From the IMG/VR virus record IMGVR_UViG_3300045988_137103: DNA of 64,000 nucleotides; one strand, 5' to 3'. The DNA comes from a virus. How positions within the stretch are numbered: position 1 is the stretch's first letter; the number at the start of each line of letters is the position of its first letter. Positions 1 to 64,000 of the stretch are shown here, one piece after another. The notes below the pieces were generated by a model. The model saw only the letters and a list, made by a program, of their open reading frames with translations. It had not been told where the DNA came from and did not search any database. A program made the position numbers and the translations under genes.

Positions 1-495
1 AATGATGCCTTCCTGGTTATCGAGAACAATACCGCTTACTCTCGTATGAACAATACCGAGGGCAACCAGTCAGAGCTGTTCTTCCCTATCCTCATCCCTC
101 TCTACAGCAACCTTTATAGTGCCTCCCAGTCCAAGCTGAAGAAGGTGAAGAATATCGAAATGAAATGGGGATTCAACACCAATAAGGCAACAAAGGTGGC
201 AGTAGTGAAGACGATGGCAAGAATCATCCGTGATAGTGGCTATATGGAGCGAGAACTTGCAGCCATTGATGAATGCACCTACTTCCTCTATTACAAACAG
301 AACGACTGTTATGGAGCAGTAGCCGGCAAGCATGATGACCGTGTTATGGCCAGAGCCATAGCCCTCTACGTAGAGAAGGATATGCCTGCACCTGAAATAG
401 TTCCATTCAGGTCAAAGGCAGAGATAGAGCGTGAACGTCTCCGCAACCGCCCACCAGTAGTAGCTGATTTGGCCGGAATAGGTGGGGGCAGCTAG
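1..495 (+). CDS. terL: Terminase large subunit, C-terminal nuclease-domain fragment (5' end cut by window start)
   Basis: Frame 1 is open from nt 1 (NDAFLVIENN...). It carries VIENN and GKHDDRVMA acidic motifs typical of the RNase H-like nuclease half of TerL. The matching ATPase half lies at the other end of the window. Confidence 0.75.
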   Translation, partial: NDAFLVIENNTAYSRMNNTEGNQSELFFPILIPLYSNLYSASQSKLKKVKNIEMKWGFNTNKATKVAVVKTMARIIRDSGYMERELAAIDECTYFLYYKQNDCYGAVAGKHDDRVMARAIALYVEKDMPAPEIVPFRSKAEIERERLRNRPPVVADLAGIGGGS

Positions 496-535
496 CCTCT
501 ATCTAGCCAGCAGCATGATCCGTTCCCTGTATAGT

Positions 536-564
536 CACCGTTCCAGGCGATTCTATCGCCTGTC
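536..564 (+). repeat. Conserved-flank hairpin, copy 1 (CACCGTTCC-AGGCGAT-TCT-ATCGCCT-GTC)
   Basis: 7-bp stem and 3-nt loop directly downstream of the terL stop. It shares 5' CCACCGTTCC and 3' GTC(CCC) flanks with copies at 35026, 42920 and 43057. Confidence 0.6.
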
Positions 565-597
565 AATATAAGTTAATAATTAAAAGTAATAAGAAAA

Positions 598-1065
598 ATG
601 AAACAAAGTTATTCTAACCTGCTGCGTAAGATGCTCATAGCCATCTACCAGCCTATCGTCACTCGTATCGAACTCTTCCGTGCCACACGCATGTGGCAAA
701 AAGGAGTCAAGGCAACCATTTCCAAGTATAAAGAATGTGGTGCGCCTCGTTTCTACATGCTCTACGACCAGTCGCATAAAGATTGGGCGATTATGACCTA
801 CGATCCTAACCGCAAGTGCATGCTTGCCTATCGAAAATTAGTCCAGATGGGCAAGTGGAAAGCTACTCGCTATTTCAAAAATGTAGAAGACATCAAAGCC
901 GCATCCTACTACTATACCCCTTCCAAGTGGGGAGCCATCGGCTGCGATGCAGACAACAAGGTGCGCACAACCAAACTAAAAAACTGGCAAGAGTATTACA
1001 TGTACCGAGTTTCTACCCTTATGTTTAAGTTACGCTTATACAAGAAGAGACATGGTATTGATTAA
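598..1065 (+). CDS. Hypothetical protein (155 aa)
   Basis: ATG ORF after terL on the same strand with protein-like composition. No motif recognised. Confidence 0.6.
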   Translation: MKQSYSNLLRKMLIAIYQPIVTRIELFRATRMWQKGVKATISKYKECGAPRFYMLYDQSHKDWAIMTYDPNRKCMLAYRKLVQMGKWKATRYFKNVEDIKAASYYYTPSKWGAIGCDADNKVRTTKLKNWQEYYMYRVSTLMFKLRLYKKRHGID

Positions 1066-1198
1066 ACAAAAAGAAGAGGAGACCATCACGGCTTCCTCTT
1101 CACAATCTAACAACCTTAAAAACTAATAAACCTAAAAAAATAATTTAAGAACTGAACTACATTTCGTTCGATATTATGAATTAACTAAGAACTTTCTT

Positions 1199-3256
1199 CT
1201 ACATAGCTGCCGAAGGAAGAGCTGCCAAATCATTCGCACCATCACCGGAATCCTTTAGGTGCGTATCTGGTTCTGCTGACAGTTGTTGCTGGCCTCCGTC
1301 TGTAGGTACCTGTCCATTGGCTGCTTGCTGTGCCTGAAGAGCCTCCAACTTTTCCAGTTGCTCCTTGAAGTATTTCCTCATTCTGCCTGTACCAGGGAAA
1401 TTAGCTACCGTAAGCATCGTATATGGGTCCATCTTGCCGCTCACCATCATCTGCCAAGCCATATCTTTATTTGTATCTCTGATGAGTGGGCTGTATGCAT
1501 CCAAGTCGATAGAAACATCTAGATCCATATCCCTCATGGTTTTCGAGTTGAAATGAATCTCAAATTCATCACCTGTCAGTTTTACGCTGTCTTCATCGGT
1601 ACAAAATTCCTGTATCAGGTAAAGTTTCTTCTTGGCCACGCGTACCTTGAAGTTGTTGAAACTCTCCACAAAGTCCTGTATGGTGGTAGATGATGATTCT
1701 CTTTCCAACTGATATTGCTTACCGCTGGTGTTCCGGTGCTGGCCTTGTAGAGCACCCTGCACACCACTACCCTCGCTCGCCATCGTCTTGGCAAAGTTCA
1801 CCATGAAGTCAACACCTGCCGGAATACTCTTGTTGACCAGTGTCTGCGGTGGCTTACCTCCATTCTTGGAGTTCCATAAGATAAAACCATCTGTCTTGGT
1901 ATAGTTCACCTGCATTTCATCGATGCTCTGTTTTTCGCTCAATGCGTTCTCATCAACAAGCATCGTTCCCTTGGCACCATTCGCTACAATGAAGTTGATC
2001 ATCATCATATAATGGTTCAAGGTGCGCTGGTTGTTTTCTGCTCGCATCGTGAAACTTCTTACCTCGCCATTCAAACATGGATAGGCATCGAAGGTGTATG
2101 GATGGATAGAGGTTCTGAATCCGTCCCTGAGCACATAGTATGGTGATTCCCTGGCATCCAGCAGATAGCCATTCGGTGTGATATATCTTCTGAACCAGTA
2201 GGTTTCAGCCTCATCCTTAATCTCGATGGTCTTAAGTTCAGAAGGGTCTACATAGTAGATAGGCTCACCATTCTCATCGAGCACAGGTAGGCCATTCTCA
2301 TCTTTCATGATGTTGGATTCCTCTATCTTACGCTTCTTTTCCTCATAGAAGGCTCGTTGGTCGGGAGATGCATAGCCGCAATCTCCACTCTCCCAGTCAT
2401 GTACCCAGATGGCAGGTCTGGTTTCTTTTGTCCAGATTTCCAATACCCGGTACTTGCCTACTACTGAAGAATGGGTGAAATCATCTATTCCGGCATACTG
2501 GGCTTCACCAGTCGGGTGATAAGTCTGTTCGGGCGCAAAATGGTGCTGCGTCTGTAGATAGATCTCACTGAGTTTATTAGCCTCTTCCTTGCTTCCATTT
2601 GTAAAGGTAGCAATAATCTCACGCCAAGTCAAATCATGAGCCTCAGCAATAAATTCCACATCGCTCAGATCATACTTAAAGAAAGGTGGTATAGCTAGCT
2701 TAAAGATGTCTACAGAATAGTCAAAGATGCCATTTTTGCCATCCCTTCTGCCATAATAGGTTTTCATGCCCACAAAGGCGAATACACAGAAGGCATAGAA
2801 CATTCTCGCATCTAACTCTTGCCTTTCGTTCTGGTTGTCGTTCTGACGAAGATATTCATTGAAGAAACTGATATAGTCTTCCTCGTTTGGATCCACGGCA
2901 CTACATGTAGCAGTACTGCGCTGCTGGCGCACAAGACCAACGAGCGAAAGAAGTTTGTCTCCGATTACATCGTATTCCAGTATTGGCATACCTTTCAGTT
3001 CCATATACTGCCGGATGGTAATCTTTCTTCCGTTCCATTCTATCAGCTCTTCCAACTGTCTTCCCATCACGAAGTCTTGCGCTCGCTTCCACTTCTTTCT
3101 CAGTTCTGCACCATCATAGAAGTATTGGCAAGCCCATTGCAGCAACAGAAGATTGCTTTCGCTCTGCGTAAACCGCTCTCGGCTCACTCCTTCAAGTGAG
3201 TCTGGTCCCGGCTCTGCATAGTTCGATATGTCATTTATTACATGATTGTCAACCAT
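1199..3256 (-). CDS. Putative portal protein (685 aa)
   Basis: The size fits a portal and the gene lies next to the terminase. It sits behind its own late promoter and has an acidic Gln/Gly-rich C-terminal tail. Called from context and size, not from a diagnostic motif. Confidence 0.6.
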   Translation of the reverse strand: MVDNHVINDISNYAEPGPDSLEGVSRERFTQSESNLLLLQWACQYFYDGAELRKKWKRAQDFVMGRQLEELIEWNGRKITIRQYMELKGMPILEYDVIGDKLLSLVGLVRQQRSTATCSAVDPNEEDYISFFNEYLRQNDNQNERQELDARMFYAFCVFAFVGMKTYYGRRDGKNGIFDYSVDIFKLAIPPFFKYDLSDVEFIAEAHDLTWREIIATFTNGSKEEANKLSEIYLQTQHHFAPEQTYHPTGEAQYAGIDDFTHSSVVGKYRVLEIWTKETRPAIWVHDWESGDCGYASPDQRAFYEEKKRKIEESNIMKDENGLPVLDENGEPIYYVDPSELKTIEIKDEAETYWFRRYITPNGYLLDARESPYYVLRDGFRTSIHPYTFDAYPCLNGEVRSFTMRAENNQRTLNHYMMMINFIVANGAKGTMLVDENALSEKQSIDEMQVNYTKTDGFILWNSKNGGKPPQTLVNKSIPAGVDFMVNFAKTMASEGSGVQGALQGQHRNTSGKQYQLERESSSTTIQDFVESFNNFKVRVAKKKLYLIQEFCTDEDSVKLTGDEFEIHFNSKTMRDMDLDVSIDLDAYSPLIRDTNKDMAWQMMVSGKMDPYTMLTVANFPGTGRMRKYFKEQLEKLEALQAQQAANGQVPTDGGQQQLSAEPDTHLKDSGDGANDLAALPSAAM

Positions 3257-3273
3257 AATTCTTAATTTTTCGC

Positions 3274-3355
3274 CAAAAATACTCTTTTTTTTGCCAACCT
3301 TTGTGATAATCTGCGCAAATTATCACTCTTTATGCTCCCTTTTATTGTATTTTTG
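3274..3355. promoter_or_regulatory. Bidirectional late-type promoter (portal on the minus strand, 3403 ORF on the plus strand)
   Basis: Perfect palindrome GTGATAAT-CTGCGCAA-ATTATCAC at 3303-3326. TAnnTTTG boxes lie exactly 29 nt from the octamer on each side: CAAAAATA at 3274-3281, which is TATTTTTG on the minus strand, and TATTTTTG at 3348-3355. Confidence 0.65.
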
Positions 3356-3402
3356 TTCCGCAATTCATTAAAACATGTTGAATTTCTAATATATTAGATA
3401 TT

Positions 3403-3879
3403 ATGGGTAAATCTATCAATGTACATGAAGCCTGCGTCATTACAAAAGATGATAAAGGCAACCTCTCCATGGTAGGCAAGGCAAAAGAAGCCCTTACCAC
3501 CTTGAAGAAGAATAAGGTTTCTGTCTGCATTCTTCTCTGTGACAACAAAAAAGATGATGTAGAAAAGTTCCTTAACGATAATAATGTACCTTTCGCCTCT
3601 CTCAGTACCAAGGAGGAGACCGATAAGGATGGCAACACCAAGCATGTTGATCCACCAAAGGCAGATGTAACCATCATGCCAAGTTCCAAGGTCATCACTC
3701 TTCGAGACGATTGGCAATGGTGCTTGGATGATATTGCCCAACGTCTCTGGGGCGAGAAAAAGAAGGAGAATCCAAAGAGTGAACAACAGCGCATGGATGA
3801 CAGCATGGCTGATTACATACGCTGGGCAACACCAAAGAAAAAGGAACCAGAGAATGCATCTGGTCCTTCTCTCGGATAA
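3403..3879 (+). CDS. Hypothetical protein (158 aa)
   Basis: ATG ORF downstream of the plus-strand -7 box and followed by a hairpin terminator at 3973-4006. It is more protein-like than the two overlapping antisense ORFs. Confidence 0.6.
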   Translation: MGKSINVHEACVITKDDKGNLSMVGKAKEALTTLKKNKVSVCILLCDNKKDDVEKFLNDNNVPFASLSTKEETDKDGNTKHVDPPKADVTIMPSSKVITLRDDWQWCLDDIAQRLWGEKKKENPKSEQQRMDDSMADYIRWATPKKKEPENASGPSLG

Positions 3880-3972
3880 CATCGCTCCAACATCTTCAAC
3901 TTTAAACACACAAATGATTCATTAATCATAACTATTTTAAATTTATTTGGAATTAGATTTTTTATAACTATC

Positions 3973-4006
3973 AAAAAGGGACTCGCTGTGAAGCAAGTCC
4001 CTTTTT
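3973..4006. terminator. Bidirectional intrinsic terminator
   Basis: AAAAA-GGGACT-(12-nt loop)-AGTCCC-TTTTT, lying between convergent genes 3403-3879 (+) and 4098-20528 (-). Confidence 0.7.
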
Positions 4007-4097
4007 CTGTTTGTAGAAATATCGAACATAAAATTGAATTGGCCAAAGCCTATTTTCGGAAATATAGAACATTTCCTAGAATGAAGTAGCCCGAAGG

Positions 4098-7000
4098 CTA
4101 CTCCATTCCGTTCAACGTTTTTAGCAGCTCCTTTCTGGTATTCCGAATCTCTACCAGTTTGGCAGCATCGTTCGTACCATCCATTTGCTTCTTAGCCTTA
4201 TTCATCTTCCTTCTTGCAGCAGAGATAGCCTTTCTAGCCGCAAACAGTCGCTTGTTGGTCTTGCTGTTCTTAAAGGCATTTGCCTTCGCCTTATCAACAT
4301 CCTTCAAACGCTGATACTCCTGATAAGTCTCCATGGTTCCGTTCCAGACGTTCTGTATTCTCCAGTCCTCCGTCACGTCCTCTGCCTTAGCCTTTATCAG
4401 GTACTTGCTTTCAGCCTTCTCCATTTCCTTCAAGTCTTCATCACCGTTCAGATAACCCTGCACCATGTCCAGAGCCTCCTTCTGGGTGAAAGCCTTGTAA
4501 TCACTCTGCGAGAGGAATTTCTTCATCTTCTGGCGCATCTTCTTCTTTTCCGTGATACTCTTGGCAGTATCAAAGCGTTTACTAGCCTCCTGTAAGGAAG
4601 TCACTCCATCGCTCATTTCTGCACTCTCCAGTGCCTTCACCGAACCGATGGCAGCCTTAATCTGAGCCTCAGGATCAATACCATTGCGCTGGCAGCTCTG
4701 ATAGGTCATCACCACGCCCTCCATGTCACCGCTCAGGATAAAGTCCTTGAAGTAACTCTGAGCCTTCCATGGAGAGAAGCCCTTAGAAGAAGGGAAGAAG
4801 AAATCAACGGCCTTGAACTCCTTATTCTCCTGACTCGGAATCAGGAAAGGTGCCCAGTACAAAGCATCCTTATAAAGCAGTCCGATGGTCTTACCATACT
4901 TGCGCTGAATCTCTTGATCCGCATGGCTGGCTTGGAAATCGCTCAGATAGTTTATATCATCCAAGGTCATTCTCACCATAGGGTTAGCCTTACCTATCAT
5001 TCGCTGTACCATAGGTCCAGGGAACTCTAGTTCTCCCTTATGATTGAAAAGGTATTCCGGAACCTCACGGAATTGCTTACCATGTCTCACATACATTTCT
5101 GTACCATCTTCATATCTGCCTAAGAAGATCTTGCTCTGCTGGCCAAGGCTGTTGCCTCTCATCAGATAGTCATACCATTTTATACCCTCATCACCATAAG
5201 CCAGTTCATACATACTCTTATAGCTTGGGTTGGTCTTCCGGATCTCCTCTGCCTTCTTGCGCTCCTTCTCCTCGTCCAGGGCACGGAAAGCAGCATTGAT
5301 GCCATTGGCAATACCCTCATAAAATACCATGAATCCGATACCATAACAGAGCAAAGCCGAAATCTGCCTGCTTCTTCTGCCTTCATCCTCCGGTGCAAGT
5401 TCCTTATGTTTGAGCCTCTTGTAATACTGTTTGAAGTTCTCAAAGGTTGCCTCATTCCAGATAGAACCAAATCCGGTTAATGCCAGAAAATGACGTGTAG
5501 TAGAAGCATTCCAGTCTGAAGAAAGAAGAACTCGTCCGGCATAGCGCAAGGTACGATGGCTGGCTCCCAACACATCCCAGTGCTGACCGCCAAACATATC
5601 GTTTACAAACTGTCCGTCCTCGTCCAAAGCCCGGCTCAGTTCCTCCTCAGTCCAACCCTTCTTCTTGGCACGCTCTTTGGTCTTGTCTGCCCTCATACGA
5701 TAGGTAGCAAGTTTCAGTCCATCATGTAGGAAATCCCACAAAGCAACATCCATACCCTTATTGATGAGAGAAAGCATCTGCGTTGCCACCTTCAATGGCA
5801 TAGAAGCCTTAGCCACCGTTCCGGAAATTTTATTTCCGTCCTTCAACTTCTTCTGCACCTTTATCATCGCATCGCGCATGTTGTCAAACATGTTCTGTAC
5901 ATCCGCTGCAGCATAGTCGTTGGTCGCTCCGAACTTCACCAGATGGCTAGCAGCCTCTTGGAAATCCTCAGGATTGGCGAAGCAAGGAAGTTCATGGTTC
6001 TTGGCTGTATCTGCAAAGATATACTTCATAAAGTTGGCCATAGCCTTCTTAGGTCCAAACTCCACCATATTCTGTACCATATAAACCTCCGTCAAGGCTC
6101 CGGCATGGAAACCGCTAAAGCCCAATTCCAGTTTCTTGGCACTAGAAGCAAGCGTATCAAACGTTTTCCAAAATGGGGAAGACTGATAGGTATCAAACAC
6201 AACTCCAAATCTGTCACCGGCACTGGCCTCGCTATAGAGCACCTTTTCGTTGTCAGTGATAGGATTCTTCACCTTCACTTGCTTTGGAGATACATTATAT
6301 ACCCATACAGGGCCTACGCCCGGAATCTCAAAGTACTTATATTGCTCCAAATTGAATGGAGCAGAAGAAGAAAGTAGTGGATCAGTTGAAATCACCTCTC
6401 CTTTTTCATTCCTCTCAATTACGTTCAGTCCGGTCAACTCCTGTAACATGGTCTTGTTCGCCCATGCCTCAATATTACTTCTGCTGTAATATGCCATCAT
6501 CTTCGTAATGTCAGTAGTTTTTGGCACAAGTCCGGCATAAACACCTTCCATCAAAGTGCTGATGGTTCGCTTCTTCTCATTAGGGCTCTTCGTGCGCTGC
6601 CTATTCTCCACAAAGGTAGCATACGCCTCAGGATCAGATTTCTCTTTATCCCAAATATGATTTACGTAGTCAACATTATAACCAGTGCCAGCTTTCAAAG
6701 TATGATTATCCATCAACCAGTCGTAGGTATAGTTATACCAGTCACGGATGGAATCAATGGCAGCCTGCATTTCAGGAGAAAGTTCCTTATAATTGATACG
6801 TCCAGGCACTACCCTCTCTTTTACGAGTTTCAAAACATGCTTACTGAGGATGTCTGTTCCATCACATGGTACAAAACCTTCCTCGCCCTGGTGATTGGCA
6901 TTAATTGCCTGAGCCATTTTGCTTGCCACCTCGCTCACAGCCTTAGGATCATCGTATACCTCTATCTCCTTGCCTTTTTTAATCTCTGTATGCTTCTTTG

Positions 7001-10000
7001 CTGTCTCGGTAATCAAGTCTGTCACGTATGGCTGGATAGCCTCAACATCAGCTGGCTGAATATGGATATGTCCCTTATCAAAGACACCAGTGGCATTTAA
7101 GTTCTGAGCCATGTCACGCAAACGTCTAGGAGCCTCTATTATATAAGGTATAGTCTCGGCAAGTTTTTCTGCCCTGTTTTTCTTTCCCTTGTAATCAGAA
7201 AGCAACTTGTCAAAAACACCGCTATCAGCCATCTTCTCGATTCTGTTCTTCACATCATTGATATAGATGGCATCATCAGCACTAGCCTCTTCCATGTTCT
7301 TTCTACGATGGATAACGGCATGCTTAACGGTCTTTGCTGCACCTTCCTTGCTCACGTCAGTACTGGTCACTTCTGCCAAATCCTGCATCACTTGCTGCTC
7401 CAGTGCATCAGCCTTCGGATTGGTCTCTGCTGGGTAAATCTTACCCTCATACAAGTCCAGATCGGCTTGTTGCTGCTCCAGCAAATCATGTTTGGCCAGC
7501 CAGTCCTCATACTTGCGTTTCACCTCCTCCTGCTTCTTCTTTTCGAAGGCAAACATATCTGGCAAAGGGTCTTCCTGGTCCTTCATGGCTGACTGCCATT
7601 TCTCATATTCATGAATACGATTCATGTAGGCAGCATCCTCTTCACCTTCCATTCGGATAGGCATACCAGTAGGTTCCTCGCCAACAAGGTGGTGGCGTTC
7701 ACGCCAGTCTTTATTGAGTTTTGCCCATTCCTTCTTGCCTACTTCATCCTTATCAATGTCGTAGAACATAGGAGGCTCTGGGTTCTCTTTATCCTCGCGC
7801 GCATTCTGCCACTTGCGCCATTCCTGTACACGTTTCATGTACTGAATAGTGCTTTCGCCCTTCTTCTGGCGTGGTTTACCCTTACCTGCACCATCACCCA
7901 GCGCATCCTTGATTTCAGCATTGCTAGCCTGCTTCATCATGGCTTCCTGCTTCTCCTGAGGCATTTCGTCCCAAACGTGCAGAGCCTTGCCAGCCTTCAT
8001 TAGGTAGTATCTCAAATCCTTGTCATTGAGAAGTCCCGGCACACGAACACCCAGCTTCTTAAGCACCTTGATAAGATAATGCTTAATCTTGGTCCAAAGA
8101 GAAAAGTCCTCAGCAGTCTTAGGACCCTCCTCGGCCAAATGAGCGATATACTCCTGCGTTCCCACATTCATGCGGTCAGGGTTCTTCCAGTCCGGATCAT
8201 ATTTGTTGGCAAAGTCAATAATCTTGCCTCGAACATCCTTACCTACGGAACGATAAACGAAGTTGGCGAACTTTCTCACGCCATCTTCGCCACCAAGAAG
8301 TACTTCCATACCCTCATGGCCTATCTTTTCATGCAGCACCGTTCTCTCAGCCTCGTTGGCATCAGCACAGTTAGGCAGATAAACATGCACCGTGTGTGTA
8401 GTAGGGTCATACCATCCGGTAGCCCCATTCTTCACATCACTCAGATAAGCATCAGGAACCTCATCCACAGAAGTGTAAACTGTAGCCTCAGCACCACCCA
8501 GTTTGTTGGCAGTGTTCACTACCCGGTCGCTCACTTGTTTCTGCTTGTCTGCATCCCAGTTGTTCTTGAAGATAGAGCTGCCAAGTCGTGCCAATACATT
8601 TCTGCCCGACAAGTCATCCTTATTCAGCAGAGGAGCAATCACGCCCTGAGTCAACTGCACCGGAATACCATTACCAATGATGGTATGTGCCAAAGATTCC
8701 GTCTTAGGCAATTTATAGTCATCGCCCAGTCCGGTAATCCTAGCCAATACCCTGCCATCTGCACGCAATACCTTTCCACCCGGCATGATGATCACATCAC
8801 CACTCTTGGTTCTCAGCGTAGGCAGAATTTCATCCCCATAGGCATGAGGAATCTTGCCATCGGCATAAGCACTACCCATTACATAAAGAGGCTTCTCCAC
8901 CTTCTGCCAGTCGATACCATCAACCTTCAGTCTGGCATCCATCCATGGAGCCACACCGCTTTCTTTCACCGTCAGAGTAGGAAGAATATCCTCCACAGCC
9001 TCTAGCCATCCACCCTTGCGTGGTTGCTTCTTAGGCTTTTCAGGCAGTTCTCCATCCTTCACGGCTCTGACAATTAGTCGCTCCCTGCTGGTATAGCCTC
9101 CAAAATCTGCGGCATTATACACGTCTACATCCCATTTGTAGCCGTTCTTATCCAGCGCCTGGGTGATAATCTTCATCGCCTCAGAGTCCTTGTAACCCTT
9201 CACGTTCTCGATAGTCACCACTCGCGGTTTCACGGCATCAATGAAGTCGGCAGTGCTCTTGGCAGTCTCCTTGTCAAGCTCCACCTCTCCACTATTACTC
9301 TTTGCCTGCGAGTAGTTCTTGCATACAGGAGAAGCGTGAAAATACTCTACCTCACCATCAATCTGCTTCACCAGTTCCTTAGGATCCACATCCCTCACAT
9401 CAGCCGTAACAATATGCTGCCCGAAGTTATTGCGATATACACCGCTTATCTTCCGGTCATACTCTACAGCCACCACTGGGTCGATAATGCCCTTCAATCC
9501 CTCTTCAACCAGTCCACCACCGCTAAAGTAGGTACCTGCCTTCATCAGAGAATCAGGATGCTTCTTCAACTTCTGCTCCAAGATAGGAGATTGCGCATTT
9601 TTACCGTACACCTTGGAATAATGCACACCATCATTCTCACCTCCTACGATTCTGCCTCTGTTATCGGTCTCCACAAACGGCACACCTCGCTTCTCCAACT
9701 CTTTTCTGAGACTTGGAGTAACCACATTCGAAGGCATAGTGATATTCTTGCCCTTGAACATATCATTGACGATAACATCAGCCACCTCGCTGTCAGGCAC
9801 GATACGCACAGGCTTATCCCAACGAGAAAGCACCACTTTGCGCTTGCCTGTCAACTGTCCTTGGATGATACCAGCCTTCCACTCTACTTCGCCCACGGCA
9901 TCCTTGGCTTTATCAGCCTTGTAGCCACTGGTCAGCTCGCTCTTTGGCACCTCAACCTCTACGGTCACGATATTAGGGCGATTCTGAGCCTCGCTAAACT

Positions 10001-13000
10001 GGTCGTTCAGTGGAGTGCGAGAAGTATGAAGGTAAGGATTGTAAGCAGCCTTAAGCGATTTACCATTACCCTTGTTTAGGGTAAACATACCCTTATCATC
10101 AGCAAGTTCTGGTCGCTCATCTGCCTGTTCCCACTTACCGAGTTCGATAGGTTCCACAAACTTGCCCTTCACCTTTGCAGCCATCGGTGGATAGAGTTTT
10201 CCATCTTCGCCTACCTGCATGGCACGATAAACCTTCACCGTGTCTTCTTTATCCAGCTTCTTGATGGTCTCAGGGTCTTTCACGATGCTATAGCTAGCAT
10301 CATTCCCATTCATCACAATCTGCTCGTCACGGTTCACGTCCTCAGTTTCAGATGCCAAGGAGTTTCTGCGCTCCTCGTCCGTCATACCCAAACGCTTCTC
10401 CACATTTCGAGATTCAACTTCACCAGCCAACTTTCTATATTCTTGGTAAGAATCAAAGTCTGTACGCTGGAACCTATCCAAACGGAAACGCTTAATGGCA
10501 TCATCCATACTTCTGTCTGCATAGCCACGTGCGAAGTAGTTGAATCCCTTAATTCGGGTTTCCTTGTCAGGAATGAACTCAGGCATATCCATGTCCTTAT
10601 ATTCCTGAATAAGGGCTTTCTCTACAGCAGATTGGTTATACTCACCACCCATTTCCTTGGCTTTCTCTTCCAATTCAAAGGCATAGGAACGTGCCTTCCA
10701 TTCAACCTTAGCAGCATTGAAATCCCTCTCCACCTGCTCGGGTGTGCCACCATGCGCAAACCCCTCTTCACGCTGAATTACGTGCTGAATTTCATGATTC
10801 AGAATGCTATTCAGATACTTTAATTCATCCGCATGAATGGTAATAGTCTTTGTTTGTGGATTGTATTCCCCATTTGAAGGCATGTCATTCATTACTGCAT
10901 CAGTATGGATTTTAATATTTTTCAACTGAGGATAAGCCTCAAAAAGCTTTGGTGCATCCACAGCATCTTCCAACTTACCATCAGTCCATAGCATATCCTC
11001 TTCGAAACGTTTAACGATGTTTCCACCACCTACATCGATGGTGTCCTTTATCTTGGCATCAGGCATTTCGTATCTCCACTTGCCATCCACGCCTTTCTCC
11101 CAACCTGTAGCCATCTTGATAACCTTGGCATCCTTCTTTGCCTCTTCCATCTGCTTAGCAACATCCAGATTATCCATGCGGATAGTTCGCTCATCAGCCT
11201 TATCAGCCTCAGCAGCTCCCTTTTCTCCAGCAAACATGAAGCGAATATCGCTCTTGCGAGAATTGAAACGCTTAGAAGGAGGAATAACGTCACCCTCATC
11301 ATCATAGGTAACAAGGTCGTTCAACTTTCTATTATTCTTGGCATTCTTGTATTTATACTCCTTGCCATCATCAAAGCCAAACTCGTTTGCGTCATTACCA
11401 TCCCACCACAGTTGAGTAGCCGGAACTTCGTCTTCAATGATACGATATTTGCCTTCCAGTCGGTTCGTTCCGTGCATTTCGGCATATTTCTTAGAAGGAG
11501 TAACCCAGTCACCATTACGCAACTTTCCTTCCTTCACAGAAGTAGGAACAGCACGATAAACCTTTACCTTAACATCCTTCTCGCCATTCTTAATGGCATC
11601 AATAGCCGTATTGATGGCTTTCACAGATTCCAATCCATGAGGAGTGTTCTGCGAATAACGCTCAGGGTGAGAGAAGTAATCATCAGGCTGAGGAGTGTAC
11701 CCCAAAGCCATATCCTCCAGGTTTACATCTGAGCCACTGGATTCCCAATCGTCACGTCTCGCCTTGTCGCTTTCATATCCAGGGTTTCTCGGTGCAGCCC
11801 ATGCACCTACGCCCTGATATGCGCTTTCGGTATCGTCATATCCCTTGCGTCTGGCAGCCTCATCAAGCATTTCCCTGGCTGTAGCATCATCACCCTTAGA
11901 AAGAGCATCCATATACTGCTTGTCAAGTTTATCATCAGGAATCAAAGAAAGTTCCTCCAAGTGCTTTTTGCGTTTGGCTTCCTCTTCCTCTGCTCTCTTT
12001 CTAGCAGCTTCCATAGCATTACGCTCTGCTTCAACCTGCTTTATTCGTTCCTCTATCATTGCATCAAGGTCACCAAAATTCTCCTTCAAGGCTTCATTTA
12101 TAGGTTTGGTGTACTTAACAACATCCTTAAATGAGAAAATGTTACCTTCATTTACCTGCATCAAGTGACGCTTAATATTGGCTCTGGCACGTGCAGCCTC
12201 AGCAGTAGAACCCTTCTTAACAGCATTGGCATACATTGCCACATCTGCCTCATCTACCCCAAATTGCTGAGATACAGCCTTAATTTTATCCTCCACAGAT
12301 AAATTTCCACCATTTTCCTTGGTGATTTCAAAGGAATTGCGTATCTTTGCATCGCTATGAGGATTCAGGACGCTATCCTTTCCGCTTGGGTTATTTGCGG
12401 ATGGAGTTAATGCCGAACCTTGATTCTCGCCCAAGGAATTAGAATCGCCTCTGAAACGATTCCATAGCATTTTTGATTCCGTTAATTCTTTCAACAATTT
12501 TGAAGGCTCTATTTGATGGGCACTGATTGAAACTTCATCCTCGCCTTGCTTTACGGTGATTGATTCAAAATTCAGAATCTTTGTTCCGTCTACTTTCTTG
12601 AAAGACTTTACAAACAGATACTTGGTCTGTCTTTCTGCACCTTCTTTAGGAGCAGGCTTCTCTAAGATAACATCTGGACGCTCCAAGGTAGGTTTCAATA
12701 GACCAAATCGTTTGATTCTGTCTTCTCTACCAGCCTTTTTATATTGGTTTTCACCTAACTTGATGCTACCTATTGGTGTATTGACACGACCATCCTTGCC
12801 GAAATCCTGTAACCAGTTATCCTCTGTATGTTCGAGGATTCTTTCAGGCTCGGCATTATCAGCCATCTGCTGGCGTAAAGACACAGCTTCGTCCTTGGTC
12901 ATTTGACCTTTCAGCACGTTACGTGGGTCCACACCATTAGCCAAGTCTCTCAGCACAAGGTTACGAATATCCTCCAAGGTCATTTTCTTGATGTCCTCAG

Positions 13001-16000
13001 GCTTCCACTTGGTGAAGGTCTCCAAAGTCCAATACCAGAACTTCTTCAACCACTCCTTCAACTTATTGATAACACTCAGTTCCTTAGCTGTATCAAGCGG
13101 ATTCTCCTTGATGGCATCCTTAGCCATCTGTTCAAGTATTGCTTCACCATCCTCACCAGTCAAACGAGCAAAAGCCTCATCGCAAATCTCGTCATCGCTC
13201 AGATGCTTATAGTTAGGATCCTTCTTCAAATCGGCAAATAGCTGGGTCTGCATGATGAGTTTATCACCATGCTCTATAAGTTCCGGATTCATGTTTTTGG
13301 CAGCAGTACGCCAAAGATGTTGATACTCATGAATAGGAGTATTAGGATTCAGATGCTCCGCGTTCAGCACAATCTGCTTGCCATCAGTGTAGCCATAAAC
13401 CACACCCTTTCCCTTCAAATACTGCACTCCAGGCTCAGCAACAGCCTTCAACTGATTATCTAACTCAACATACTTATGGAACAAGTCATCAAGTGTATCT
13501 TGATACTTTTCAAAGGATTTATCCCTGTAGTCAGTCCAAACATCATCTGGAATATCGTTCTCAGAAGATAAACCGTGTTGGTCCATATAGTCCTGCATTA
13601 ACTGATTTTGATACTCTGCTCGCTCTTTCTTCTTGGCATTATAGGAATCCTCGGTTTCTTTAATCTGCTTCTCTAACTCGATTCTCTTATTGAGCAGAGA
13701 TTCAGCCTTGTAAGGGTCAAACTCACTAGGAACATCACCCTTCACGTCCTTGATCTGCTCCTCAAAAGGCTTATTCAGATTAAATGCCTTGTAGTTTCCT
13801 ATCTTCCAGGCATTGGTATAGTACTTGCGCCACTTCTCCGCTAAGTCCTTCTTTTCAAAGTACTGAGGAGGTTGGTTCGGATTATCCATATTGACGATGG
13901 CATACTGCTTAAATTTGTCCGGTCTGTTCTTTGCAGCCCAGTCATAAGCTGCCTTGGCCGCCTCCTTCTGCTCAGGAGTCTTGATATAGAAGCGCAAACG
14001 AGGATCATTCAAAAGCATTTCGACTGCCAAATTATCCTGCGCCTCAGCCACCTTCTCCATATCCTCATTGCTAACAACCTTCACAGGGATGCCAGCCTTC
14101 TTAAGCATAGTAGATACAGTATCATAAGCCACCTTCTGCGCCTCCGTCATTTCCGAAGGCTTCACCTCCTTCACATCGCGGTCAAATTTCGCCTGTTCCT
14201 TCTGTACCATAGCATACTCCGCAAAAGGCTTAGTCTTGCGGTCAGAAGACTCCAGCCACTTATCAAAGGTAGTCTTAGGTACAGAAGTAACCTTACCAAG
14301 TCCCTTCCAGCCCTTGGAGTAGTTGGCAAGATAAGCCTCTGTAGCTGCCTCTTCAGAAGGATAGCCATACATCACCTTATGCTCGTCAAACTCACCAGTC
14401 TCTGGGTTCACTTGGTCAACAACATAAACGTTACCATCAAAAGTATCAAGGTCAGCTGCATCATTGATGAACATATCAATATGATCACCATCAACGCCAA
14501 TTTTACCAAGGATATAGCCGTAAGTATCGTGCATGGTCACACTCCAAGGCTTGCCCTGCTCGTCCTTACCGCTTCGAGTCACGCCCTTTGGTGTTTCTAC
14601 GGTATAATCGTAGCCACCAAAGGACAAATGACCCTTTTTGTAGTTACCAGCCTTCTTCTGAGCCTCTGTAGGTTCGGTCTCAGTTTCGGCAATGGCACTC
14701 TTTAAACGTTCTCCGAAGGATGCTTCTTGCGGTAGATGTGAGCCTCGAACAGCTGAGCCTTCGCCAGGTTCCATGCTGCCAGTCTCTTGTCGCCCTTTGC
14801 GTCCGCTATCAGAGCCTTCTCCAATCTCGGACTCAGAAGATGCTTCTCCGTTACCAACTTCTTCGCCTTGGCTATTTCCTTCATCAACTCCTCTCCGTGA
14901 AGAGTCGCTACCCAGGCTACTGCCTCCTCCATATCCTTCTTCATTGCTTCTGTCATCATAATCTGCTAATTCTGGTAAAATTGATTTGACATATTGTTTG
15001 TACTCTCGTTCACGATCCTCAATCTCCATCATACGGTCAAATTCAAGTCCATTGATGTGATCAAGTTCGCTTTCAGGCGGCAAAGATAACTCTTTTTCGT
15101 GAATATACGATTTATATTTCTCAATTTCTGCCTGTCTTTCGATAATTTCTCGCTCTTTCTGTGCTTCGTAATACTCTTCCTCGCTTGAAAGTTCATCTTC
15201 TGCAGCTGCTATGCGGTTCATCAGAGCCACATTTCTCATTTCCTTCACACAGTCATAAGACTTGAACATATCAAGAAGGGTATTACGAACATCTTGATCG
15301 GTATATCCCATATCCTGCAAGTTTACAGGAAGGTCATTATATACTCTCACAGCAAATTCGTTAACCGACATACCGGTTCCTTTCTTTGCAATAAGATAAT
15401 TGAACTTATTAGAATCATACCCCTTGCCAATACCAAACTTAAAATTGCTCTTGCCCAACTCATATTGAAGAGATTCTGGATTCAAGCTATGAGGAAGCAA
15501 AGACTCTGATACAGCCTCTTCGAGAGTCTGAGGAGTTAAGTCCATCACATCAACGGAAGCATCCTTATATATTTCATGGATAGCTTTCATATCGTTCTTC
15601 TTCAGCGCATCAGCCACCAATGCCTTGCGTTGCTCTGAAGGTGTCATGCCCAGTTTCTCCATTTCCTGCTTGCTAACTTCCGTTTTGTAGAGTCTGCTGA
15701 GTTTATTAGCCTGAGCCTTCAAACCCTTGGCAGCAACAGACAAATTAGTCTGCAGGGCCTCCAGTTGAGCCTTTGTAGTATTCAATTCCATAAGTTGGCT
15801 AGGGTCCAGCTCTGTTTCACCATTGATATACTGATCCAGCATATCATTCACACCATTTATCTTGCGCTCCACATCCTCCTGGGTATGATAGATGTCCTTG
15901 CGCTGAGAGGTAATATAGTCGGTAGCCTCATCCATAGTTGGATATTGCTTCTTCAATTCTTTATCATCAAGTACGAGCACATGGAAATCATCAGATGGCA

Positions 16001-19000
16001 CGATGGCTGATTCATCAACACCAGCCTTCTCTACCTCAGCCTTGCGCTCCTCCTTCATAGCTTTCACCTCATCAGGAGTCATCACACTGTTGCGGATAGT
16101 ATTCCAGTTCTTGAAACGAGCATCAAGATCTGCAATCTGCTCATTAACCAGACTCAACTCATCCTCCACCTTCTTAGCTTTTTCCGGGTCAAGATCGGAA
16201 TTGGTATCAAGCCAGTTCTGATATTCAATAGCAGCCTTTCTCTTGTTGGCAAGTTGCGTTTTGATGTCATCACGGCTGCCATTAACCAGATTCAAAAGTT
16301 TGCCATGGTCTTCCCCAAACTGCTCCTGAAGATACTCAGCCGCCACATTTGGATCTGTATCTTTAGAAGAATAGTCCGGCTGGCCCTCGCTCAGTCCCAC
16401 GATGCCATTGGCATAACGCTGTTTCTTATCAGCCTCAGCCTGAGAAACTGCTTTCTGCTCACGTTCATCGTCCTCGGCATCCAAATGCTCATTGATTGTG
16501 TTGTCGAGCGCATTCTTGCGCCATGCTGCAAACTCTTCTTTAGATAGGGGAAGATAATCTTTGCCATCAGTAAGTACAATCTTTCCGTCCTTGCTATATC
16601 CGGCAAAGGTCATATTGATATTAGCATCACCCTCCTCCATGGCAACTGTAACCTGGTCATTCGGCTTCAAACCGCTGCCATCAAACTGACTAATAAACTG
16701 CTGCGCTCTTGCATCCTTCTGCTGAGCCACCGCATTTTCGATGTATTCATCAAGAGAAACAGGAGTGCCTACCTCTTTAATCTCGGCATTAGATACCTGC
16801 TTAATCATAGGCTGTCCCTGCTCATCAGGAACGACAACAAAGGCTCCACCATATTCGTTAGCCTTCTTCAGGAAGACCTGTTTTCCGCTATCCAGAGTAG
16901 CTGACACGATGTTTCCGTCTTCCGTCTGGTATGGCCAGAGTTGCTGCTTCAACGCCTCACCATAGCCATCATCAGCATGCTGCAGAGCATCAATAGCACC
17001 CTTCTTGGCATCCATAGCCTCCACATACTTACTGATAGCCTCTTTCTGTGCCGGGGTCAGACTGGCACGCTGAGCCACAAACTGCTCCATATCTCTACCC
17101 TCATTATAGGCATTGGCTACAATATCAGGCATCTTCTCGTTATCAGCAAACGCTCGCTTCAAACGTCCTGTAGCTAAATCACTATTATAGTCGATAGCCT
17201 GCAAAGCCTCAGAATCCCCATTCTTATAGGCATTCTGTCCCATAACAAAAGCATCAGAGCTTGCAACCTTAGGCTCATTTCCTGCACCCTCAGCAGCAGA
17301 GTTTGCAGGGTTTGCAGCAACTTCTGCATCACTCGGAGTTGGTACGGAGTTGGTACGGTCTTGATATGGAGCAGGTTCCTCTGAAACTGGAGGCTCCTGA
17401 CCACTAGCAGAACCCTCTACAGAAGCAGGTCCCTCAACAGGAGTAGGTGGTTTTGCGCCATCAACATCGCCCTGCTCTATACGTTTTTTATCATCCTCTA
17501 TCTGCTTCATTTCACGTTTCAGTTCAATGGAATTGTAAAGCTCCTTAAGATAAGACTCAACCAAAGGCGCATATTTCTTATCTTTCGACTCCAAAGCCTT
17601 ACGAAGTGTACCGCGCGCCACGCCATGGGAATCCTCAAACGTGTTGACAAACTCCCTCATCACAGAACTATTCTCCAGAGCACTGTCATAATAATGACGG
17701 TAGGCGTTAACCTGCTTCTGCTCCTCATCAGTAAGGATTACACCCTTCTGCTGCTTATCCATGATCTCCTTGATGGCACCAGCATTCTGATGAAGATAAA
17801 CCGCTGCCTTATCCTCATCTGTCAATTTCTCACCCATATTATATTTCTGGGCTGCCTTGTTGTATAAGCCATCAAGATGCTCCTGCGTAAACTCATTGTG
17901 GAACTCACCTTCCAGCACAGAAGCCAAACCAAGAGTCTTATCATACTCCAGTTTCTTATCTGCTTTCTGAGCCTCATCAAGAGAAGAATACTCCTTTCTG
18001 TCAACAACACCGCCATCCTTGTTCAAAGTTTCGAGATAAACCTTGCCACCATTATCCATTGGTTGCACGATGATGGAATCTACAATAGGCGAGAAAGAAG
18101 AAGGTCGTTTGCCTTCTACAACTGCCATCATCTTAGCCTTCAACACCTCCGGAACACTCTTGTCGTTCATCAGGTCCATATACTTCTGGGTTAACTGCCC
18201 ATCAAGTCGCTGAGCATTCTCACCAACCATAGCATACTCCCCGATGCCCATCTTCTCAAAAGCATCACGAAGACCATCATAGCCGAATCTCTTCAACTCG
18301 GCAATATCCTGATCAGTGAAATCAAACTTCTTGTTAAACTCCCTTGCATCCTTGAATCGGGCATACTTGCCCACAAAACCAGGGAAACCAATAGACAAAA
18401 GATTAGCACCACTCTCCAAGAAAGTTTCAGCAGCATCCTTGCCAGTAGGCTTGAAATTCGGGTCGTGCGCCATACGCTCCAACAACTGCTGACCGGTCAT
18501 AATACCGGAATCCACAACCTTACCACCAATATCAGCCAGAATATTGGTAGCTAAGCCTCTGCCTTTACCTACCATGTTAGCGATTGTTCCACCCTGCATG
18601 ATAGCACCTACGGCACTCTGTTTAGCCACTTCGCCCAAAGTGTTGGCAATAACCTTACCCACGGAAGGATTGTAAATCTTGCCATTCTCATCGAACTGAC
18701 CTGTACGATAAATCTCATCAATAGGCTTCGAGATTGCAGACTGACCACCAAAGGTAACAGCACCATGCGCGGCTCCACCCTTCAAAGCCGCGGCCTTGCT
18801 CTTGCCGATAAGCACCTTGGCAGCTCGCTCAGCCATCTTGCGCTCCATACCCTTAGCCATGAGGTCACCAGCCAGTTTACCCTCTGCCTTGGCTACCATG
18901 CTCTTAGTCAACTTGCCACCTGCGGCTCCCGGCAGCCAATAACTCCAGGCATCACCTGCAAAGGTCAGAGCACCACTAGCTACGTTTTCCCAGAAGCCCG

Positions 19001-20528
19001 GCTGATACTGCTGATTGGCAATATCCTCCAGCCAGTTCTGGTAGTCCGTCTGAACAGCCTTGCGAGTAATCTTACCCACAATAGTGTTACCCAAGCCATT
19101 CTTCCAGATGTACTCAGCACTACCCTTAGGCATCATACCCTTAATCTCCAACTGATCGAGTTCATTTTTAAGAACAGAATTGATCATCGGCTTGAACTGC
19201 TTAGGATCACTACTCTGAGTGCCATTCAAGCCATATCGCTGCATCACCTTAAATGCCGCATTGCTCATATCATTCAGGAACTCCGGATTCCGGTAGAGCC
19301 TGCCAAACTTCTTCTGCAAACTAGAAAGCACCTTTGCAGGATCCTTGGCCTCGTTTGCCTCATACTGAGCACCAAGTGCTGTACCCAGACGAAGATTAGC
19401 CGGAATAAACTGGCTTCCTTCCATTCCCTCCGTAAATGCCTTACTGCCTGCCTCCTGAGCCTTGTTGTACTCATCCACTACAGATGGATTCACATACTTA
19501 CTGATAACGCTAGAAAGCGCATCATTGATGTCCTGATTCATCAGTCTGTCCTGCACATGCTCATCATGAGAATAGAGGCGTGTAGCAATACCCTCAGCGA
19601 TGTCACGATAGTTCGGGCCATACTTGTTAACCAAACTCTGCACCATAGCTGGTTTCAAGAATTGTCCCACATAGTCATCATAGCTGATACCCATGCTGTC
19701 AGCCTCCTGCTTCAACTTATCCTGCACACCATGGCTATACCATTGTGCTTCGATACTCTTCTCAGCATCCTGCACAGTATCATCAGGCAAAGAAGAAACA
19801 ACCTGGTTAGTTACGTCCATGGCTGAACGGTTGGCATATCTGCCCAGAGCAGACTGCACCATCTTAACAGCCTCCTCATTGTTATTGGCAGTACCATCAG
19901 CTAACAAGTCGGCAACCATATTTTCGAAGTAAGTACCCTGCTTATCCGGTCTCTGCTTCCAGTTCTCCAGATAGTTGGCAAACTTGGCATCCATCATGCC
20001 TTCATTATTCACCACACCAGTTGGAGTTGTAACAGGAGCCACTTCCTTAGATTCAGGAGAAGCGTGCTGCACAGTACTTTGCGGTTGATTATTGTTCACA
20101 CTTGGCTGGTTAGCCTCTTGTGGCTGATTGTCTCCACCAAACAAGCCTGAAACAGTAGAAATCATCTTTCCTGGCATTTCCTTCAATTTATCCACAAAGT
20201 CATTACCAAAGTCTTTCACTGCTTCGGGAACCCTGTCTTTTCCTTCATTAGAAGAAGACGGATGCGCTGAAGGTTGCGCCACCTGCTGTTTTGTCTCAGT
20301 AGAAGCACTCTGATTCGTAGCAGAAGTAGATGGAGCTGGCTCCAACACCATCTTATCAAAGTCTGCCTGTGTTCCTACATCATAACCCATGTTCTTGGCC
20401 TCATTGTAGTACCAGTCACGATCTTCCTTGTTGTTCAAGTCCTTTTTAAAGTCATCATAGCTACCTACTTCATAGCCATTGTTCTTGAACTCATTATAAA
20501 AATATTGTCTGTCTTGCTCGTCAAACAT
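4098..20528 (-). CDS. Giant polyvalent multidomain protein (5,476 aa), probably a virion-packaged or ejected effector
   Basis: Uninterrupted 16,431-nt ORF under the standard code. Embedded motifs are listed as sub-features below. It is the last gene of a three-gene operon behind a late promoter. Confidence 0.9.
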   Translation of the reverse strand: MFDEQDRQYFYNEFKNNGYEVGSYDDFKKDLNNKEDRDWYYNEAKNMGYDVGTQADFDKMVLEPAPSTSATNQSASTETKQQVAQPSAHPSSSNEGKDRVPEAVKDFGNDFVDKLKEMPGKMISTVSGLFGGDNQPQEANQPSVNNNQPQSTVQHASPESKEVAPVTTPTGVVNNEGMMDAKFANYLENWKQRPDKQGTYFENMVADLLADGTANNNEEAVKMVQSALGRYANRSAMDVTNQVVSSLPDDTVQDAEKSIEAQWYSHGVQDKLKQEADSMGISYDDYVGQFLKPAMVQSLVNKYGPNYRDIAEGIATRLYSHDEHVQDRLMNQDINDALSSVISKYVNPSVVDEYNKAQEAGSKAFTEGMEGSQFIPANLRLGTALGAQYEANEAKDPAKVLSSLQKKFGRLYRNPEFLNDMSNAAFKVMQRYGLNGTQSSDPKQFKPMINSVLKNELDQLEIKGMMPKGSAEYIWKNGLGNTIVGKITRKAVQTDYQNWLEDIANQQYQPGFWENVASGALTFAGDAWSYWLPGAAGGKLTKSMVAKAEGKLAGDLMAKGMERKMAERAAKVLIGKSKAAALKGGAAHGAVTFGGQSAISKPIDEIYRTGQFDENGKIYNPSVGKVIANTLGEVAKQSAVGAIMQGGTIANMVGKGRGLATNILADIGGKVVDSGIMTGQQLLERMAHDPNFKPTGKDAAETFLESGANLLSIGFPGFVGKYARFKDAREFNKKFDFTDQDIAELKRFGYDGLRDAFEKMGIGEYAMVGENAQRLDGQLTQKYMDLMNDKSVPEVLKAKMMAVVEGKRPSSFSPIVDSIIVQPMDNGGKVYLETLNKDGGVVDRKEYSSLDEAQKADKKLEYDKTLGLASVLEGEFHNEFTQEHLDGLYNKAAQKYNMGEKLTDEDKAAVYLHQNAGAIKEIMDKQQKGVILTDEEQKQVNAYRHYYDSALENSSVMREFVNTFEDSHGVARGTLRKALESKDKKYAPLVESYLKELYNSIELKREMKQIEDDKKRIEQGDVDGAKPPTPVEGPASVEGSASGQEPPVSEEPAPYQDRTNSVPTPSDAEVAANPANSAAEGAGNEPKVASSDAFVMGQNAYKNGDSEALQAIDYNSDLATGRLKRAFADNEKMPDIVANAYNEGRDMEQFVAQRASLTPAQKEAISKYVEAMDAKKGAIDALQHADDGYGEALKQQLWPYQTEDGNIVSATLDSGKQVFLKKANEYGGAFVVVPDEQGQPMIKQVSNAEIKEVGTPVSLDEYIENAVAQQKDARAQQFISQFDGSGLKPNDQVTVAMEEGDANINMTFAGYSKDGKIVLTDGKDYLPLSKEEFAAWRKNALDNTINEHLDAEDDEREQKAVSQAEADKKQRYANGIVGLSEGQPDYSSKDTDPNVAAEYLQEQFGEDHGKLLNLVNGSRDDIKTQLANKRKAAIEYQNWLDTNSDLDPEKAKKVEDELSLVNEQIADLDARFKNWNTIRNSVMTPDEVKAMKEERKAEVEKAGVDESAIVPSDDFHVLVLDDKELKKQYPTMDEATDYITSQRKDIYHTQEDVERKINGVNDMLDQYINGETELDPSQLMELNTTKAQLEALQTNLSVAAKGLKAQANKLSRLYKTEVSKQEMEKLGMTPSEQRKALVADALKKNDMKAIHEIYKDASVDVMDLTPQTLEEAVSESLLPHSLNPESLQYELGKSNFKFGIGKGYDSNKFNYLIAKKGTGMSVNEFAVRVYNDLPVNLQDMGYTDQDVRNTLLDMFKSYDCVKEMRNVALMNRIAAAEDELSSEEEYYEAQKEREIIERQAEIEKYKSYIHEKELSLPPESELDHINGLEFDRMMEIEDREREYKQYVKSILPELADYDDRSNEEGYGGGSSLGSDSSRRGVDEGNSQGEEVGNGEASSESEIGEGSDSGRKGRQETGSMEPGEGSAVRGSHLPQEASFGERLKSAIAETETEPTEAQKKAGNYKKGHLSFGGYDYTVETPKGVTRSGKDEQGKPWSVTMHDTYGYILGKIGVDGDHIDMFINDAADLDTFDGNVYVVDQVNPETGEFDEHKVMYGYPSEEAATEAYLANYSKGWKGLGKVTSVPKTTFDKWLESSDRKTKPFAEYAMVQKEQAKFDRDVKEVKPSEMTEAQKVAYDTVSTMLKKAGIPVKVVSNEDMEKVAEAQDNLAVEMLLNDPRLRFYIKTPEQKEAAKAAYDWAAKNRPDKFKQYAIVNMDNPNQPPQYFEKKDLAEKWRKYYTNAWKIGNYKAFNLNKPFEEQIKDVKGDVPSEFDPYKAESLLNKRIELEKQIKETEDSYNAKKKERAEYQNQLMQDYMDQHGLSSENDIPDDVWTDYRDKSFEKYQDTLDDLFHKYVELDNQLKAVAEPGVQYLKGKGVVYGYTDGKQIVLNAEHLNPNTPIHEYQHLWRTAAKNMNPELIEHGDKLIMQTQLFADLKKDPNYKHLSDDEICDEAFARLTGEDGEAILEQMAKDAIKENPLDTAKELSVINKLKEWLKKFWYWTLETFTKWKPEDIKKMTLEDIRNLVLRDLANGVDPRNVLKGQMTKDEAVSLRQQMADNAEPERILEHTEDNWLQDFGKDGRVNTPIGSIKLGENQYKKAGREDRIKRFGLLKPTLERPDVILEKPAPKEGAERQTKYLFVKSFKKVDGTKILNFESITVKQGEDEVSISAHQIEPSKLLKELTESKMLWNRFRGDSNSLGENQGSALTPSANNPSGKDSVLNPHSDAKIRNSFEITKENGGNLSVEDKIKAVSQQFGVDEADVAMYANAVKKGSTAEAARARANIKRHLMQVNEGNIFSFKDVVKYTKPINEALKENFGDLDAMIEERIKQVEAERNAMEAARKRAEEEEAKRKKHLEELSLIPDDKLDKQYMDALSKGDDATAREMLDEAARRKGYDDTESAYQGVGAWAAPRNPGYESDKARRDDWESSGSDVNLEDMALGYTPQPDDYFSHPERYSQNTPHGLESVKAINTAIDAIKNGEKDVKVKVYRAVPTSVKEGKLRNGDWVTPSKKYAEMHGTNRLEGKYRIIEDEVPATQLWWDGNDANEFGFDDGKEYKYKNAKNNRKLNDLVTYDDEGDVIPPSKRFNSRKSDIRFMFAGEKGAAEADKADERTIRMDNLDVAKQMEEAKKDAKVIKMATGWEKGVDGKWRYEMPDAKIKDTIDVGGGNIVKRFEEDMLWTDGKLEDAVDAPKLFEAYPQLKNIKIHTDAVMNDMPSNGEYNPQTKTITIHADELKYLNSILNHEIQHVIQREEGFAHGGTPEQVERDFNAAKVEWKARSYAFELEEKAKEMGGEYNQSAVEKALIQEYKDMDMPEFIPDKETRIKGFNYFARGYADRSMDDAIKRFRLDRFQRTDFDSYQEYRKLAGEVESRNVEKRLGMTDEERRNSLASETEDVNRDEQIVMNGNDASYSIVKDPETIKKLDKEDTVKVYRAMQVGEDGKLYPPMAAKVKGKFVEPIELGKWEQADERPELADDKGMFTLNKGNGKSLKAAYNPYLHTSRTPLNDQFSEAQNRPNIVTVEVEVPKSELTSGYKADKAKDAVGEVEWKAGIIQGQLTGKRKVVLSRWDKPVRIVPDSEVADVIVNDMFKGKNITMPSNVVTPSLRKELEKRGVPFVETDNRGRIVGGENDGVHYSKVYGKNAQSPILEQKLKKHPDSLMKAGTYFSGGGLVEEGLKGIIDPVVAVEYDRKISGVYRNNFGQHIVTADVRDVDPKELVKQIDGEVEYFHASPVCKNYSQAKSNSGEVELDKETAKSTADFIDAVKPRVVTIENVKGYKDSEAMKIITQALDKNGYKWDVDVYNAADFGGYTSRERLIVRAVKDGELPEKPKKQPRKGGWLEAVEDILPTLTVKESGVAPWMDARLKVDGIDWQKVEKPLYVMGSAYADGKIPHAYGDEILPTLRTKSGDVIIMPGGKVLRADGRVLARITGLGDDYKLPKTESLAHTIIGNGIPVQLTQGVIAPLLNKDDLSGRNVLARLGSSIFKNNWDADKQKQVSDRVVNTANKLGGAEATVYTSVDEVPDAYLSDVKNGATGWYDPTTHTVHVYLPNCADANEAERTVLHEKIGHEGMEVLLGGEDGVRKFANFVYRSVGKDVRGKIIDFANKYDPDWKNPDRMNVGTQEYIAHLAEEGPKTAEDFSLWTKIKHYLIKVLKKLGVRVPGLLNDKDLRYYLMKAGKALHVWDEMPQEKQEAMMKQASNAEIKDALGDGAGKGKPRQKKGESTIQYMKRVQEWRKWQNAREDKENPEPPMFYDIDKDEVGKKEWAKLNKDWRERHHLVGEEPTGMPIRMEGEEDAAYMNRIHEYEKWQSAMKDQEDPLPDMFAFEKKKQEEVKRKYEDWLAKHDLLEQQQADLDLYEGKIYPAETNPKADALEQQVMQDLAEVTSTDVSKEGAAKTVKHAVIHRRKNMEEASADDAIYINDVKNRIEKMADSGVFDKLLSDYKGKKNRAEKLAETIPYIIEAPRRLRDMAQNLNATGVFDKGHIHIQPADVEAIQPYVTDLITETAKKHTEIKKGKEIEVYDDPKAVSEVASKMAQAINANHQGEEGFVPCDGTDILSKHVLKLVKERVVPGRINYKELSPEMQAAIDSIRDWYNYTYDWLMDNHTLKAGTGYNVDYVNHIWDKEKSDPEAYATFVENRQRTKSPNEKKRTISTLMEGVYAGLVPKTTDITKMMAYYSRSNIEAWANKTMLQELTGLNVIERNEKGEVISTDPLLSSSAPFNLEQYKYFEIPGVGPVWVYNVSPKQVKVKNPITDNEKVLYSEASAGDRFGVVFDTYQSSPFWKTFDTLASSAKKLELGFSGFHAGALTEVYMVQNMVEFGPKKAMANFMKYIFADTAKNHELPCFANPEDFQEAASHLVKFGATNDYAAADVQNMFDNMRDAMIKVQKKLKDGNKISGTVAKASMPLKVATQMLSLINKGMDVALWDFLHDGLKLATYRMRADKTKERAKKKGWTEEELSRALDEDGQFVNDMFGGQHWDVLGASHRTLRYAGRVLLSSDWNASTTRHFLALTGFGSIWNEATFENFKQYYKRLKHKELAPEDEGRRSRQISALLCYGIGFMVFYEGIANGINAAFRALDEEKERKKAEEIRKTNPSYKSMYELAYGDEGIKWYDYLMRGNSLGQQSKIFLGRYEDGTEMYVRHGKQFREVPEYLFNHKGELEFPGPMVQRMIGKANPMVRMTLDDINYLSDFQASHADQEIQRKYGKTIGLLYKDALYWAPFLIPSQENKEFKAVDFFFPSSKGFSPWKAQSYFKDFILSGDMEGVVMTYQSCQRNGIDPEAQIKAAIGSVKALESAEMSDGVTSLQEASKRFDTAKSITEKKKMRQKMKKFLSQSDYKAFTQKEALDMVQGYLNGDEDLKEMEKAESKYLIKAKAEDVTEDWRIQNVWNGTMETYQEYQRLKDVDKAKANAFKNSKTNKRLFAARKAISAARRKMNKAKKQMDGTNDAAKLVEIRNTRKELLKTLNGME
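5290..5380 (-). other. Predicted transmembrane helix within the giant protein
   Basis: Hydrophobic stretch ISALLCYGIGFMVFYEGIANGINAAF flanked by basic residues (RRSRQ...). Confidence 0.4.
8300..8340 (-). other. Degenerate metal-binding motif LHEKIGHEG within the giant protein
   Basis: HExxxH-type motif in the context TVLHEKIGHEGMEVLLGG. It resembles N-terminal modules I recall from large plasmid and phage polyvalent proteins. Function not established. Confidence 0.3.
8640..9550 (-). other. C5 cytosine DNA methyltransferase core domain inside the giant protein
   Basis: Ordered motifs: I AGTYFSGGGL (about 9511-9540), IV HASPVCKNYS, VI VVTIENVKGY (about 9190-9225), X IIGNGIPVQL (about 8645-8690). 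Confidence 0.8.
10380..11115 (-). other. Zincin-like metallopeptidase module inside the giant protein
   Basis: ATGWEKGVDGKWRYE, then NHEIQHVIQREEGF (HExxH at about 10781-10797), then YRKLAGEVESRNVEKR. I recognise this combination from polyvalent proteins of phages and plasmids. Confidence 0.55.
13311..13337 (-). other. Second HExxH zincin motif (PIHEYQHLW) inside the giant protein
   Basis: HEYQH read directly from the reverse complement of 13311-13337, preceded by a short beta-rich segment (VVYGYTDGKQIVLNAEHL). Confidence 0.45.
14250..14660 (-). other. Inorganic pyrophosphatase-like segment inside the giant protein
   Basis: AGNYKKGH, then GVDGDHIDMFIND, then VDQVNPETGEFDEHKV, then YSKGWKGLGKV. 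This resembles the DGDPxDxxV acidic core and the C-terminal KGKW region of family I PPases. Catalytic competence is unknown. Confidence 0.4.
20343..20528 (-). repeat. N-terminal tandem ~30-aa repeat of the giant protein
   Basis: RQYFYNEFKNNGYEVGSYDDFKKDL followed by RDWYYNEAKNMGYDVGTQADFDKMV. Confidence 0.6.
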
Positions 20529-20557
20529 ACTTTATCTGATTTTTGATTAATATTCCG

Positions 20558-21853
20558 TTACTTTCTTCTCGATGGTGGAACCTTGCTTCCACCGCCCCTA
20601 CGTGAAGGAGGAACCTTACTGCCACCTCTGCCTCTACGAGAAGGAGGAGTTCGGTCAAACTTCATCTGAGCCTTTGCCCATCTTGAAGCCTGCTGGCGGT
20701 TCTTCTCGTTAGCCCAGGTTCCACCCCTGCCATCATTTCCACCGATAGACATACCATTATTCTCTGCCCACTTGTTTACAAGTTTCTTAAACTTCGGGTC
20801 ATTAACATACTGGGTGTTGAAATCGTCAGCCTCTTTCTGGTTGGCATTTTTCTGATTCTGTCCCTCGGTTTGCGAATTGATATGCCTTACTTGCGCTCCC
20901 TTAACGACAACGCTAGCATTATGGTCGGCTGCTCCGGCATTGGCATTGTTTGCTTGAGCATCAAGTAATTTTCCCTTCTTGCCTCTCAAAGCATCCTCAG
21001 TCTCCTTCTTAGAAGTACTAAGTGCAGCCTGTGCGGCAGCAGCATTGCCTCTCTCTTTCTCCGTCTGAACCTTAACAGGAGTAAGAGCATCCTCTTGTGC
21101 TTTCTGTGAGCCACGATAAGCAGCCAGAGCCTCATTAGCCTTTACAGCAGCCTCTGCTTGCATCTGTGCTTGCTTGTTTTGTCTATCCTTCCAGATATTC
21201 ACCATCATCTGTTTATATCCCTTGGCACGAAGAGCATCAGTAGCCTCTCTTATCTTGCGCTGGCGATCAGTAAGGTCTTGCGCTGATTCTATCTTCTGCG
21301 ATGGAGCACCTTGAACTGTACCAAAGAAATTACCCAAGTGCATGAAAAGGTTACCCCATTGTTCCCATTTGGCTTGCTTTTCTGCCTTCTTTTGCAGAGC
21401 TGCATTTGACGCCACGGTTTTATCCGCATCACCAAGTGAAGAGAGCCAAGGCATGAAGGCAGACCAGTTTCCATCACCATTCTTCTGGTAGTCCCTCATG
21501 ATGTCATACGGCTTCATCTGCTGCAAGATAGGATTCTGCTCTATCTCGGCATAAGGCCTGCTCCAGTCGATTGTGATACCTGTATTAGGCGTTACTTTAG
21601 TAACAGCTTCTGCTGGCTGTTCTGCGAAAGATTCATGACCGGCATTCCCAGTAATACCAGTAGTATCAATAGCTGTATTCTTAACTGGTTCTGTAGGTGT
21701 AGTATCAATAGCCGTATTATTCACCTGCTCAGTAGTCGTATTCTGAACAGGTGTTTCTTCCGGCTGATCCACATTATCAGAAGAAAAATCAGTAAAAGGA
21801 GTTGTTGCTGTTGCCGGGCGTTTAGGAGTTAAATCATCAAAAGTAAATCCCAT
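20558..21853 (-). CDS. Hypothetical internal-virion or ejection protein candidate (431 aa)
   Basis: Lys/Ala/Gln-rich coiled-coil centre. N-terminal NTAIDTT repeats. C-terminal tandem GGSKVPPSRR repeats giving a basic tail. Middle gene of the operon that ends in the giant ORF. Confidence 0.7.
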   Translation of the reverse strand: MGFTFDDLTPKRPATATTPFTDFSSDNVDQPEETPVQNTTTEQVNNTAIDTTPTEPVKNTAIDTTGITGNAGHESFAEQPAEAVTKVTPNTGITIDWSRPYAEIEQNPILQQMKPYDIMRDYQKNGDGNWSAFMPWLSSLGDADKTVASNAALQKKAEKQAKWEQWGNLFMHLGNFFGTVQGAPSQKIESAQDLTDRQRKIREATDALRAKGYKQMMVNIWKDRQNKQAQMQAEAAVKANEALAAYRGSQKAQEDALTPVKVQTEKERGNAAAAQAALSTSKKETEDALRGKKGKLLDAQANNANAGAADHNASVVVKGAQVRHINSQTEGQNQKNANQKEADDFNTQYVNDPKFKKLVNKWAENNGMSIGGNDGRGGTWANEKNRQQASRWAKAQMKFDRTPPSRRGRGGSKVPPSRRGGGSKVPPSRRK

Positions 21854-21867
21854 AATAACCTCCTTTT

Positions 21868-22371
21868 TTAAATTGGTAACTTACTTGCTGCTCCAGCCAA
21901 TCCACCAGCAGCATCTGTGATACCCTGTGCAGTAGAAAGAGCTTTCTCCTTCTTGGCAGTGGCGATGTAGTTAGTCATCTGGTCTATCTGCGAATCAGCA
22001 GTATTCCAGACATTTTCTTTCGTTTGAGCACCTTGCACGGCAGCCTCTTGCATCATCTTGCCAACCTGTTCTTGGGCAGCCTGCTTACTCAGCGCAACAG
22101 ATTCATCTGAGCCGCCACTAACAATATTGGTATTCTTTGCTGTCTGCGTAGCATTATCCAATACCTTCTGGGCATTGGTCACGGCAACCTGATTCTCAGC
22201 AGACTGAGTAGGATCCTGGTAATACAAATTGTCCCGATGATCCTTCACCTGTTGCATACGGTCTTGAAACATTTTGATATATTCATTATATCCCTTGTTT
22301 CTTGCTTTGGCTGCTAGAGCACCACCTACAGCAGAGGTTACTCCACCAGCAATACTTCCTATTAATCCCAT
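21868..22371 (-). CDS. Small Gly-zipper protein (167 aa), first gene of the giant-protein operon
   Basis: GxxxG-rich hydrophobic segments at both termini (GLIGSIAGGVTSAVGGALAA and AAGGLAGAASKL). Lies directly downstream of a late promoter. Confidence 0.7.
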   Translation of the reverse strand: MGLIGSIAGGVTSAVGGALAAKARNKGYNEYIKMFQDRMQQVKDHRDNLYYQDPTQSAENQVAVTNAQKVLDNATQTAKNTNIVSGGSDESVALSKQAAQEQVGKMMQEAAVQGAQTKENVWNTADSQIDQMTNYIATAKKEKALSTAQGITDAAGGLAGAASKLPI

Positions 22372-22400
22372 AAAATTCGAATTTTAATGTTTAAACTGTT

Positions 22401-22482
22401 CAAAAGTAATGCGTTTTTTGCAAAGGTTATTGATAAATTGCGCAACTCAAACACCCATATATGATATTTTTCTGTATATTTG
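22401..22482. promoter_or_regulatory. Bidirectional promoter centred on palindrome TTGCGCAA (22438-22445)
   Basis: The minus-strand -7 box TACTTTTG (CAAAAGTA at 22401-22408) and the plus-strand TATATTTG (22475-22482) each lie exactly 29 nt from the octamer. TTTATCA flanks the octamer on the minus-strand side. Confidence 0.65.
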
Positions 22483-22522
22483 CACCCGAAAACTATCAGT
22501 AAACATTAAAAATCAATAGAAT

Positions 22523-22906
22523 ATGGCAGTAAAACAAGAAAATAATAATGAGCCAAAGCCAAAAAGGAAGAAGACTGGCGGACGCAAGGCAGGCACACCT
22601 AATAAGGTTACCAAAAGTGTTCGTGAAAGTCTACGTGATGCCCTTACTGGCTACATCAATGGTATCAATGAGAAGAACTATTCTCTTTTCACGGATCTCA
22701 TGCAGATTCAAGAGCCTGCCGGACGTCTGGCGATGGTGGCAAAGTTCCTTCCATACGTGGCTCCTAAACTCCAGTCTGTATCGTTCAATAATGATGAATC
22801 CAGAAACTTATCTGTGGAGGAATCTTTCATGCAGTTGGAAGAGAAATTTGAGAAACAAGAAACCACTATCAACATCAAAAATCTCAAAATTGTTAATAAT
22901 GGCTAA
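22523..22906 (+). CDS. Basic DNA-binding-like protein (127 aa), function unknown
   Basis: N-terminal KRKKTGGRKAGTPNKVTK motif. Convergent with the integrase. Could be a small-terminase-like or recombination-directionality-type protein, but nothing decisive supports either. Confidence 0.65.
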   Translation: MAVKQENNNEPKPKRKKTGGRKAGTPNKVTKSVRESLRDALTGYINGINEKNYSLFTDLMQIQEPAGRLAMVAKFLPYVAPKLQSVSFNNDESRNLSVEESFMQLEEKFEKQETTINIKNLKIVNNG

Positions 22907-22917
22907 TTATAAAAAAT

Positions 22918-22962
22918 GGGTAGCCCTCTCTAAATTTTCTTCAACTTTAGAGAAGACTACCC
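22918..22962. terminator. Long imperfect hairpin between convergent genes
   Basis: GGGTAGCCCTCTCTAAA, then loop, then TTTAGAGAAGACTACCC, lying between the 22523-22906 ORF and the integrase stop. Confidence 0.5.
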
Positions 22963-23039
22963 TTGACTTGGTTATCGAGCAAAAACGCTCTATTTTAACT
23001 TATATTGGGTCAATTTTAATCTGTATTAACACAAAATAG

Positions 23040-24542
23040 CTATTTTATGTCCCTGACTCGTTCAAAGTACTTCGTCTGGTCCTTGGTGATATTCTTCACC
23101 TTGATCTGTATCGTGCAGTTCTTAGGCACAGTATCATTTATGCTGGCCATGAGCTGCTCTATTATCTCATCTGTGTTCTTGTAGCCCTTGCCATCCACAT
23201 GAGCCACAACCTCGCCCATGAAGTAGGCATCAGCACAAAGTTCAAACGTCTCCTCGACCTTATCAAATTCAGGCACATGATACTCCTGCATTCGCCTGCT
23301 TGGATCATTGGTAAAGAAGACCTTCTCCACCACCTTCTCATTTAGTTCCCAAGCCCTAGAGAAATCTGGCTTCACATATCCGCTTGTTATCCTATGAGCT
23401 GTTGCATGATTCATAGCAAAGCCAATCTCTGCATAGTTGGCACCAATATCATTCTGGGCTACTGTGGCCCAAGTGTGCCGGAATGTATAAGGAGTATAAA
23501 AATTATCATCAGGCATACCCAAATAGTTCTTACAGATAGCTTTAATGAAATGTACCAAATTCGTATCCATAGAACGATTAGTGGAATACATTTTATGAAA
23601 AATAAATAGATAAGGGTCACTTTCCTCAGAAAAATATTTCTCCAAGGTTGGTAAAAGCATATCCGGCACCCTCATTTCTATATACGCTTTATCATAACGA
23701 CGCGTACTTGTTTTCTTTCTCTCATAGTGCAAGATTCCATCATAATAGTCCACCTTTTTCATTTTCATGAGGTCAGCTACATTGATGCCAGCCAAGCACA
23801 ATATCATCTTGCAAACATCCAGAGCCAACTGCTGCCGTGGATATTCAGGAGTAACGGCAAAAAACTTTCTACACTCCTCCAGCGATATGGCACGCTTGTG
23901 TGGACCTGCTTTTTTCTCTATCTTTATCTTATTCCAAGGATTGAATTTTATTGGCATAAGACCTGCCTCCTCATCATTAAATTTCTTGATACCTTCCAAA
24001 TAAATACGCTTAACCAAAGAAGGATAATAATTTCTGCTACTAGGCTTATTCTCCATGGTTTTCATCCATGCTGTCAGAAAACGTACAGTTAAGTGCGAAA
24101 ACATTACCTTATCAGTACCAGCAAAGTTTTCCAAATGTTTCAAAGCACTTTCATAAATTTGGCGTGATGAAGGCTGCAAAGAAAGTGATTGAAGATAAGA
24201 ACGAGCAAATTCAGAAAAACAAATATCCTGGGCAGAAGTCAAAAGGTAATCTCTAACCTTATAAACAGACCAGTCAGTTATATCAAGTCTGTTCAATTTG
24301 TCAACCCAGCCATTTATTTGGCTCATACAGGCTGCGAGCACGAATGAGTCCTTCACCTCTTTCGTGCCCTTAACCAATCCTTTGTCTGTTACAAACTTAT
24401 CGGTCTTAACTACCAACTTTTGACGGTTATGCAGTATTCTAATGTAAACTGGATAATAACCATCAGAACGTTTCTTTGAAACTACCACTTTAAATGTTGC
24501 CATATTACCATATTTTTTTGCAACTGTTTTGCAACATTGCAT
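23040..24542 (-). CDS. int: Tyrosine recombinase / phage integrase (Bacteroides type)
   Basis: N-terminal arm-binding-like MATFKVVVSKKRSDGYYPVYIRI. Catalytic-region motifs YERKKT, FRHTWAT and MNHATAHRITSGY. The start is more likely ATG at 24503 (MATFKV) than at 24542. About 110 extra residues follow the catalytic Tyr. Confidence 0.85.
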   Translation of the reverse strand: MQCCKTVAKKYGNMATFKVVVSKKRSDGYYPVYIRILHNRQKLVVKTDKFVTDKGLVKGTKEVKDSFVLAACMSQINGWVDKLNRLDITDWSVYKVRDYLLTSAQDICFSEFARSYLQSLSLQPSSRQIYESALKHLENFAGTDKVMFSHLTVRFLTAWMKTMENKPSSRNYYPSLVKRIYLEGIKKFNDEEAGLMPIKFNPWNKIKIEKKAGPHKRAISLEECRKFFAVTPEYPRQQLALDVCKMILCLAGINVADLMKMKKVDYYDGILHYERKKTSTRRYDKAYIEMRVPDMLLPTLEKYFSEESDPYLFIFHKMYSTNRSMDTNLVHFIKAICKNYLGMPDDNFYTPYTFRHTWATVAQNDIGANYAEIGFAMNHATAHRITSGYVKPDFSRAWELNEKVVEKVFFTNDPSRRMQEYHVPEFDKVEETFELCADAYFMGEVVAHVDGKGYKNTDEIIEQLMASINDTVPKNCTIQIKVKNITKDQTKYFERVRDIK

Positions 24543-24766
24543 TGCACATGTCCTATTTAACGTGTCAAACGTAAAATTTTAGCACGAAGATAAGTGCTTA
24601 TACATCAATACATTAGATATATATAGCTGATATTCAGATAATTATCAAAAACCATGATATAAAATCACAGTTTTAATCATATTACCCTTTATTTACTAAT
24701 ACCCTATAATGTAGTGCGCAACTATCTTGCAACACATTGCGATTTATTATTTACTAAATTATTTTT

Positions 24767-24961
24767 CTATTTTCCACACCAGCCACACAAGGTTTTGACT
24801 TGATCAATGGCACTAGCCTCATCTGTAAAAGTTATCTTGCCTGTACTTCTCTTAAGAGCTGGGCAATTTCTGTCCTTGTGGTACCGCTTAGAACCTGGAC
24901 TGTCTGATACATAGTCTGCAAGCGTGTGAGGTCTCATTCTTTCAGCTAACGGTTCACTCAT
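24767..24961 (-). CDS. Small Cys/His protein (64 aa), possibly Ada-like Zn-binding fold
   Basis: Pattern RYHKDRNCPALKR...ITFTDEASAI...LCGWCGK resembles the YH..C...F..EA...C..C pattern of Ada-type metal-binding domains. Weak. Confidence 0.4.
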   Translation of the reverse strand: MSEPLAERMRPHTLADYVSDSPGSKRYHKDRNCPALKRSTGKITFTDEASAIDQVKTLCGWCGK

Positions 24962-25011
24962 AGTAATATCCTATAATCACTATAGTTTTGAAGCATTTCT
25001 CTAAACTATCT

Positions 25012-25638
25012 CTATTCTTTTGATAAATCAAAGATATAAATGTTTCCATTAACAGGAACCTTCACTATCAAGTTCTGAGCCTTTGGATTCTTCGCCACAA
25101 CCATACCATAGCGCATTTGACCGGCATTGATAGTTACACGCTTGAAGTATCTGCTATTGATACTTGCCTCTGCTTGTGCCCTAGCCTCATCATTAGCGTT
25201 AGTTACAATCTGTGCTTTAGTCTCGATGGTCGTAGTCTTGCCATCAGCTCCTTTAACATTAGTGCTTACAGACTGCTCCTCTACATTATTTGGACCCCAT
25301 AACAGAATCCTTGTCTTTTCTTTCTTTACCCATTCATCACAAGTGTACACTTCGCAAGACTCAGTCTTATTCTTGTTAATAGCCTCAACTTGTATTTTTG
25401 ATGGGTCAAAGTTAAATCTATTCTTACTCTGGTTAATAATCGAAACATAAAACTCCTGATGTTTGGTTATCTTCCGATCATCTTTTTTAGAGACAACAAC
25501 TATTACACCATCATCACCATCAACCTGTATACCTTTATTACCTGATTCATAGCCGACAGTATACTTCTCAAATGTTTTCTGTGCCATTACAGGAACACTC
25601 AAAAGAAACATTGAAAGAGCAAATAAAATCTTCTTCAT
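25012..25638 (-). CDS. Secreted protein (208 aa), moron candidate
   Basis: Classical signal peptide MKKILFALSMFLLSVPVMA-QK. Lies in the AT-rich lysogeny module. Confidence 0.7.
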   Translation of the reverse strand: MKKILFALSMFLLSVPVMAQKTFEKYTVGYESGNKGIQVDGDDGVIVVVSKKDDRKITKHQEFYVSIINQSKNRFNFDPSKIQVEAINKNKTESCEVYTCDEWVKKEKTRILLWGPNNVEEQSVSTNVKGADGKTTTIETKAQIVTNANDEARAQAEASINSRYFKRVTINAGQMRYGMVVAKNPKAQNLIVKVPVNGNIYIFDLSKE

Positions 25639-25685
25639 ATCTTAATCCTTTTGAAATTTAACTATATATCATTTACCGCACCAGC

Positions 25686-26426
25686 CTATTTTAAAAGAGA
25701 AGCATCAAATACTTTCTTTGGAGGAAAGGATGTGCTAATATGATAAACCTTACCTGTCTCATTGTCTAAAACATACCTATCCTGTAAAGTATATCTTTTG
25801 TTACTATCCATGATAGTTTTATTATTCAACAAAAAGATGCAGCAACAATATATAAATACAGAAGCTACAATCATACTTAGCACCATATAGTAATATTTGA
25901 GCCAATTTTGCCCAGAATGTGTATCAATTTTATAAAGATGAAAAATTCTATTCATAACACTTTTAGAGTTTAATTTATTACCGAAGCACTCCCAATACCT
26001 ACTAGTTATATGCATAACTGCAGTCATTTTCCGATAATCGGGATTGAAGTGGGTAAAAATAGATATACTCAACAAAGGGTTCAAATATCCATATTTTATT
26101 GCATCATGATTCGATGAAGAATTGTTAATAACAAACAAATTGGAATCCAGCATCCCCATTAATACATTTACCGCATCCCATACATTTGCAGTTCTGTCTG
26201 TGCAACTTTCAATTGTTATATCGACACATTTATTATTGTCGAATTTATATAATATTGAAACATACAGATTGGCATTTATCTTGTAACTAGGGATAATAAT
26301 TTCAATCATATCAGTTTTGCCATCATATAAAGAAGCGATTTCCATTACGTGCTGAAAATCGTCACCTATCGTGATTCCTAAAACTGTTACATTGCCATTA
26401 GAATAGCAATTTATAAAATTCTTCAT
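25686..26426 (-). CDS. Single-pass membrane protein (246 aa), moron or exclusion candidate
   Basis: TM helix YYYMVLSMIVASVFIYCCCIFLL near the C-terminus. Very AT-rich coding sequence. Adjacent to the repressor. Confidence 0.6.
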   Translation of the reverse strand: MKNFINCYSNGNVTVLGITIGDDFQHVMEIASLYDGKTDMIEIIIPSYKINANLYVSILYKFDNNKCVDITIESCTDRTANVWDAVNVLMGMLDSNLFVINNSSSNHDAIKYGYLNPLLSISIFTHFNPDYRKMTAVMHITSRYWECFGNKLNSKSVMNRIFHLYKIDTHSGQNWLKYYYMVLSMIVASVFIYCCCIFLLNNKTIMDSNKRYTLQDRYVLDNETGKVYHISTSFPPKKVFDASLLK

Positions 26427-26442
26427 TCCTTTCTCATTTTAA

Positions 26443-26772
26443 TTATCCTACATGTACCTGGCTTCTAGCCGAAAGACCCTGAATCTCCCTCAGCACCTTA
26501 TTTTCCGCTCTTAGAGCTATTACTTCTCGTTCCAATTCATTCATATCTACTACACTTCTATTGGACAAAGAAGGCGTTTTCTTATCTGAACTAAAAAACT
26601 CAGCAACATCTACACCAAGGACTTCAGCAAGGTTTTCAACTGTACTAACCTTCACATCAGCACCGTTCAGAAGGTTATCCAACGTAGTTCGACTAACCTT
26701 CATCCTAGAAGCAATATCAATTTTGCTAAGTTTGTTGGACGTTATGATGTCCACTATTCTTTGCACATTCAT
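26443..26772 (-). CDS. XRE-family HTH repressor (CI-like)
   Basis: HTH segment LSKIDIASRMKVSRTTLDNLLNG...VENLAEVLGVDVAEFF with a coiled-coil C-terminus. Divergent from the plus-strand early operon. Confidence 0.75.
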   Translation of the reverse strand: MNVQRIVDIITSNKLSKIDIASRMKVSRTTLDNLLNGADVKVSTVENLAEVLGVDVAEFFSSDKKTPSLSNRSVVDMNELEREVIALRAENKVLREIQGLSARSQVHVG

Positions 26773-26857
26773 ATTAAAATCCTTTAAATGTTCAACAAAG
26801 TGGGTTAATATATACTAATAATGCCCACCAAACCATACACTTTCAAAAAGTTTATTG

Positions 26858-26865
26858 TACTTTTG
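26858..26865 (+). promoter_or_regulatory. Candidate early promoter -7 box TACTTTTG
   Basis: Matches the Bacteroides TAnnTTTG consensus, 52 nt upstream of the ATG at 26918. An inverted repeat GTGGG...CCCAC (about 26799-26829) lies upstream and is a possible operator. Confidence 0.45.
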
Positions 26866-26917
26866 CACCGTAAAGTTAGTAAATAAATAAATAAGTACCA
26901 AATAAATTTGAAGAAAA

Positions 26918-27340
26918 ATGAAGAATGAAGATAAAAAAGTTCCAGATGCGCCTAAAAGGTTATGGGTTTTTCCATATCATTTAAATCGGTTAGGAGGCCT
27001 AGTATATGCATATGGGCATTCCTATAAAGAATATTGGGAAGGGCATGAATATCCAAAGAATTTGGATAAAGATGTGGAATACGTCAGCCTCAGCCAATCT
27101 TGGCATAAGGCAAAGGAAGTTCCAAAAGATTTGCACACCTATATCATTGGTGTTTCCAAAAACTTCACTCATCCGGTTCTTATTGACTTAGAAAAGAAAT
27201 GCCTGCATAAGTTTTATGATGCTGTCAAAATAAGCGATAAGATGAAGTGGAACGGAATCATCCGGAAAGATTTTCGCTTCGCTTACTGGGCTTACATTAG
27301 GGACTTAGTTCCTACTATTGAGGAAGGAGGCACAAAATGA
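26918..27340 (+). CDS. Hypothetical early protein (140 aa)
   Basis: First ORF of the plus-strand early block. Its stop overlaps the next ATG (ATGA). Confidence 0.65.
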   Translation: MKNEDKKVPDAPKRLWVFPYHLNRLGGLVYAYGHSYKEYWEGHEYPKNLDKDVEYVSLSQSWHKAKEVPKDLHTYIIGVSKNFTHPVLIDLEKKCLHKFYDAVKISDKMKWNGIIRKDFRFAYWAYIRDLVPTIEEGGTK

Positions 27341-27507
27341 AAAAGAATAAAGCTCTATTCCTCGATATTATGCTCAATAACAGATTTGTATGCACACTGA
27401 AATACATGTATTGTCCATTGTTCGTGATAAGATACGAGGAGTTATTAAAGTTTGTTCTCGATAAGAGGCCATCTTTGAAAGGCAAACCATTCAGAATAAT
27501 GTTTTGA
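27337..27507 (+). CDS. Small hypothetical protein (56 aa, below the ORF-track cutoff)
   Basis: ATGA overlap with the upstream stop at 27337-27340. Translates to MKKNKALFLDIMLNNRF...KPFRIMF. Preferred over the antisense ORF 27315-27515. Confidence 0.45.
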   Translation: MKKNKALFLDIMLNNRFVCTLKYMYCPLFVIRYEELLKFVLDKRPSLKGKPFRIMF

Positions 27508-27529
27508 AACAACAAACGAAATCAGGCGT

Positions 27530-28114
27530 ATGAAAAAGATAATGTTCAATGACCAGTACGGTCTCACCGAAGCCGTTCTAGATGGTCGCAAGACTCAAAC
27601 CAGAAGAATCGCTTACGAAAAGCCTTTCAAGTATTACTGCAATTGCGGTTTCTATATGGAAGGAAAAGACAAAGGCAAACTCGCCATCAATGATGGAAAT
27701 GAGATTGTAGCAAAGTCCACTTATAAAATAGGTGAAGTCGTAGCAGTCGCACAAAGATACAGCGATATTCCGTATATCAAAGAACTACACCCAAGGATAA
27801 ATACTTCCGAAGGATGGGGAAACAAGATGTTTGTGAAGTCTGATTTGATGCCTCATCAAATCAAAATTACCAAAATTTGGTGTGAAAGACTTCAGTACAT
27901 CAGCACCGATGACTGCATGAAGGAAGGAATCTTATGTTGTCACATGGAATGGTATCATGATACCTATTCATACGATGCCACTAACGATAGCAAACGTAAG
28001 AAATGGTGGTACAATACTCCTATCGAAGCATACAAAATGCTTAGCTGTAAACTTCACCTCCATTGGGATGCCAATCCTCTCGTTTTCGTTTACGATTTCA
28101 AACTAGTAAAATAA
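27530..28114 (+). CDS. ASCH/PUA-like domain protein (194 aa)
   Basis: N-terminal LTEAVLDGRKTQTRR matches the G-x-K-T-x-E/T-x-R signature I associate with ASCH domains. Confidence 0.45.
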   Translation: MKKIMFNDQYGLTEAVLDGRKTQTRRIAYEKPFKYYCNCGFYMEGKDKGKLAINDGNEIVAKSTYKIGEVVAVAQRYSDIPYIKELHPRINTSEGWGNKMFVKSDLMPHQIKITKIWCERLQYISTDDCMKEGILCCHMEWYHDTYSYDATNDSKRKKWWYNTPIEAYKMLSCKLHLHWDANPLVFVYDFKLVK

Positions 28115-28132
28115 TAATTAAAATCAAGCAAT

Positions 28133-28324
28133 ATGTCAGAAGAAAAAGTACCACTCAGACCTCAGATCAGAGAACTGGAGCTGGGTAAATCAATTTCATT
28201 CCCTATCAGAAGAATGAGAACGATCAAAACAACCTGCTCGGAATTAGGTGTAATTTACTGTCGTAAGTTCAGAACCAAAATCAACCGGGAGAAAGAGATC
28301 ATCACAGTTACAAGAACAAAATAA
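28133..28324 (+). CDS. Hypothetical protein (63 aa)
   Basis: ATG ORF in the co-oriented early block. Confidence 0.5.
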   Translation: MSEEKVPLRPQIRELELGKSISFPIRRMRTIKTTCSELGVIYCRKFRTKINREKEIITVTRTK

Positions 28325-28335
28325 AAACAATAGTC

Positions 28336-28635
28336 ATGAACGAAGTAGTACAAATCCAGTTTGCAGATAAGATGCTATCCTTTGATACATTCCTGTCAGC
28401 CATACGTAACGTTGTGAAAGAAGAAGTCTGCAAGGCTGTGGGTAAACGTCCGTTCCTCACACAAGCCAAGGCATACGACATCTACGGAAGAAAAAACGTA
28501 GAGCGATGGAAACGTGAAGGAAAGGTGAAGGATTTTGCTAGAGGCAGAAATGGCAAAATTACTCGCCACGAATACAAAGTATCAGAGCTGGAAGCTTGTG
28601 CCTGCCAAGTTCAAGATTATCTGTGTCCCAAATAA
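28336..28635 (+). CDS. Hypothetical protein (99 aa)
   Basis: ATG ORF in the co-oriented early block. Confidence 0.55.
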   Translation: MNEVVQIQFADKMLSFDTFLSAIRNVVKEEVCKAVGKRPFLTQAKAYDIYGRKNVERWKREGKVKDFARGRNGKITRHEYKVSELEACACQVQDYLCPK

Positions 28636-28696
28636 GATTTTACTTTTAGGATAGATATAAGGCTGATATTGATTAGTACAAATTATGCGAAACTAT

Positions 28697-28837
28697 GGTA
28701 GGTAACAGTTGCTTTGCCCATTGGGGGCGATGTTCAAGTTATAACGTTTAAATTACTTCTATGGGTGTTAATCAAAAAAGACTGCGAAAAAGGACTAAGC
28801 AGCCGGGCACGGGGTTCGAATCCCTTTACCTACCGCA
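28697..28837 (+). ncRNA. tRNA-like element: 8-bp terminal stem plus canonical T-arm, but about 139 nt long
   Basis: GGGGTTCGAATCCC T-arm at about 28810-28826. The 3' strand TACCTACC (28827-28834) pairs with GGTAGGTA (28697-28704). No canonical anticodon arm could be folded. Confidence 0.3.
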
Positions 28838-28865
28838 AATATAAACAATATAAAAAGATAAAGTT

Positions 28866-29084
28866 ATGAAAACAATTAAGATCTTCTTCTGCATTGCCAT
28901 CTGGCTAGTCCTTGGATGGCTCTGCCTCAGTAAACTCTCTCAGGGCATTCATGATGAGAACCTCATTTCACAGATGCCTCAGAGCACCTATGATGAGATA
29001 GTAGATACTCTTACCACTCGTAATGGCTTTCAGCCTACTGAACATCAGATAGTAACTTACTATTATGAGCGATTCCAGAAGTAA
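28866..29084 (+). CDS. Small membrane protein (72 aa)
   Basis: N-terminal TM helix IFFCIAIWLVLGWLCL. Confidence 0.55.
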   Translation: MKTIKIFFCIAIWLVLGWLCLSKLSQGIHDENLISQMPQSTYDEIVDTLTTRNGFQPTEHQIVTYYYERFQK

Positions 29085-29202
29085 GAGCTATGCAGCTCGC
29101 AAGTGCCTCCTCTGCCCTGATGTGCGTAATTGCATCAATGGCAAGTATTGCCTAAAGTACAAAAGGTACGTGCAGCATCAGGAGAAACTGCCGTGTGAAT
29201 GA
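29065..29202 (+). CDS. Small Cys-rich protein (45 aa, below the ORF-track cutoff)
   Basis: MSDSRSKSYAARKCLLCPDVRNCINGKYCLKYKRYVQHQEKLPCE. Overlaps the previous ORF by 20 nt. Confidence 0.3.
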   Translation: MSDSRSKSYAARKCLLCPDVRNCINGKYCLKYKRYVQHQEKLPCE

Positions 29203-29233
29203 AAAGTAGATTAACTAATAAACAGTTAGCAAT

Positions 29234-29449
29234 ATGGATAAACAAAAATTAGAAAGAGCAAAAGATATTGAATCTTTATTGTCCAAATTAAATAGTGTAG
29301 ATTTTTGGTCGAGAAATAAAAACACTACTGACATTCTAGGAAATTATCTTTATCATTTATGCTACAGAGATAAAGAATTCGGTGGCAAGTTACACCAGCT
29401 TATTTCTGAAACTATAAATAGATTAAAAAAAGAGCTTGATGAACTTTAG
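29234..29449 (+). CDS. Hypothetical protein (71 aa)
   Basis: ATG ORF, helical and charged. Confidence 0.5.
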   Translation: MDKQKLERAKDIESLLSKLNSVDFWSRNKNTTDILGNYLYHLCYRDKEFGGKLHQLISETINRLKKELDEL

Positions 29450-29497
29450 TAGTAACCACCCTATCCTGCAATAGGGAGAGGGTAAAAAGAAGATAAT

Positions 29498-29674
29498 ATG
29501 GCAAAAATGAATGTAACAGAAAAGGACTTTGAAGCTTTCTTACAAGCTACAGAATCCCTTATGTCTATGTCTGGTACTTTAGATGAAGGATTCGATGAAG
29601 AAGTTCATGCTATAAACAGGCAGTTCAAAAGTTTTGAACGAAGATACTTAAAGGCAAAGGAGAATAAGAAATGA
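29498..29674 (+). CDS. Small hypothetical protein (58 aa, below the ORF-track cutoff)
   Basis: MAKMNVTEKDFEAFLQATE... ending in an ATGA overlap with the 29671 start. Confidence 0.45.
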   Translation: MAKMNVTEKDFEAFLQATESLMSMSGTLDEGFDEEVHAINRQFKSFERRYLKAKENKK

Positions 29675-30303
29675 GCAAAGAAAAAGCTATTGAGAAAATC
29701 GATAAAAGTATTGACATACTTAAATGGTATCGCGTATCAAAGAATGAGAAAAATAAAGCTATTTGTTTTTTGCGTGAGGCACTTGAAGAGTTGGAGGACA
29801 ATATGGAACAGAACAACAAACAGACGATGCCATGTTTCGAACTTGGCAACCTCTACGTCTTCAAAGAAGAAGACGAGGATGGTGAATTGACCATTATCGG
29901 CAAACTCATCGCCAAGAACGAGAGCCAAGACACATTGACATTTGGCAATCAGTATGAGATTGAGACCGAGAACTTTGTTACCGATCAGGCATTTGACCTT
30001 CGCATTAGTGTAAACAAGGATCTGCGAGAAGCTACAGAGGATGAAGCCAGTTTGTTCCAAGAGGCTTACACTCTCTGGAAAAAGAGCAAAGAACAGCCCT
30101 CGTTCAAACCTTTCGACAAGGTGCTGGTACGTAACAGCGGTTTTCACAAATGGAGACCAGCTATCTTCGTACAAACACGTATAGGTGAATCCCCATATAA
30201 ATACAATGCTTTGCTATTATCTACGGGGCACGTAGGTGACTTTACCCAATGCATTCCATACGAAGGAAATGAGAAAATGGCATTCACTCCTGTCCCATTC
30301 TAG
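29671..30303 (+). CDS. Hypothetical protein (210 aa)
   Basis: ATG ORF, acidic in its central part. No motif recognised. Confidence 0.65.
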   Translation: MSKEKAIEKIDKSIDILKWYRVSKNEKNKAICFLREALEELEDNMEQNNKQTMPCFELGNLYVFKEEDEDGELTIIGKLIAKNESQDTLTFGNQYEIETENFVTDQAFDLRISVNKDLREATEDEASLFQEAYTLWKKSKEQPSFKPFDKVLVRNSGFHKWRPAIFVQTRIGESPYKYNALLLSTGHVGDFTQCIPYEGNEKMAFTPVPF

Positions 30304-30341
30304 CTAAACAGAAATGTGGTTTTTATATAATATCAATCATC

Positions 30342-30770
30342 ATGGAATCAGAAGAAGCAAAGTCCAAACAAAAAGAAAGGCAGCGAGAATACTATCTTAA
30401 GCATCGTGAAAAGTTGCTCGCCTATTCTCGCAAATACATCCAGGAGCATCCCGAAAAGATGAAGCTGTATAAGGAAAATGCTGCCAAGAAACGAGCCAAC
30501 GGCACTGGATATTATCAGAGATACTATCAGCGCAACAAAGAAAAATTGCTGGAAAAATCTAAGAGCTGGAGACAGAATCACCCCGAAAAGGTGAAGGAGT
30601 ACCAGCGCAGATACTATCAGAAGAAAAGAGCAGCAGCAAAGAAAGAGAAGAAGATAATGCTGAATCCAGATATAGATAAGGCAAAATCCCTCTTCCGTGA
30701 TCCTTCCAAGGCTGTTCATCTACAGTGGCTCCTGGAGCACAACAAAATTAAGCAATATGAATCATGCTAG
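30342..30770 (+). CDS. Basic repeat protein (142 aa) with three YY..K/N.EK...HPEK units
   Basis: The units are REYYLKHREKLLAYSRKYIQEHPEK, YYQRYYQRNKEKLLEKSKSWRQNHPEK and VKEYQRRYYQKKR. Confidence 0.65.
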   Translation: MESEEAKSKQKERQREYYLKHREKLLAYSRKYIQEHPEKMKLYKENAAKKRANGTGYYQRYYQRNKEKLLEKSKSWRQNHPEKVKEYQRRYYQKKRAAAKKEKKIMLNPDIDKAKSLFRDPSKAVHLQWLLEHNKIKQYESC

Positions 30771-31803
30771 TTTATTCAGCGGAATCGGTGGTGCAGAGGT
30801 CGCGGCATCCATGATGGGATGGCAGAACCTCTTCCATTGCGAGATACAAGAGTCCCCTCGCAAGGTGCTCCAATACTGGTTCCCAAATTCAGAAAGTTAT
30901 GAAGACATTACCAAAACAGACTTCCATCAGTGGCAGGGAAAAGTCGATATTCTCACCGGAGGATTCCCATGCCAGCCTTTTAGCGTTGCAGGCAGAAGAA
31001 AGGGAGAAGACGATCACCGCTATCTCTGGCCACAGATGCTACGAGCGATTCGGGAGATTAAGCCCACTTGGGTCGTTGGTGAAAACGTTATTGGAATCAG
31101 AACTATGGTGGAGCCCGGTCAAGAGATTAAAATGGGACGCACAGACGATTTCTTCGAAGAGAATTACATATATCGAGAGGAAAGCAGGTTCACACTCGAA
31201 AAAATCTGCCAAGAACTTGAAGCAGCAGGATATTCCGTCCAACCGCTTAATATTCCAGCTTGCAGTGTCGGAGCACCCCACAGAAGAGAACGCGTCTGGA
31301 TTGTTGCCCACCGTACAGACTCAGGGGCTGAAACGCTGCAACAAGAAAGGAAAAACAGAGTTCATGCCTCTAGATCTCCTTCCTACGCCAACAGCAACAG
31401 ACAAAGGAAGTGGAAGAATAAACAGAAGTCCTTCTCCCGGTGCTGCAGAACGTCCAACACTGGCCCTTGCCGCAAAACAAGGACTCTTGCCGACTCCTTG
31501 CGCCATAGAAGCAACAAAGTTCACCAAGACCTTCAACCCAAATTCTCAGATGGGGAAAAGTCTTACGGCATTGGCAAACAGCGGAATATTACCTTCTCGG
31601 TCCCAAAAGAAGATTTCTGGAAAGACTTCCCAACTCAATCCCCTCTATGTCGAAGAAATGATGGGATTCCCTTTGATGTGGACCGCCTTACCATTTCTTT
31701 CCCAAAGTGGCGAACAGAATCAATAAAGGCTTATGGCAACGCTTGGGTACCACAAGTTGCTTATGAGATATTCCGGGCAATAGAGGCAGAAGAAAAGAAA
31801 TAA
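30757..31803 (+). CDS. Stand-alone C5 cytosine DNA methyltransferase
   Basis: Motifs in one frame: I LFSGIGG, IV GGFPCQPFS, VI WVVGENV, VIII PHRRERVWIV, X YGNAWVPQV. The start is taken at MNHASLF (30757). The segment at about 31320-31620 translates to basic low-complexity sequence in this frame. Confidence 0.85.
   Translation: MNHASLFSGIGGAEVAASMMGWQNLFHCEIQESPRKVLQYWFPNSESYEDITKTDFHQWQGKVDILTGGFPCQPFSVAGRRKGEDDHRYLWPQMLRAIREIKPTWVVGENVIGIRTMVEPGQEIKMGRTDDFFEENYIYREESRFTLEKICQELEAAGYSVQPLNIPACSVGAPHRRERVWIVAHRTDSGAETLQQERKNRVHASRSPSYANSNRQRKWKNKQKSFSRCCRTSNTGPCRKTRTLADSLRHRSNKVHQDLQPKFSDGEKSYGIGKQRNITFSVPKEDFWKDFPTQSPLCRRNDGIPFDVDRLTISFPKWRTESIKAYGNAWVPQVAYEIFRAIEAEEKK
30899..31726 (+). CDS. 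Nested +1-frame ORF (275 aa) inside the methyltransferase gene, with LLPTP repeats and an MGFPLMW motif
   Basis: Open for 828 nt entirely within 30757-31803. Encodes LLPTVQT, LLPTPTATD, LLPTPCA and LNPLYVEEMMGFPLMWT. The last resembles the RLMGFPDxW element that normally precedes motif X of C5 methyltransferases. Confidence 0.45.
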   Translation: MKTLPKQTSISGREKSIFSPEDSHASLLALQAEEREKTITAISGHRCYERFGRLSPLGSLVKTLLESELWWSPVKRLKWDAQTISSKRITYIERKAGSHSKKSAKNLKQQDIPSNRLIFQLAVSEHPTEENASGLLPTVQTQGLKRCNKKGKTEFMPLDLLPTPTATDKGSGRINRSPSPGAAERPTLALAAKQGLLPTPCAIEATKFTKTFNPNSQMGKSLTALANSGILPSRSQKKISGKTSQLNPLYVEEMMGFPLMWTALPFLSQSGEQNQ

Positions 31804-31841
31804 GATAGTAAATTCTATATTCCAAATAAAAGAAACAGCAA

Positions 31842-33227
31842 ATGAAAACAGATGGCTACATTCTTACTCCAGAGCTGCTGCAGTGGCGTTACTTTCATCG
31901 TCCGGTGGTGGTACAGGTGCTCATCTATGTGCTCCTGTCTGCCACCCACAATGAGGCTTCCGCTGCTACGCTCTCCTTACGTCTGTTGGCTGATCGGCTC
32001 CATACCTCTGTCAAGTCTATCCGCTGTGCCATCGATGTTCTCATACAGGAACGAATCATCACGAAATGCAGCTCTCCCAAAGCCTCAACAATCGTGTATG
32101 TTAACAGTTCGCATCCCCTCTCCCACTGCATCCTACCATACCAAAACCCACTTGGGGCACAGAATGGGGCACTCTTTGGGGCACAGATAGGGGCACAATC
32201 AGGGGCACAGATTTTAACTTCACAAGTTACTGATACACAAGGTTGTGCAGCATATCTTCAAGACAACAAGGGCACAGATAGGGGCACGATTAAGGGCAAA
32301 GATGGGGCACGCTCTAGGGCACACCCTAAACAAGGGGCACGCCAAAAGGCACAGTCTAGGGCACAGATTAACAATCCCGAAACCCCTTTAAATAAAGGTG
32401 ATTCCGAAGATTCTGCCGAAGTTGAGGGCACAGATAAGGGCAAGGGTAAGGGCACAGAAGTAAGAGGAAAGAAACAAATAAAAGAAAACATTTCCCCCGA
32501 ACCCCCTATAAAAGAAAACAAACAAAGAAAGGAGAAAGCCCACACCCACACACAAAAAAAAGAAAAAGAAAAAAAGTCGCAGGATCCGGAAGTTCAGTTC
32601 TCGGAAGTGCTAAGACTCTTCAATCGCCTATTCCTGGGCACGCAGGTCAAGCCAATCTCAAAGATGACTCCCGACCGCAAGAAGATGGTAGCCAAGTTTA
32701 TCTCAGACTACTCCTTCGAGGATATAGAACCAATGCTTCGCAAGGCTCTCAACTCAGATCTTCTCTCAGGGCGCAAGGATGGTGGATGCTATATCTCCTT
32801 CAACTGGATCTTCAATCCGAAGAACTACGAGGCTCTGATGGAAGGTACCTTCGACAACCCTACAGTTGCAGCCTCAGCCGGGAAGAAGCCTCAGCCTTCA
32901 AGTTCTCCACCATCTGCTCCTCCACAGCCTCAACGCGAGGAGACTAACGAGGAAATAGAAGCTCGCCTAAGAATGAAAGAAGAGCGCAAGAAGGAATTGA
33001 AGAAAGAACAGACCGAAGCCCTACGGCAGAAGTATCTAGGCTGGATAGAAGCCGCCAAGAAGAACCCGAATGGTTCCATGGCAAAGATGGTAAAAGATGC
33101 CTACAAGAATGGCACTCTAGCCAAACTGGGCATCGTCTGGAATCCATCGGTGGCAGAAGAAGAACAGTCACTGGCCGACTTGGATGATAAGACACAGAGT
33201 TATCTCCAGTCTCTCCTCGGCGACTAA
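31842..33227 (+). CDS. Putative replication initiator / replisome organiser (461 aa)
   Basis: N-terminal winged-helix-like segment (LADRLHTSVKSIRCAIDVLIQERII). Central Gly/Ala/Gln/Lys low-complexity region encoded by the iterons. The C-terminal module (ISFNWIFNPKNYEALMEG) is reminiscent of DnaD or phage O-type C-termini. Confidence 0.5.
   Translation: MKTDGYILTPELLQWRYFHRPVVVQVLIYVLLSATHNEASAATLSLRLLADRLHTSVKSIRCAIDVLIQERIITKCSSPKASTIVYVNSSHPLSHCILPYQNPLGAQNGALFGAQIGAQSGAQILTSQVTDTQGCAAYLQDNKGTDRGTIKGKDGARSRAHPKQGARQKAQSRAQINNPETPLNKGDSEDSAEVEGTDKGKGKGTEVRGKKQIKENISPEPPIKENKQRKEKAHTHTQKKEKEKKSQDPEVQFSEVLRLFNRLFLGTQVKPISKMTPDRKKMVAKFISDYSFEDIEPMLRKALNSDLLSGRKDGGCYISFNWIFNPKNYEALMEGTFDNPTVAASAGKKPQPSSSPPSAPPQPQREETNEEIEARLRMKEERKKELKKEQTEALRQKYLGWIEAAKKNPNGSMAKMVKDAYKNGTLAKLGIVWNPSVAEEEQSLADLDDKTQSYLQSLLGD
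32154..32460 (+). repeat. Iteron-like array of about 13 GGGCAC cores (consensus RGGGCACAGAT) plus variants
   Basis: Cores start at 32154, 32166, 32178, 32190, 32202, 32270, 32281, 32304, 32317, 32334, 32359, 32426 and 32450. GGGCAA and AGGCAC variants lie between them. All are within the initiator-like ORF. Confidence 0.6.
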
Positions 33228-33261
33228 GATACAAGTAATAAACAATTTAATTCATACGATT

Positions 33262-33840
33262 ATGGACAGACAAGAATTAATCGACCGCCTCAGCGGAAAT
33301 CATTCTGAATACACCAAGAAATCTGCTACCAAACAGAAGAAGGTGCAACATGAAGGGCAGCTACAGATAGCTTGTGTACGCTGGTTCCGGCTTCAGTACC
33401 CGGCTTATGCCTCTCTCCTCTTCCATCCCAAGAATGAGGCAGATGGTGCTACCAGTGGTAAGAAGATAGCCATCAACGCTGCATCAGGAGTTGTGCCGGG
33501 CGTTCCAGATCTCATCCTGGCTCTCCCTTCATACAAGAATGGCAAAAATGGAGTTATCAACAGGGGTACAGAAGTATTCTACGGCTTGGGCATTGAATTG
33601 AAGTATGGCAAGACAAACAATCAGACAGCTCATCAGAAACGTTTCCAGGGCTACTGGCAGTGTGCTGGCTATAAATACGCCCTCTGTCGATCTCTGGAAG
33701 ACTTTATCAAAGTAGTCAATGATTACATGCTGTCAGTTGATTTAGGCATCCTTAAGGAAATAAGTTCTTACCATCAGAGCAACGATGATACAGAACACAA
33801 CAAGCAAGTATTAAACAAAATCATTAAAAACAAGAAGTAA
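33262..33840 (+). CDS. VRR-NUC domain nuclease
   Basis: GVVPGVPDLILALP followed by GLGIELKYGKTNNQTAHQKRFQ, a PD-(D/E)xK pattern typical of VRR-NUC. Start taken at MDRQELI (33262). Confidence 0.7.
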   Translation: MDRQELIDRLSGNHSEYTKKSATKQKKVQHEGQLQIACVRWFRLQYPAYASLLFHPKNEADGATSGKKIAINAASGVVPGVPDLILALPSYKNGKNGVINRGTEVFYGLGIELKYGKTNNQTAHQKRFQGYWQCAGYKYALCRSLEDFIKVVNDYMLSVDLGILKEISSYHQSNDDTEHNKQVLNKIIKNKK

Positions 33841-33841
33841 T

Positions 33842-34069
33842 ATGGAAATCGGATTTATCATTATCATGGTGTGCCTTGTATATATTGCCGGCACATTCGT
33901 ATATCTAGTATACCACCATAACCATCGCTCATGCAAGAACTGCAAGTTCTTCCACCCTAAGGCTGACAGTAAGTACAGCGGAACATGCAATGGCTTCGGC
34001 CATCATCGCTTTCACTGGGAATGCTGTGGGGAATGGAAACGTAAAACTACCAAACAGGATGAACTTTAA
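33842..34069 (+). CDS. Small membrane / Cys-His-rich protein (75 aa)
   Basis: N-terminal TM helix, then CKNCKFFHP...CNGFGHHRFHWECCGEW. Confidence 0.55.
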   Translation: MEIGFIIIMVCLVYIAGTFVYLVYHHNHRSCKNCKFFHPKADSKYSGTCNGFGHHRFHWECCGEWKRKTTKQDEL

Positions 34070-34081
34070 AATCATACATCT

Positions 34082-34648
34082 ATGGGCAATTACATCAAAC
34101 AAAACCTGATGCAGCCAACACCATCGGTTGCTGAGCAGGAGCAAATGAGGATGTGCAAGTTCTGTGTACATAGCCACATCAGCGACCTCGGCTACAACCA
34201 TTGCTGGAAGTCAGATAGTGCTAATTACAACGGAGATTCCCCTACAGGCGTCTGCTGGTCTTTCAGAGATAATCGGATATGGAAGCCCTATTATTTCTCT
34301 AGACTCATGTCTAGCTACAGGGGGAATATCTGCTGGGTAAGACCGATTTACAGCTCTTCTAAAAAGAGAAAGAACCGTATTATCCAATACGAAGTCGTCG
34401 ACCCGGTAGCCTCAACAATAGATAAAGTTTCCCCCAAGGAGTTCGCTAGGGATTACATTCCAGCCACACCTGGCTCCAAGCCTCCACATACGATGAAGGA
34501 GTATGAGAAATGGGACACCTATTGTTTCGGTGGCTACGATTCACAGCTTTCAGAAAAACAGGAGGCAAGAAATTATCATGAAGCCAACTGGCAGCAAATC
34601 CTTGCTCAGGAAGCAATAGAAGAACAATTAAAACAAGAAGCAATATGA
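34082..34648 (+). CDS. Hypothetical protein (188 aa)
   Basis: ATG ORF whose stop overlaps the next start (ATGA at 34645). Confidence 0.6.
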   Translation: MGNYIKQNLMQPTPSVAEQEQMRMCKFCVHSHISDLGYNHCWKSDSANYNGDSPTGVCWSFRDNRIWKPYYFSRLMSSYRGNICWVRPIYSSSKKRKNRIIQYEVVDPVASTIDKVSPKEFARDYIPATPGSKPPHTMKEYEKWDTYCFGGYDSQLSEKQEARNYHEANWQQILAQEAIEEQLKQEAI

Positions 34649-34905
34649 AGAAAAGATATTTTTATGTAGTCGCATCATTCATGCGCAAAGACATAGCCAA
34701 CACATGGCGTAAGGTTGACTTTACAATCATGAAGGATGATGGCTCATCATTGTTTCCTCTTATGGAGGCTATCAGAGTGATTAATGAAGGATATTCAGAG
34801 ATTGCTGATCCTGCAACTATCCAGTTCGACAATTACCTTGAAATTAGCAAGGAAGACTACGAGGCTTACAACAAACTCAATAATTTAGTCAAAAAGAATA
34901 AGTAG
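34645..34905 (+). CDS. Hypothetical protein (86 aa)
   Basis: ATG ORF ending in the conserved TAGCGTATG junction. Confidence 0.55.
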   Translation: MKKRYFYVVASFMRKDIANTWRKVDFTIMKDDGSSLFPLMEAIRVINEGYSEIADPATIQFDNYLEISKEDYEAYNKLNNLVKKNK

Positions 34906-34908
34906 CGT

Positions 34909-35022
34909 ATGAAAAGAACAATGATGACAGTTGATGAGTATTTATCTTTTATGAAAAAGTTAGAGAATGCTGCAAAGCGACATAAAAGAATAATTATTTT
35001 GAAAACTAGGAAGATTTGGTAA
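34909..35022 (+). CDS. Very small ORF (37 aa)
   Basis: Starts at the TAGCGTATG junction. Followed immediately by hairpin repeat copy 2. Confidence 0.3.
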   Translation: MKRTMMTVDEYLSFMKKLENAAKRHKRIIILKTRKIW

Positions 35023-35025
35023 AAT

Positions 35026-35059
35026 CCACCGTTCCCAGCGATTCTATCGCTGGTCCCTC
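35026..35059 (+). repeat. Conserved-flank hairpin, copy 2 (CCACCGTTCC-CAGCGAT-TCT-ATCGCTG-GTCCCTC)
   Basis: Same flanks and loop as copy 1. Two stem positions are changed compensatorily (A-T to C-G and G-C to A-T). Confidence 0.6.
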
Positions 35060-35076
35060 AAAAAGAATATAAGCGT

Positions 35077-35409
35077 ATGACAAAGGAAGAATATGAAGAA
35101 ATGCGTAACACCATCGACTCCGTAGGCAAATACTTCAATTCCATCGAAGAGCTAACCAAGGTCAGAGATCTTGTAGAAGAAGTAGATGCATCAAACAACA
35201 TGGCTATGCTAGAAAGCCCTATAAAGCTGAATATATCCCTCGAGGGAATATGCCGTGTTGCAAACGAAGACATCACCAAGTATCTTGATGCAGAAACAAT
35301 TCTCTACATCAGAAATGCCATCCTACGAAGATTAAATGGCCGTATCGCATTCTTCGAAAATCAGATAGAAAACATTAATTACACCAAACGTAAAACAAAG
35401 AAAAAATAG
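35077..35409 (+). CDS. Hypothetical protein (110 aa)
   Basis: Starts at an AAGCGTATG junction and ends at a TAGCGTATG junction. Confidence 0.6.
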   Translation: MTKEEYEEMRNTIDSVGKYFNSIEELTKVRDLVEEVDASNNMAMLESPIKLNISLEGICRVANEDITKYLDAETILYIRNAILRRLNGRIAFFENQIENINYTKRKTKKK

Positions 35410-35412
35410 CGT

Positions 35413-35892
35413 ATGGAAAAGACAATTTATATACCAGGAGATCTGGTTATGACAAACGGCATTCCTATCGGAACCAAAAAGGGCATCGTTTACCAAGTCA
35501 CAGAAAGTAATGCTGACAAATGTGCAAAAGTGAAAGATGAAAATGCATTCACTGAACTGAAAGGTTCCGTCACTCTTTCCAACTTAAAAGGAAAAACCAT
35601 TAAAGATGATGGATTCCTGTTCTGTGATAGTGGTGCATGGGTGAAGGATATTGTTCCTATCCCTCTTACTCCTTCCATACTAGAGAAGAATGGGTGGAAG
35701 AGGGATGATTATGATTGGTATAGATTACCTGTAAAAAGAGCTTATCTGTACATAACTAAAGATACTGAAGTTAAGGATGAGTTCTTGGTGTGTGCAGGTT
35801 TAGAAAAGCATAACCTGGCAAGTGTTAGTTTCGTTCACGAACTTCAACACCTTTTCTATGGATTAAAAATCAACTCAGAAATGGAGATATAG
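35413..35892 (+). CDS. Hypothetical protein (159 aa)
   Basis: Bounded by TAGCGTATG junctions on both sides. Confidence 0.6.
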   Translation: MEKTIYIPGDLVMTNGIPIGTKKGIVYQVTESNADKCAKVKDENAFTELKGSVTLSNLKGKTIKDDGFLFCDSGAWVKDIVPIPLTPSILEKNGWKRDDYDWYRLPVKRAYLYITKDTEVKDEFLVCAGLEKHNLASVSFVHELQHLFYGLKINSEMEI

Positions 35893-35895
35893 CGT

Positions 35896-36045
35896 ATGAC
35901 AGAGAAAGAGTTAAAAGCCAAATTAAGAGTTGATATGCTCATCTTAGAGATAGAATCCGCATTAAATATTTCTGGCTCCAAGTACATCAATGCAGAGCAT
36001 GTCTTATCACAGTTGAGAATTATTAAACAAGAATTAGATCAATGA
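35896..36045 (+). CDS. Small coiled-coil ORF (49 aa, below the ORF-track cutoff)
   Basis: MTEKELKAKLRVDMLILEIES... Starts at a TAGCGTATG junction and ends in an ATGA overlap with the 36042 start. Confidence 0.4.
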   Translation: MTEKELKAKLRVDMLILEIESALNISGSKYINAEHVLSQLRIIKQELDQ

Positions 36046-36290
36046 AGATAAAATTAATCAAACCAACGAAGTGCGCTCAGGATGTTCACGAAACAACCAA
36101 ATATCCTCGCCCATGGTTCAAGCCAAAGCCAAAGCTTCCAGCAGGTACGACTTTGGAGGTGGGTGATGTATGGACGAATTTCGTTGGTATATATTATCGC
36201 TGTATATTGCCAGACGAAATGAAGGACAAAGGATATTCCATCCCTTACTACGACATTCCTGCCGACAAAGCAAAAGTAATAGAACTATAA
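36042..36290 (+). CDS. Hypothetical protein (82 aa)
   Basis: ATG ORF coupled to the upstream ORF. Confidence 0.55.
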   Translation: MKIKLIKPTKCAQDVHETTKYPRPWFKPKPKLPAGTTLEVGDVWTNFVGIYYRCILPDEMKDKGYSIPYYDIPADKAKVIEL

Positions 36291-36311
36291 TTATTTTAAA
36301 TATTTACAATT

Positions 36312-36992
36312 ATGGAAGTAAAAATTGCACTAATTATTTGCCTCAGCGTGGTCTTTATATTCACGCTAGGCATCGTCTCTTGCACGCTAAGAGACAAGAA
36401 CTTCAAGGCTCGATTTGACAAAAGTAACGAGCGTTTAAAGAGAATCATCAAAGAGCAGCATGATGAACTTATCTCGTACAGAGAGGCTATCAAGAAAAAT
36501 GATGCCAATCTAGAAAGATCTCTAGAGGTGTTAGCTTCTGCTTCTGATGTAATCAAAACCAGAATGTCTCGTTTGAAAGATACGGAAGAAGCTCTATCCA
36601 TGTTAAAGGTTGAAGTTGCAGACCTCAATTTGGGGCAGGATAAGTCTTTAAAGAAGATGGATGAAGCTATTCGGTCATTCTCTTCATGCGTAAAGAAAAT
36701 TGAGAATAATAATGAGGTATCATTCAAACACTTTGAACAATATCTTGTCAGTCGTCCTTCCTACCTCTCTAAGGAAGAGAAGAAGCATTTCAAGGAATAT
36801 ATGCAATCATGTGCCAGAGGCTATACATATATTAGCAATATGCCAAACAAAATGGACTTAGATTTTGTCTGTCTTGAAGATGTAGTAAAAGCACTTGAAT
36901 TTGTAGGTAGAGACCAATGGGATTCATTATACATTAAATACCCATCAGAAGAAGAATATGCCAATGGACAGAATACAGAACGAAATCAGTAA
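36312..36992 (+). CDS. Putative lipoprotein / membrane-anchored coiled-coil protein (226 aa)
   Basis: N-terminal hydrophobic segment ending in a lipobox-like GIVSC, followed by a long heptad-rich region. Confidence 0.6.
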   Translation: MEVKIALIICLSVVFIFTLGIVSCTLRDKNFKARFDKSNERLKRIIKEQHDELISYREAIKKNDANLERSLEVLASASDVIKTRMSRLKDTEEALSMLKVEVADLNLGQDKSLKKMDEAIRSFSSCVKKIENNNEVSFKHFEQYLVSRPSYLSKEEKKHFKEYMQSCARGYTYISNMPNKMDLDFVCLEDVVKALEFVGRDQWDSLYIKYPSEEEYANGQNTERNQ

Positions 36993-37194
36993 ACTTCGTC
37001 ATGAGCAGCATTTGCATGAAAGACTGCAAGAAGCCCAACTTCGACAGATAAAGCGTGAGCACGATGGTCTTCACAAGTGGATTACCATTAAGCCAAATCT
37101 CAGGCTCCTCTGCCGGATAGACGAACATGGCAAACTCCTCCCTATAGAACAGGAGCGCATTAACAAGATAAAGAAAACATTAGGCATCAAATAA
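36958..37194 (+). CDS. Hypothetical protein (78 aa)
   Basis: ATG ORF overlapping the previous gene by 35 nt. Confidence 0.5.
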   Translation: MPMDRIQNEISKLRHEQHLHERLQEAQLRQIKREHDGLHKWITIKPNLRLLCRIDEHGKLLPIEQERINKIKKTLGIK

Positions 37195-37195
37195 T

Positions 37196-37771
37196 ATGAG
37201 TGAACAGGCAGCCCTCGCATTTCGTAAGCTAGTAGCTTCTATGCGAACATTAGAAAAGCAGTATTGGGCACACCGCGATAAAGCCGCCCTCCGGAAATCC
37301 ATTGAACTGGAAAAGCGCGTTGACGATACCATCATGAAGGTTGATCCCAAAAACGTACCGCAAACAGACAATGGGAACTTCTTTATCCTGGTAGCTGAAC
37401 TTCGGGTGGCAACTAAGCAGTATTTCTCTGAGAAGAAGAAACCTGATCCTGACAAAGAACTGGTGAAGACTCTCTTTAACACCATCAAGGAGAAGGAAGC
37501 AAAGATTGATCAGCAGCTCATACGCTTTCAGGAAGAAGACTTTCGCAAACAAGGCTACACAATTCAGTACCATGTCATGGAACGTCCATACAAATGCCCT
37601 CCTCATAGCCTCTTCCAGTCCACTGATGAACAGTTGGCAAATGTGATGTTTAATGATTACTTGCGCCATCCCTCACCCGGTACAATGATCTTCATGATGA
37701 AGAAGTACATCGGCAAGGATGGTAAACCTCTCTCAGACGAAGAAATCGATAAATTAACGTATAACAATTAA
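37196..37771 (+). CDS. Hypothetical protein (191 aa)
   Basis: ATG ORF with protein-like composition. Confidence 0.6.
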   Translation: MSEQAALAFRKLVASMRTLEKQYWAHRDKAALRKSIELEKRVDDTIMKVDPKNVPQTDNGNFFILVAELRVATKQYFSEKKKPDPDKELVKTLFNTIKEKEAKIDQQLIRFQEEDFRKQGYTIQYHVMERPYKCPPHSLFQSTDEQLANVMFNDYLRHPSPGTMIFMMKKYIGKDGKPLSDEEIDKLTYNN

Positions 37772-37919
37772 AAACAAAGAATTATGAAAAAAATCAGAAA
37801 AGAAAGAAGAGTCTGCACAAAATGTTGCAGCCAAAGTAAACGTTGCAACCGAGAAAATCATCGGCACAGGCAATTACCAATCTCTCCGCTCTCGCTCCTC
37901 AACCTGGTTTGAGTGCAAA

Positions 37920-38366
37920 GTGAGATACGAAAAAACACGTGAAGATGGCTCCGAAAAAATGACAACGGAACATTACACTGTAGATGCGCTCTCTTTCACC
38001 GAAGCAGAAGCAAAAATCATTGAAGAAATGGCAGTCTACGTCTCTGGTGAACTGAGGGTAGATAACATCAACAGAGCTGCCTATGGAGAAATCTTCTTCT
38101 CCGACATCAGCGATGATGATCTCTGGTTCAAGGCTCGTCTTGCTTTCATCACCATTGATGAGAAGAGTGAAAAGGAGAAACGTTCCTACGTTACCTATCT
38201 CGTACAGGCAAAGAGTCTAGAACGTGCTCGCCGCTATATTGACGAGGTGATGGGTAAAACCATGATAGATTACGAGGTCAAAGGCCTCAACGAGACTAAT
38301 ATCATGGATGTTTTCGAACATAAATCCTCTTCTGACGAGAAAAAGGATGAGAAGTCCGAAAAATAA
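37920..38366 (+). CDS. DUF4494-like protein; 5' end uncertain (apparent frameshift at an A7 tract)
   Basis: RYEKTREDGSEKMTTEHYTVDALSFTEAEAKIIEEM...FITIDEKSEKEK...YLVQA matches my recollection of Bacteroides DUF4494. The conserved TWFECK lies upstream of the GTG at 37920. That frame is open back to 37788 but has no ATG. Confidence 0.65.
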   Translation: MRYEKTREDGSEKMTTEHYTVDALSFTEAEAKIIEEMAVYVSGELRVDNINRAAYGEIFFSDISDDDLWFKARLAFITIDEKSEKEKRSYVTYLVQAKSLERARRYIDEVMGKTMIDYEVKGLNETNIMDVFEHKSSSDEKKDEKSEK

Positions 38367-38374
38367 GTAGTAAT

Positions 38375-38413
38375 CTTGCGCATTTCGGTCTACTATGGCC
38401 GAAGTTGCGCAAG
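38375..38413 (+). terminator. Hairpin after the DUF4494-like gene, built from two TTGCGCA half-sites
   Basis: CTTGCGCA-T-TTCGG-(loop)-CCGAA-G-TTGCGCAAG. The 3' arm is the upstream element of the 38405 late promoter. Confidence 0.45.
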
Positions 38414-38449
38414 TTATCACTTTTTATTCTCATTTTTCTCGTACCTTTA
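38405..38449 (+). promoter_or_regulatory. Late-type promoter for the plus-strand block 38481-42911
   Basis: TTGCGCAA-GTTATCA, with the -7-like TACCTTTA (38442-38449) exactly 29 nt after the octamer. Confidence 0.55.
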
Positions 38450-38480
38450 CCCACATTATTAATATATAACATCATTCTAT

Positions 38481-38813
38481 ATGAAAAAGTTGAAACGTTT
38501 TATCATTTACCTACGCCTCTGGTTTATCCGCCAGATGGGGTACAATCTCCCATCCCTCCGTGAGGCTACCTTTATCGTTCCCGGTCAGCTCTATGACCAC
38601 TTTGGCCGTGTTGTCAGGGCAGTACCAAGTAAGATGCCTGCAACTGATAATGGAGACAGCAAAGAACAGGAAGAAGTGCCTGAGCATTGCCTTCAGTGCG
38701 ATCTGTACAACAAGCACATTCCTTGCTCCTTCAATCATCGCATGGCCAACGGCAACGACATCTGCGAAAAGCACCATTTCGAAATCATCTGCCTCAACTC
38801 TGGCAACATCTAA
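38481..38813 (+). CDS. Hypothetical protein (110 aa)
   Basis: First ORF after the 38405 promoter. Cys/His-rich C-terminal half. Confidence 0.6.
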   Translation: MKKLKRFIIYLRLWFIRQMGYNLPSLREATFIVPGQLYDHFGRVVRAVPSKMPATDNGDSKEQEEVPEHCLQCDLYNKHIPCSFNHRMANGNDICEKHHFEIICLNSGNI

Positions 38814-38825
38814 AGATTACTCATT

Positions 38826-39575
38826 ATGGAAAAGCAAAAACCAAGATACAAACTTGATAAGAAAACTGGTCATCTTCTGGAAATACCTTCTAAGAAGCAG
38901 GTTCGTGAAAACGTCAAGAAGATTCGTGAGCAAAAGGGAAAAGATCAGTTACCTCAATCTCCGGTCACTATTCATGAGACTCAGGCAGAGAAAAACTTCA
39001 AAAAGGTCCAGAAGGTAATCGACCGCATGCACGCCAAGGCAAAACTGCCTGATTTCCTCTCCATGGCTCGACATAAGTTCCTCTCCACCGTCTGTGTCAT
39101 CAATAAGCCGGGCAAACAGCGTAGCCTACTTCCTGATAAGAAAGGCCGCTTCGTAATGCTCTGCCATGGCAAGATGGCTAAAGTTTTCACGGCTGATGTT
39201 TGCCTTCTCGTCAAGATTCAGAAGTCCATCATCAAGAAACATGAAATGGCACCAGGTGGAGAAGTGACCACAGAGCATTGGCAGGATGGTAGCTGGAGTA
39301 TCGTTCCATGCCGGGCAGACAAGAGTAATTACACCACCATTCAGGAGGTTCGTCTTCGTCCATGGTTCTTTCTCCACCGCTACTGGTATGAGATTTCCTT
39401 CGATGGCAGAGTAGAGCCAGCTATGATGTTGAACGATTACAACCTCAACCCTACTCTCAGCAAGAAGCATTTCTATGTTACCAGAGAATACGTCAAAGTA
39501 CGAAACCAGGATGCCGAAAACGATTATTTCCGTTTCTGGCTCCACAAACCTACAGATCATGAAGCAAACAAATGA
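38826..39575 (+). CDS. Hypothetical protein (249 aa)
   Basis: ATG ORF with a basic N-terminus. Confidence 0.65.
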   Translation: MEKQKPRYKLDKKTGHLLEIPSKKQVRENVKKIREQKGKDQLPQSPVTIHETQAEKNFKKVQKVIDRMHAKAKLPDFLSMARHKFLSTVCVINKPGKQRSLLPDKKGRFVMLCHGKMAKVFTADVCLLVKIQKSIIKKHEMAPGGEVTTEHWQDGSWSIVPCRADKSNYTTIQEVRLRPWFFLHRYWYEISFDGRVEPAMMLNDYNLNPTLSKKHFYVTREYVKVRNQDAENDYFRFWLHKPTDHEANK

Positions 39576-39981
39576 TGTCATTATTCTCAATCGTCCTCGC
39601 GTACAGAAGCGAGGACTTGCCCTTAATCTGAATGGGCGTATCACTCTAAGGTCTAGTCCGTGCAAACTGCTAGACCTCAAACCGGGTGATAAGATTTGCT
39701 TCTGTCTCTATACGCCAAGTAAGCAGATGTATGTAATCAAGTCCACACCGGAGTTAGAAACTAAAGATATATGCATCAAACTGTCTGGCCGTAAGGGGCA
39801 GCTCCATGCCAGTAACGTTTCTACCGTCAGTTTCTTGCTTAGCTATATACCGAATATCCCGACTGGTACTAAGCAGATAGAACTGGTTACGGCTAATGAA
39901 ACCATCAATCTCAATGTAGATGGCGTCAGTTGTCCAGCCCTAGCGATCGTCAATAGGGCCGACAGCGAGCATTGCCGATAG
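39559..39981 (+). CDS. Hypothetical protein (140 aa), possibly AbrB/SpoVT-like N-terminus
   Basis: Start chosen at MKQTNDV (39559), overlapping the upstream stop. ITLRSSPCKLLDLKPGDKICF resembles a swapped-hairpin DNA-binding segment. Weak. Confidence 0.5.
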   Translation: MKQTNDVIILNRPRVQKRGLALNLNGRITLRSSPCKLLDLKPGDKICFCLYTPSKQMYVIKSTPELETKDICIKLSGRKGQLHASNVSTVSFLLSYIPNIPTGTKQIELVTANETINLNVDGVSCPALAIVNRADSEHCR

Positions 39982-40004
39982 TAAAATATTAAACATTAAG
40001 AAAT

Positions 40005-42911
40005 ATGCAACAATCAATTAGATACAAAGGCCTCAGCCTCACTCCTGATGAAATGGCAGTAGAAAACGGTGCGCTATCCCTCTGCGGCAATCTAGAGCTG
40101 CATGATGGCGCATTGCGCCCTTCTATTGTCACAGGAACACCCCTCTCTCAGCCACTCACCATTAATGGTGTAGTGGCTAAGATTCTTTATGTACACGAAA
40201 CAGGCAATTACCGCCACCTCATAGCCATAGCCTCATCAGCCATCTACTGGTTCCTTCAGGATGGCTCTCTTGGCTCAACCACCCCTATCAAGTCCTTCGA
40301 CTACGAAGCATCGGTTCTTTCCGTTAATTCCATCGGTAATACGCTTATCATTGTAGCTACAGATGGTATTCACTATGCTTTATGGGTGGATGGTGGCTAT
40401 AAATATCTGTCACAGAAGCCTCCATTCGTAGAAATCGCCTTTTCTATTTCCGATGATTACCCAGAGAACTACAGTAATGGTGGAATAGTAACAGAAGGTA
40501 GTGTTAAAGGTTTCCGGGAAGTCTTCCAACAAACCACATACTCCTGCAATGACGTTTTTGATAAGGTAAAAATTTCCACGAACATAACAGATCTTTTTAT
40601 CAGAGAATTTGAATGTCTTACAATTAAAGAAGACAAGCAGTCCGATCTTACACAGAGCATCTATGCACTTGTCAATCGAACAAACAATCTTATTGCTCGT
40701 AATGGACGTTTCTATGCAAATTTCTTTGTTAGATATTGCTATAGAATGTTTGATGGTTCCATGATTATGCACTCTTCACCTGTATTTATACCAGTGCAAA
40801 TTCCTGATAGCTATATGGTGCTGTCGGCTAACGCTTTATCAAGTTTTACTAATAATGTCGTCGATACCAGTGATGACTTTACCCTTCAGCGCATAGATGG
40901 AAATAATAACAAATTCAGTGTACATATCACAAAGGCAGCATTTATTTATTATCCACGAAATGTAGATTTAAACTATACTATACTGGACGCAAAACGTGAA
41001 GAACTTGAAGAATGGAAGGATGTCATCAAATCGGTAGATATATTCATTACGCCTCCTATTTCTAACGTTGACACATCTAAGCAAATTTCAAGTATCAGGT
41101 ATAATAGAAGAAATTTCATGCTAGGAAAAGGTTTACTATCACTCACTTTTGAAACATCTCTCACTTCTGATGAAGGTAAACAATATATTGGAGGCGCTTC
41201 TGTAGATTTCCCTTCACTTAGTCCAGATGCCTATCGTAACAAATTAAAGAACACCTCTGCTTTCTACAAGGTCTGTTCGTTGAAACTATCAGATTTAGCA
41301 ATTTGCTCAGCGAAGAAATTACCTGTTGACAAGAATGCAGTCTATCAGGTATCATTACAGGAACAGATGAAGGATGACTACAAAACTCATAACTCGCTCT
41401 TCGCACAAGGTGGCTATGTCTATAACCACCGCCTCAATCTGTACGGCATGAAAGAGAAACTGTTTCAAGGATTCAGCGGCTATGTTATGCTACCAGGTCA
41501 GTACAGCCTTAAATACGATGATAGTACGAATTACCAGGGATTAAGGTACAAAATTCAGAAAATTGTAGTTAGCCTCAACACCACTTCCGGAACGAAATAT
41601 GTTGAAAGTAGCGACAAATTCTTCTCTCGTCAGGATATTGATGGCTTCATGATCGGCAACCTTGTCAAGTTCTACCCGGATTCCAGAGCTGATAAAATGG
41701 CTATCTTCTGTAAGGATTATTCTGATAATGATGCCATCTTCGTCTTCCCTCTGGAACAATGCGAAGAACTGAATGGAGCCATGCACATGGGAGATTTCAC
41801 CGACATTTTTTTAACCGACAATTTCGAGCAATATAGGGTTGATTCGTTTGATTATACGGTTGATGATGTAGTGGAACTGTCCAATAAGATCTACACATCA
41901 GAGTCCGATAATGCCTTCTATTTCCCATTAAACGGAATCAATACCGTAGGTATCGGAACCATACAAGGTATAGCCTCTACCACGCGTGCGCTCTCTCAGG
42001 GACAGTTCGGTCAGTATCCATTAATGGCATTCTCTACCGATGGTATCTGGGCGATGGAAGTCTCTTCCAAAGGTACTTATAGCAGCATCCACCCGATTAG
42101 TCGTGAGGTTTGTAGCAATCCGAAGTCTATCACTCAGCTAGACCAGTCCGTGCTTTTCGCCACAAACCGCTCAATCAGTCGCATAGCAGAGTCACAAGTG
42201 GTTTCCATGTCCGATGTCTTAGATGGTCCCGGCTTCAATATTTCCGGCACTCTAGGCAAATTTCTCAACTTCTTCAATGACACAGATGAAGATAGTGATT
42301 CCGTCAAGACTATCAAGGCTCAGATGCGACAACTCATAGATTTCACCTCATCGCCAATAGAGTTCTTCCAGCATTGTCAGGTTATCTACGATTACAAAAA
42401 CTCTCGCATCTTCTGCCTGGATGTTACACAGACGAGTAAGACCTCTACGGCTGATACGGTGGCCCTCTGCTATTCTATCAAGGATAATGCCTGGAGCACT
42501 TTCCTCATACAAAACGTGCTTACTGCTATCAATTCTTATCCTCACCCCTACATACAATATAGGGATGGCAGCGTGATAGTGCTAGATAAGGGCTACGATT
42601 ACGAAGATCCAACAGAGTATCATGGTATCATAGTTACTCGCACCTTGAAGTTCGATGAAGACAATGTACCTGATTCCATTACAGGCTACATCCACTCCCT
42701 TACCTCAGGTACCGTACCTGTCATGTGGCTCTATGGTAGCAACGATAATCAAAATTGGCATTACATCGGTCGCTTGGGCGGTATGAAGTCCAGCTACATG
42801 GCTACTCACAGCTATCGTTTCTTCCGCATCGCCCTATACCTTAAGATGAAATCCATGAATCAATACTTTGCCACTCGCCTCGAAATCATCAGGCGTTTCA
42901 GCAAGTTCTAA
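40005..42911 (+). CDS. Large late protein (968 aa), beta-propeller-like repeats; possible virion or tail component
   Basis: Long ORF behind a late promoter with recurrent beta-strand blades (GNTLIIVATDGIHYALW, AFSTDGIWAMEVS, VLFATNRSISRI). Followed by three hairpins. Confidence 0.8.
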   Translation: MQQSIRYKGLSLTPDEMAVENGALSLCGNLELHDGALRPSIVTGTPLSQPLTINGVVAKILYVHETGNYRHLIAIASSAIYWFLQDGSLGSTTPIKSFDYEASVLSVNSIGNTLIIVATDGIHYALWVDGGYKYLSQKPPFVEIAFSISDDYPENYSNGGIVTEGSVKGFREVFQQTTYSCNDVFDKVKISTNITDLFIREFECLTIKEDKQSDLTQSIYALVNRTNNLIARNGRFYANFFVRYCYRMFDGSMIMHSSPVFIPVQIPDSYMVLSANALSSFTNNVVDTSDDFTLQRIDGNNNKFSVHITKAAFIYYPRNVDLNYTILDAKREELEEWKDVIKSVDIFITPPISNVDTSKQISSIRYNRRNFMLGKGLLSLTFETSLTSDEGKQYIGGASVDFPSLSPDAYRNKLKNTSAFYKVCSLKLSDLAICSAKKLPVDKNAVYQVSLQEQMKDDYKTHNSLFAQGGYVYNHRLNLYGMKEKLFQGFSGYVMLPGQYSLKYDDSTNYQGLRYKIQKIVVSLNTTSGTKYVESSDKFFSRQDIDGFMIGNLVKFYPDSRADKMAIFCKDYSDNDAIFVFPLEQCEELNGAMHMGDFTDIFLTDNFEQYRVDSFDYTVDDVVELSNKIYTSESDNAFYFPLNGINTVGIGTIQGIASTTRALSQGQFGQYPLMAFSTDGIWAMEVSSKGTYSSIHPISREVCSNPKSITQLDQSVLFATNRSISRIAESQVVSMSDVLDGPGFNISGTLGKFLNFFNDTDEDSDSVKTIKAQMRQLIDFTSSPIEFFQHCQVIYDYKNSRIFCLDVTQTSKTSTADTVALCYSIKDNAWSTFLIQNVLTAINSYPHPYIQYRDGSVIVLDKGYDYEDPTEYHGIIVTRTLKFDEDNVPDSITGYIHSLTSGTVPVMWLYGSNDNQNWHYIGRLGGMKSSYMATHSYRFFRIALYLKMKSMNQYFATRLEIIRRFSKF

Positions 42912-42919
42912 AAAGAAAA

Positions 42920-42955
42920 GCCACCGTTCCATGGCTTTTTAAGCCATGTCCCCCC
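42920..42955 (+). repeat. Conserved-flank hairpin, copy 3 (GCCACCGTTCC-ATGGCTT-TTTA-AAGCCAT-GTCCCCCC)
   Basis: Flanks are conserved. The whole 7-bp stem is replaced by a different but fully complementary sequence. Confidence 0.6.
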
Positions 42956-42961
42956 AAAACA

Positions 42962-43004
42962 AGAGCCTTCGCAAATCAGGAGTAATCCCGAAAGCGAAGG
43001 CTCT
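42962..43004. terminator. 11-bp-stem hairpin between convergent operons
   Basis: AGAGCCTTCGC-(21-nt loop)-GCGAAGGCTCT followed by TTCC. Confidence 0.5.
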
Positions 43005-43056
43005 TTCCATAAACACACCTAAAACGAAAGAAGAAAAAAAAGTTTCATTAAGTAAA

Positions 43057-43090
43057 GCCACCGTTCCAGGCGATTCCATCGCCTGTCCCC
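43057..43090 (+). repeat. Conserved-flank hairpin, copy 4 (GCCACCGTTCC-AGGCGAT-TCC-ATCGCCT-GTCCCC)
   Basis: Same stem as copy 1. Lies 10 nt from the stop of the convergent minus-strand gene at 43100. Confidence 0.6.
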
Positions 43091-43099
43091 AGCAGCCTC

Positions 43100-43741
43100 C
43101 TACGTAAAGCTAGGTCTTCTCAAAGTATAGTTATCCCGGCTCAACAGGTTGCTCTTCATATTATTGAAGTCTGCTGTAGCACTATTCCCATACTGTCCAG
43201 CCTTATCTGCATACTGATCCTGCAAAAATTGGCTCATCGTATAGTCAACCATATACCGGTGCATATTGCTCTTAAGCGCATCCGTCACAGCCACATTCCA
43301 GTTCGGAATCTCCAGTTTCAGGGTAACAGTCTCATAGATACTTTCCTCCCGATCATTACCAGCCTTATTTACGGTAGAAGTCACTTCCTCATCTTCCTGT
43401 CCGATGATGCTTGTGGTCACTACCTCCGTCCAAGTTCCGTTCTTGTTATCGGTGTACACATACTTCTTCGTACCCTTCACCAGTCGCTCCAGATTGTTGT
43501 TATCCTCCACTCTACCTGAGGTCAGATAACGCTGAGCTGCAACCTTGATATTACCGATAGCTTCTGTTACTGCACGGTTGATAATACTGCGAGTCTCTTT
43601 ACTGTCAGGACTTTCGATAGTGGCTCTGATGTCCTTCTGGGCATCATTCACCAGTCCTTGGCTCAATACATAGCATCTGGCAAGTATGTCATTACATACC
43701 TGCTCCATGCTAAAGTTCAGTGTAACTAATTTACTATCCAT
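43100..43741 (-). CDS. Hypothetical late protein (213 aa)
   Basis: Last ORF of the minus-strand operon that starts with the holin. Confidence 0.65.
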   Translation of the reverse strand: MDSKLVTLNFSMEQVCNDILARCYVLSQGLVNDAQKDIRATIESPDSKETRSIINRAVTEAIGNIKVAAQRYLTSGRVEDNNNLERLVKGTKKYVYTDNKNGTWTEVVTTSIIGQEDEEVTSTVNKAGNDREESIYETVTLKLEIPNWNVAVTDALKSNMHRYMVDYTMSQFLQDQYADKAGQYGNSATADFNNMKSNLLSRDNYTLRRPSFT

Positions 43742-43770
43742 ATTTCGAAATATTTAGATGATTAATAAAT

Positions 43771-44625
43771 CTACCTCAGTTCATAAGGCGGCCTGCCTCC
43801 GCTCCAGTCAACACGATCCTGATGAAAATGCTGCGAAACGAAGTCCTGATTGCGCTCAGATCCTTTCGGCCCACTCTGGGCATCTTTGTCTACTTCGTCC
43901 ACATTTCGAGCCTCAGCATCCTGTTCATTCTGACTTTTAGCCTCAGTATCTATACTGCGACTTTGAACAGCAAGTTCGCCATTCTCTTTTTCATCAGTAT
44001 CTACAGAACGCCCGGCTGTAGCCTGCGCATTCTTCTGCTTACCTATCTCATCCCCACTTCTTGCCAAAGCTGTAGGAGTAGAACCAGCCTTTTCATCACC
44101 ATCCGCTGCTCTAGAAGAAGTGTTCCCAGACGAAGAGCCTTCTTTCGTTGTATCATCTGCTTTTCTTTCAGCCTCAGCAAAGTTAAAGTCTTTCTTCAAT
44201 AAGATTTCCTTAATGGCATCAAGGTCACTCGCTCCCATACCGGCATAGTCTGTATGAGCCATTTCAGGGAAATCACTCAGCCATCCAGCAATAATGGCAT
44301 GCACCAGGTAGTTCTGAATCTGATTGCTCAATACTCCACTTAACCTTGGTGGCCAAGCCGCAAGTGTCACTATAGTGATTGAGAAATCATCAGCCAGAGC
44401 CTGCAAATCAAACTTCTGTGTGGTAGAAGAAGAAAACCTCGCAAGAAAGTTCTCTAGGTCGGTTATTGCCTCCCTATAATATATATCCAGTCTAGCCTCC
44501 TCTGCATCACTTGCCCATACACTTTGGAAGTCCACCTCTGGGTTATGCTGTGCAATGGTGGCAGAAAGTCCTTCTACCACGCCCATCACGCTCTTCTTGA
44601 TGATTTTAATTGTTATTGTCTTCAT
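43771..44625 (-). CDS. Hypothetical late protein (about 284 aa) with an acidic repeat tail
   Basis: Start taken at MKTITIKII (44625), which avoids overlap with the spanin. C-terminal R(S/N)(V/I)D(T/E)..K repeats. Confidence 0.65.
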   Translation of the reverse strand: MKTITIKIIKKSVMGVVEGLSATIAQHNPEVDFQSVWASDAEEARLDIYYREAITDLENFLARFSSSTTQKFDLQALADDFSITIVTLAAWPPRLSGVLSNQIQNYLVHAIIAGWLSDFPEMAHTDYAGMGASDLDAIKEILLKKDFNFAEAERKADDTTKEGSSSGNTSSRAADGDEKAGSTPTALARSGDEIGKQKNAQATAGRSVDTDEKENGELAVQSRSIDTEAKSQNEQDAEARNVDEVDKDAQSGPKGSERNQDFVSQHFHQDRVDWSGGRPPYELR

Positions 44626-44629
44626 ACGC

Positions 44630-45199
44630 TCATTTTTTTCTATGCCACAACCAAACAAGAATACCTATTATGGCTATGATGATACCTGCTAACGCGCCAA
44701 GACTTACCTTCCCTATAGTCACAAGTCGCTGCTCATTCTTGGTCAGTTCTCGCCTCATGATATTGATAGAGTCTTGCTTTAACCGAATCAGCGAATCTTT
44801 TTGAACCACAAGATGTTGATATTTATCTACCTTCTTAGATATAATATTGATGGAATCCTTTAGCCTCAGCACCTCTTTTGTGTCCCTGTTGGTTACTACA
44901 GAGTGCCATGACTCTGTCTTGATAGGCTTACCATTCTGGTCAACAGTCGTAGATGTACTGTCTTTTGTATGTGTAGTTTCCCTGACTGATGTTTCATGCT
45001 CCTGAGTTCGGCTATTCGCCATCTGCTCAAAAGCAGAGATAAACCGCTCCTGCCAGGAGGCATCCAACCCCTTGCTAACGGTGTTGTCTGTGATATAGTG
45101 TTCCTGTGTCACTGTCTTCGTCTTACAACTCGTCAGAAACAACATCGAGAAATAAGCTATCCATACAAACAGATAGATAATTAAATGTTTCGATTTCAT
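44630..45199 (-). CDS. Unimolecular spanin candidate
   Basis: N-terminal lipoprotein signal with lipobox LTSC. C-terminal TM helix LGALAGIIIAIIGILVWLW plus a basic tail. Immediately downstream of the endolysin. Confidence 0.6.
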   Translation of the reverse strand: MKSKHLIIYLFVWIAYFSMLFLTSCKTKTVTQEHYITDNTVSKGLDASWQERFISAFEQMANSRTQEHETSVRETTHTKDSTSTTVDQNGKPIKTESWHSVVTNRDTKEVLRLKDSINIISKKVDKYQHLVVQKDSLIRLKQDSINIMRRELTKNEQRLVTIGKVSLGALAGIIIAIIGILVWLWHRKK

Positions 45200-45202
45200 A
45201 AG

Positions 45203-45739
45203 CTATGAGATATTGAGTGCTCGCTTTGACCTTTTCAAATACTCCTCGCATTCGTCCAGACCATTGTAGCCACCGTTAATTTTCCGTCTTATTGCTTTCA
45301 GATTATCCTCGTCAGCCAATTTATTGCATCCGAAAGTATCGAATATCCACATCGATGAACGTGTGGCACCAAGAGGCTGTTCCAATAGTTCTGGCTTCTC
45401 CACTACATCATAGCCGCAATATCTGGCATACTTGCTGTAGTTGGCTCGTCCTGTTATCTGTATCAGTCCACGCCCCTTATACCTCACACCATCGCCCTTA
45501 TGGGTATTGCCCAAGTCCTTGCGACCCTCATAAGCCTTTCCGCTGGCTATCTCCTTGGTATATCTCAGTTCACCGCTCTCATGGGCAATCTGAGCCAAGT
45601 AGTGCGCCCATCTTAAAGGCGTGTTAATTTCGAATTCCTCGGCAAATCGGTTCAGGTATGGCAGAAACTTCTCCGCCCTCTTCCCTGCGTTAGGCATTGC
45701 CATCAGTAGCTGTTCCAATCTGATTTCCTTCATTTCCAT
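45203..45739 (-). CDS. Endolysin, glycoside hydrolase family 19-like
   Basis: YLAQIAHESGELRYTKE...LGNTHKGDGVRYKGRGLIQITGRANY matches the GH19 (chitinase-like) phage lysin signature. Confidence 0.85.
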   Translation of the reverse strand: MEMKEIRLEQLLMAMPNAGKRAEKFLPYLNRFAEEFEINTPLRWAHYLAQIAHESGELRYTKEIASGKAYEGRKDLGNTHKGDGVRYKGRGLIQITGRANYSKYARYCGYDVVEKPELLEQPLGATRSSMWIFDTFGCNKLADEDNLKAIRRKINGGYNGLDECEEYLKRSKRALNIS

Positions 45740-46208
45740 TTCCTGTATTGTTTTTATATTCTTGATACTTCTTAAACATCGGGAATTTCTCTACGAATCC
45801 TAGTGTCAGTGCATAATAGGCATAGTCAACCAATTTATAGAAAGGTGTTTCTGGAACCAGCATACGCCTCAGATTCTTAAGAATATTGGTTCCAAACAGA
45901 TAAGTAGCTGCTATACATACCCATTTCACGCAAAACAAAGCCTCTGTGTCTGAGTGAAGGAAATGTCCGATGATGAACAGGGCTGCCACCGTCACAAAGA
46001 ACACCGCACAACAGACAAAGAACATCCCGAATTTCTTCCAGCTCCATTCTTCGCTATTAAACACTGCTGCCACGATGCCAAACACCAGGTTTAGCCCAAA
46101 TAATACCATCATGGCAATCATAAAATCCCTGATGGGAACCAGCAGACTCAGAAAAGTCCATAAAGTCCCAATTAAGTAACCTCGAATATCATTCATTTTC
46201 TTTTTCAT
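45690..46208 (-). CDS. Holin candidate (172 aa, 3-4 TM helices)
   Basis: Multi-TM small protein directly upstream of, and overlapping, the endolysin gene. First gene after a late promoter. Confidence 0.6.
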   Translation of the reverse strand: MKKKMNDIRGYLIGTLWTFLSLLVPIRDFMIAMMVLFGLNLVFGIVAAVFNSEEWSWKKFGMFFVCCAVFFVTVAALFIIGHFLHSDTEALFCVKWVCIAATYLFGTNILKNLRRMLVPETPFYKLVDYAYYALTLGFVEKFPMFKKYQEYKNNTGNGNEGNQIGTATDGNA

Positions 46209-46240
46209 TTATCCGTCCCCACTACGTTATGGAAACGATG

Positions 46241-46285
46241 CAAATTTAAGTCATCATTTCCGATTCTCTGTGATAAATTGCGCAA
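46241..46285 (-). promoter_or_regulatory. Late promoter of the lysis operon
   Basis: On the minus strand, TTGCGCAA-TTTATCA (octamer 46278-46285), with TAAATTTG (46241-46248) exactly 29 nt after the octamer. Confidence 0.6.
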
Positions 46286-46418
46286 CTTCAAACGAAAAAA
46301 GAGAACGCAAGCCCATTTTTCGCCTGCATTCTCTTCTTCTGATAGTTTTCTTTTATATATCTCTAGTCATTATGGAATTTCCCACAAACTCTACATTCAA
46401 CACTCAACATTCAACATT

Positions 46419-46910
46419 TCAATGGTTGAAGTACCCCCAAGCCTTACAATGCCCATAAGGGTTATCATCATCCCTTAGCCAGTTCACGGCAAGGTCCACC
46501 ATTCTGTCCATCATCTGCTCCTCGCTGTCCTCCGGGAACCATTTCTTCATCAGATTATAGTTGTCAGAGTAGATCATGTTCAGCACCACGGCAAAATCCC
46601 ATTGGTTGTAAGGTCTGATCTCGTCCTTCACCGTCTCATAGATCTCCTGAGTCTTAGCTGCGGTATAGTAAGGAGCACGATGTTCTACCTCCTTGTCATC
46701 CTCAAACACCATCTTCTTGATCTGAGCCTCAGCAAAGAAGTCGTTAAAGTGGCCGTTACCCACAACCCCATAAATCTCCTTATAGAGTTTCAGAAGGTCA
46801 TTTTCCTCTGCGTGCATGGCCACAAACTTGCCGATGATCTTGGTTACCTTCACCATCTGCTCCGGTGTGGCGTCACTCTGATATTTTGTGATAAGTTCTA
46901 CTAAGTTCAT
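46419..46910 (-). CDS. Hypothetical protein (163 aa)
   Basis: Start set at MNLVELI (46910), abutting the upstream stop. The 59-aa N-terminal extension in the ORF track overlaps the previous gene. Confidence 0.65.
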   Translation of the reverse strand: MNLVELITKYQSDATPEQMVKVTKIIGKFVAMHAEENDLLKLYKEIYGVVGNGHFNDFFAEAQIKKMVFEDDKEVEHRAPYYTAAKTQEIYETVKDEIRPYNQWDFAVVLNMIYSDNYNLMKKWFPEDSEEQMMDRMVDLAVNWLRDDDNPYGHCKAWGYFNH

Positions 46911-46911
46911 A

Positions 46912-47403
46912 TCATTCTTGTTTTTGTGATTTGACAAATTTGAAAATCTCGTCCAGCTTGTTCTCCATCTGGTCGAGTCTTTCGTTGGTTTTCTGCTGGT
47001 CACGAAACGTTGTGTCCAGTTCTGAGAGAAGATGATCACAGTCCTTAACGGTCTGCTCGAAGTCCGGCATCTTATTGATGATGTCATTGGCTTGATTCTT
47101 CAAGGCGTTCACCTCGTTGATGATACTCTCCTTGCTACAGGAGATTACAAGGGTGTCGCTGTATGCTGTTTGCTCAGTATCTACAACCGAGTAGATAGAC
47201 TGCTTGCCATCCTCAGTTTGCACGTTTACTTTCACGTTCCTTGCCCCATAATTCGGCATTCCAGGCATAGCAGCCATAACGTTCTGCTTGCCATTCTCAA
47301 AGTCAGGGCATGGATTGGTCGTCACCTTACCTTGTTTAAATTTTCTGCTGGCTCTATCAAATAGATAGATTGGAAATCCAGCCTTCAAGTCTCTGAATAT
47401 CAT
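46912..47403 (-). CDS. Hypothetical protein (163 aa) with a C-terminal coiled coil
   Basis: ATG ORF in the co-oriented late block. Confidence 0.65.
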   Translation of the reverse strand: MIFRDLKAGFPIYLFDRASRKFKQGKVTTNPCPDFENGKQNVMAAMPGMPNYGARNVKVNVQTEDGKQSIYSVVDTEQTAYSDTLVISCSKESIINEVNALKNQANDIINKMPDFEQTVKDCDHLLSELDTTFRDQQKTNERLDQMENKLDEIFKFVKSQKQE

Positions 47404-47480
47404 AATCGTATCTTTTTAAATGGATAATGCGAGGGAAACAATGGCTAACAAACCATCCATCATTTCCCCCTATAATGATA

Positions 47481-47924
47481 CTAAGCAGTAGTCAATGCTA
47501 CGGTTAGACTGTCAAATATGCTCAGGCCTCTAGCCTTTCCGCATACCACATCGTTAGCCTTTTGCGTTCTGCCTACACTGGTGATGGTCACAGCCGTTGG
47601 CAGAGCTGTCTGCCCTTGGAAGGCTGCTACCCATTTTTCCGTGTAAATCAACGGCTGTGCTCTCATCATGTTTTTGTTGCCTGTTACAGGCGAAATGATG
47701 GAGATAGTTGCCACGATAGGCACAAACACCGTTGTACCATTCAGGATAGGCTGCTCATAACTGTAGGTTATGCTTGCCTGTGGCTGCACACTGCCATTCA
47801 CGCAATAAGGTCTGCAAAGCTTCTCATTGTAAGTAGCTAAGACTGAAACTTGGTTGGCTACCAATGCTGTAGTAGCCAAACCCACTGGAGAAATCTTGTT
47901 CATACCACTACGCTTCTGTTTCAT
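47481..47924 (-). CDS. Hypothetical beta-rich protein (147 aa)
   Basis: ATG ORF in the late block. Confidence 0.6.
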   Translation of the reverse strand: MKQKRSGMNKISPVGLATTALVANQVSVLATYNEKLCRPYCVNGSVQPQASITYSYEQPILNGTTVFVPIVATISIISPVTGNKNMMRAQPLIYTEKWVAAFQGQTALPTAVTITSVGRTQKANDVVCGKARGLSIFDSLTVALTTA

Positions 47925-47935
47925 TCTTTACTTTT

Positions 47936-48802
47936 TTACTGATAGCCACCTGCTACACCTGCGCCACATCCGCAACCGCCATTCATCAGATTGGCAAGGT
48001 AGATGTTCTGCTGCAACTGCGAGTTCTTAAACTTCAAGTCCTGAATCTCGTTAGCTTGCTCCTGGCTCCAATGACCTGTCAAGGTATCGATGATACGCTG
48101 GGTGTTGTTCTCACCTGCACGGATGATGTCACACTTGTCTTGCTGCATCTGGAAACCGAGGTTCGAAGCTGCTCTTTCTATACCAGTGTTGGTATAGCTA
48201 AAGCCCTGCTGCATCTGGTTAACGATGTCCTTCTGACCAAGCTGGTTGTCGTACCCCATCTTGATGATGTTCTGCTGCGTCTGGCAGCAGCAATCCTTCA
48301 ATGCTATGGTCATCTGCAAGTTACCCTGCGAGATAGCGTTAATTACTCGCTCTGCCGAGAATCCTACCTGACCGCCAAGCTGCTGGATGCCTGCCTGGAT
48401 GCCACAGATAGAGTTCTGCAAGGCGTTGAAGTCACAGTTCAGATTGCTTGCTAACATCTTAAGGTCGTTGCCATTACCCTGGATGGCACCCATCAGCAAG
48501 TTGCTGTTTTGGTTGTCTGCCATCTGGTTGCGCAAACTTTCAATTTGGCTCTGAATCTCCGCACGCTGTACGTCTGCACCGTTGTCACGATTGTTCCAGT
48601 CTGCACCATACATATAGCGCATCATGCCCATCATCATCATGTAGGCAAATGGATTGTTCCACATGTCGGCATCGTCACGGTCTCGCATCATAGCTGCCAT
48701 TGCCAAAGGATTGTTGTTGTCACGATTTGCCATCGCTCCAAGCAAACCACCCATCATTGCATCGTTGCAACAAGAGGTAGTCTTAATTACTTCTTCTGCC
48801 AT
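47936..48802 (-). CDS. Met/Asn/Gln/Cys-rich protein (288 aa)
   Basis: Unusual composition: AMMGGLLGAM, MMMMGMMRYMYG, CCCQTQQ and C-terminal GGCGCGAGVAGGYQ. A -7-like box TAACTTTG lies on the minus strand at 48865-48872. Confidence 0.65.
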   Translation of the reverse strand: MAEEVIKTTSCCNDAMMGGLLGAMANRDNNNPLAMAAMMRDRDDADMWNNPFAYMMMMGMMRYMYGADWNNRDNGADVQRAEIQSQIESLRNQMADNQNSNLLMGAIQGNGNDLKMLASNLNCDFNALQNSICGIQAGIQQLGGQVGFSAERVINAISQGNLQMTIALKDCCCQTQQNIIKMGYDNQLGQKDIVNQMQQGFSYTNTGIERAASNLGFQMQQDKCDIIRAGENNTQRIIDTLTGHWSQEQANEIQDLKFKNSQLQQNIYLANLMNGGCGCGAGVAGGYQ

Positions 48803-48958
48803 AATTCCTAAAGTAATAAAAGTTTTACATTTTGTTTATTAACACATGTAACCGATTACGGCAGCAAAGTTATCCCAAAATATCTACATGTTTCATAACT
48901 CTGTCAAACATTCTTTTAGTGGCTGAGTTCCAATGATTTAAGGTGACATAGACCCATA

Positions 48959-48989
48959 TCAAAAAAAGAGAAGCCTCATCAGCTTCTCT
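48959..48989 (-). terminator. Intrinsic terminator after the 49001-49183 gene
   Basis: On the minus strand, AGAGAAGC-(7-nt loop)-GCTTCTCT followed by a T7 run. Confidence 0.7.
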
Positions 48990-49000
48990 TCATTATTCTG

Positions 49001-49183
49001 TTATTTACCCATAAAATAAGTGATGATGGTTCCAGCAATCACTATCACATTGATAAATGTTAGCCACGCAAACAACCACTTCTTGCGTTTATAATCTCCT
49101 GTCCACCAAACAAAGATATTAAACGAAACGCTCAACATTATAATGATAGCACACTCTACAAATAAAAATGTTACCATATTCAT
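49001..49183 (-). CDS. Small membrane protein (60 aa, 2 TM)
   Basis: Two hydrophobic helices separated by a KRKK loop. Confidence 0.55.
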   Translation of the reverse strand: MNMVTFLFVECAIIIMLSVSFNIFVWWTGDYKRKKWLFAWLTFINVIVIAGTIITYFMGK

Positions 49184-49209
49184 ATCGCTTATCCGTGTTG
49201 CGATAGGGC

Positions 49210-49560
49210 TTAGTTCTTGTTTCTTTTCAGTCTTTTCTTGATAAACTCCTTAACGTCCCACTTCTTGAAGAAATGAGAATGATCCCCAGCGTTCCCCACG
49301 CTCTCCAGCTCCCCATCAGCGATAGCCCTTCTTAGGGTAGATTCGCTGATATGCGCCTCCTTCTTCACCTGTCCAGCAGTCATCATTGGGTTGAGAGCAT
49401 ACGGCAGATAGTTCTCACAAAGGTCTTCTATCTCATCGCTACTCATTCCGCAAGCAGTTACCTTCTCCCCTCTCTTCTCTTGCTCGTCTGCTCGAAAGCA
49501 AGAGTCAGACAACGATTTTAATAACACTCCCGCGGTGTGATAACCAAATAACTTTCCCAT
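49210..49560 (-). CDS. HTH DNA-binding protein (MerR/excisionase-like)
   Basis: MTAGQVKKEAHISESTLRRAIADGELESV...FFKKWDVKEFI fits the helix-turn-helix_17 / Xis-type pattern. Confidence 0.55.
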   Translation of the reverse strand: MGKLFGYHTAGVLLKSLSDSCFRADEQEKRGEKVTACGMSSDEIEDLCENYLPYALNPMMTAGQVKKEAHISESTLRRAIADGELESVGNAGDHSHFFKKWDVKEFIKKRLKRNKN

Positions 49561-49564
49561 ATCA

Positions 49565-50116
49565 TTATAATCTAGAGATTAAACTTTGACAGCCCTTGCC
49601 TGAGAAATACTTATCAGCAAACCCATATACATAAAATATAATGGTCATTACAAGTATTACAACATTAGCTTCCAACATTTCGTTGGTAGTAAAAACATTC
49701 CAATATACAATGTGTATAGCATTAATACCGAATAGGTATATAATCATAGGAATACGCCATCTGTAGCAGAGCCAGAAGAACCTACTTGCAAGTATAAGCA
49801 CAAGCGGATGGATGTAAACTGAGAAATATATAAATGCTGCCGATACCCAATTCTCCTTAAACCATACGCACATTTCTTTTTCATGAGACGCAAATGTTAC
49901 CATGCATGCAATATGAAAAAGCATGATAAACAGAGGCATCACTTCACAATAATACTTGAACCAAGTGAGTAGCTTCACGCTGTAGCCTCTACCTGCAAGG
50001 ATAATGACGTTAATCATTTCGCTAACGTCCATACCCTTAAACATTACTCTTGACAACTGTACTACACCGACTGATTGAACTAACCGATGGACTTCATCTT
50101 CTTCCTCTTTAGTCAT
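49565..50116 (-). CDS. Polytopic membrane protein (183 aa)
   Basis: Four to five hydrophobic helices. A -7 box TATTTTTG lies on the minus strand at 50191-50198. Confidence 0.6.
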   Translation of the reverse strand: MTKEEEDEVHRLVQSVGVVQLSRVMFKGMDVSEMINVIILAGRGYSVKLLTWFKYYCEVMPLFIMLFHIACMVTFASHEKEMCVWFKENWVSAAFIYFSVYIHPLVLILASRFFWLCYRWRIPMIIYLFGINAIHIVYWNVFTTNEMLEANVVILVMTIIFYVYGFADKYFSGKGCQSLISRL

Positions 50117-50434
50117 AAATTCTTCTCCTTTTGTTTTTGGGTTTATTATTTGTTCTTAGTTCCTCATTCTTAATAATAAGGAAAGTGCTGCAAAAATAAA
50201 CAATTCTGCACAAAAACATTCATTTTGTGCCATTTTTTATAGTTAAACTTTGCTAAAGTAACAATCCGTAAGCAGATATTAGCGGAGCTTACTAATAAAC
50301 ACACCATTTGATTGATTGATTGACACAGTTTTTTATGTAGTATTCAGATAGAGGTTATCTCTTCTACTATGTCGTTTCCTCTCATGTAAATTTCTACTAC
50401 CTTATGCTGGCTGATGATGCGACTGATTTCACTC

Positions 50435-51706
50435 TCACTTGGAATTTCGTTTAATATTTTTATTTGACGTTTCTCGTAATCCATAGTAATTATCCATTAA
50501 AAATTCGAAATCTCTGCTATTTTTCTTCTTTAGCAGCTTTCGATTAATCATATCTCTCTTGTATTTATTCTTTACGCAAACACATTCATAATGACCTTTG
50601 ATATAAAGATGTCTGTAAAATCTTAAATCCATTTCTAACATAACACACTTTCTGATCTCGTAGCTGTCGCAGTGTCTCATTAACCCAAGATAACTGTTGA
50701 TAGAGCAAATGTAATGTTGCAACTCCTCTATGCTATAGTTTTCGGGTAATGTGTTCATGTGATGTATCAATTGCTTAAAATTACTCACCATGCGGTTACT
50801 GGCATAAATTCTATCTCGTTTCACTACCATGCCTGTAAACTTGATTCCCTTGTATACGGATTGCAGCTCTATCTTCCTTGGATGTAAGGTCACACCTATA
50901 TTGGCAAGATATTTTCTTATTTTAGGCGCAGAAGCTAGTAATACTTGCTTATCCTGATGAATCAGGAAGAAATCGTCAACGTATCTACCATGATAATAGA
51001 TATGCAGAATTATTTCAAGCATCCAGTCAAAATCGTTAAGCCAGAAGTTGGCATCATGCTGGCTTGTAAGATTGCCGATAGGAAGACCGTGATTCTCCTT
51101 CGCCCCTCGCAAAGTTTTGCCTAGTGGTACTTTTGCCATAGATTCTTCAGAAGAACGCTTAATACAGTTCTTTGTCGGATCGTTCATTATTGTGACACGA
51201 GATAAGTAGCGCAAGTCTTCTATATCATCACCCTTGTAATTATCTACAATAAAAGCATCCACTTTATCAGCGAGTTCTGTTCTCGGAATACTCATAAAGA
51301 AGCCTTTCATGTCGCATTTCAAATACCAGCACGGCTTGGTAAAGTTCTCGGAACATTCTTTGATGTCTGCTGCAAGTTGTTTTACTCCATAGAGTTGACC
51401 CTTACCTGTGCGACAATTATATGTTCTATCACTAAACACTCCTTCAAACAAAGGTTCTAATCTGAGCGCAATATAATGATGGATAACTCTATCACGAAAA
51501 TTAGCAGCGAAAACCTCACGGTAAACAGGTCGAGAGACAACAAAGGTAATGGATGGCATCGGCTCATAAGTCCTGGAGTTTATCCTTTCAACCAAATCCG
51601 TTATATTTTCGAATAAGTACGTTTCAAACCTTATTGCATCTGGCGATGATGCCTTGCCTTTTCGGCAGTCTTCGTAGGCTGCCATTATATATTCTGCCTT
51701 TACCAT
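50435..51706 (-). CDS. DGR reverse transcriptase
   Basis: RT motifs including LPIGNLTSQ (the DGR-type motif 4) and GRYVDDFFLIH (YxDD). Lies 31 nt downstream of TR. Confidence 0.9.
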   Translation of the reverse strand: MVKAEYIMAAYEDCRKGKASSPDAIRFETYLFENITDLVERINSRTYEPMPSITFVVSRPVYREVFAANFRDRVIHHYIALRLEPLFEGVFSDRTYNCRTGKGQLYGVKQLAADIKECSENFTKPCWYLKCDMKGFFMSIPRTELADKVDAFIVDNYKGDDIEDLRYLSRVTIMNDPTKNCIKRSSEESMAKVPLGKTLRGAKENHGLPIGNLTSQHDANFWLNDFDWMLEIILHIYYHGRYVDDFFLIHQDKQVLLASAPKIRKYLANIGVTLHPRKIELQSVYKGIKFTGMVVKRDRIYASNRMVSNFKQLIHHMNTLPENYSIEELQHYICSINSYLGLMRHCDSYEIRKCVMLEMDLRFYRHLYIKGHYECVCVKNKYKRDMINRKLLKKKNSRDFEFLMDNYYGLRETSNKNIKRNSK

Positions 51707-51737
51707 TACTATTATCTCCCTAACTCTCCTAACTAGT

Positions 51738-51864
51738 GCTGTAACAGGACGAACCCGATTCGAATTGTCAACCTTACCGTTGTTGTTCCGATTGCCATTC
51801 GAGAAATTCAGATTCCACGCATTCGTGCCAGAATTCTCAACGCACGACCAGTAATTCGTCCGCT
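51738..51864 (-). repeat. DGR template repeat (TR), 127 nt
   Basis: Gap-free alignment to 52503-52629. All 15 mismatches are T on the plus strand in TR, which is A on the coding strand. TR carries 12 AAY codons. Confidence 0.9.
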
Positions 51865-52015
51865 ATTTTCTCGCTCTTTATTATACATCTTAGCTGCTTC
51901 GCTACACCGAACAAATGATGATGCGACTTGACAGCAGCGAGACCATTATTTATGGAGAATCACATTCTATAATAAGCCTTGACCTAATTATACTCTAGCT
52001 TTATTCGAAGAAGGA

Positions 52016-52363
52016 CTAACCTTTCTTCGAATTTCCCCAAGCTGTAGCCTGTCTACCGATGGCGGTTGTCAGTCTGCAAATATCAGCAGCTTGCTTCTCT
52101 GAGAATAATTTCCTCTTGAAGCAAAGGCGAAGGACAGTTTTGAGGAGTTCGAATTTTACTCGGAATCCCATCATATACTGATGCCTGTTATCCGCATACA
52201 TATTCGCTAGCTGGATGTACTCGAAAAGTTCAAGAGCAACGCTTGTCATTTTCTCACCCAAATCGTAACGATACATTCTCGGAAAGCTAACCTTCATCGC
52301 GGTGAGTTTATCGACCAATTCAAACGTATCTTTATATATTTGTAAATCCTTCGCTAATGCCAT
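52016..52363 (-). CDS. avd: DGR accessory variability determinant (four-helix-bundle protein)
   Basis: 115-aa basic helical protein lying between the target gene and TR. LQIYKDTFELV...FPRMYRYDLGEKM fits the Avd / 23S-rRNA-IVS protein family pattern. Confidence 0.75.
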   Translation of the reverse strand: MALAKDLQIYKDTFELVDKLTAMKVSFPRMYRYDLGEKMTSVALELFEYIQLANMYADNRHQYMMGFRVKFELLKTVLRLCFKRKLFSEKQAADICRLTTAIGRQATAWGNSKKG

Positions 52364-52449
52364 AGATATTCCAGCTTATTGCCACTAATTATTCGTGATA
52401 TTGTTATTATTTATATGTTCGTATCTCTCTATCTCTTAACCTTGCTTGA

Positions 52450-52464
52450 CCGACCTGCGGTCGG
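52450..52464 (-). promoter_or_regulatory. GC-rich hairpin 38 nt downstream of VR
   Basis: CCGACC-TGC-GGTCGG, a 6-bp stem and 3-nt loop. It has no U-tract on the minus strand. Confidence 0.35.
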
Positions 52465-52495
52465 AAAGAGATAAAGAGGTGAAGAGATAAAATGA

Positions 52496-53272
52496 TTAAA
52501 ATGCTGTAACAGGACGAACCCGATACGAAGTGTCAACCTTACCGTCGTAGCTCCGATTGCCAGTCGAGAAACCCAGACCCCACGCACGCGTGCCAGAACC
52601 CTCAACGCACGACCAGTAATACGTCCGCTGCAAGAGTGATACAGACTGCTTTCCAGCATCCCTGATACGCTGTAGGGCGAGATTGATAGTCTCGAAGTGC
52701 TGATGGATGAGAGATAAATCTCCCATCGTTGGCAACCACCAGTGATGCTTGCCAATCTGGCATATCTTGCTACCTTCAGCACGCTTCGTCATATAGTTCC
52801 AGCAGTATGCAACCGCATACGTTGCAGGATCATCGTTCTTATAGTAGCTGCTCGCCATGACGCCAGCAGTACGTGTTGCACCATCGAAGGTATTCATGTC
52901 GCCTGATGTCTGATACCCGACAGAGCTGCTATTCTGCACGCTTCCCCATTTCATCGCTGCCGACGGCTCAGTCAGAGCAATACCCAGTCTGTAGCCACCA
53001 TGCTGGATAACGATAGCATCAGCATCGGCAGATGAAATGCCAATTGATGTTGTCTGCCATGGTTCTATGCGCATGTACGAGCCGATATTGTCGGTATCGC
53101 CTCCGCTCTGCGTTCCCCATCCGTCATTCTGTATCTTACCGATATACACTCCATCCTGCAAAGGACGAAGGTTCTGATTAAGATAAGCCTGCATGCTTGC
53201 CTTGCTTGCGTTCGTGACCGCTTCTCCGTTCTGAGATAGCCAGTCACTCATTCTTTTTGTTTTTATTCCCAT
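52496..53272 (-). CDS. DGR variable (target) protein, DUF1566/C-type-lectin-fold-like
   Basis: VR occupies the last 42 codons (...YYWSCVEGSGTRAWGLGFSTGNRSYDGKVDTSYRVRPVTAF). HHWWLPTMGDLSLI resembles the W-x-LPT motif of DUF1566. Confidence 0.85.
   Translation of the reverse strand: MGIKTKRMSDWLSQNGEAVTNASKASMQAYLNQNLRPLQDGVYIGKIQNDGWGTQSGGDTDNIGSYMRIEPWQTTSIGISSADADAIVIQHGGYRLGIALTEPSAAMKWGSVQNSSSVGYQTSGDMNTFDGATRTAGVMASSYYKNDDPATYAVAYCWNYMTKRAEGSKICQIGKHHWWLPTMGDLSLIHQHFETINLALQRIRDAGKQSVSLLQRTYYWSCVEGSGTRAWGLGFSTGNRSYDGKVDTSYRVRPVTAF
52503..52629 (-). repeat. DGR variable repeat (VR), 127 nt
   Basis: Identical to TR except at 15 TR-adenine positions. The 3' end (coding sense), CGGGTTCGTCCTGTTACAGC, is invariant and is IMH-like. 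Confidence 0.9.
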
Positions 53273-53290
53273 TTTACTTCTGTGTTTATA

Positions 53291-54457
53291 TTAACTAATT
53301 TCATCACTGGCATCTACCAGAAAATTCAAATCCTTTGCACTACAAATTGATATGTCAAATTCAGCCTCTGTGCTGACGAAATTACCAGACATACCAATGT
53401 AACCACAATTAAACCGTATTTGATTTGATGTTTTGTTTATCCATATCAATCTTCCAATTCTAGGAGTAATATTAACAATAGCATCCCCAGCAGCACCATT
53501 AAACCATTGTGATGGTAATGTAAGCGTGTATTCTCCTCTATCATCATAGGTGATACTCATTTTTCGATTGTCGAATGTTAGCTGACTCATCGTTACAGTA
53601 CCGGTATCTTTTATTTGCTTTCCTGTTATATGAGCATAAGCAAGAACATGTGAACTGTGTCCGTACAGGTATTGCGTCCCAATATAGGCTCTATTGAGTA
53701 CTATCCATCCATAGAAGGTGTCTGGGGTTCCATATCCCAGCAATTCTACAGCTTCCCTAGATATAACTAGTTTTTTCTTCTTCACACCGTCCTCGTAGAA
53801 ATAACATCCATCTGGGGCACTAATAGTTCCATACATATCGGCATATTCTCCATTCCAAAGATAGTTGACAAGTGTGACTCTACGACCACTCTGATTGGTA
53901 GTCCACTTAATGCTGAAGTTGTTGCCAAAAATATGGTTCCATCCAGATTCATCTGAAATAAGAGCAACATTGTCGCTATAATCAATATCCGTAGACGATG
54001 ACGCTAAAGTGAAAGGCACTCTTGTGGATCCTGTTATCTTTACATTTTCAAAATTACCACTCTTGCACACAATTCCATCTTTATCCGCCTTGAGAAGAAC
54101 ATTACCATTTCCTTCACCTTGGTCTGTGATAAGGATATTGTCAACACCAAGGTTATGGATATACGCCTTCCGTGCAAGGAATAGTCCAGTTGCAAGCCGC
54201 TTGTAGTCTGTGATAGGCTTGAAATAAATCGTGTTCGTAGGTACGACACCATTTCCCTTCACGAATGATCTGATGCACTGGTAAATGTTATCTCCATACA
54301 GAACAATGTCAATCCACTGCTCATCTCCTGTACCTGATTCTATTGCGGATCCATCGGGGATGTCTTCCCAAGGGCGAGGGCGTTCTGTTGCGCCCTTCGC
54401 TCCTTTTTCTATCTCTGCAATAGATCCAGTCGTTGTTGCTAAGATATTACTTCCCAT
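53291..54457 (-). CDS. Tail fibre / receptor-binding candidate (388 aa)
   Basis: Beta-rich with beta-helix-like repeats (GNGNVLLKADKDGIVCKSGNFENVKITG). Lies directly upstream of the DGR target. Confidence 0.55.
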   Translation of the reverse strand: MGSNILATTTGSIAEIEKGAKGATERPRPWEDIPDGSAIESGTGDEQWIDIVLYGDNIYQCIRSFVKGNGVVPTNTIYFKPITDYKRLATGLFLARKAYIHNLGVDNILITDQGEGNGNVLLKADKDGIVCKSGNFENVKITGSTRVPFTLASSSTDIDYSDNVALISDESGWNHIFGNNFSIKWTTNQSGRRVTLVNYLWNGEYADMYGTISAPDGCYFYEDGVKKKKLVISREAVELLGYGTPDTFYGWIVLNRAYIGTQYLYGHSSHVLAYAHITGKQIKDTGTVTMSQLTFDNRKMSITYDDRGEYTLTLPSQWFNGAAGDAIVNITPRIGRLIWINKTSNQIRFNCGYIGMSGNFVSTEAEFDISICSAKDLNFLVDASDEIS

Positions 54458-54460
54458 AGG

Positions 54461-55564
54461 CTAATCTGATGTTTGAATAATATAGGTTGCTCCACCATGA
54501 CCAACAATCATTTCGCTAGTAACCTCAAAGGTTTCTGCAGGAGTTTCGAACTTCTGCAGCGAAACACCGGCATTGTCGTAAATCCACATCTTGAACTTTT
54601 GATTTTTGACGGTATTACGTACACCATTATCATTATACCAGAGAATAGGCTTGTAGTAGATGGTCTTTCCATCTCCTCGGGTAAACTGCTCCACTGTAGG
54701 GAATCCGTTTTCGTCACAAGGGTTTGCGTGAATATTATAAGGGTCGGAAGCATCATTTACAGTCTGCACGTCCTGACCATACAAGTCGTCATTCTTATAT
54801 ACTTCTACTTTAACCAAAGCAGATGAATTTACCTGAGACTCCAATATCGTGAATACATCAGATGTTTCTGTCTGTAGGGTCCATGCTCCACTTTCTTCAA
54901 TATACCATTTAAATGTATATCCAAGACCTGCGGCAGATTTGTTATCAACCTGTGCCCGAAGTTTACAAGTTCCGTTCTTTGTGCGAATGGTAAAATAATT
55001 AGTATCACCTGCAACAATCGTTACCATCTTGGTGTTTTCTGTTCCAAGGGTAATTGATACCTGGTATGCACTTGATAGTTTAACAGAAGAGTTAACAACG
55101 GAAACATCTGCCTCACCTCTAATAAGGAAGGAATTGCATCCGTTCACCTTTACAAGGTTTTTATTTACTTGCAAAGCTTGAACTTTAATGTAGCCACTTT
55201 CAGCGTCACCAATCTGCTGCGTTGTCTTTGTGAAATGACCAGTATCCCCACCGAAGGTGTTTTTCGATACTCCCTGCGAATCAAACAGGATTTCAGTAGT
55301 ACCAATAAACCAGTGCATGTTAGCATTTTCTATGGATGCGAGACCATTTCCACTACCAACCTCGGAAGAGTAGGCCAGAAAAACTAACATAGGCTTGGTT
55401 ACTCCACTGGCTTCAAAGTCAGGAGCAATATTTGTGGGCGCATCAGCATCACCAAGATATGTTTGATATAAGTCACCTAATTGACATTGTATAACGGTAT
55501 AGAAAGTAGTACCATTGCTTACAACGGTAATCTGTCCGGTTGTAGACGCTTTTGCATTAACCAT
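54461..55564 (-). CDS. Tail-associated beta-rich protein (367 aa)
   Basis: Ig-like, beta-sandwich-type composition in the co-oriented structural block. Confidence 0.5.
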   Translation of the reverse strand: MVNAKASTTGQITVVSNGTTFYTVIQCQLGDLYQTYLGDADAPTNIAPDFEASGVTKPMLVFLAYSSEVGSGNGLASIENANMHWFIGTTEILFDSQGVSKNTFGGDTGHFTKTTQQIGDAESGYIKVQALQVNKNLVKVNGCNSFLIRGEADVSVVNSSVKLSSAYQVSITLGTENTKMVTIVAGDTNYFTIRTKNGTCKLRAQVDNKSAAGLGYTFKWYIEESGAWTLQTETSDVFTILESQVNSSALVKVEVYKNDDLYGQDVQTVNDASDPYNIHANPCDENGFPTVEQFTRGDGKTIYYKPILWYNDNGVRNTVKNQKFKMWIYDNAGVSLQKFETPAETFEVTSEMIVGHGGATYIIQTSD

Positions 55565-55847
55565 TATTCACCTCGCTTTCCTTTTTAGCAGCATCCTCTT
55601 TTACCTCATCAGGGTCATAGCACTTTGCTGGATTTTCTGTAGTACCATCAATCTCCATACGAGCCTGCTCTGGGGTGAGGAGTGCACCACCGACTTTCTC
55701 TGCACGTTCACTAAGTGTAAGCCCAGTCACACCATTCAAGTCGCTTTGAAACAAAATAATGTTTCCATCAGCACTTTTTGTGCCAGTTACGAAAGAAGGA
55801 AGAATCCTCTTCTTCACCTCTGGCTTAACTTTTACATAATATGCCAT
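55557..55847 (-). CDS. Hypothetical structural-block protein (96 aa)
   Basis: ATG ORF overlapping the downstream start by 8 nt. Confidence 0.55.
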   Translation of the reverse strand: MAYYVKVKPEVKKRILPSFVTGTKSADGNIILFQSDLNGVTGLTLSERAEKVGGALLTPEQARMEIDGTTENPAKCYDPDEVKEDAAKKESEVNNG

Positions 55848-55864
55848 ACTGAATTATATTTAGA

Positions 55865-57082
55865 TTAAACAATTACTGGCTTTTCAATGATTCTAGCATC
55901 TTCATCTACGAGATAGCTGCCTTCATCGTCAACCATAGCTGCGGTAGCACCACGATCACATATCTCCAGTTGAACAAACTTAGCCTTATCTGCTTCTACA
56001 GAAATTTCAGCTCCAGTACCGATGAGAGTTTTGGTTGTTGAAATGCTACCATCACTATTCCTGGCAGAAGTACAGATATACCAATTAGCGAAAGCTATGC
56101 TCTCCCAATTAGGTATCTCACCTTGCGTGTCAGAGACTATCGCTTTCAAAAGAATATTCACGTTACCGGTTACCCTTGCATTGGAATTGGTGAACATTGC
56201 TCTGATTGGAGGAAAACATCTTATGAGGGTAGTAGATGCAACAGGATCACCCGGCTCTGGTTCAGACGGAAGATTTCCATCTGTTCTGTAAGCACACTTA
56301 ACTTCATAGGTGATTTCCTCTCCCATTTTATCGCGGTCTACTGTGATAGACTTAATCTGACCATTTTCCCCAGTCGTAGCAGATGTTATCTCCCAGTTTT
56401 CTTCATCATCTACGCTAGTGATTAGTTTCTTGGTCTTATCGTTCATTACTCGATACCAGAAAATCTTTACCTTTGTGCTTTCCGTCATATTATGCGAGCC
56501 TACCATTACCAATGCTTTAATTGTTCTGGTAGGCTGTTGACGGAAGGGGTTCCATTTATCGGTGTTAGGCATATCAAGAGTTATGGAAGCTCTGGCATCC
56601 GTAACATCTTCTAGTACCAAAGGAATATCCTTTGTAAACCTGTAAGAATATCCGCTAACGGAATCCTCCCATGTGCCTACAAAACGAAGCGTTCTTCTTA
56701 CGCCCACAACAGCGTTGGAACTGACGGTTATCTGTCCCTTGCTATCACCTGATACGACAACCTGATAACCTTCCTTTGTACTTCCACTCTGCGTGGCAAT
56801 TTCAGTCTGTCCCGATGATGTAACCTCAATCCATCTGAACGAAGCGAGGGAAGAGTTTACCATGATAGACGAGACAGGGCTATCTGGGTCTATAAGTTGG
56901 CATTCAGGGAATACCACCAGATTAGAAGTGCTGTAGTCTGGTGTATAGAGATTGGTAACCGCATCATAAGTCTGGCGGTTAACTGTATTAGTCCTTACAA
57001 CCATGTTGCAGCATTGATGATAGCATACCGGCTGAATGTCTATCTTCTTTTGTTCTGACTGCGCTAAAATATTATTTGCCAT
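55865..57082 (-). CDS. Tail-associated beta-rich protein (405 aa)
   Basis: Beta-sandwich-like composition in the structural block. Confidence 0.5.
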   Translation of the reverse strand: MANNILAQSEQKKIDIQPVCYHQCCNMVVRTNTVNRQTYDAVTNLYTPDYSTSNLVVFPECQLIDPDSPVSSIMVNSSLASFRWIEVTSSGQTEIATQSGSTKEGYQVVVSGDSKGQITVSSNAVVGVRRTLRFVGTWEDSVSGYSYRFTKDIPLVLEDVTDARASITLDMPNTDKWNPFRQQPTRTIKALVMVGSHNMTESTKVKIFWYRVMNDKTKKLITSVDDEENWEITSATTGENGQIKSITVDRDKMGEEITYEVKCAYRTDGNLPSEPEPGDPVASTTLIRCFPPIRAMFTNSNARVTGNVNILLKAIVSDTQGEIPNWESIAFANWYICTSARNSDGSISTTKTLIGTGAEISVEADKAKFVQLEICDRGATAAMVDDEGSYLVDEDARIIEKPVIV

Positions 57083-57100
57083 AACAATAAATATTAAATA

Positions 57101-57970
57101 TTAAAATTGAACAGAATATGTAGCTGCCTTAGCTTCCGTTGTTGTCTGGTATTCTGCCGAGCAAGTAAAATATACTTGCCCTACTCTATATTCATCTCCG
57201 CCTAGGTCTTCATAGGTAATTGGAAGAGTTAAACCAACGTTATTATGAGCCTTATTCCATGCTAAATCTAATTCTTCATTTCCCGTATCTCGCTGCCAAA
57301 TTATATTTTTTAGTTTTTTAGTAACATCCAAACCATTATATCTTGCTTGCAAAGATAGCCTTGTAAAGGCCTTATAGCTGCCATCCGCATTGAGGACTCG
57401 TAACTGATAAGTCTTCCAGGTCCAGCCCATAGATGAAGACATCGCCAAAACAAAGCCTGAAGCTACAATACTTTCTGCTAAATTATTAATAGCTTCAGTA
57501 GTAGCTTTTTGACTCATTATTGAGCCAGGATTATTACCCATTTCTTGTTCTAGCTTGACCAGGTTATAAATCTCCCAATTATTGCCGAAAGTATAGATGA
57601 TACTGACACCTGCGTCAGCTATTACGCCTTTACCAAAATTGGAATATTCGCCTTCTTCCTTTGCTATATAAAACATTTTTGCTCCATCAGTCTTATCAGG
57701 AATGGTGGATGTTGTCGCAATCCCCATAAAGGTTGCTCCTCGTATTTTGCTTACGATATTAACTATATTAGTAATCAATTCATCCCAATAAGAATCACGC
57801 TTAGCATTAACACACCATGTTGCCCTATCAGCATTCCAATAGTGCGCCCATCCTTCTATATCTACGAAATCACCATCCACACCGCCATTGGGGTAACGGC
57901 GTTCTACAGCGTAAATATCGGGGAAAGTCCCTTTAAAATGGGAAGAAGATGTGTCCATATTACTAGCCAT
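57101..57970 (-). CDS. Tail or fibre protein candidate (289 aa)
   Basis: The N-terminal KGTFPDIYAVERRYPNGGVDGDFVDIEGWAHYWN pattern resembles N-termini I recall from phage fibre and collar proteins. Confidence 0.45.
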   Translation of the reverse strand: MASNMDTSSSHFKGTFPDIYAVERRYPNGGVDGDFVDIEGWAHYWNADRATWCVNAKRDSYWDELITNIVNIVSKIRGATFMGIATTSTIPDKTDGAKMFYIAKEEGEYSNFGKGVIADAGVSIIYTFGNNWEIYNLVKLEQEMGNNPGSIMSQKATTEAINNLAESIVASGFVLAMSSSMGWTWKTYQLRVLNADGSYKAFTRLSLQARYNGLDVTKKLKNIIWQRDTGNEELDLAWNKAHNNVGLTLPITYEDLGGDEYRVGQVYFTCSAEYQTTTEAKAATYSVQF

Positions 57971-57976
57971 AAAATA

Positions 57977-58708
57977 TTATATTTGAGATAATTGGTTATA
58001 CTTTTCTGCCAGCTCGCTCTCCTTCTTGCTTACAAGGAAGATGGAAACGGCACGATAAATGAGATATTTCTTGCATTCATCAGTTAGGGCAAGGATGATT
58101 TTCTGACCTATCACTTCGTTTTCATGCCCAGTTTCAGTAGAATGCACATCCTCCAACTTCTGATAAGGAATATAAGTGAACAGTTCAACCTCATGATCAT
58201 ATACAGCTCCAACAGGCGCATGGTTGGCATCATACCTACCAGCAGTCCAATACATCAGCACTCGTTTGCCTGTTATTGGTGATGTAGTAATCATACCTTT
58301 AGGCTTCTGGGGAGTTCCCCTGGTCCATCGGGATGCTTGCATCTGAGCCTCCTTGCTGCCCGGTTCCATCAGCATAGTCAGCGTACTTTGCCAACTTTTC
58401 AGTTTCAGTTCTACCAGTCTCAGCCAATCTTCAGGAATTGTCAGGCATCCATGACCATCTGTAAACTGCGTTTGGATGGCATCATAATCCTGTTTTCCAC
58501 TTTCATTCAGCGACACTTCTACCCTTTGGGGGAGAATCATCTGTGCCGGTGCTTGCAGCAAAATCTGTTGTGCTGCCGTTTCAATGGCTTGCTTCATTTC
58601 CGTGTCCGAGTCATCCGTAATGATGTCATTCACCTCATCATGGATCACTTCGTCCATAGCTATGCGCATTTCCTTCACAAGGTCACTCATAAGAACTTCC
58701 ATAAGCAA
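57977..58708 (-). CDS. Head-tail joining / head completion candidate (243 aa)
   Basis: Called from position only, two genes downstream of the capsid gene. Confidence 0.35.
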   Translation of the reverse strand: MLMEVLMSDLVKEMRIAMDEVIHDEVNDIITDDSDTEMKQAIETAAQQILLQAPAQMILPQRVEVSLNESGKQDYDAIQTQFTDGHGCLTIPEDWLRLVELKLKSWQSTLTMLMEPGSKEAQMQASRWTRGTPQKPKGMITTSPITGKRVLMYWTAGRYDANHAPVGAVYDHEVELFTYIPYQKLEDVHSTETGHENEVIGQKIILALTDECKKYLIYRAVSIFLVSKKESELAEKYNQLSQI

Positions 58709-58741
58709 GAAACCTATTAACTATAAATTATAAACTATAAA

Positions 58742-59119
58742 CTAAAACTCTATCACCACGCCCAGCTCTTTAGCCTTCTCCTTCACACTCTCAGGTGATT
58801 TCAGTTTCCTTACATCTACCTTAAAAGTCTTCTGGAGATAGTTCTTGGCCTTGGTGATATTCTCGAAACGAAGGGCATTCTCGTCCTTCACCTGCTCTTC
58901 TTTTTGTTGCTGAATCTGCACCTCTTCCGGCTGGCTCTCATCAATGATACGGCCTGCCTTCGTAAGAGGATGTTTCCTGATGCATTCTGCCACCTGCTTG
59001 TTATCCGTAATGTACGAATAGGCATCGTTGCTGCACCGTTCAAACTCAATGTTCTTGATCAGTCCGCTCGGCAGAGTCACAACAAAGATGAGCATGCTCT
59101 TAGCTACAAATCTATACAT
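58742..59119 (-). CDS. Hypothetical structural-block protein (125 aa)
   Basis: ATG ORF immediately downstream of the capsid gene. Confidence 0.55.
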   Translation of the reverse strand: MYRFVAKSMLIFVVTLPSGLIKNIEFERCSNDAYSYITDNKQVAECIRKHPLTKAGRIIDESQPEEVQIQQQKEEQVKDENALRFENITKAKNYLQKTFKVDVRKLKSPESVKEKAKELGVVIEF

Positions 59120-59221
59120 ATCTATTTGTGTTTATGGTGAGAAGGGATAGTGAGGCTGTATTAGCCTCAACTATCCCCTAGATTGATATATGTAGAAAAC
59201 TATCAGTTTCCTATACGATGA

Positions 59222-60802
59222 TTACGCTGCCTCCAAAATCTGCTCATCTGTAACGCCATCACCAGTGAAGACTGGGCGGGCTACACGCGCATGAGCATCA
59301 GGGAAGGTCAGTACCCAGCAGCTATACTCCTCCATCACAACACCTGCAGTATTACGAATCAAGAGATCCTTGGCGTTAAACTCGTTTCTGCTCCATACAC
59401 CAAATACGTATTTGTCAAGATAACGAGCATCCAGCAAGAACGCTCTACCATCCATACCCCAGGAGTTAAAAGCATCGTGACGATAAATCAGTATCTTTGT
59501 ACCCATGCTCTCGAACTTCTCAAAATCAAGTTTCCATCCCTGATAATCCTTTTCGGTCTGTGTAATGATGCGCTTATTAGAACGAAGATTTGCAAATGCC
59601 TGATAAATCAAGTTGTCAACGAAGAGAAGTTTCGTACGGCTGGAGTTACCAGCACCCTTCAATACTGCTGCAATAAAAGCAGAAAGTTCCTTCTCGCTGA
59701 TCACATACTCATATACTGTTTTTTCCTGCTCTACAGTTTCGCCATCGGAACCACCTGGCTTAGGTACTTTTACCTTTGCCTTTACAATTTCACCATTCTC
59801 ATCTTTCTTGACAGCCCAATGGCCAATCTGCAAGTCCTTGCCTGCTTCCCAGTAAATACCGCCCATGGTATAGGTCAAACCAACTTTCTCGCCACCATTC
59901 GACATGCTCTTTACACCGAACAGACCACTTCGCTCCTGGCCATAACGCATATCGTCCATAGCCATTTTTTCCTGTCGTGTGAAGTCCCATTTTACCTGAG
60001 TCTTACTCATGCGGTTGATAAGAGACTCCTCAACCTGCATGATAAATCGCTGGCAATACTGGAAACTCTTATCTGGCATAGAGTAATAACTACCAGTTTC
60101 AACCTCTTTCTCGCCTGCGGCTCTTCCGAGGCGCATCAGAGTTGTACCTACCGGAATATTGTCTTCAAAGTCACGGTTGCCACGCGAAGGGTTTTTCTTT
60201 CCATTCAGAGCGTAGGCAATAGGGTTATTGTCATTATCATGGCTGATTACACGGAACTGAAGAGGAATCAAAGTGCTCTTGTTTGTACCAGTCTCGTCAT
60301 AGCCATAGATGCCATCTACCATAATAACATCACCATTATCGAAAGCTGCCGGATTCTCCACGATGAAAGTTACAGAGTTACCATTGGTCTGCTTATTAAC
60401 CTGAGTAGTAAGTTTTGACATGATAGGCTTCTGACCGATAGAATAGTATTCTACTCGAACAGAGTCGATAGGAGTCATCTTCTTGGATGCACGTAAAATC
60501 TGATCAATAGGACAACTCTCCAGTTTCATCTCTACGACTGTTGGGTTAACGTGAGCAACATAGTAATCCCAGTTACCCATAGCTTCCTGCTGCTCCTGGC
60601 TACCACCCTGCCACTGAGGACCAGAGCCACCTACACCGGGACCATCCAAAGGACCTGTCGCACCACCGCCACCTGCACCAGCAGGAATACCACCACCTGG
60701 TACAGGTGGAGCCGTTTCAGCCATTGCATAAGAACTTCCACCACTAAGGATCATGACGAGCACCGCCATCATGAAACCAAACCATTTCTTAAACTGTTTC
60801 AT
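59222..60802 (-). CDS. Major capsid protein candidate (526 aa) with an atypical signal-peptide-like, Gly-rich N-terminus
   Basis: Position directly after a scaffold-like gene, and a size compatible with an HK97-fold capsid protein. The first 75 aa are a hydrophobic helix followed by G/P-rich low complexity. Confidence 0.55.
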   Translation of the reverse strand: MKQFKKWFGFMMAVLVMILSGGSSYAMAETAPPVPGGGIPAGAGGGGATGPLDGPGVGGSGPQWQGGSQEQQEAMGNWDYYVAHVNPTVVEMKLESCPIDQILRASKKMTPIDSVRVEYYSIGQKPIMSKLTTQVNKQTNGNSVTFIVENPAAFDNGDVIMVDGIYGYDETGTNKSTLIPLQFRVISHDNDNNPIAYALNGKKNPSRGNRDFEDNIPVGTTLMRLGRAAGEKEVETGSYYSMPDKSFQYCQRFIMQVEESLINRMSKTQVKWDFTRQEKMAMDDMRYGQERSGLFGVKSMSNGGEKVGLTYTMGGIYWEAGKDLQIGHWAVKKDENGEIVKAKVKVPKPGGSDGETVEQEKTVYEYVISEKELSAFIAAVLKGAGNSSRTKLLFVDNLIYQAFANLRSNKRIITQTEKDYQGWKLDFEKFESMGTKILIYRHDAFNSWGMDGRAFLLDARYLDKYVFGVWSRNEFNAKDLLIRNTAGVVMEEYSCWVLTFPDAHARVARPVFTGDGVTDEQILEAA

Positions 60803-60842
60803 AATCTATACATTTAAAATTATTAATTATAAATTTCTTATT

Positions 60843-61655
60843 CTACATTCCAATCATCTTGCTGTACACCTGTTCTGTACGGCTCTTTTCCTTTGGGAGT
60901 GAAGGCGCACCACCGCCACCATCGATATTGATGTTCTTCTTGCCTCCCTGTTTGCCATCATGCAGTTGTTTCTGCTGGTCAATCTTCTCATTCTTACCAC
61001 GCTTGTAGCCTCGCTCTTCTGCATCAGCCACAGCCTTGTCGAAGTCCTTGATCTGGAAGAGGCGTAAGAAGTCTTCCTTTTTCAAGCCATAACGAGCTGC
61101 ACGCCATACGAAACCATCATCATCGTGATCCTCGCCATCATCGCTACGCTTGTAAAGCCATTCTATCAAATCACTAATCGCCTCAGGCTTCAATTTCGCT
61201 TCTTTAATAGCTGCGTCAAGTTCGGCATCTTCCTGCTCCATATTGGCAGCAAGTTGCTCATTGTCCTTTGCTAGTTTCTCGCTGGCTTCAAGTTTCTCTT
61301 TCTCGCTAGCTTTCAAACGTGCTTTAGCCTTCTCATCACCATTGATGGCATCAACATAGTCCTGACCCAACTCATCAATAATGAAATCGATAAAATTGAA
61401 GTCGCTGCCATCGGCATTTTTCTTGGTCACAAGACCTGTCACCAGACTTGGAGCATGAGGGTTGTCCTGCAACATTTTGTTGAAGTCATCCATTTTTTGC
61501 TTATTCTGGTCATACTGGTCGTAATCGGTCGAAAGTTGACCATAAACAGCCTCATCATCGTCCATATTCAAGTCCGGATAACGCTGAGCAAGACGCTCTC
61601 GGAAAGAATCTCGCTTTGACTTAACATTCTGATTATCAATAGTTTCTTTTGCCAT
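60843..61655 (-). CDS. Scaffolding protein candidate (270 aa)
   Basis: Highly acidic and helical with a coiled-coil centre (KARLKASEKEKLEASEKLAKDNEQLAANMEQE). First gene after a late promoter and immediately upstream of the capsid candidate. Confidence 0.5.
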   Translation of the reverse strand: MAKETIDNQNVKSKRDSFRERLAQRYPDLNMDDDEAVYGQLSTDYDQYDQNKQKMDDFNKMLQDNPHAPSLVTGLVTKKNADGSDFNFIDFIIDELGQDYVDAINGDEKAKARLKASEKEKLEASEKLAKDNEQLAANMEQEDAELDAAIKEAKLKPEAISDLIEWLYKRSDDGEDHDDDGFVWRAARYGLKKEDFLRLFQIKDFDKAVADAEERGYKRGKNEKIDQQKQLHDGKQGGKKNINIDGGGGAPSLPKEKSRTEQVYSKMIGM

Positions 61656-61681
61656 AAATATTCATTTTTAATATTTGTGTG

Positions 61682-61726
61682 CTAAATTAAGGAAAATTTC
61701 GCATAACTTATTGATAAAATGCGCAA
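61682..61726 (-). promoter_or_regulatory. Late promoter of the scaffold/capsid/tail operon
   Basis: On the minus strand, TTGCGCAT-TTTATCA (octamer 61719-61726), with TAATTTAG (61682-61689) exactly 29 nt after the octamer. Confidence 0.55.
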
Positions 61727-61736
61727 GTTGCTATAT

Positions 61737-61744
61737 TAACTTTG
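61737..61744 (+). promoter_or_regulatory. -7 box TAACTTTG for the packaging operon
   Basis: Matches TAnnTTTG, 5 nt upstream of the ATG at 61750. This implies a leaderless or very short-leader mRNA. Confidence 0.4.
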
Positions 61745-61749
61745 CTAGC

Positions 61750-62181
61750 ATGAAACATAAAAATTCTATATCCCAAATAAACCCGATACGAGACCGTGAA
61801 ATGATCATCCTCTATCGCAAGGCTCTCGAAGTGGTAGAATATCCTACTACTACGGATAAGATATGCGAAGTTGTTTCATCGCTACCTACCACCTGCTACT
61901 ATATCTCAGATACATCAGCATTCAGGTACGTTTCGCTGCGTCTCAAAGGTATCATTCCTAAGTTCGATTTGGCTTCCTATCGCAAACAGCAATTATATGA
62001 AGCTCTGTATGAAGAAGTGCTCAGACTTAGGGAACAGCGAAGGGAAAAATCTCCATGCTTGTATAAACTGGTAGACTTAGCCCTGGAGCGGCCTGCTCCG
62101 TGCTTGGGGCTTTCTCCTCGTACCATCAGGCAGAAACTTTCTGCCTATTTCAATCAAAATCGAAAAAACGATTCCAAATAG
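61750..62181 (+). CDS. Hypothetical protein upstream of terL (small terminase candidate by position)
   Basis: Start chosen at ATG 61750 (MKHKNSI) rather than TTG at 61675. First gene of the operon containing terL. No diagnostic motif. Confidence 0.55.
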   Translation: MKHKNSISQINPIRDREMIILYRKALEVVEYPTTTDKICEVVSSLPTTCYYISDTSAFRYVSLRLKGIIPKFDLASYRKQQLYEALYEEVLRLREQRREKSPCLYKLVDLALERPAPCLGLSPRTIRQKLSAYFNQNRKNDSK

Positions 62182-62194
62182 TAATATTCTGTCT

Positions 62195-62674
62195 ATGCGA
62201 ACATTATATATAACTCTCATCTGTATTTTTCTGATGGCTATCATCGTACCGCTACATGCCTCGCTGGCTGTGTCTCCATCATCGCCATTATACACCCATT
62301 TCGCCTATATGTTCGGTCATGCCAACTTTATACACTGGGGTATCAACGGCTGGTGCATATTGATGGTTCATCATCAGTTCCGCTTCCATCGCCTACTGGC
62401 AGCATGGCTCTGCTCGGTGTTGTTGTCGTTCATATACTATCCGGCATTACCTGTATTGGGTGCATCCGTATTGATTTCTTTCTTCATGGGATTCTCTGCG
62501 CAATGGTATTATCGGTATCACCGCATCTACTTCTGGCAGATGGTGCTCGGTATGGCTATAGGTTTCCTTCTCCCTTACATAGCTGGTATCTTCCACATAG
62601 TTCTATTCTGTTTAGGTTTCATCTATGCCAAGGCAGAGAGATTTATCCGACATGCCAATACACTTAACATTTAA
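62195..62674 (+). CDS. Rhomboid-family intramembrane serine protease-like protein (159 aa, 6 TM)
   Basis: HANFIHWGIN matches the rhomboid TM2 signature HxxxxHxxxN exactly. LGASVLISFFMG fits the TM4 GxS motif and GIFHIVLFCLG the TM6 His. Spacings are N51 to S91 to H134. Confidence 0.5.
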   Translation: MRTLYITLICIFLMAIIVPLHASLAVSPSSPLYTHFAYMFGHANFIHWGINGWCILMVHHQFRFHRLLAAWLCSVLLSFIYYPALPVLGASVLISFFMGFSAQWYYRYHRIYFWQMVLGMAIGFLLPYIAGIFHIVLFCLGFIYAKAERFIRHANTLNI

Positions 62675-62704
62675 CATTCAACACTTACATTATTATATAT
62701 AACG

Positions 62705-63999
62705 AATGCCAGTAGCAAAATCCTCCTTAAAGGTTCGACCTCAGCAGCAGATTTCAGAAAAGAAGCTCAAAGAGATTCTTGAAGAAGATAAGAGAAGACT
62801 CCAAAGTCTCCTCGCTACTTATCGTCCAATTACAGGAGAGAATGCCCCTGGTCTCCGCTTTGAATGTGTCATCACAGACTTCCTAAAGGGAAAGAAACTC
62901 TGGCTCCCGGTAGAAATGCTGAAGGAAAAGAAGTTCTGCGCTATCATTAAGTGCGGATCTATTGAGGCTTTCTGCGATAAGTACATGCCGGATTATGATC
63001 AGGAGAAGGCACGTGATGCTGTCTTCCGCTATCTCATCCGCCTGCGCTGTAAGCACGATTTCTACTTCTTTGCATACGCCTACGCCCGAATCAAAAATAA
63101 GGATGGTGGTGAAGATATTCCTTTTCTTCTTCGCAATGCCCAGATTAAACTAGCCAAGGTATTCGAACAGTTGCGCCTTCATAGTCAGTACCACTATATC
63201 CGTGTCATTCTCTTGAAGTGCCGCCAATGGGGTGGTTCTACCCTTACCGACATCTACATGGCATGGCTGCAGATCTTCTGGAAGACAAACTGGAATAGTA
63301 ATATCGTTGGCCACCAGTCTTCATCTGCCACACAGGTATTCGATATGTACGAGAAGTTAATTAATGCCATTCCTACATGGCTCTTCTACGACATTGGTGT
63401 ACCATTCAAGAACGACCCTCGCAAAATCAAGACATCAGGAACCATACAGAATATCAAGTATCTCATTCCACGCGATTGCAAGATACAGACTGGTTCTGCC
63501 CGTAACCCAGAATCTTGTCGTTCTGGTGATGCTGCTCTTGCTCATATTACTGAGGAAGCCTTCTTCCCTAACACCACAGAGTGGACTCCAGCTAAGGTTA
63601 TTAAGGCTGCATCATCATCTATCCAACCGGATCCTCTAACCTTTATTGTCAGAGAGTCAACGCCAAACGGACGAGAAAACGAGTTCCACGATGCCTGGGT
63701 AGCTGCAAACTCAGTAGATAAGGATGGTAAACCTCTGTCAGCATTTACTCCTGTCTTCGTGGCATGGTTCGAAATTGAAAAATATATATTGCCATTTGCT
63801 TCCGAGGATGAACGTGCCGATTTCGCCATCTGGCTGTGGAAGAATCGCAATGACGAGCAAGGTCATGGTAAGTACTATTGGTGGCTCTACGAATGTAAAG
63901 GAGCATCTTTCGAGGGCATCCATTGGTATATTGAGAAGTCCAAGGAGTATGAGACTCTTGACGATATGCGTCAGGAGTTCCCTTCTGATGATGTAGAAG
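62705..63999 (+). CDS. terL: Terminase large subunit, N-terminal ATPase half (3' end cut by the window; absent from the ORF track)
   Basis: I translated this frame by hand from ATG 62705 to the last base and found no stop. Walker A-like LLKCRQWGGST, Walker B-like ALAHITEEAF and coupling motif ESTPNG are present. Confidence 0.8.
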
Positions 64000-64000
64000 C

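Follow-up and report, generated by a model that had tools for sequence, protein, structure and literature searches.

The window, by which is meant the whole 64,000-nt stretch analysed here, is nearly the whole genome of a temperate tailed Bacteroidales phage, encoding both an integrase and a CI-like repressor. Because TerL is cut at both ends of the window, the genome is taken to be circularly permuted, with a length of ~64.4 kb. The host is Segatella (Prevotella) copri: the close homologues are named from that species and promoters of the phage are found in S. copri chromosomes. A near-identity search of GenBank phages gave no match to the window and an Rfam search of the window gave no family match. 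The nearest cultured phages are BF1-TP2, BS-TP4, and BKO1-TP3 from Bacteroides, which have ~26-30% portal identity and an overall layout like that of the window, including a giant protein; the giant polyvalent protein of the window (5476 aa) has InPase, PBECR2, LPD23, and C5-methylase domains. The family is mosaic: relative L012 shows 97-98% identity in one module and 50-70% in the adjoining modules. The main genes and operons are the following.

1199-3256, minus strand: portal
23040-24542, minus strand: tyrosine integrase
26443-26772, minus strand: CI-like HTH_3 repressor
26918 to 38366, plus strand: early operon, with C5 methylase, replication initiator, and nuclease
46208 down to 43100, minus strand: lysis operon, with a holin-like ORF (45690-46208), endolysin (45203-45739), and three further ORFs
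50435-51706: reverse transcriptase of a diversity-generating retroelement
52016-52363: bAvd of the same retroelement
61655 down to ~52500, minus strand: scaffold, capsid, and tail genes
~62706 to 64000 and 1 to 495: TerL, split by the window ends, ~390 nt missing

Seven sites in the window combine the octamer TTGCGCAA, or a variant of it, with a -7 box at a fixed distance, and six of the seven also carry the hexamer TTATCA on the promoter side of the octamer. Their parts are listed in order along the window.

3274..3281, minus strand: -7 box TATTTTTG of the portal promoter; predicted transcription start ~3269, portal ATG at 3256
3303..3326, both strands: bidirectional core GTGATAAT-CTGCGCAA-ATTATCAC, with the octamer at 3311-3318
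3304-3309, minus strand: TGATAA (TTATCA on the minus strand), within this core
3320-3325, plus strand: TTATCA of the plus direction, within this core
3348..3355, plus strand: -7 box TATTTTTG, promoter of the 158-aa ORF 3403-3879 (MGKSINVHEA...)
22401..22408, minus strand: -7 box TACTTTTG of the giant-protein operon; ATG at 22371
22431..22445, minus strand: TTGCGCAA-T-TTATCA of the giant-protein operon (167 aa, 431 aa, and the 5476-aa polyvalent protein)
22438-22445: palindromic octamer of the giant-protein operon, also serving the plus direction
22475..22482, plus strand: -7 box TATATTTG, 29 nt from octamer 22438 and without TTATCA, promoter of ORF 22523-22906
38365..38427, plus strand: hairpin and T-run at the end of the early operon; -29.6 kcal/mol, z -7.8
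38405..38419, plus strand: TTGCGCAA-G-TTATCA of operon 38481-42911 (110, 249, and ~140 aa, and a 968-aa putative structural protein)
38442..38449, plus strand: -7 box TACCTTTA of this operon, weak, last base A; ATG at 38481
46241..46248, minus strand: -7 box TAAATTTG of the lysis operon; ATG at 46208
46271..46285, minus strand: TTGCGCAA-T-TTATCA of the lysis operon
61682..61689, minus strand: -7 box TAATTTAG of the scaffold/capsid/tail operon; ATG at 61655
61712..61726, minus strand: TTGCGCAT-T-TTATCA of the scaffold/capsid/tail operon (60843-61655, 59222-60802, and downstream genes)

All seven sites are oriented toward the gene downstream, and the leader from each -7 box to a conserved start codon is 18-66 nt; the start of the 158-aa ORF, for example, is conserved in 22 distinct relative sequences. 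The 127-aa product of ORF 22523-22906 is homologous to the DUF5681 protein gp71 of BF1-TP2 (E 1e-11). The 968-aa protein, whose gene a preliminary description had placed with the late units, does lie behind a promoter of the shared class, and its homologue in BS-TP4, gp26, is annotated by the depositors as a putative structural protein.

The composite TTATCA-N22-TAnnTT occurs at six sites in the window, compared with a mean of 0.27 and a maximum of 3 in 300 dinucleotide-preserving shuffles. When the octamer (one mismatch or fewer) is required as well, the window still has six sites and 300 of 300 shuffles have none, so the shuffles exclude a chance origin of the repeats. A regular expression of the form N8-n-TTATCA-N22-TAnnTT returns exactly the six sites of the preliminary description and no others. 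The invariant spacing claimed there is also found: an octamer with at most one mismatch lies 29 nt from a -7 box in seven cases, and each of the other spacings from 24 to 34 nt gives zero or one. The significance is confined to the composite motif and does not belong to the octamer variants per se. One-mismatch octamers alone number 30, where 27.9 are expected, and are not enriched. The exact octamer is present in four copies against 1.08 expected; one of the four, at 48528, is intragenic, has no TTATCA, and is unrelated to any promoter. The TerL operon (start at 61750, plus strand) has only a degenerate look-alike with different spacing, and so not literally every late unit carries a clean copy of the motif.

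Two of the octamers, at 3311 and 22438, serve divergent promoters, as had been proposed, and this arrangement fits a symmetric dimer. The core at 3303-3326 was previously called a perfect 24-bp palindrome; it is matched at 22 of 24 positions, its octamer being CTGCGCAA, and in relatives it reads TGATAAG-TTGCGCAA-CTTAACA or CTTATCA. The plus-strand -7 box at the second site is present as described; its 29-nt spacing is kept in six distinct relatives, and TATATTTG stands exactly 29 nt from the octamer in seven distinct sequences, in which the hexamer position is variable. Since the 22475 promoter has no TTATCA and still keeps 29 nt to the octamer, it is the octamer that appears to position promoters on both sides.

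On the numbering used for the -7 element of Bacteroidota promoters (T-12 A-11 n n T-8 T-7 T-6 G-5; PMC6847099), which is adopted here for all parts of the motif, the 22-nt spacer occupies -34..-13, TTATCA -40..-35, and the octamer -49..-42, with its centre at -45.5. A transcription start about 5 nt past G-5, as expected for sigma-ABfr promoters, would be compatible with start codons 18-66 nt beyond the box; the predicted starts are near 3269, 22396, 46236, and 61677 on the minus strand and near 3360, 22487, and 38454 on the plus strand. The downstream element matches the sigma-ABfr -7 consensus of Bacteroidota and is an exact TAnnTTTG at five of the seven sites, the exceptions being TACCTTTA and TAATTTAG. 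A -33 element, TTTG at -36..-33, is absent from all sites, where these positions are CA followed by two spacer bases; the sole TTTG in a spacer is at about -28..-25 of site 22438, minus strand. Even the host promoters of Bacteroidota have a weak -33 element (PMC6847099), so its absence here is no proof of activator dependence. A matrix of 137 distinct related sites gives the consensus AAG-TTGCGCAA-C-TTATCA-C, in which AAGTTGCGCAACTT is a perfect 14-bp palindrome, and shows A-rich preferences in the spacer near -18, -22, and -28 and nothing else. At the unidirectional sites symmetry is limited to the octamer, and TTATCA flanks it only toward the promoter, an arrangement that would suit an asymmetric reader as well.

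The motif is conserved at orthologous positions. Eighty loci were fetched by DUF4494 homology alone, without use of the motif and thus without ascertainment bias. In 80 of 80 loci the motif (one mismatch or fewer), with a -7 box at +22, stands ahead of the orthologue of the 110-aa ORF; for the holin-like ORF, with up to two mismatches allowed, the count is 77 of 77. Among distinct sequences, TTATCA has a majority-base fraction of 1.00, compared with 0.95-0.98 in the octamer, 0.73-0.88 in the spacer, and 71-84% in the upstream flank, so that the conserved stretch is short (15 nt) and its flanks have diverged. An exact-match scan of IMG/VR for TTGCGCAANTTATCA gave at least 122 matches in at least 120 stretches. 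Among the matches listed, TAnnTT follows at exactly 22 nt in at least 58, TAnnTTTG is found at the 22-nt offset at least 32 times and once elsewhere, and the sites stand ahead of the corresponding orthologues on contigs from the gut that are 55-64 kb long. The motif is also retained in L020 (IMGVR_UViG_3300010998_000046), a relative whose proteins are only 40-49% identical to those of the window; it has the exact TTGCGCAATTTATCA at the portal/158-aa bidirectional site, where a perfect bidirectional TGATAAATTGCGCAATTTATCA lies between the two genes, and a one-mismatch copy, TTGCGTAATTTATCA, ahead of the scaffold gene.

Some relatives have degenerate octamers, such as ATGCAGAA before the scaffold gene and TTCCGCTA before the lysis genes, with TTATCA and the spacing unchanged. 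As the octamer may degenerate while TTATCA is invariant, the decisive contact may be TTATCA and not the palindrome. More distant phages have other boxes: BF1-TP2 has TTTATCG-N22 at five sites (the homologue of the 968-aa gene, portal, the DUF5681 protein, scaffold, and Ant), and BS-TP4 has AAAAAGATAA-N24 before the -7 box, seen at two sites. The group thus has the architecture in common, with an upstream box that is lineage-specific (TTGCGCAAnTTATCA, TTTATCG, or AAAAAGATAA); different boxes at a similarly fixed distance are what phage-specific activators would predict.

Outside these phages the pattern is nearly absent. In 185,579 species genomes (one genome per species), the full 45-nt pattern was found at 12 loci. 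Nine of these are the phage lineage of the window, in S. copri genomes or in contigs that are probably mis-binned, and the remaining three are chance matches in unrelated bacteria. In S. copri genomes, that of strain G8 (NZ_CP146523.1) among them, every full-pattern match is an orthologous phage promoter. The confinement of the full pattern to the phage lineage indicates that the motif is not a signal of a host regulon. Within the window, the immunity region, which encodes the CI-like HTH_3 repressor, has no copy.

Proximity to gene starts, the Bacteroidota -7 element, and conservation at orthologous positions together suggest that the seven elements form one promoter class for virion and lysis genes. 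The reading preferred here, with a probability of about 0.6, is that they are late promoters transcribed by host sigma-ABfr polymerase with the help of a phage-encoded dimeric activator on the octamer. The TAnnTTTG -7 element would be read by host RNA polymerase carrying sigma-ABfr, the primary sigma factor, and in place of the usual -33 element there would be the phage-specific TTATCA and the abutting octamer. A dimeric DNA-binding protein, most likely produced from the early operon, would bind the octamer with its centre at about -45.5 and would recruit or stabilise the polymerase by stereospecific contact, a contact that would account for the invariant spacing. The promoter-proximal TTATCA may be a flank of the dimer site or a contact for the polymerase. 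As the octamer is symmetric, one bound dimer could serve both sides at 3311 and 22438. We infer that these promoters act late, that they depend on an activator, and that the activator belongs to the phage; candidates for it are listed below.

The preliminary description left the choice between a dimeric activator, from phage or host, and an alternative sigma factor. The symmetric sites fit a dimer; the confinement of the pattern to the phage lineage makes a host activator unlikely, and the sigma-ABfr -7 box, together with the lack of any sigma domain in the scanned ORFs, makes an alternative sigma factor unlikely. The early, small, and most other ORFs were scanned against Pfam, PHROGs, and NCBIfam, and the structural genes against PHROGs only; no Mor/C, Ogr/Delta, MotA, or sigma domain was found.

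TTATCA, with or without the octamer, could instead be a -35-like element, read not by a classical upstream activator but by a phage sigma-like subunit or by region 4 of the host sigma factor after remodelling by a phage factor, as in the sigma appropriation of T4 AsiA/MotA. No other block is as invariant as TTATCA (1.00), which occurs solely on the promoter side, always 22 nt from the -7 box, and persists where the octamer degenerates; BF1-TP2 keeps TTATC(G) at 22 nt without any octamer. This explanation, the main rival, is nevertheless unlikely. The scanned ORFs have no sigma70_r2/r4, MotA, or AsiA-like domain, TTATCA is 5 bp farther upstream than a normal -35/-33 element, and the promoter opposite the giant-protein operon has no TTATCA but has exactly 29 nt to the octamer.

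The box could also be an operator at which a phage repressor silences intrinsically active late promoters, in the lysogen or early in infection. Palindromes beside promoters are typical of repressors, and the phage, with its integrase and CI-like repressor, is temperate; its -7 boxes are also close to the consensus, and host promoters frequently have no clear -33 (PMC6847099). However, the site (-56..-35) lies before the core promoter, clear of both the -7 box and the start site, and the motif is missing from the immunity region, in which a CI-like repressor has to act. A repressor also needs no invariant spacing, which is seen here across >130 distinct sites, and the combination of invariant spacing with one site serving two divergent promoters argues for contact with the polymerase. 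An operator is accordingly given a low probability. That a host transcription factor or host alternative sigma reads the box, so that the late genes are plugged into a host regulon, would explain why no phage-encoded reader was found, but it is very improbable given that the full pattern occurs only in copies of the phage among 185,579 species, with all S. copri matches being orthologous phage promoters. Least credible of all is that the repeats are non-regulatory, arising by chance or as recombination-promoting module boundaries: the family is mosaic and the sites are at operon boundaries, but chance is excluded, and such repeats would not have exact -7 phasing, gene-ward orientation at seven sites, and 15 conserved nucleotides amid diverged flanks.

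Activation of late promoters by a phage protein has several precedents. Ogr of P2 and Delta of P4 are phage activators of about four dispersed late operons that share an upstream dyad combined with a host -10; the Ogr site, TGT-N12-ACA with its centre near -55, is read by a small zinc-finger protein. The motif in the window differs from this in sequence and position, and no Ogr_Delta domain was found in the scanned ORFs. In T4 middle promoters, which involve sigma appropriation by AsiA, a phage box stands in for the -35 and keeps a constant distance to an unaltered host -10; this MotA box has its centre at -30 and lacks palindromic symmetry. The box described here (-49..-35) is 10-15 bp farther upstream, and MotA/AsiA homologues were not found in the same scan. 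The late promoters dependent on T4 gp55 or SPO1 gp33/34 differ in that the -7 element of the window is host-type and no phage sigma domain was detected, and lambdoid Q control, with a single late promoter that has a Q-binding element and a long antiterminated transcript, differs from seven promoters on both strands that serve separate units.

The closest architecture is that of the Mu middle and late promoters activated by Mor and C, where, according to PMC4390567 and PMC2582627, a dimer binds to a dyad centred at -43.5 in promoters with a -10 but no normal -35. The two systems appear to share a primary-sigma host holoenzyme, a -10-type element, no normal -35, and dispersed promoters with a common site, and the dyad centre is at -45.5 here; the likeness is in architecture only. 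No Mor/C-family protein was found in the window (Pfam, early and small ORFs), and the phage of the window differs from Mu in having sigma-ABfr with a -7 element, single sites that drive two divergent promoters, and an additional asymmetric TTATCA. The proposed mode would be like class II activation generally. The nearest precedent within the phylum, compared by its description, is the crAss-like phage phi14:2. According to a preprint (bioRxiv 10.1101/2020.03.07.982082), its middle and late genes rely on host RNA polymerase and on phage-specific, extended promoters of three blocks, with conservation among related phages; the blocks are -35/-10-like and PCR fragments were transcribed in vitro by the E. 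coli sigma-70 holoenzyme. That phage is virulent and has a virion RNA polymerase, and the preprint is not known to report a palindrome or bidirectional use. Compared to the standard sigma-ABfr promoter (-33 TTTG / -7 TAnnTTTG; PMC6847099), the sites have the same -7 element and short leaders, but no -33 TTTG and a 15-nt phage element at -49..-35.

Systems that combine dispersed late promoters with a phage-specific upstream site and a host -10-type element are familiar. What is new about the one in the window is its sigma-ABfr context and its sequence, its use in both directions, and the lack of any known activator family in the scanned ORFs. A search of the literature for the motif or for late-gene control in Bacteroidales temperate phages found nothing; TTGCGCAA was found only as a eukaryotic C/EBP site or in primers, and no mention of DUF4494 was found. 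The motif probably marks a phage-specific, activator-driven late-gene switch. Temperate Bacteroidales phages are abundant in the human gut, and for these the motif is a precise cis-element for late control; the family includes 235 DUF4494-linked IMG/VR contigs, and there are clusters with >1,300 members. It could be used to annotate late operons and true start codons, to predict transcription units in metagenomic phages, to supply induction-dependent promoters for Segatella/Bacteroides genetics, and, as AAGTTGCGCAACTTATCAC, to serve as bait in a DNA pull-down for the first late activator of a Bacteroidota temperate phage. The symmetric site with two divergent promoters at equal spacing would be a clean system for activation of sigma-ABfr polymerase.

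Among 55 relatives with 10 kb of upstream sequence, five ORFs of the early operon are present in 54-55: the replication initiator, the nuclease, and a cassette of three genes directly upstream of promoter 38405, which are candidate trans-factors.

36958..38366, plus strand: conserved cassette at the end of the early operon
36958-37194, plus strand: 78-aa ORF
37196-37771, plus strand: 191-aa ORF
37784 (ATG) to 38366 (stop), plus strand: DUF4494 gene (Pfam E 1.9e-44)

That the reader is the 78-aa ORF, the 191-aa ORF, or the DUF4494 protein is quite doubtful, and the role assigned to the cassette is a presumed one. The 78-aa ORF has no Cys motif. DUF4494 is a family of 2,483 clusters (50% identity) in temperate and virulent Bacteroidota phages, including crAss-like phages, and together with the C5 methylase it is the sole early protein common to the window and BF1-TP2. 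In BS-TP4 its gene is among RecT, VRR-NUC, and replication genes, and participation in DNA metabolism is no less probable than a part in transcription. One AlphaFold model, from a shallow alignment, had a pLDDT of 47 and was useless; a second had a pLDDT of 92.6. Foldseek comparison of the second model with the PDB gave only weak matches to eL20, a ribosomal protein (E 7e-3, TM 0.25), a viral structure library gave only other DUF4494 proteins, and a profile search of PDB sequences gave nothing. If DUF4494 is the reader, it would be a new class of late transcription factor adapted to sigma-ABfr polymerase, and TTGCGCAAnTTATCA, TTTATCG, and AAAAAGATAA would be its diverging targets. The gene is frameshifted in the window, with a run of seven A at 37787-37793 where 35 relatives have six; such a lesion in the best-placed candidate is a point against the activator reading.

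Other candidates have been considered and rejected. Two proteins were earlier put forward as HTH readers of the box. The HTH_17 protein (49210-49560) lies in a separate unit that has a host-type promoter and a terminator to itself. BF1-TP2 encodes no homologue of this protein, its gp44 being unlike it, and the positional counterpart in L035, a relative that has the motif, is very divergent; for these reasons it was demoted. ORF 39559-39981 has no HTH that could be detected, being without support in Pfam or the PDB, and shows only a weak AbrB-like resemblance: it resembles gp27 of BS-TP4, called AbrB/MazE/SpoVT-like by its depositors (E 3e-4), and gp32 of BF1-TP2 (hhalign 90%). A link between the GCGC core and methylation by the phage C5 methylase was discarded, as the match to M.HhaI is in the catalytic domain only and GCGC is not depleted. 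The resemblance of TTATCAC to a DnaA box was also discarded, as the two differ in length and the window encodes no DnaA_C-like protein.

The promoter at 38405 is part of a further structure. A second copy of the octamer, TTGCGCAT at 38376-38383, is 29 bp upstream of the octamer at 38405-38412 and pairs with it, and the octamer pair and an inner inverted repeat, followed by the T-run, make up the hairpin at 38365..38427, which is likely the terminator of the early operon. This strong hairpin stands between the early operon and the operon of ORF 39559-39981 and argues against start-up of the latter operon by read-through. Covariation support for the hairpin is weak. The inner stem differs in most relatives but the hairpin is kept, with energies at this locus of -18 to -30 kcal/mol in all but one type. 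The late-promoter element itself forms the 3' arm of the stem.

Upstream boxes at a fixed distance from a -7 box are also present in the two distant Bacteroides phages, each phage having a box of its own: TTTATCG-N22-(T/C/G)AnnTTTG in BF1-TP2 (PQ571263) and AAAAAGATAA-N24-TAnnTTTG in BS-TP4 (PQ571277). The positions of these boxes, and of one ORF in the window that is shared with both phages, are as follows.

PQ571263: 15978, 39178, 42157, 46098 and 61001, TTTATCG boxes of BF1-TP2
PQ571277: 23330-23470 and 37470-37550, AAAAAGATAA boxes of BS-TP4
Window 39559-39981, plus strand, ORF of about 140 aa with the motif GRITLRS..KLL.L..GDKI

The annotated start codon of BF1-TP2 gp33 lies upstream of that gene's own box, so the start annotation is probably wrong. 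The ORF of about 140 aa directly precedes the 968-aa structural gene in the window, in BS-TP4 (gp27) and in BF1-TP2 (gp32); gp27 is annotated as AbrB/MazE/SpoVT-like, and the product may bind DNA or act as a partner in assembly.

Further features of the window are listed here.

38365-38427, hairpin and T-run separating the early operon from the 38405 promoter
37784-38366, DUF4494 gene, its 5' end out of frame at the A-run 37787-37793
46209-46240, minus strand, 5' leader of the lysis operon, GCATCGTTTCCATAACG.AGTGGGGACGGATAA
61737-61750, plus strand, start of the TerL operon, with the -7 box TAACTTTG 5 nt upstream of the ATG
62706-64000 and 1-495, plus strand, large terminase (TerL) gene, with the C-terminus at the window start

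The hairpin at 38365-38427 is strong (-29.6 kcal/mol, z -7.8) and combines two octamer copies, set at a distance of 29 bp, with an inner inverted repeat; it is probably a terminator, with its 3' arm serving as the upstream element of the 38405 promoter. In the adjacent DUF4494 gene, the ATG is followed by A7 in the window versus A6 in 35 related sequences, which cuts off codons 1-45, including the conserved strand WFECKVRYEK, from the remaining frame. A generally error-prone sequence is unlikely because the 16.4-kb giant ORF is intact, and the A7 may reflect a genuine mutation, slippage or an isolated homopolymer error.

Among relatives, conservation of the lysis-operon leader (0.95) exceeds that of the promoter spacer, pointing to a regulatory RNA or an element that controls translation. 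At the TerL operon, close relatives share the window's 5-nt gap between -7 box and ATG, implying either that the mRNA has no leader or almost none, or that the true start lies elsewhere; the only resemblance to a late box upstream is the degenerate TTTCGCATAACTTATTGA, at the wrong spacing. The TerL gene itself is split over the ends of the window with about 130 codons absent between them, so the genome is circularly permuted and measures about 64.4 kb. The listed ORF 46-495 represents nothing but the TerL tail.

The remaining features are a giant gene, the methylase domains, and two gene groups on the minus strand.

4098-20528, minus strand, 5476-aa ORF for a polyvalent protein, whose domains are InPase, PBECR2 nuclease, LPD23 and C5 DNA methylase
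30757-31803, plus strand, and 4098-20528, minus strand, the two C5 cytosine methylase domains of the phage
48960-50210, minus strand, three-gene unit inside the late region (183 aa; HTH_17 protein, 116 aa; hydrophobic ORF, 60 aa)
50435-53272, minus strand, diversity-generating retroelement
50435-51706, minus strand, its reverse transcriptase
52016-52363, minus strand, its bAvd
52496-53272, minus strand, its candidate target gene

The 5476-aa protein has giant homologues in BF1-TP2 (gp68) and BS-TP4 (gp3), and a search of the ORF for the DFDxD RNA-polymerase motif found none. GCGC, the core of the late-promoter octamer, occurs in a phage that encodes two C5 cytosine methylase domains; the genome shows no GCGC depletion.

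The HTH_17 unit carries a host-type -7 box of its own near 50200 (TATTTTTG) and a clear terminator, a hairpin and T-run at about 48960-48990. Its sequence is 97-98% identical in a mosaic relative (L012) whose adjoining genes are only 50-70% identical, and by this comparison the unit resembles a mobile module or moron. In the retroelement, 52496-53272 has a weak match to the Pfam Lcl C-terminal domain (E 1.4e-6; 29.0 bits, below the 34.9-bit cut-off) and is the probable target gene.

Follow-up and report, generated by a model that had tools for sequence, protein, structure and literature searches.

Our preferred reading, to which we assign a probability of roughly 60%, is that a single gene of a temperate Segatella (Prevotella) copri phage encodes a 617-kDa polyvalent protein, composed of a conserved frame and a variable array of enzymes, which is packaged, ejected and cleaved. 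The gene was studied on a window of 64,000 nucleotides (IMG/VR record IMGVR_UViG_3300045988_137103, the whole stretch of DNA analysed). Polyvalent proteins are known as a class, while the scaffold of this family was previously undescribed; the value of the analysis therefore lies in the anatomy of the family and in the questions it makes testable rather than in the kind of protein. [quoted passage not shown] The phage family devotes 25 to 34% of its genome to this one protein, which implies strong selection for a large toolkit at entry.

The giant open reading frame and its position in the phage genome

The ORF (4098..20528, minus strand) begins with ATG and comprises 5,476 codons followed by its only stop codon, in agreement with the first-pass annotation, which had described it as single and uninterrupted. 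The predicted product has a mass of 617 kDa and a pI of 5.3. With the base composition of the ORF itself, a codon is a stop with a probability of 0.0615, so that 5,476 codons without a stop are expected by chance with a probability of about 1e-151; the remaining five frames across the same span contain 65 to 614 stops. The window represents a circularly permuted genome, interrupted within the gene for a 728-aa protein; terminase-type structural matches are annotated for homologues of this protein. Since about 400 nt are missing from the window, the genome is approximately 64.4 kb long and the ORF occupies about 25.5% of it, close to the quarter estimated earlier.

Among 80 related IMG/VR loci, the giant gene is present as one intact ORF (4,688 to 5,934 codons) in 70. 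In two further loci (L009 and L075) it is split, and in the other eight no ORF longer than 4,500 codons was complete, mostly with the end of the contig or locus inside the gene. Compared to three relatives, dN/dS ranges from 0.04 to 0.41 in every 400-codon bin. The giant ORF is thus a real gene under purifying selection along its whole length and neither a chance frame nor an assembly artefact. Between segments of one and the same genome pair, dS varies from 0.08 to 2.1, which indicates intragenic recombination; the reading frame is preserved through all cassette replacements among the relatives. A gene in two pieces, caused by 1-nt deletions, was found in L001 to L003, L004, L009 and L075. 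In the L004/P0019 lineage, the deletion precedes the HExxxH motif by about 30 codons, and the C-terminal part restarts at a methionine immediately after HEKIGHEG. In a second lineage (five contigs) the gene is split within VKVYRA module 1. These split lineages speak for the separability of the chain.

The giant gene is located in the structural region of the phage, directly upstream of a P22-like portal protein gene (1199..3256, minus strand), which follows it as the next gene in the same orientation. The two are separated by an opposite-strand gene for a 158-aa protein, so that they need not be co-transcribed. An SU10-like capsid protein is also encoded in the genome. Upstream of the giant gene, two conserved ORFs of 431 and 167 aa (20558..22371, minus strand) retain their synteny in metagenomic relatives and likewise in cultured Bacteroides phages. 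They are followed by a gene for a Bacteroidota-type tyrosine integrase (23040..24542, minus strand), the giant gene being downstream of it on the same strand. The integrase indicates a temperate phage, and a prophage copy was located in the S. copri chromosome; strain G8 carries a relative near 3.12 Mb of NZ_CP146523.1. In a nucleotide search of GenBank phages, the ORF had no match and the structural region gave one small, unrelated match only.

Conserved frame of the giant protein

All motifs quoted in the first-pass annotation were located in the protein. As judged from sequence comparison, the conserved frame comprises the N-terminal ~1,900 aa, an InPase domain, an HExxxH domain and the C-terminal ~1,100 aa. 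N-terminal scaffold, InPase, HExxxH domain, repeat region and C-terminal module recur in divergent proteins of 4,450 to 7,483 aa. The N-terminal scaffold (aa 121–1930; 14739..20168, minus strand, as all features of the protein) showed no known domain in profile searches and homologue comparison, and is common to about half of the divergent giant homologues. It is preceded by the tandem repeat of ~30 aa noted earlier (aa 6–35 and 36–64; 20337..20513), with about 14 of 30 positions identical by eye; in approximately 40% of the close relatives, the first ~120 aa are exchanged for other sequence. The Gly/Ala-rich region likewise proved real (aa ~505–735; 18324..19016): per 200 aa it contains 24 [GA]xxx[GA] pairs, compared with a mean of 5.9 ± 4.1 over the whole protein, and it is near-invariant among 16 homologues of 61 to 92% overall identity.

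The segment described as inorganic-pyrophosphatase-like (AGNYKKGH at aa 1960, VDGDHIDMF at aa 2012) corresponds to InPase (PF18823, E 5.5e-51, whole profile covered; aa 1955–2093; 14250..14666). This domain is the most conserved block across the family (58–64% identity) and is also found in the giant proteins of cultured Bacteroides phages. Between the HExxxH domain and the C-terminal module, a charged helical repeat region is located (aa 4196–4400; 7329..7943). The repeats at aa ~4225–4360 and those at the N-terminus are short and visible by eye only; a self-BLAST of the protein detected no internal repeats at E ≤ 1e-3.

The C-terminal module (aa 4401–5476; 4101..7328) belongs to an unannotated family of 513 representative clusters, which no Pfam or PHROG model covers. 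It is always C-terminal, in proteins of 1,000 to 7,483 aa, and the ~1,100 aa are predicted to be mostly helical. Of the C-terminal residues in which the first reading had seen no motif apart from one transmembrane helix, aa 5055–5077 (5298..5366) indeed form the sole strongly hydrophobic segment of the protein, inside a predicted helix of 52 residues. The structure model of the module matched the C-terminal parts of uncultured-phage entries named 'large polyvalent protein' in BFVD (E 4e-10 to 4e-7); lower-ranking matches to 'internal virion protein D' and 'internal core protein' (E 0.16–0.57) were not significant. A Foldseek search of the same model against the PDB returned nothing at E < 0.2, and PDB sequence and profile searches with the N-terminal, middle and C-terminal parts and with the 431-aa neighbour returned nothing below E 0.04. 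Both structure models of this study are of moderate quality (pLDDT 67 and 70; pTM 0.49 and 0.35). The C-terminal family and the Gly/Ala-rich region are targets for studying how a protein of ~600 kDa enters and leaves a capsid holding ~64 kb.

Approximately 60% of the protein (N-terminal scaffold, C-terminal module and the two VKVYRA modules) lies outside any Pfam or PHROG model and has no assignable function. The suggestion that the uncharacterised parts may hold new effector domains has to be modified: the N- and C-terminal parts belong to the conserved frame of the family, and the effector-like variable part is the middle (aa ~2100–3990). Alternative N-terminal (L035) and C-terminal (L045) modules of relatives had no match in Pfam, and the cluster names of ten representatives were not informative.

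Variable middle and domains with zinc-peptidase-type motifs

The middle array of this phage consists of an HExxH domain, a probable PBECR2 RNase, LPD23 with a second HExxH domain, two VKVYRA modules and a C5 methyltransferase, as indicated by motif and profile matches. The probable PBECR2 domain (PF18810, E 1.3e-5; aa 2572–2654; 12567..12815) scored 25.9 bits against a cut-off of 27.1. LPD23 (PF18838; aa 3098–3160; 11049..11237) was matched with E 1.9e-12.

The C5 methyltransferase core proposed from the motifs (FSGGGL at aa 3668, SPVCKNYS at aa 3733, ENVKGY at aa 3774, GNGIPV at aa 3952) was recovered as PF00145 (E 9.5e-29, profile positions 7 to 319 of 324; aa 3668–3964; 8637..9527). Motifs I (FxGxG), IV (catalytic Cys), VI (ENV), VIII (RxR) and X (GN) follow each other in order. 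Aligned to M.HhaI, the domain has C3736 at the position of the catalytic Cys and its ENV, RER and GN motifs in register, with P-V-C replacing P-C in motif IV. An NCBIfam search added only a dcm superfamily match, and dN/dS is as low as 0.04 to 0.18 across the domain. A separate C5 methylase gene is also present in the phage genome, so that self-methylation of progeny DNA would not need the embedded methylase.

The methylase occupies an exchangeable cassette slot (aa ~3645–3993), in which relatives carry kinase, RNase (PBECR3 or MuF_C) or ADP-ribosyltransferase+LPD3 cassettes. The additional Pfam families in relatives are PF18760, PF18762, PF18798, PF18812, PF18819 and PF18825, and the class domains found there are ART-PolyVal, Kinase-PolyVal, LPD3, LPD13, PBECR3 and MuF_C; at the start of the L087 segment, an ART-PolyVal match stayed below threshold (30.1 bits, cut-off 31.2). 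With a methylase, a kinase, an RNase or an ADP-ribosyltransferase in near-identical genomes, the slot amounts to a natural experiment on the host defences that are relevant in the gut, and candidate anti-defence enzymes can be drawn from its cassettes.

The left flank of the slot is formed by the conserved C-terminal end of VKVYRA module 2 (aa 3420–3660, motif at aa 3431; 9549..10271). Module 1 (aa 2946–3057, motif at aa 2988; 11358..11693) matches PHROG 2579, labelled 'ParB C-terminal domain'. Homology between the two modules could not be demonstrated by sequence or profile comparison. The low-confidence proposal that they are ADP-ribosyltransferase-like was not upheld: no Pfam ART match was obtained at E ≤ 0.1, and hhalign of each module family against the ART-PolyVal (PF18760) domains taken from relatives gave a probability of 0.3%. 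This identity was rejected; real ART-PolyVal cassettes are located elsewhere in the relatives.

The three metal-binding motifs reported earlier are all present with ligands conserved to 99–100%, the third being HExxxH (HEKIGH) and not HExxH. In the first putative HExxH domain (aa 2390–2575, HEYQH at aa 2400; 12804..13361), H2400, E2401 and H2404 are conserved to 100% and E2451 to 99%; the domain was found in 23 of 44 large divergent homologues. The second (aa 3160–3420; 10269..11051), with HEIQH at aa 3245 and AGEVESRNV at aa 3368, shows 100% conservation of H3245, E3246, H3249, E3370 and E3372 and is missing from approximately 39% of the close relatives. The HExxxH domain (aa 3990–4195, HEKIGHEG at aa 4066; 7944..8561) is present in 99% of the close relatives and also in the giant proteins of cultured Bacteroides phages. 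Here, H4066, E4067 and H4071 are conserved to 99–100%, and E4133, E4134 and G4135 to 73–90%. None of the three domains reached a curated metallopeptidase model, the best match being a weak one of the second HExxH domain to DUF6782 (E 0.0097). HExxxH gluzincins include MATCAP/TMCP and the M49 family (DPP III). The unusual combination of HExxxH and EEG has been described for MATCAP/TMCP and the M49 family (PMC10499314). In a Foldseek search of the HExxxH-domain model against the PDB, MATCAP chains ranked 1, 2 and 5 without reaching significance (E 0.3–1.0, probability 0.2–0.33).

Relation to known systems and alternative explanations

The phage-type polyvalent proteins were defined as a class by Iyer, Burroughs, Anand, de Souza and Aravind (2017, J Bacteriol, PMC5512222). 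The first-pass assignment of the giant protein to this class agrees with the Pfam matches to class families (InPase, LPD23 and, just below the gathering score, PBECR2), and the profile-HMM scan yielded significant domains beyond the methyltransferase (InPase and LPD23). On these matches, the protein is assigned to the class. In common with it are the unrelated enzymatic domains in one polypeptide, the class-specific repertoire (InPase, PBECR2, LPD23), embedded domains with HExxH motifs and the location beside virion genes in a portal-terminase phage. In contrast to the class as described, the protein is far larger than the summarised examples of 2 to 15 domains, its universal peptidase-like domain is of the HExxxH+EEG type without a Pfam MPTase-PolyVal match, and it lacks a MuF or portal fusion.

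Giant ORFs are also present in the cultured temperate Bacteroides phages BKO1-TP3, BS-TP4 and BF1-TP2 (Gut Microbes 2025, PMC12694917), where these genes are not discussed. Their products are BKO1-TP3 gp55 (PQ571269; 5,553 aa, annotated as 'DarB-like antirestriction'), BS-TP4 gp3 (PQ571277; 5,391 aa) and BF1-TP2 gp68 (PQ571263; 3,633 aa), each encoded by a single ORF. The phages share the genome size class (64–68 kb) with the S. copri phage, and all three have the integrase gene, the ~160-aa and ~400-aa ORFs and the giant gene in the same order; directly behind the latter, BKO1-TP3 and BS-TP4 carry the portal gene, which BF1-TP2 does not have at this place. InPase and HExxxH domains occur in the same order in these giant proteins, whereas detectable homology is limited to these two domains and, in BKO1-TP3, the first ~190 aa. 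The C-terminal part of the Bacteroides phage proteins carries LPD38, which is unrelated to the C-terminal module described here: homology was rejected with an hhalign probability of 0.1%, and the HMM of the module finds nothing in these proteins.

In phage P1, the large DarB protein resides inside the capsid and protects the incoming DNA through a DNA methyltransferase domain. The 'DarB-like antirestriction' family phrog_10089 matches the giant protein as well, confined to the InPase region (aa ~1830–2170), and orthology to DarB was rejected since nothing else is covered. P1 DarB combines an N6-adenine methyltransferase with a DExH helicase, whereas the giant protein carries a C5 methylase and no helicase; neither helicase nor N6-methyltransferase domains were matched in Pfam or NCBIfam. 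Another precedent is the virion RNA polymerase of N4 (~3,500 aa), which resides inside a podovirus-type capsid, is ejected and acts before phage gene expression. The giant protein has no RNA polymerase domain and no homology to it, so that the analogy is mechanistic only. For the Stx phage phi24B, gp47 is a polyvalent protein of 2,811 aa, abundant in virions by proteomics and proposed by the authors to be an encapsidated ejection protein (bioRxiv 10.64898/2026.04.10.717836). Belonging to a temperate phage with a short tail, gp47 is the best precedent from experiments for the mechanism proposed here. It differs in its LPD5, LPD1, LPD38 and MuF-C domains and in being about half the size. In a tblastn search of GenBank phages with the C-terminal 1,427 aa of the giant protein, Bacteroides phages were the only matches and no similarity to phi24B was found.

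Packaging, ejection and self-cleavage of the giant protein are inferred from the class-level knowledge of Iyer et al. (2017), the precedents P1 DarB, N4 virion RNA polymerase and phi24B gp47, and the gene position. During assembly, a few copies would be packed into the capsid via the frame, and upon ejection they would leave the particle together with the DNA or before it. The embedded metallopeptidase-like domains may then cut the chain into separate effectors, upon which the methylase would guard the entering DNA against restriction. Before phage genes are expressed, nucleotide- or RNA-based host responses could be blunted by the InPase and RNase modules. More tentatively, the frame might be an undescribed chassis for effector delivery, i.e. 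a giant capsid-internal ejection protein of Bacteroidales phages with exchangeable anti-defence cassettes that are released by HExxxH-mediated cleavage in cis. The parts of such a chassis are the N-terminal scaffold with its invariant Gly/Ala-rich core, InPase, HExxxH+EEG, the helical repeat region and the C-terminal module.

In place of a delivered protein, an anti-defence polyprotein could be made in the cytoplasm of the infected or induced cell and never be packaged, the vicinity to the portal gene being mere gene order. A Pfam search for capsid-targeting domains (MuF, DarA-N, portal fusion) found none in the giant protein, which is in line with this explanation, as are the opposite-strand gene separating giant and portal genes and the location behind the integrase gene in the same orientation. 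We nevertheless consider it unlikely: a methylase or RNase made after the onset of gene expression would come too late for the incoming DNA, expression of a gene of 16 kb is slow, the analogous gp47 was found in virions, and a strongly conserved non-enzymatic frame at both ends is hard to explain. Somewhat less probable still is a mainly structural role with the enzyme modules as dispensable passengers. In short-tailed phages, ejection proteins such as T7 gp14–16 and those of N4 form a trans-envelope conduit. A comparable internal-core protein would fit the frame making up ~60% of the chain, the near-invariant Gly/Ala-rich region with one long hydrophobic helix, the BFVD internal virion and core protein entries (which, however, were not significant) and the role proposed for gp47 by the phi24B authors. 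The PDB searches revealed no significant sequence or fold similarity to characterised ejection proteins (T7 gp14–16 type), and the enzyme modules are under purifying selection with intact catalytic residues and hence are not junk. This role overlaps with the delivered effector polyprotein rather than excluding it.

Least probable by far is that the single ORF is an artefact, either an assembly chimera or a consensus hiding frameshifts, and really represents several shorter proteins. The relatives with a gene in two pieces would be compatible with this, and searches of a word-indexed protein database with the C- and N-terminal parts gave nothing but fragments, none longer than 2,439 aa. On the other hand, the three cultured Bacteroides phages carry single giant ORFs at the same position, the frame is kept across all cassette replacements, and uninterrupted full-length proteins of 5,605 to 7,483 aa are contained in the representative library. 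Together with the intact ORFs on 70 independent IMG/VR contigs, this effectively refutes an artefact.

Integrity of the giant gene

The giant gene is a real, constrained, single gene. It runs on the minus strand (4098-20528) from an ATG start. As the first-pass annotation had claimed, its 5,476 codons are uninterrupted and take up about a quarter (~25%) of the genome, which is ~64.4 kb in size. From the base composition of the ORF itself, a stop is expected approximately once per 16 codons, and the probability of finding none in 5,476 codons is ~1e-151; the other five frames contain 65 to 614 stops across the same span. A 288-aa piece of the protein used as query in IMG/VR retrieved 182 relatives, from which 80 loci were fetched. 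The whole gene is present as one unbroken ORF (4,688 to 5,934 aa) in 70 of these 80 loci, and in two further loci (L009 and L075) it is split into two pieces. The remaining eight are devoid of a complete ORF of >4,500 codons, and in most of them the contig or locus end falls within the gene. In a codon-level comparison with three relatives, dN/dS was between 0.04 and 0.41 in all 400-codon bins, hence all parts of the gene encode constrained protein. An assembly chimera, a possibility raised at first reading, was rejected, since the single ORF is the rule among the IMG/VR relatives and the constraint extends throughout. Across the bins of a single genome pair, dS ranged from 0.08 to 2.1; such a wide spread is the signature of recombination inside the giant gene.

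Further lineages carry a broken gene. In L001 to L003 (five contigs from different samples) it is divided into two pieces because one nucleotide of an AAA run is deleted (codons ~3013-3014), inside the first VKVYRA-containing module (~nt 9840-10004 of L001), and the part corresponding to aa3119-3409 of the window protein is missing as well. In locus L004, a 1-nt deletion is located ~30 codons upstream of the HExxxH motif (~nt 9884-10001). The downstream product restarts at a methionine directly after HEKIGHEG, the HExxxH motif is lost and the C-module (the C-terminal ~1,100 aa in the window protein) lies in a separate 1,403-aa ORF starting with MEVLLGG. The chain can be interrupted at some points. 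The loss of the motif and the separate C-module at one point in L004 would fit a separation that normally occurs there, but do not prove it.

Domains and motifs of the giant protein

All motifs quoted in the first-pass annotation were located in the protein, and its assignment to the polyvalent proteins (Iyer et al. 2017, PMC5512222) was borne out: several unrelated domains, among them families specific to the class, are fused in one polypeptide with their catalytic motifs intact, and the gene lies in a portal-terminase phage context. The N-terminal repeat (aa6-64) and the Gly/Ala-rich region (aa~505-735) are present as described; the latter is rich in small-xxx-small pairs (24 per 200 aa; mean 5.9) and is almost invariant in 16 homologues which are elsewhere 61–92% identical. 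Pfam domains detected are InPase (aa1955-2093, E 5.5e-51), PBECR2 (aa2572-2654, E 1.3e-5, just under threshold), LPD23 (aa3098-3160, E 1.9e-12) and DNA_methylase (aa3668-3964, E 9.5e-29). In an alignment of the latter with M.HhaI, the catalytic Cys, ENV, RxR and GN motifs are in register and motif IV reads P-V-C, which confirms the C5 cytosine methyltransferase core recognised by eye. The phage has another C5 DNA methyltransferase gene, which stands alone at 30697-31803 on the plus strand (PF00145, E 3.8e-40). Since it resembles the embedded domain at the motif level only, the two enzymes probably differ in specificity.

Each of the three His-Glu metal-type motifs heads a domain family of its own with essentially invariant metal ligands, namely H2400/E2401/H2404 and E2451 in domain 1, H3245/E3246/H3249 and E3370/E3372 in domain 2, and H4066/E4067/H4071 and E4133-E4134-G4135 in domain 3. 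The likeness among the three is a local "strand, turn, HE" pattern only (hhalign, 1–67%). The motif of domain 3, HExxxH followed by EEG, is an unusual pair known from MATCAP/TMCP and the M49 family (PMC10499314). When an AlphaFold model of aa3965-4580 was searched with Foldseek, MATCAP chains ranked first, second and fifth, but at non-significant E-values (0.3 to 1.0), so that they give no more than a hint of MATCAP likeness in the modelled domain. The tentative reading of the two VKVYRA modules as ADP-ribosyltransferase-like did not hold, as both reached a probability of 0.3% against ART-PolyVal. Module 1 matches PHROG 2579, labelled "ParB C-terminal domain", and a relatedness of both modules to each other was not demonstrable.

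The regions aa1-1930 and aa4196-5476 gave no match in Pfam, PHROGs, NCBIfam or PDB sequences. The protein has a single hydrophobic segment (aa5055-5077), in the C-terminal part where the earlier description had placed one TM helix. AlphaFold2 with 29 sequences yielded a moderate model of aa4577-5476 (pLDDT 67, pTM 0.49), which is predicted to consist almost entirely of helices apart from a small beta domain; a 52-residue helix holds the hydrophobic segment. A fold search with this model against the PDB returned no significant match. In BFVD, it matched C-terminal fragments of three uncultured-phage proteins (E 4e-10 to 4e-7), of which two bear the name [quoted passage not shown]; internal virion/core protein and tape measure entries appeared only at non-significant E-values.

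Conserved frame and exchangeable slot

Cassettes are exchanged within a fixed frame (N-scaffold, InPase, HExxxH domain and C-module) beside the portal gene. Close relatives keep aa121-3100 and aa4000-5476 in ~85–100% of cases, the first ~120 aa in 57–62%, aa3120-3400 in 61–66%, aa3420-3660 in 76% and the methylase in 70%. Methylase-less relatives carry Kinase-PolyVal, PBECR3, MuF_C, ART-PolyVal with LPD3, or LPD3 alone in the corresponding slot (aa~3645-3993). Additional insertion sites are found directly behind InPase and around aa2166-2443, and some relatives have an LPD13 module near aa1800-1910. A few otherwise near-identical genomes encode a wholly different N-terminal (~2,000 aa) or C-terminal part (~1,470 aa), in both cases without known domains.

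An exhaustive HMMER search of the representative library with aa4277-5476 retrieved 513 representative clusters (171 at E<=1e-30); among the matches listed, the C-module is positioned at or near the C-terminus, and the proteins range in length from ~1,000 to 7,483 aa. Of the 44 representatives with 3,000 aa or more, about half show the pattern N-scaffold, InPase, HExxH-1, HExxxH domain, repeat region and C-module. The stretches between these parts are not common to the 44, and the methylase is never shared. The largest same-frame relative (P0087, 7,483 aa) is encoded on a 65.8-kb contig, ~34% of which is a single ORF.

In the proposed mechanism, the frame would take the giant protein into the capsid and let it leave together with the DNA. 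Cleavage into pieces would fall to the peptidase-like domains, and the methylase, RNase and InPase would act on the DNA as it enters and on responses of the host, ahead of transcription from the phage. This proposal draws on what is known of the class (Iyer et al. 2017) and on two precedents, P1 DarB and phi24B gp47. The latter, from a short-tailed temperate phage, is a polyvalent protein of 2,811 aa whose abundance in virions was shown by proteomics (bioRxiv 10.64898/2026.04.10.717836). Orthology to DarB was rejected for the giant protein, which is not recognisable as a member of any solved ejection-protein family. Should the frame be a dedicated delivery chassis, the finding would gain in interest.

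Gene neighbourhood, host and related phages

On the minus strand, a Bacteroidota-type integrase gene, a 167-aa ORF, a 431-aa ORF and the giant gene are followed by a 158-aa ORF (opposite strand) and a P22-like portal gene. Further along lie the genes for an SU10-like major capsid protein and a tail protein. The 431-aa and 167-aa ORFs (20558-22371, minus strand) immediately precede the giant gene, and their synteny extends to metagenomic relatives and to cultured Bacteroides phages. Neither has a match in Pfam, PHROGs or the PDB; their products are candidates for partners that assist the giant protein in assembly or as chaperones. The window is circularly permuted, with both ends inside a 728-aa plus-strand gene (residues 1-431 at 62706-63998, residues 565-728 at 1-492) and ~400 nt missing. 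The cultured-phage homologue of this gene is labelled "tail spike protein", while its notes give terminase-type structural matches. The second-largest gene of the window, a 968-aa ORF (40005-42911, plus strand), matches PHROG 32516 (unknown function; E 2.8e-120) and contains no Pfam domain.

The host was assigned from C-module matches in genome contigs (L088, L089, L093). The module is found at 98–99% identity on Segatella copri MAG contigs, and S. copri G8 has it at 84% identity in its complete chromosome (NZ_CP146523.1, ~3.12 Mb) as an integrated prophage, which identifies the window as a temperate S. copri phage. A few C-module matches fall in bins assigned to Clostridia, Oribacterium or Bacilli, which probably reflects mis-binning of phage contigs. 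A nucleotide search of GenBank phages revealed no close relative of the window ORF or the structural region.

The cultured temperate Bacteroides phages BKO1-TP3, BS-TP4 and BF1-TP2 (PQ571269, PQ571277, PQ571263) share with the window the order integrase, ~160 aa, ~400 aa and giant ORF (5,553, 5,391 and 3,633 aa, respectively), with the portal gene directly after the giant ORF in the former two. One of these ORFs (BKO1-TP3) is annotated as "DarB-like antirestriction"; the paper describing the phages (PMC12694917) does not discuss the giant genes. The proteins have only two domains in common, InPase and HExxxH, which follow each other in the same order, and the C-terminal part of the Bacteroides proteins contains LPD38, unrelated to the C-module of the window. 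Analogous giant genes are thus already in GenBank, unremarked, and the kind of protein is known; with the class features found here, the giant protein is a further member of it. New with respect to the literature searched are the recurrent frame, the large unannotated C-terminal family, the defined exchangeable slot and the HExxxH and EEG domain as a universal peptidase-like element.

BKO1-TP3 and BS-TP4 harbor a second very large gene behind the capsid genes (gp44, L005 31639-39252, and gp14, L007 26961-34614; each >2,500 aa), and BS-TP4 gp14 is among the target genes of diversity-generating retroelements illustrated in Figure 6 of PMC12694917. Unlike in these phages, no equivalent ORF of such size is found at this place in the window, and the target of its own retroelement (50435-53272, minus strand) is a 258-aa ORF (52496-53272). 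The element comprises a reverse transcriptase (50435-51706; RVT_1, E 1.3e-18), a 128-nt template repeat (51737-51864) and a variable repeat (52502-52629) at the 3' end of the target ORF, all on the minus strand. All 15 mismatches between the repeats are located on adenines of the template copy.

Follow-up and report, generated by a model that had tools for sequence, protein, structure and literature searches.

Two nested, same-strand phage genes that probably encode one cytosine-5 DNA methyltransferase

Introduction

How can two long reading frames, one lying inside the other on the same strand, each hold part of the motif set of a single enzyme? The question is raised by a DNA methyltransferase gene that adjoins a replication initiator gene in the window analyzed here, a 64,000-nucleotide stretch of viral DNA (IMG/VR record IMGVR_UViG_3300045988_137103). 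Frame A encodes a protein called alpha; frame B, in +1, would encode a second protein, beta. A sequence-only reading of the window had set three options side by side without choosing among them: an enzyme made by two frame changes, a two-subunit enzyme, or a real overprinted second gene. The analysis described below disfavors the first and combines the other two: two same-strand genes, one inside the other, probably encode one cytosine-5 (C5) DNA methyltransferase jointly.

Layout of the locus and profile matches

The coordinates and motif content that the sequence-only reading had assigned to frames A and B stood (Table 1). Motifs I (FxGxG), IV (PCQ), VI (ENV), and VIII (QxRxR-like) of C5 methyltransferases occur in order, all in frame A. 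One-chain enzymes of this class hold the variable region and motifs IX and X together; at this locus, IX lies in frame B and X in frame A. The stretch of frame A that had been described as basic and of low complexity, from about 31320 to 31620, is indeed so, from about 31312 to 31608, and the beta GFP element, placed earlier at 22 codons before GNAWVP of alpha, is found about 21 to 24 codons ahead of it.

Table 1. Features of the nested methyltransferase locus (positions in the window)
Feature	Position	Strand	Description
Alpha ORF (frame A)	30757..31803	+	348 aa: catalytic core, spacer, motif X
Beta ORF (frame B, +1)	30899..31726	+	275 aa; entire span nested in alpha
Alpha catalytic region	30775..31311	+	Motifs I (FSGIGG, 30775-30792), IV (GGFPCQPFS, 30958-30984), VI (GENV, 31078-31089), and VIII (PHRRERVWIVAH, 31276-31311)
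Beta start	30871..30901	+	A-rich leader and ATG out of tAT-Gaa (alpha Tyr48-Glu49)
Beta N-terminal extension, aa 1-134	30899..31300	+	Overlaps alpha catalytic region
Double-constrained junction	31294..31315	+	Alpha VWIVAH (end of motif VIII); in +1, beta SGLLPT(V), first LLPT module
Beta variable region	31301..31633	+	LLPT(V/P) modules (LLPTV at 31301, LLPTP at 31376 and 31484) and ILPS at 31586; presumed target-recognition region
Alpha spacer, codons 186-284	31312..31608	+	Basic, low complexity; stop-free, not conserved as protein
Beta motif IX	31634..31684	+	LNPLYVEEMMGFPLMWT; overlaps alpha pre-X segment FPTQSPLCRRNDGIPFDVDRLTISF
Alpha motif X	31735..31752	+	GNAWVP; 9 nt past beta stop

What do profile searches say of the two proteins? 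Alpha matches Pfam PF00145 (E = 2.8e-40) in an alignment that reaches only profile positions 1 to 237 of 324, and it scores 117.7 bits against TIGR00675, above the cut-off of 100.65. Beta has nothing significant in Pfam or NCBIfam, and the sole match of its profile in the PDB is a weak one (E = 0.077) to residues 265 to 311 of M.HhaI, i.e., motif IX. A hybrid A+B+A protein covers positions 1 to 323 of PF00145, compared with the end at 237 for alpha by itself; its C terminus scores 17.5 bits against positions 243 to 323, below the Pfam cut-off of 22. The weakness of these two motif IX matches is counted against reading the locus as two genes. Among phage protein families, alpha matches phrog_363 (E = 4e-71) and phrog_116, and beta matches phrog_1008 (E = 1.7e-17). 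Each of these three families is labeled DNA methyltransferase; PHROG keeps the alpha-type families and the beta-type family separate, with no record of two frames at one locus. AlphaFold2 modeling of beta from 66 sequences gave an uninformative model, with a pLDDT of 53, a pTM of 0.21, and residues 1 to 48 unstructured; this, too, is counted against two genes.

Open frames, chance, and sequencing error

Could the second frame be open by chance? It is not, and the earlier judgment that this was unlikely is borne out. When the frame B protein is kept constant, the middle of frame A has 0 stops versus 10.6 expected (P < 2e-4), and permutation of the gene's own codons gives a P value of 6e-4. When it is the frame A protein that is kept constant, over codons 20 to 186, frame B has 0 stops versus 5.7 expected (P = 8e-4, a value somewhat biased because the region was picked after its openness was seen); own-codon permutation over these codons gives a P value of only 0.09. 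The third frame contains 7 and 6 stops in the two regions, respectively. In nine divergent loci, the frame A middle has 0 stops versus 4.6 to 14.7 expected, and frame B, counted from a start around alpha codon 22 to 81, likewise contains none where 2 to 7 are expected.

Both frames are intact in 59 of 66 unique close relatives from Segatella phages, in which the third frame has 7 to 32 stops. The same frames are found in isolate phages, namely, Bacteroides phages BS-TP4 and BKO1-TP3 and 48 Paenibacillus phage records. A pair of compensating sequencing or assembly indels in the window, which the sequence-only reading had named as a possible refutation and which has nothing beyond the look of a single sequence in its favor, can be excluded for practical purposes because the 59 independent assemblies and the isolate genomes share these frames.

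Selection by frame

Which frame is constrained as protein, and where? Selection was analyzed in the 59 relatives with both frames intact, using diversity per codon position and variant classes. The per-frame comparison in homologues that had been proposed for this gene gives a path from A in the catalytic part to B in the middle and back to A at motif X. Across the alpha catalytic region, variability peaks at the frame A wobble position, and A-synonymous variants outnumber B-synonymous ones (39:8, 40:12, and 32:14), with a B-type substitution pattern at alpha codons 101 to 140 (16:26). In the spacer, 140 variants are A-nonsynonymous/B-synonymous versus 46 that are A-synonymous/B-nonsynonymous; in the beta variable region, variability is highest at the frame B wobble position and lowest at the second position of that frame. 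Where motif IX overlaps alpha, almost no variation is seen at any of the three codon positions. In the motif X region, the frame A wobble is once more the most variable (34:10). Routine stops in frame B, with frame A conserved as protein over 31320 to 31620, had been suggested as the outcome that would speak against frame B. The homologues show the reverse: frame B is uninterrupted, and it is frame A that is unconserved as protein there.

What of the beta extension, which lies over the catalytic region? Its segments SGHRC, LWWSPVKRLKW, and RLIFQL are conserved, and all 66 beta proteins compared have G44, L77, W79, and L121. Between phyla, frame B similarity over the catalytic region lies above the shadow of frame A in 14 of 15 pairs (z = 4 to 8.2), and these 14 exceed all 300 simulations. 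The first ~50 beta codons in the window's clade have a frame A pattern only (40:12), which is counted against the presence of two genes. Of 35 unique junctions from the various lineages, 27 encode alpha Ala as GCC and 30 encode His as CAC; the next alpha residue is S, T, or A (xCC), and the beta residue is constantly Pro.

The predicted beta start

Where does beta begin? The ATG at 30899 is the first start codon past a frame B stop. It is found in 61 of 66 unique relatives. Bacteroidota do not use a Shine-Dalgarno sequence, so none is expected at this start in the window's clade, a point that is counted against two genes. The marine loci have one: in 11 of 11, AAGGAG or AAGGAA and 7 nt precede the equivalent ATG, which is retained as the alpha residue alternates among Y, H, and N, and the Lys codon there is AAG in all 11, versus an AAG share of 22% in this section of the genes. 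Synonymous diversity in frame A in the marine clade is 0.43 to 0.45 ahead of the beta ATG and 0.11 to 0.30 past it. Other candidate Shine-Dalgarno sequences are AGGAG-N9 in locus L086 and GGGAGG-N12 in the Paenibacillus phages. Taken together, the comparisons show that both frames are maintained, that selection switches between them, and that the internal start is conserved.

Distribution and lineage variation

The two-frame layout extends well beyond the Segatella phages, to marine, Firmicutes, Proteobacteria, and Omnitrophota loci whose catalytic parts are 24 to 47% identical. Beta homologues number 3078, the closest being 99% identical and 275 aa long, and the first 145 aa of beta are matched by at least 1125 representatives of clusters built at 50% identity. 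A near-identity DNA search for GenBank phages with the locus returned no match, and a tblastn search of plasmids with a proteobacterial beta returned only 2 records. Among relatives, alpha varies from 325 to 466 aa, owing to the varying length of the spacer, beta reaches 393 aa, and the number of LLPT modules differs, running from 3 to at least 6. The motifs vary in their frames as well. L008, from Pseudomonadota, has IX and X together in frame B, with I to VIII in the other frame and no return to frame A; in L010, both are in frame A, the return coming before IX; in the window, it comes after IX. Such changes of frame by IX and X make sense only if both products act together.

Metagenomes also contain many chimeric alleles, with the catalytic part joined to frame B at differing points, and such variants make up 7 of the 66 close relatives. 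The idea that the fusions form a third, conserved architecture was rejected because each junction differs. An alignment mixing fusions with beta proteins was dropped, as it misplaced the beta extension onto the catalytic domain; AlphaFold2 modeling of a natural fusion (P0016; 31 sequences) was likewise uninformative, with a pLDDT of 44. Might the gene then be decaying or phase variable, with frame B an ancestral frame displaced by indels and the chimeras its on/off states? The many alleles with varied fusion points, close relatives included, fit that idea. Yet the intact layout is the majority, it occurs in large clusters (1364 and 127 members in the alpha-type clusters P0052 and P0044), and it is common to lineages of the low identity given above. 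Frame B is, moreover, under current purifying selection though out of frame with the catalytic part, and the variant junctions are all different, with no repeat tract and no homopolymer in the gene longer than A6. Decay or switching is very unlikely.

A probable single enzyme from two genes

How would such a locus work? The two products together hold the full motif set, which suggests a two-subunit enzyme. Alpha would be the AdoMet-binding, catalytic large domain, comprising motifs I to VIII, a spacer of ~100 residues, the pre-X segment, and motif X; the spacer would be under one constraint only, the avoidance of stop codons, so that motif X remains attached. An unconstrained spacer of 100 to 250 residues within an enzyme is unusual, and this is counted against the two-gene arrangement. 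Beta, translated from its own ATG, would carry its N-terminal extension across the catalytic region and would then form the small domain, with LLPTP-type modules at the place of the target-recognition domain, followed by motif IX. The two would assemble noncovalently, in the manner of M.EcoHK31I alpha and beta, and the assembled enzyme would methylate phage DNA during replication. From the sequence comparisons, we infer separate translation of beta, assembly of both proteins, and enzyme activity.

Why not one polypeptide instead, made by a programmed +1 frame change near 31300, after motif VIII, and a -1 change near 31700, after motif IX? The hybrid that would result is collinear with the full Pfam model, and selection takes exactly that path over 31312 to 31803. 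Two frame changes, however, call for open frames just around the places of shifting. Frame A contains no stop in 115 to 233 middle codons, running more than 130 codons beyond the first supposed site in the window, and frame B is also stop-free for 76 to 175 codons upstream of the junction. In that upstream stretch, frame B is conserved as protein and possesses a start ATG of its own, with a ribosome-binding site in the lineages that use a Shine-Dalgarno sequence. The junction is constrained in both VWIVAH (A) and GLLPT/GLWPT (B), and neither a slippery heptamer nor a slow codon is present at 31290 to 31330 or 31680 to 31730. A separate beta is preferred because frame B similarity across phyla goes beyond the frame A shadow, because the internal ATG is conserved (with AAGGAG-N7 in the marine clade), because synonymous variation in A falls past that ATG, and because the point of return to frame A differs by lineage. 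A single frameshifted product is thus quite unlikely, although low-level frameshifting may occur beside separate translation of beta.

Alternatively, beta could be a real nested protein with a function of its own, such as DNA binding or regulation, and alpha alone the methyltransferase. The absence of significant Pfam and NCBIfam matches would fit this, as would a conserved N-terminal extension that has no counterpart in canonical enzymes. Alpha, however, lacks motif IX and a conserved variable region, its middle is free of protein-level constraint, beta brings exactly the parts that alpha is missing, and IX and X trade frames across lineages. Such an independent role is unlikely.

Significance

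The locus appears, on balance, to represent a very large family of cytosine methyltransferases in phages and mobile elements, spread across phyla, in which two fully nested same-strand genes overlap by ~700 to 1200 nt, with the recognition subunit read in +1 over the catalytic domain. Among bacteria and phages, long same-strand nested genes with both frames selected are uncommon and disputed; the pair in the window has replicated comparative support across phyla as well as a biochemical precedent. If the family is real, the overlap would rank with the longest and oldest conserved gene overlaps known from prokaryotic viruses, the annotated “variable region” of these enzymes would be a meaningless spacer, and specificity would be set by a separate, modular subunit. 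Thousands of database entries would then describe the enzyme incompletely, with alpha bearing a spurious low-complexity “variable region” and beta listed as hypothetical. Beta would have to be used in predicting phage methyltransferase specificity (REBASE-style inference and epigenetic host linking in gut viromes), and a methyltransferase that is split in nature and whose recognition subunit is modular would be of practical interest for targeted-methylation tools.

Comparison with known systems

A search of the literature on nested C5 methyltransferase genes in general turned up M.EcoHK31I and M.AquI only. The sequence-only reading had cited M.AquI as a precedent, which is apt as to the two-subunit C5 kind, but M.EcoHK31I is closer, its beta being nested out of frame in alpha. 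M.AquI (CYCGRG) is a two-polypeptide C5 enzyme split inside the variable region (PMC3404938). In the window, unlike in M.AquI, motif X is on alpha with I to VIII, and beta is fully nested; the M.AquI distribution is resembled by that of L008 (I to VIII versus variable region, IX, and X).

The same layout as in the window is found in Paenibacillus larvae phage (Fernvirus), with a 345-aa alpha and a nested 234-aa beta that contains WPTP modules and LNPEWVECLMGFPIGWT and is ~26% identical to the window's beta. Both nested coding sequences are annotated in these phage records, one as “g55 internal gene.” The available portion of one published account lists the genes without discussing their nesting (PMC6070908).

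M.EcoHK31I of Escherichia coli (YGGCCR) is an alpha/beta C5 methyltransferase whose activity needs both chains, with the N-terminal part of beta dispensable to some extent (PMC2836561, PMC3404938); it has served in targeted-methylation tools (PMC2836561). The comparison is one of layout and motifs as published. As in M.EcoHK31I, the whole beta gene of the window falls within the alpha gene and is read in a different frame, and alpha has motifs I to VIII and X, with IX on beta (a weak match; E = 0.077 and 17.5 bits). The predicted target-recognition domain of M.EcoHK31I is on alpha, and its beta is 176 aa long, whereas the only conserved variable region in the window is on a beta of 275 aa whose start lies far upstream, within the stretch that encodes the catalytic region, and alpha has an unconstrained middle.

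Two nested reading frames

The cytosine-5 methyltransferase gene can be read in two frames, and the two-frame observation is confirmed: every feature that the sequence-only reading had described in them was found again in the window. Frame A (alpha) carries the catalytic part, but from motif VIII to motif X it translates to basic low-complexity sequence. Frame B (beta) carries the modules found there.

Features of the methyltransferase gene and its surroundings
Feature	Position	Frame or strand	Remark
Upstream ORF	30342-30770	+	142 aa
Opposite-strand ORF	30348-30719	-	123 codons
Alpha ORF	30757-31803	A	348 codons
Motif I, FSGIGG	30775	A	
Beta ORF	30899-31726	B (+1)	275 codons, wholly inside frame A
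Motif IV, GGFPCQPFS	30958	A	
Alpha codons 101-140	31057-31176		
Motif VI, GENV	31078	A	
Motif VIII, PHRRERVWIVAH	31276-31311	A	
Middle region	31301-31633		
LLPTV or LLPTP modules	31301, 31376, 31484	B	
LNPLYVEEMMGFPLMWT	31634-31684	B	
Motif X, GNAWVP	31735	A	
Next ORF	31842-33227	+	461 aa

Could both frames stay open by chance? One frame's protein was kept fixed while its synonymous codons were redrawn from window usage or, alternatively, the gene's own codons were permuted. With frame B fixed, frame A has no stops in the middle against 10.6 expected (P<2e-4; own-codon permutation, P=6e-4). With frame A fixed over codons 20-186, frame B has none against 5.7 expected (P=8e-4; permutation, P=0.09). 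In these two regions the third frame is interrupted by 7 and 6 stops. Nine divergent loci also lack stops in both frames where 2-15 are expected, their P values being somewhat inflated by a beta-extension length picked after the open stretch had been seen. The layout is well beyond chance, as the sequence-only reading had supposed of an out-of-frame opening this long.

Close relatives and chimeric alleles

When the catalytic part was used as query, scans turned up 69 close loci (66 unique genes), most of them on phage contigs of Segatella or Prevotella, about 60 kb long. The window layout recurs in 59 of the 66, with an alpha of 325-466 aa and a beta of 254-393 aa. The beta ATG lies at alpha codon 48 in 61 of this 66-gene set, and the third frame holds 7-32 stops. 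Because so many relatives share the layout, sequencing error is excluded as the source of the two frames; error in sequencing or assembly, or gene decay, is essentially excluded as an explanation of the locus.

Proteins of two sorts came back from a search with a hybrid A+B+A translation (alpha catalytic part, beta middle and motif IX, alpha motif X). Some are read in frame A throughout (348-349 aa; clusters of 127 and 1364 members), and numerous singletons have a catalytic part that runs on into frame B at varying crossover points. Proteins that pass from the catalytic part into frame B, or from A to B to A (P0001, P0002, P0004, P0007, P0014-16, P0024, P0029, P0033, P0036, P0037, P0041, P0054, and P0093; loci L001, L002, L013, L040, L043, L046, and L075), are mostly singletons. 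No two junctions are alike, and one (P0041) falls within the catalytic domain. Because every junction differs, these alleles look like sporadic indels or assembly artefacts; with both frames open, gene callers pick them up.

The length of the middle region changes in steps of whole LLPTP-bounded modules (L015, L039, L045, L062, and others). In intact genes the length is always divisible by three, which keeps both frames open. These module-wise changes may be changes of specificity.

Selection on each frame

Which frame is constrained at the protein level? Nucleotide diversity by codon position among the 66 unique sequences peaks at the frame A wobble position in alpha codons 1-180. Over codons 181-300, variability is highest (0.26-0.41) at the frame A first position, the wobble of frame B, and in four of six 20-codon bins it is lowest (0.065-0.18) at the frame A third position, which frame B reads as its second. 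Codons 301-320 are nearly invariant at all three positions, and in codons 321-349 the frame A wobble is most variable once more. Alleles were also scored against a consensus built from the 59 intact genes.

Variants synonymous in one frame and nonsynonymous in the other
Alpha codons	A-syn/B-non	A-non/B-syn
1-46	39	8
48-100	40	12
101-140	16	26
141-180	32	14
187-300	46	140
323-348	34	10

The sequence-only reading had looked to homologues for the constraint on each frame; they give a frame B pattern in the middle and mostly a frame A pattern outside it. Diversity and variant classes together indicate that the middle of the gene is maintained as the beta protein, frame A there being kept only as an open frame. 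Inside the catalytic region, codons 101-140 also have a frame B substitution pattern. They coincide with an alpha insertion between motifs VI and VIII (MVEPGQEIKMGRTDDFFEENYIYREESR), absent from a more distant marine clade, and are read in beta as the conserved LWWSPVKRLKW hairpin region.

Two proteins or one frameshifted chain

One option raised from the sequence was a single chain made by two frame changes, A to B near 31300 (the junction, at the end of motif VIII) and back near 31700. Five results favour two proteins instead. Between motif IV and the junction, frame B similarity among six deeply divergent lineages exceeds a baseline of codons resampled under frame A amino-acid conservation (14 of 15 lineage pairs, z = 4.0-8.2, above all 300 simulations). 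This suggests that frame B is already being translated well before any point of an A-to-B shift, which counts against frameshifting.

Beta also has candidate start signals of its own. Frame A synonymous diversity in the marine clade is 0.43-0.45 before the beta ATG and 0.11-0.30 after it. AAGGAG or AAGGAA precedes this ATG at 7-nt spacing at 11 of 11 loci, its Lys being AAG in every case against 22% usage in the same gene part, and the ATG is kept while the alpha residue giving its "AT" switches between Y, H, and N. Locus L086 has AGGAG-N9-ATG, and in the Paenibacillus phages GGGAGG-N12-ATG occurs together with a frame B stop two codons upstream. At the junction, alpha VWIVAH is beta G(L/S)(L/W)PT in +1, and both readings are constrained: among 35 unique junctions Ala is GCC in 27 and His is CAC in 30, and the alpha residue after this His varies between S, T, and A (xCC) while the beta residue stays Pro.

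The point of return to frame A is not conserved between lineages. Motif IX is in frame B and motif X in frame A in the window; both are in +1 in L008 (1141 onward), where frame 0 ends at 244 aa, and both are in frame 0 in L010 (102 onward), with just WPTP-type modules in +1. Frameshifting would need a different second site per lineage, or none, whereas two subunits need no such site. Neither supposed site in the window has a slippery or hungry-codon motif or a repeat tract. Given the upstream conservation, internal start, and variable return point, two programmed frameshifts are disfavoured and, in our judgment, unlikely.

Probable division of the enzyme

C5 methyltransferases have an established two-domain structure. 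Alpha alone matches Pfam PF00145 positions 1-237 of 324 and the hybrid 1-323; the C-terminal half of frame A alone has no match. Joining the beta C-terminus to alpha motif X gives 17.5 bits over positions 243-323, which falls short of the cut-off of 22. In the PDB, a profile built from 66 beta proteins matches M.HhaI alone (residues 265-311, E 0.077), covering GKTRKLHPRECARVMGYPDSYKV, that is, motif IX. Because of these matches and the two-domain structure, alpha would correspond to the large domain, with motifs I-VIII plus X, and beta to the small domain, which holds the variable region and motif IX. AlphaFold2 models of beta and of a natural fusion are of low confidence. The best explanation, which we hold to be probable, is that the locus encodes a nested alpha/beta methyltransferase.

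Distribution

The same arrangement occurs in loci just 24-47% identical in the catalytic part, including loci from marine phage contigs, a Bacteroidales MAG, Pseudomonadota, high-GC phage contigs, and Rhodobacteraceae, Phaeospirillum, and Omnitrophota MAGs. Their frame 0 encodes the catalytic core, low-complexity sequence, and motif X; frame +1 starts near codon 22-81 and has a conserved N-terminal region, WPTPxAxD modules, and LNPxWVEWLMG(Y/F)PxGWT. In L084 (2343 onward), beta (407 aa) extends beyond the end of alpha (374 aa), with extra WPTP modules after motif IX. L086 and L089 have an LLPTP or LLLTP module near the beta N terminus (residue 6 in L086); alpha carries an insertion there, between its motifs I and IV.

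With beta, tblastn found Bacteroides phages BS-TP4 and BKO1-TP3 and 48 Paenibacillus phage records. An exhaustive phmmer search limited to beta residues 1-145, which overlap the catalytic domain, gave 1125 cluster representatives (E<=1e-3), most starting at the same methionine. Beta-type ORFs are called hypothetical proteins in JGI, NCBI, and ENA data, and PHROGs places the frames in separate families (alpha, phrog_363 and phrog_116; beta, phrog_1008).

Genomic context

The gene sits in a replication module, and a related Bacteroides phage has the same neighbourhood. The next ORF has matches to replication-initiator and DnaD-like families (phrog_345, E 5e-13). Over a low-complexity GAQxGAxxGAQ stretch within it, other frames and the opposite strand also contain several short open ORFs. 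The upstream ORF, which shares 14 nt with the start of alpha, is very basic and contains internal repeats of type YYxxxxEKxxEY; its PHROG matches are only weak (HNH endonuclease, E 2e-4). The opposite-strand ORF is open over nearly all of the upstream one. An orphan phage methyltransferase presumably acting on replicating phage DNA fits this context.

Comparison with known systems

This kind of system is known but obscure. In GenBank, both nested CDS are annotated for the Paenibacillus phages Shelly and Leyra, with the note "g55 internal gene" on one, so their annotators clearly saw the nested ORF. A paper describing the layout as a general cross-phylum architecture was not found in a literature search of incomplete coverage. 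What is notable is the overlap length (828 nt here and, in the close relative whose beta is longest at 393 aa, about 1180 nt), along with selection on both frames and spread across phyla.

Just two natural two-polypeptide C5 methyltransferases, M.AquI and M.EcoHK31I, are named in the literature searched (PMC3404938). The two-subunit option of the sequence-only reading is favoured in nested form, but the closest system is M.EcoHK31I rather than the M.AquI type it had proposed. In M.EcoHK31I, motifs I-VIII and X lie on alpha together with the predicted recognition domain, and motif IX lies on beta (PMC3404938). Judged by this described layout, the window gene would work most like M.EcoHK31I. It differs on three counts: beta carries the conserved variable region and begins over the catalytic domain, and alpha's middle is an unconstrained spacer.
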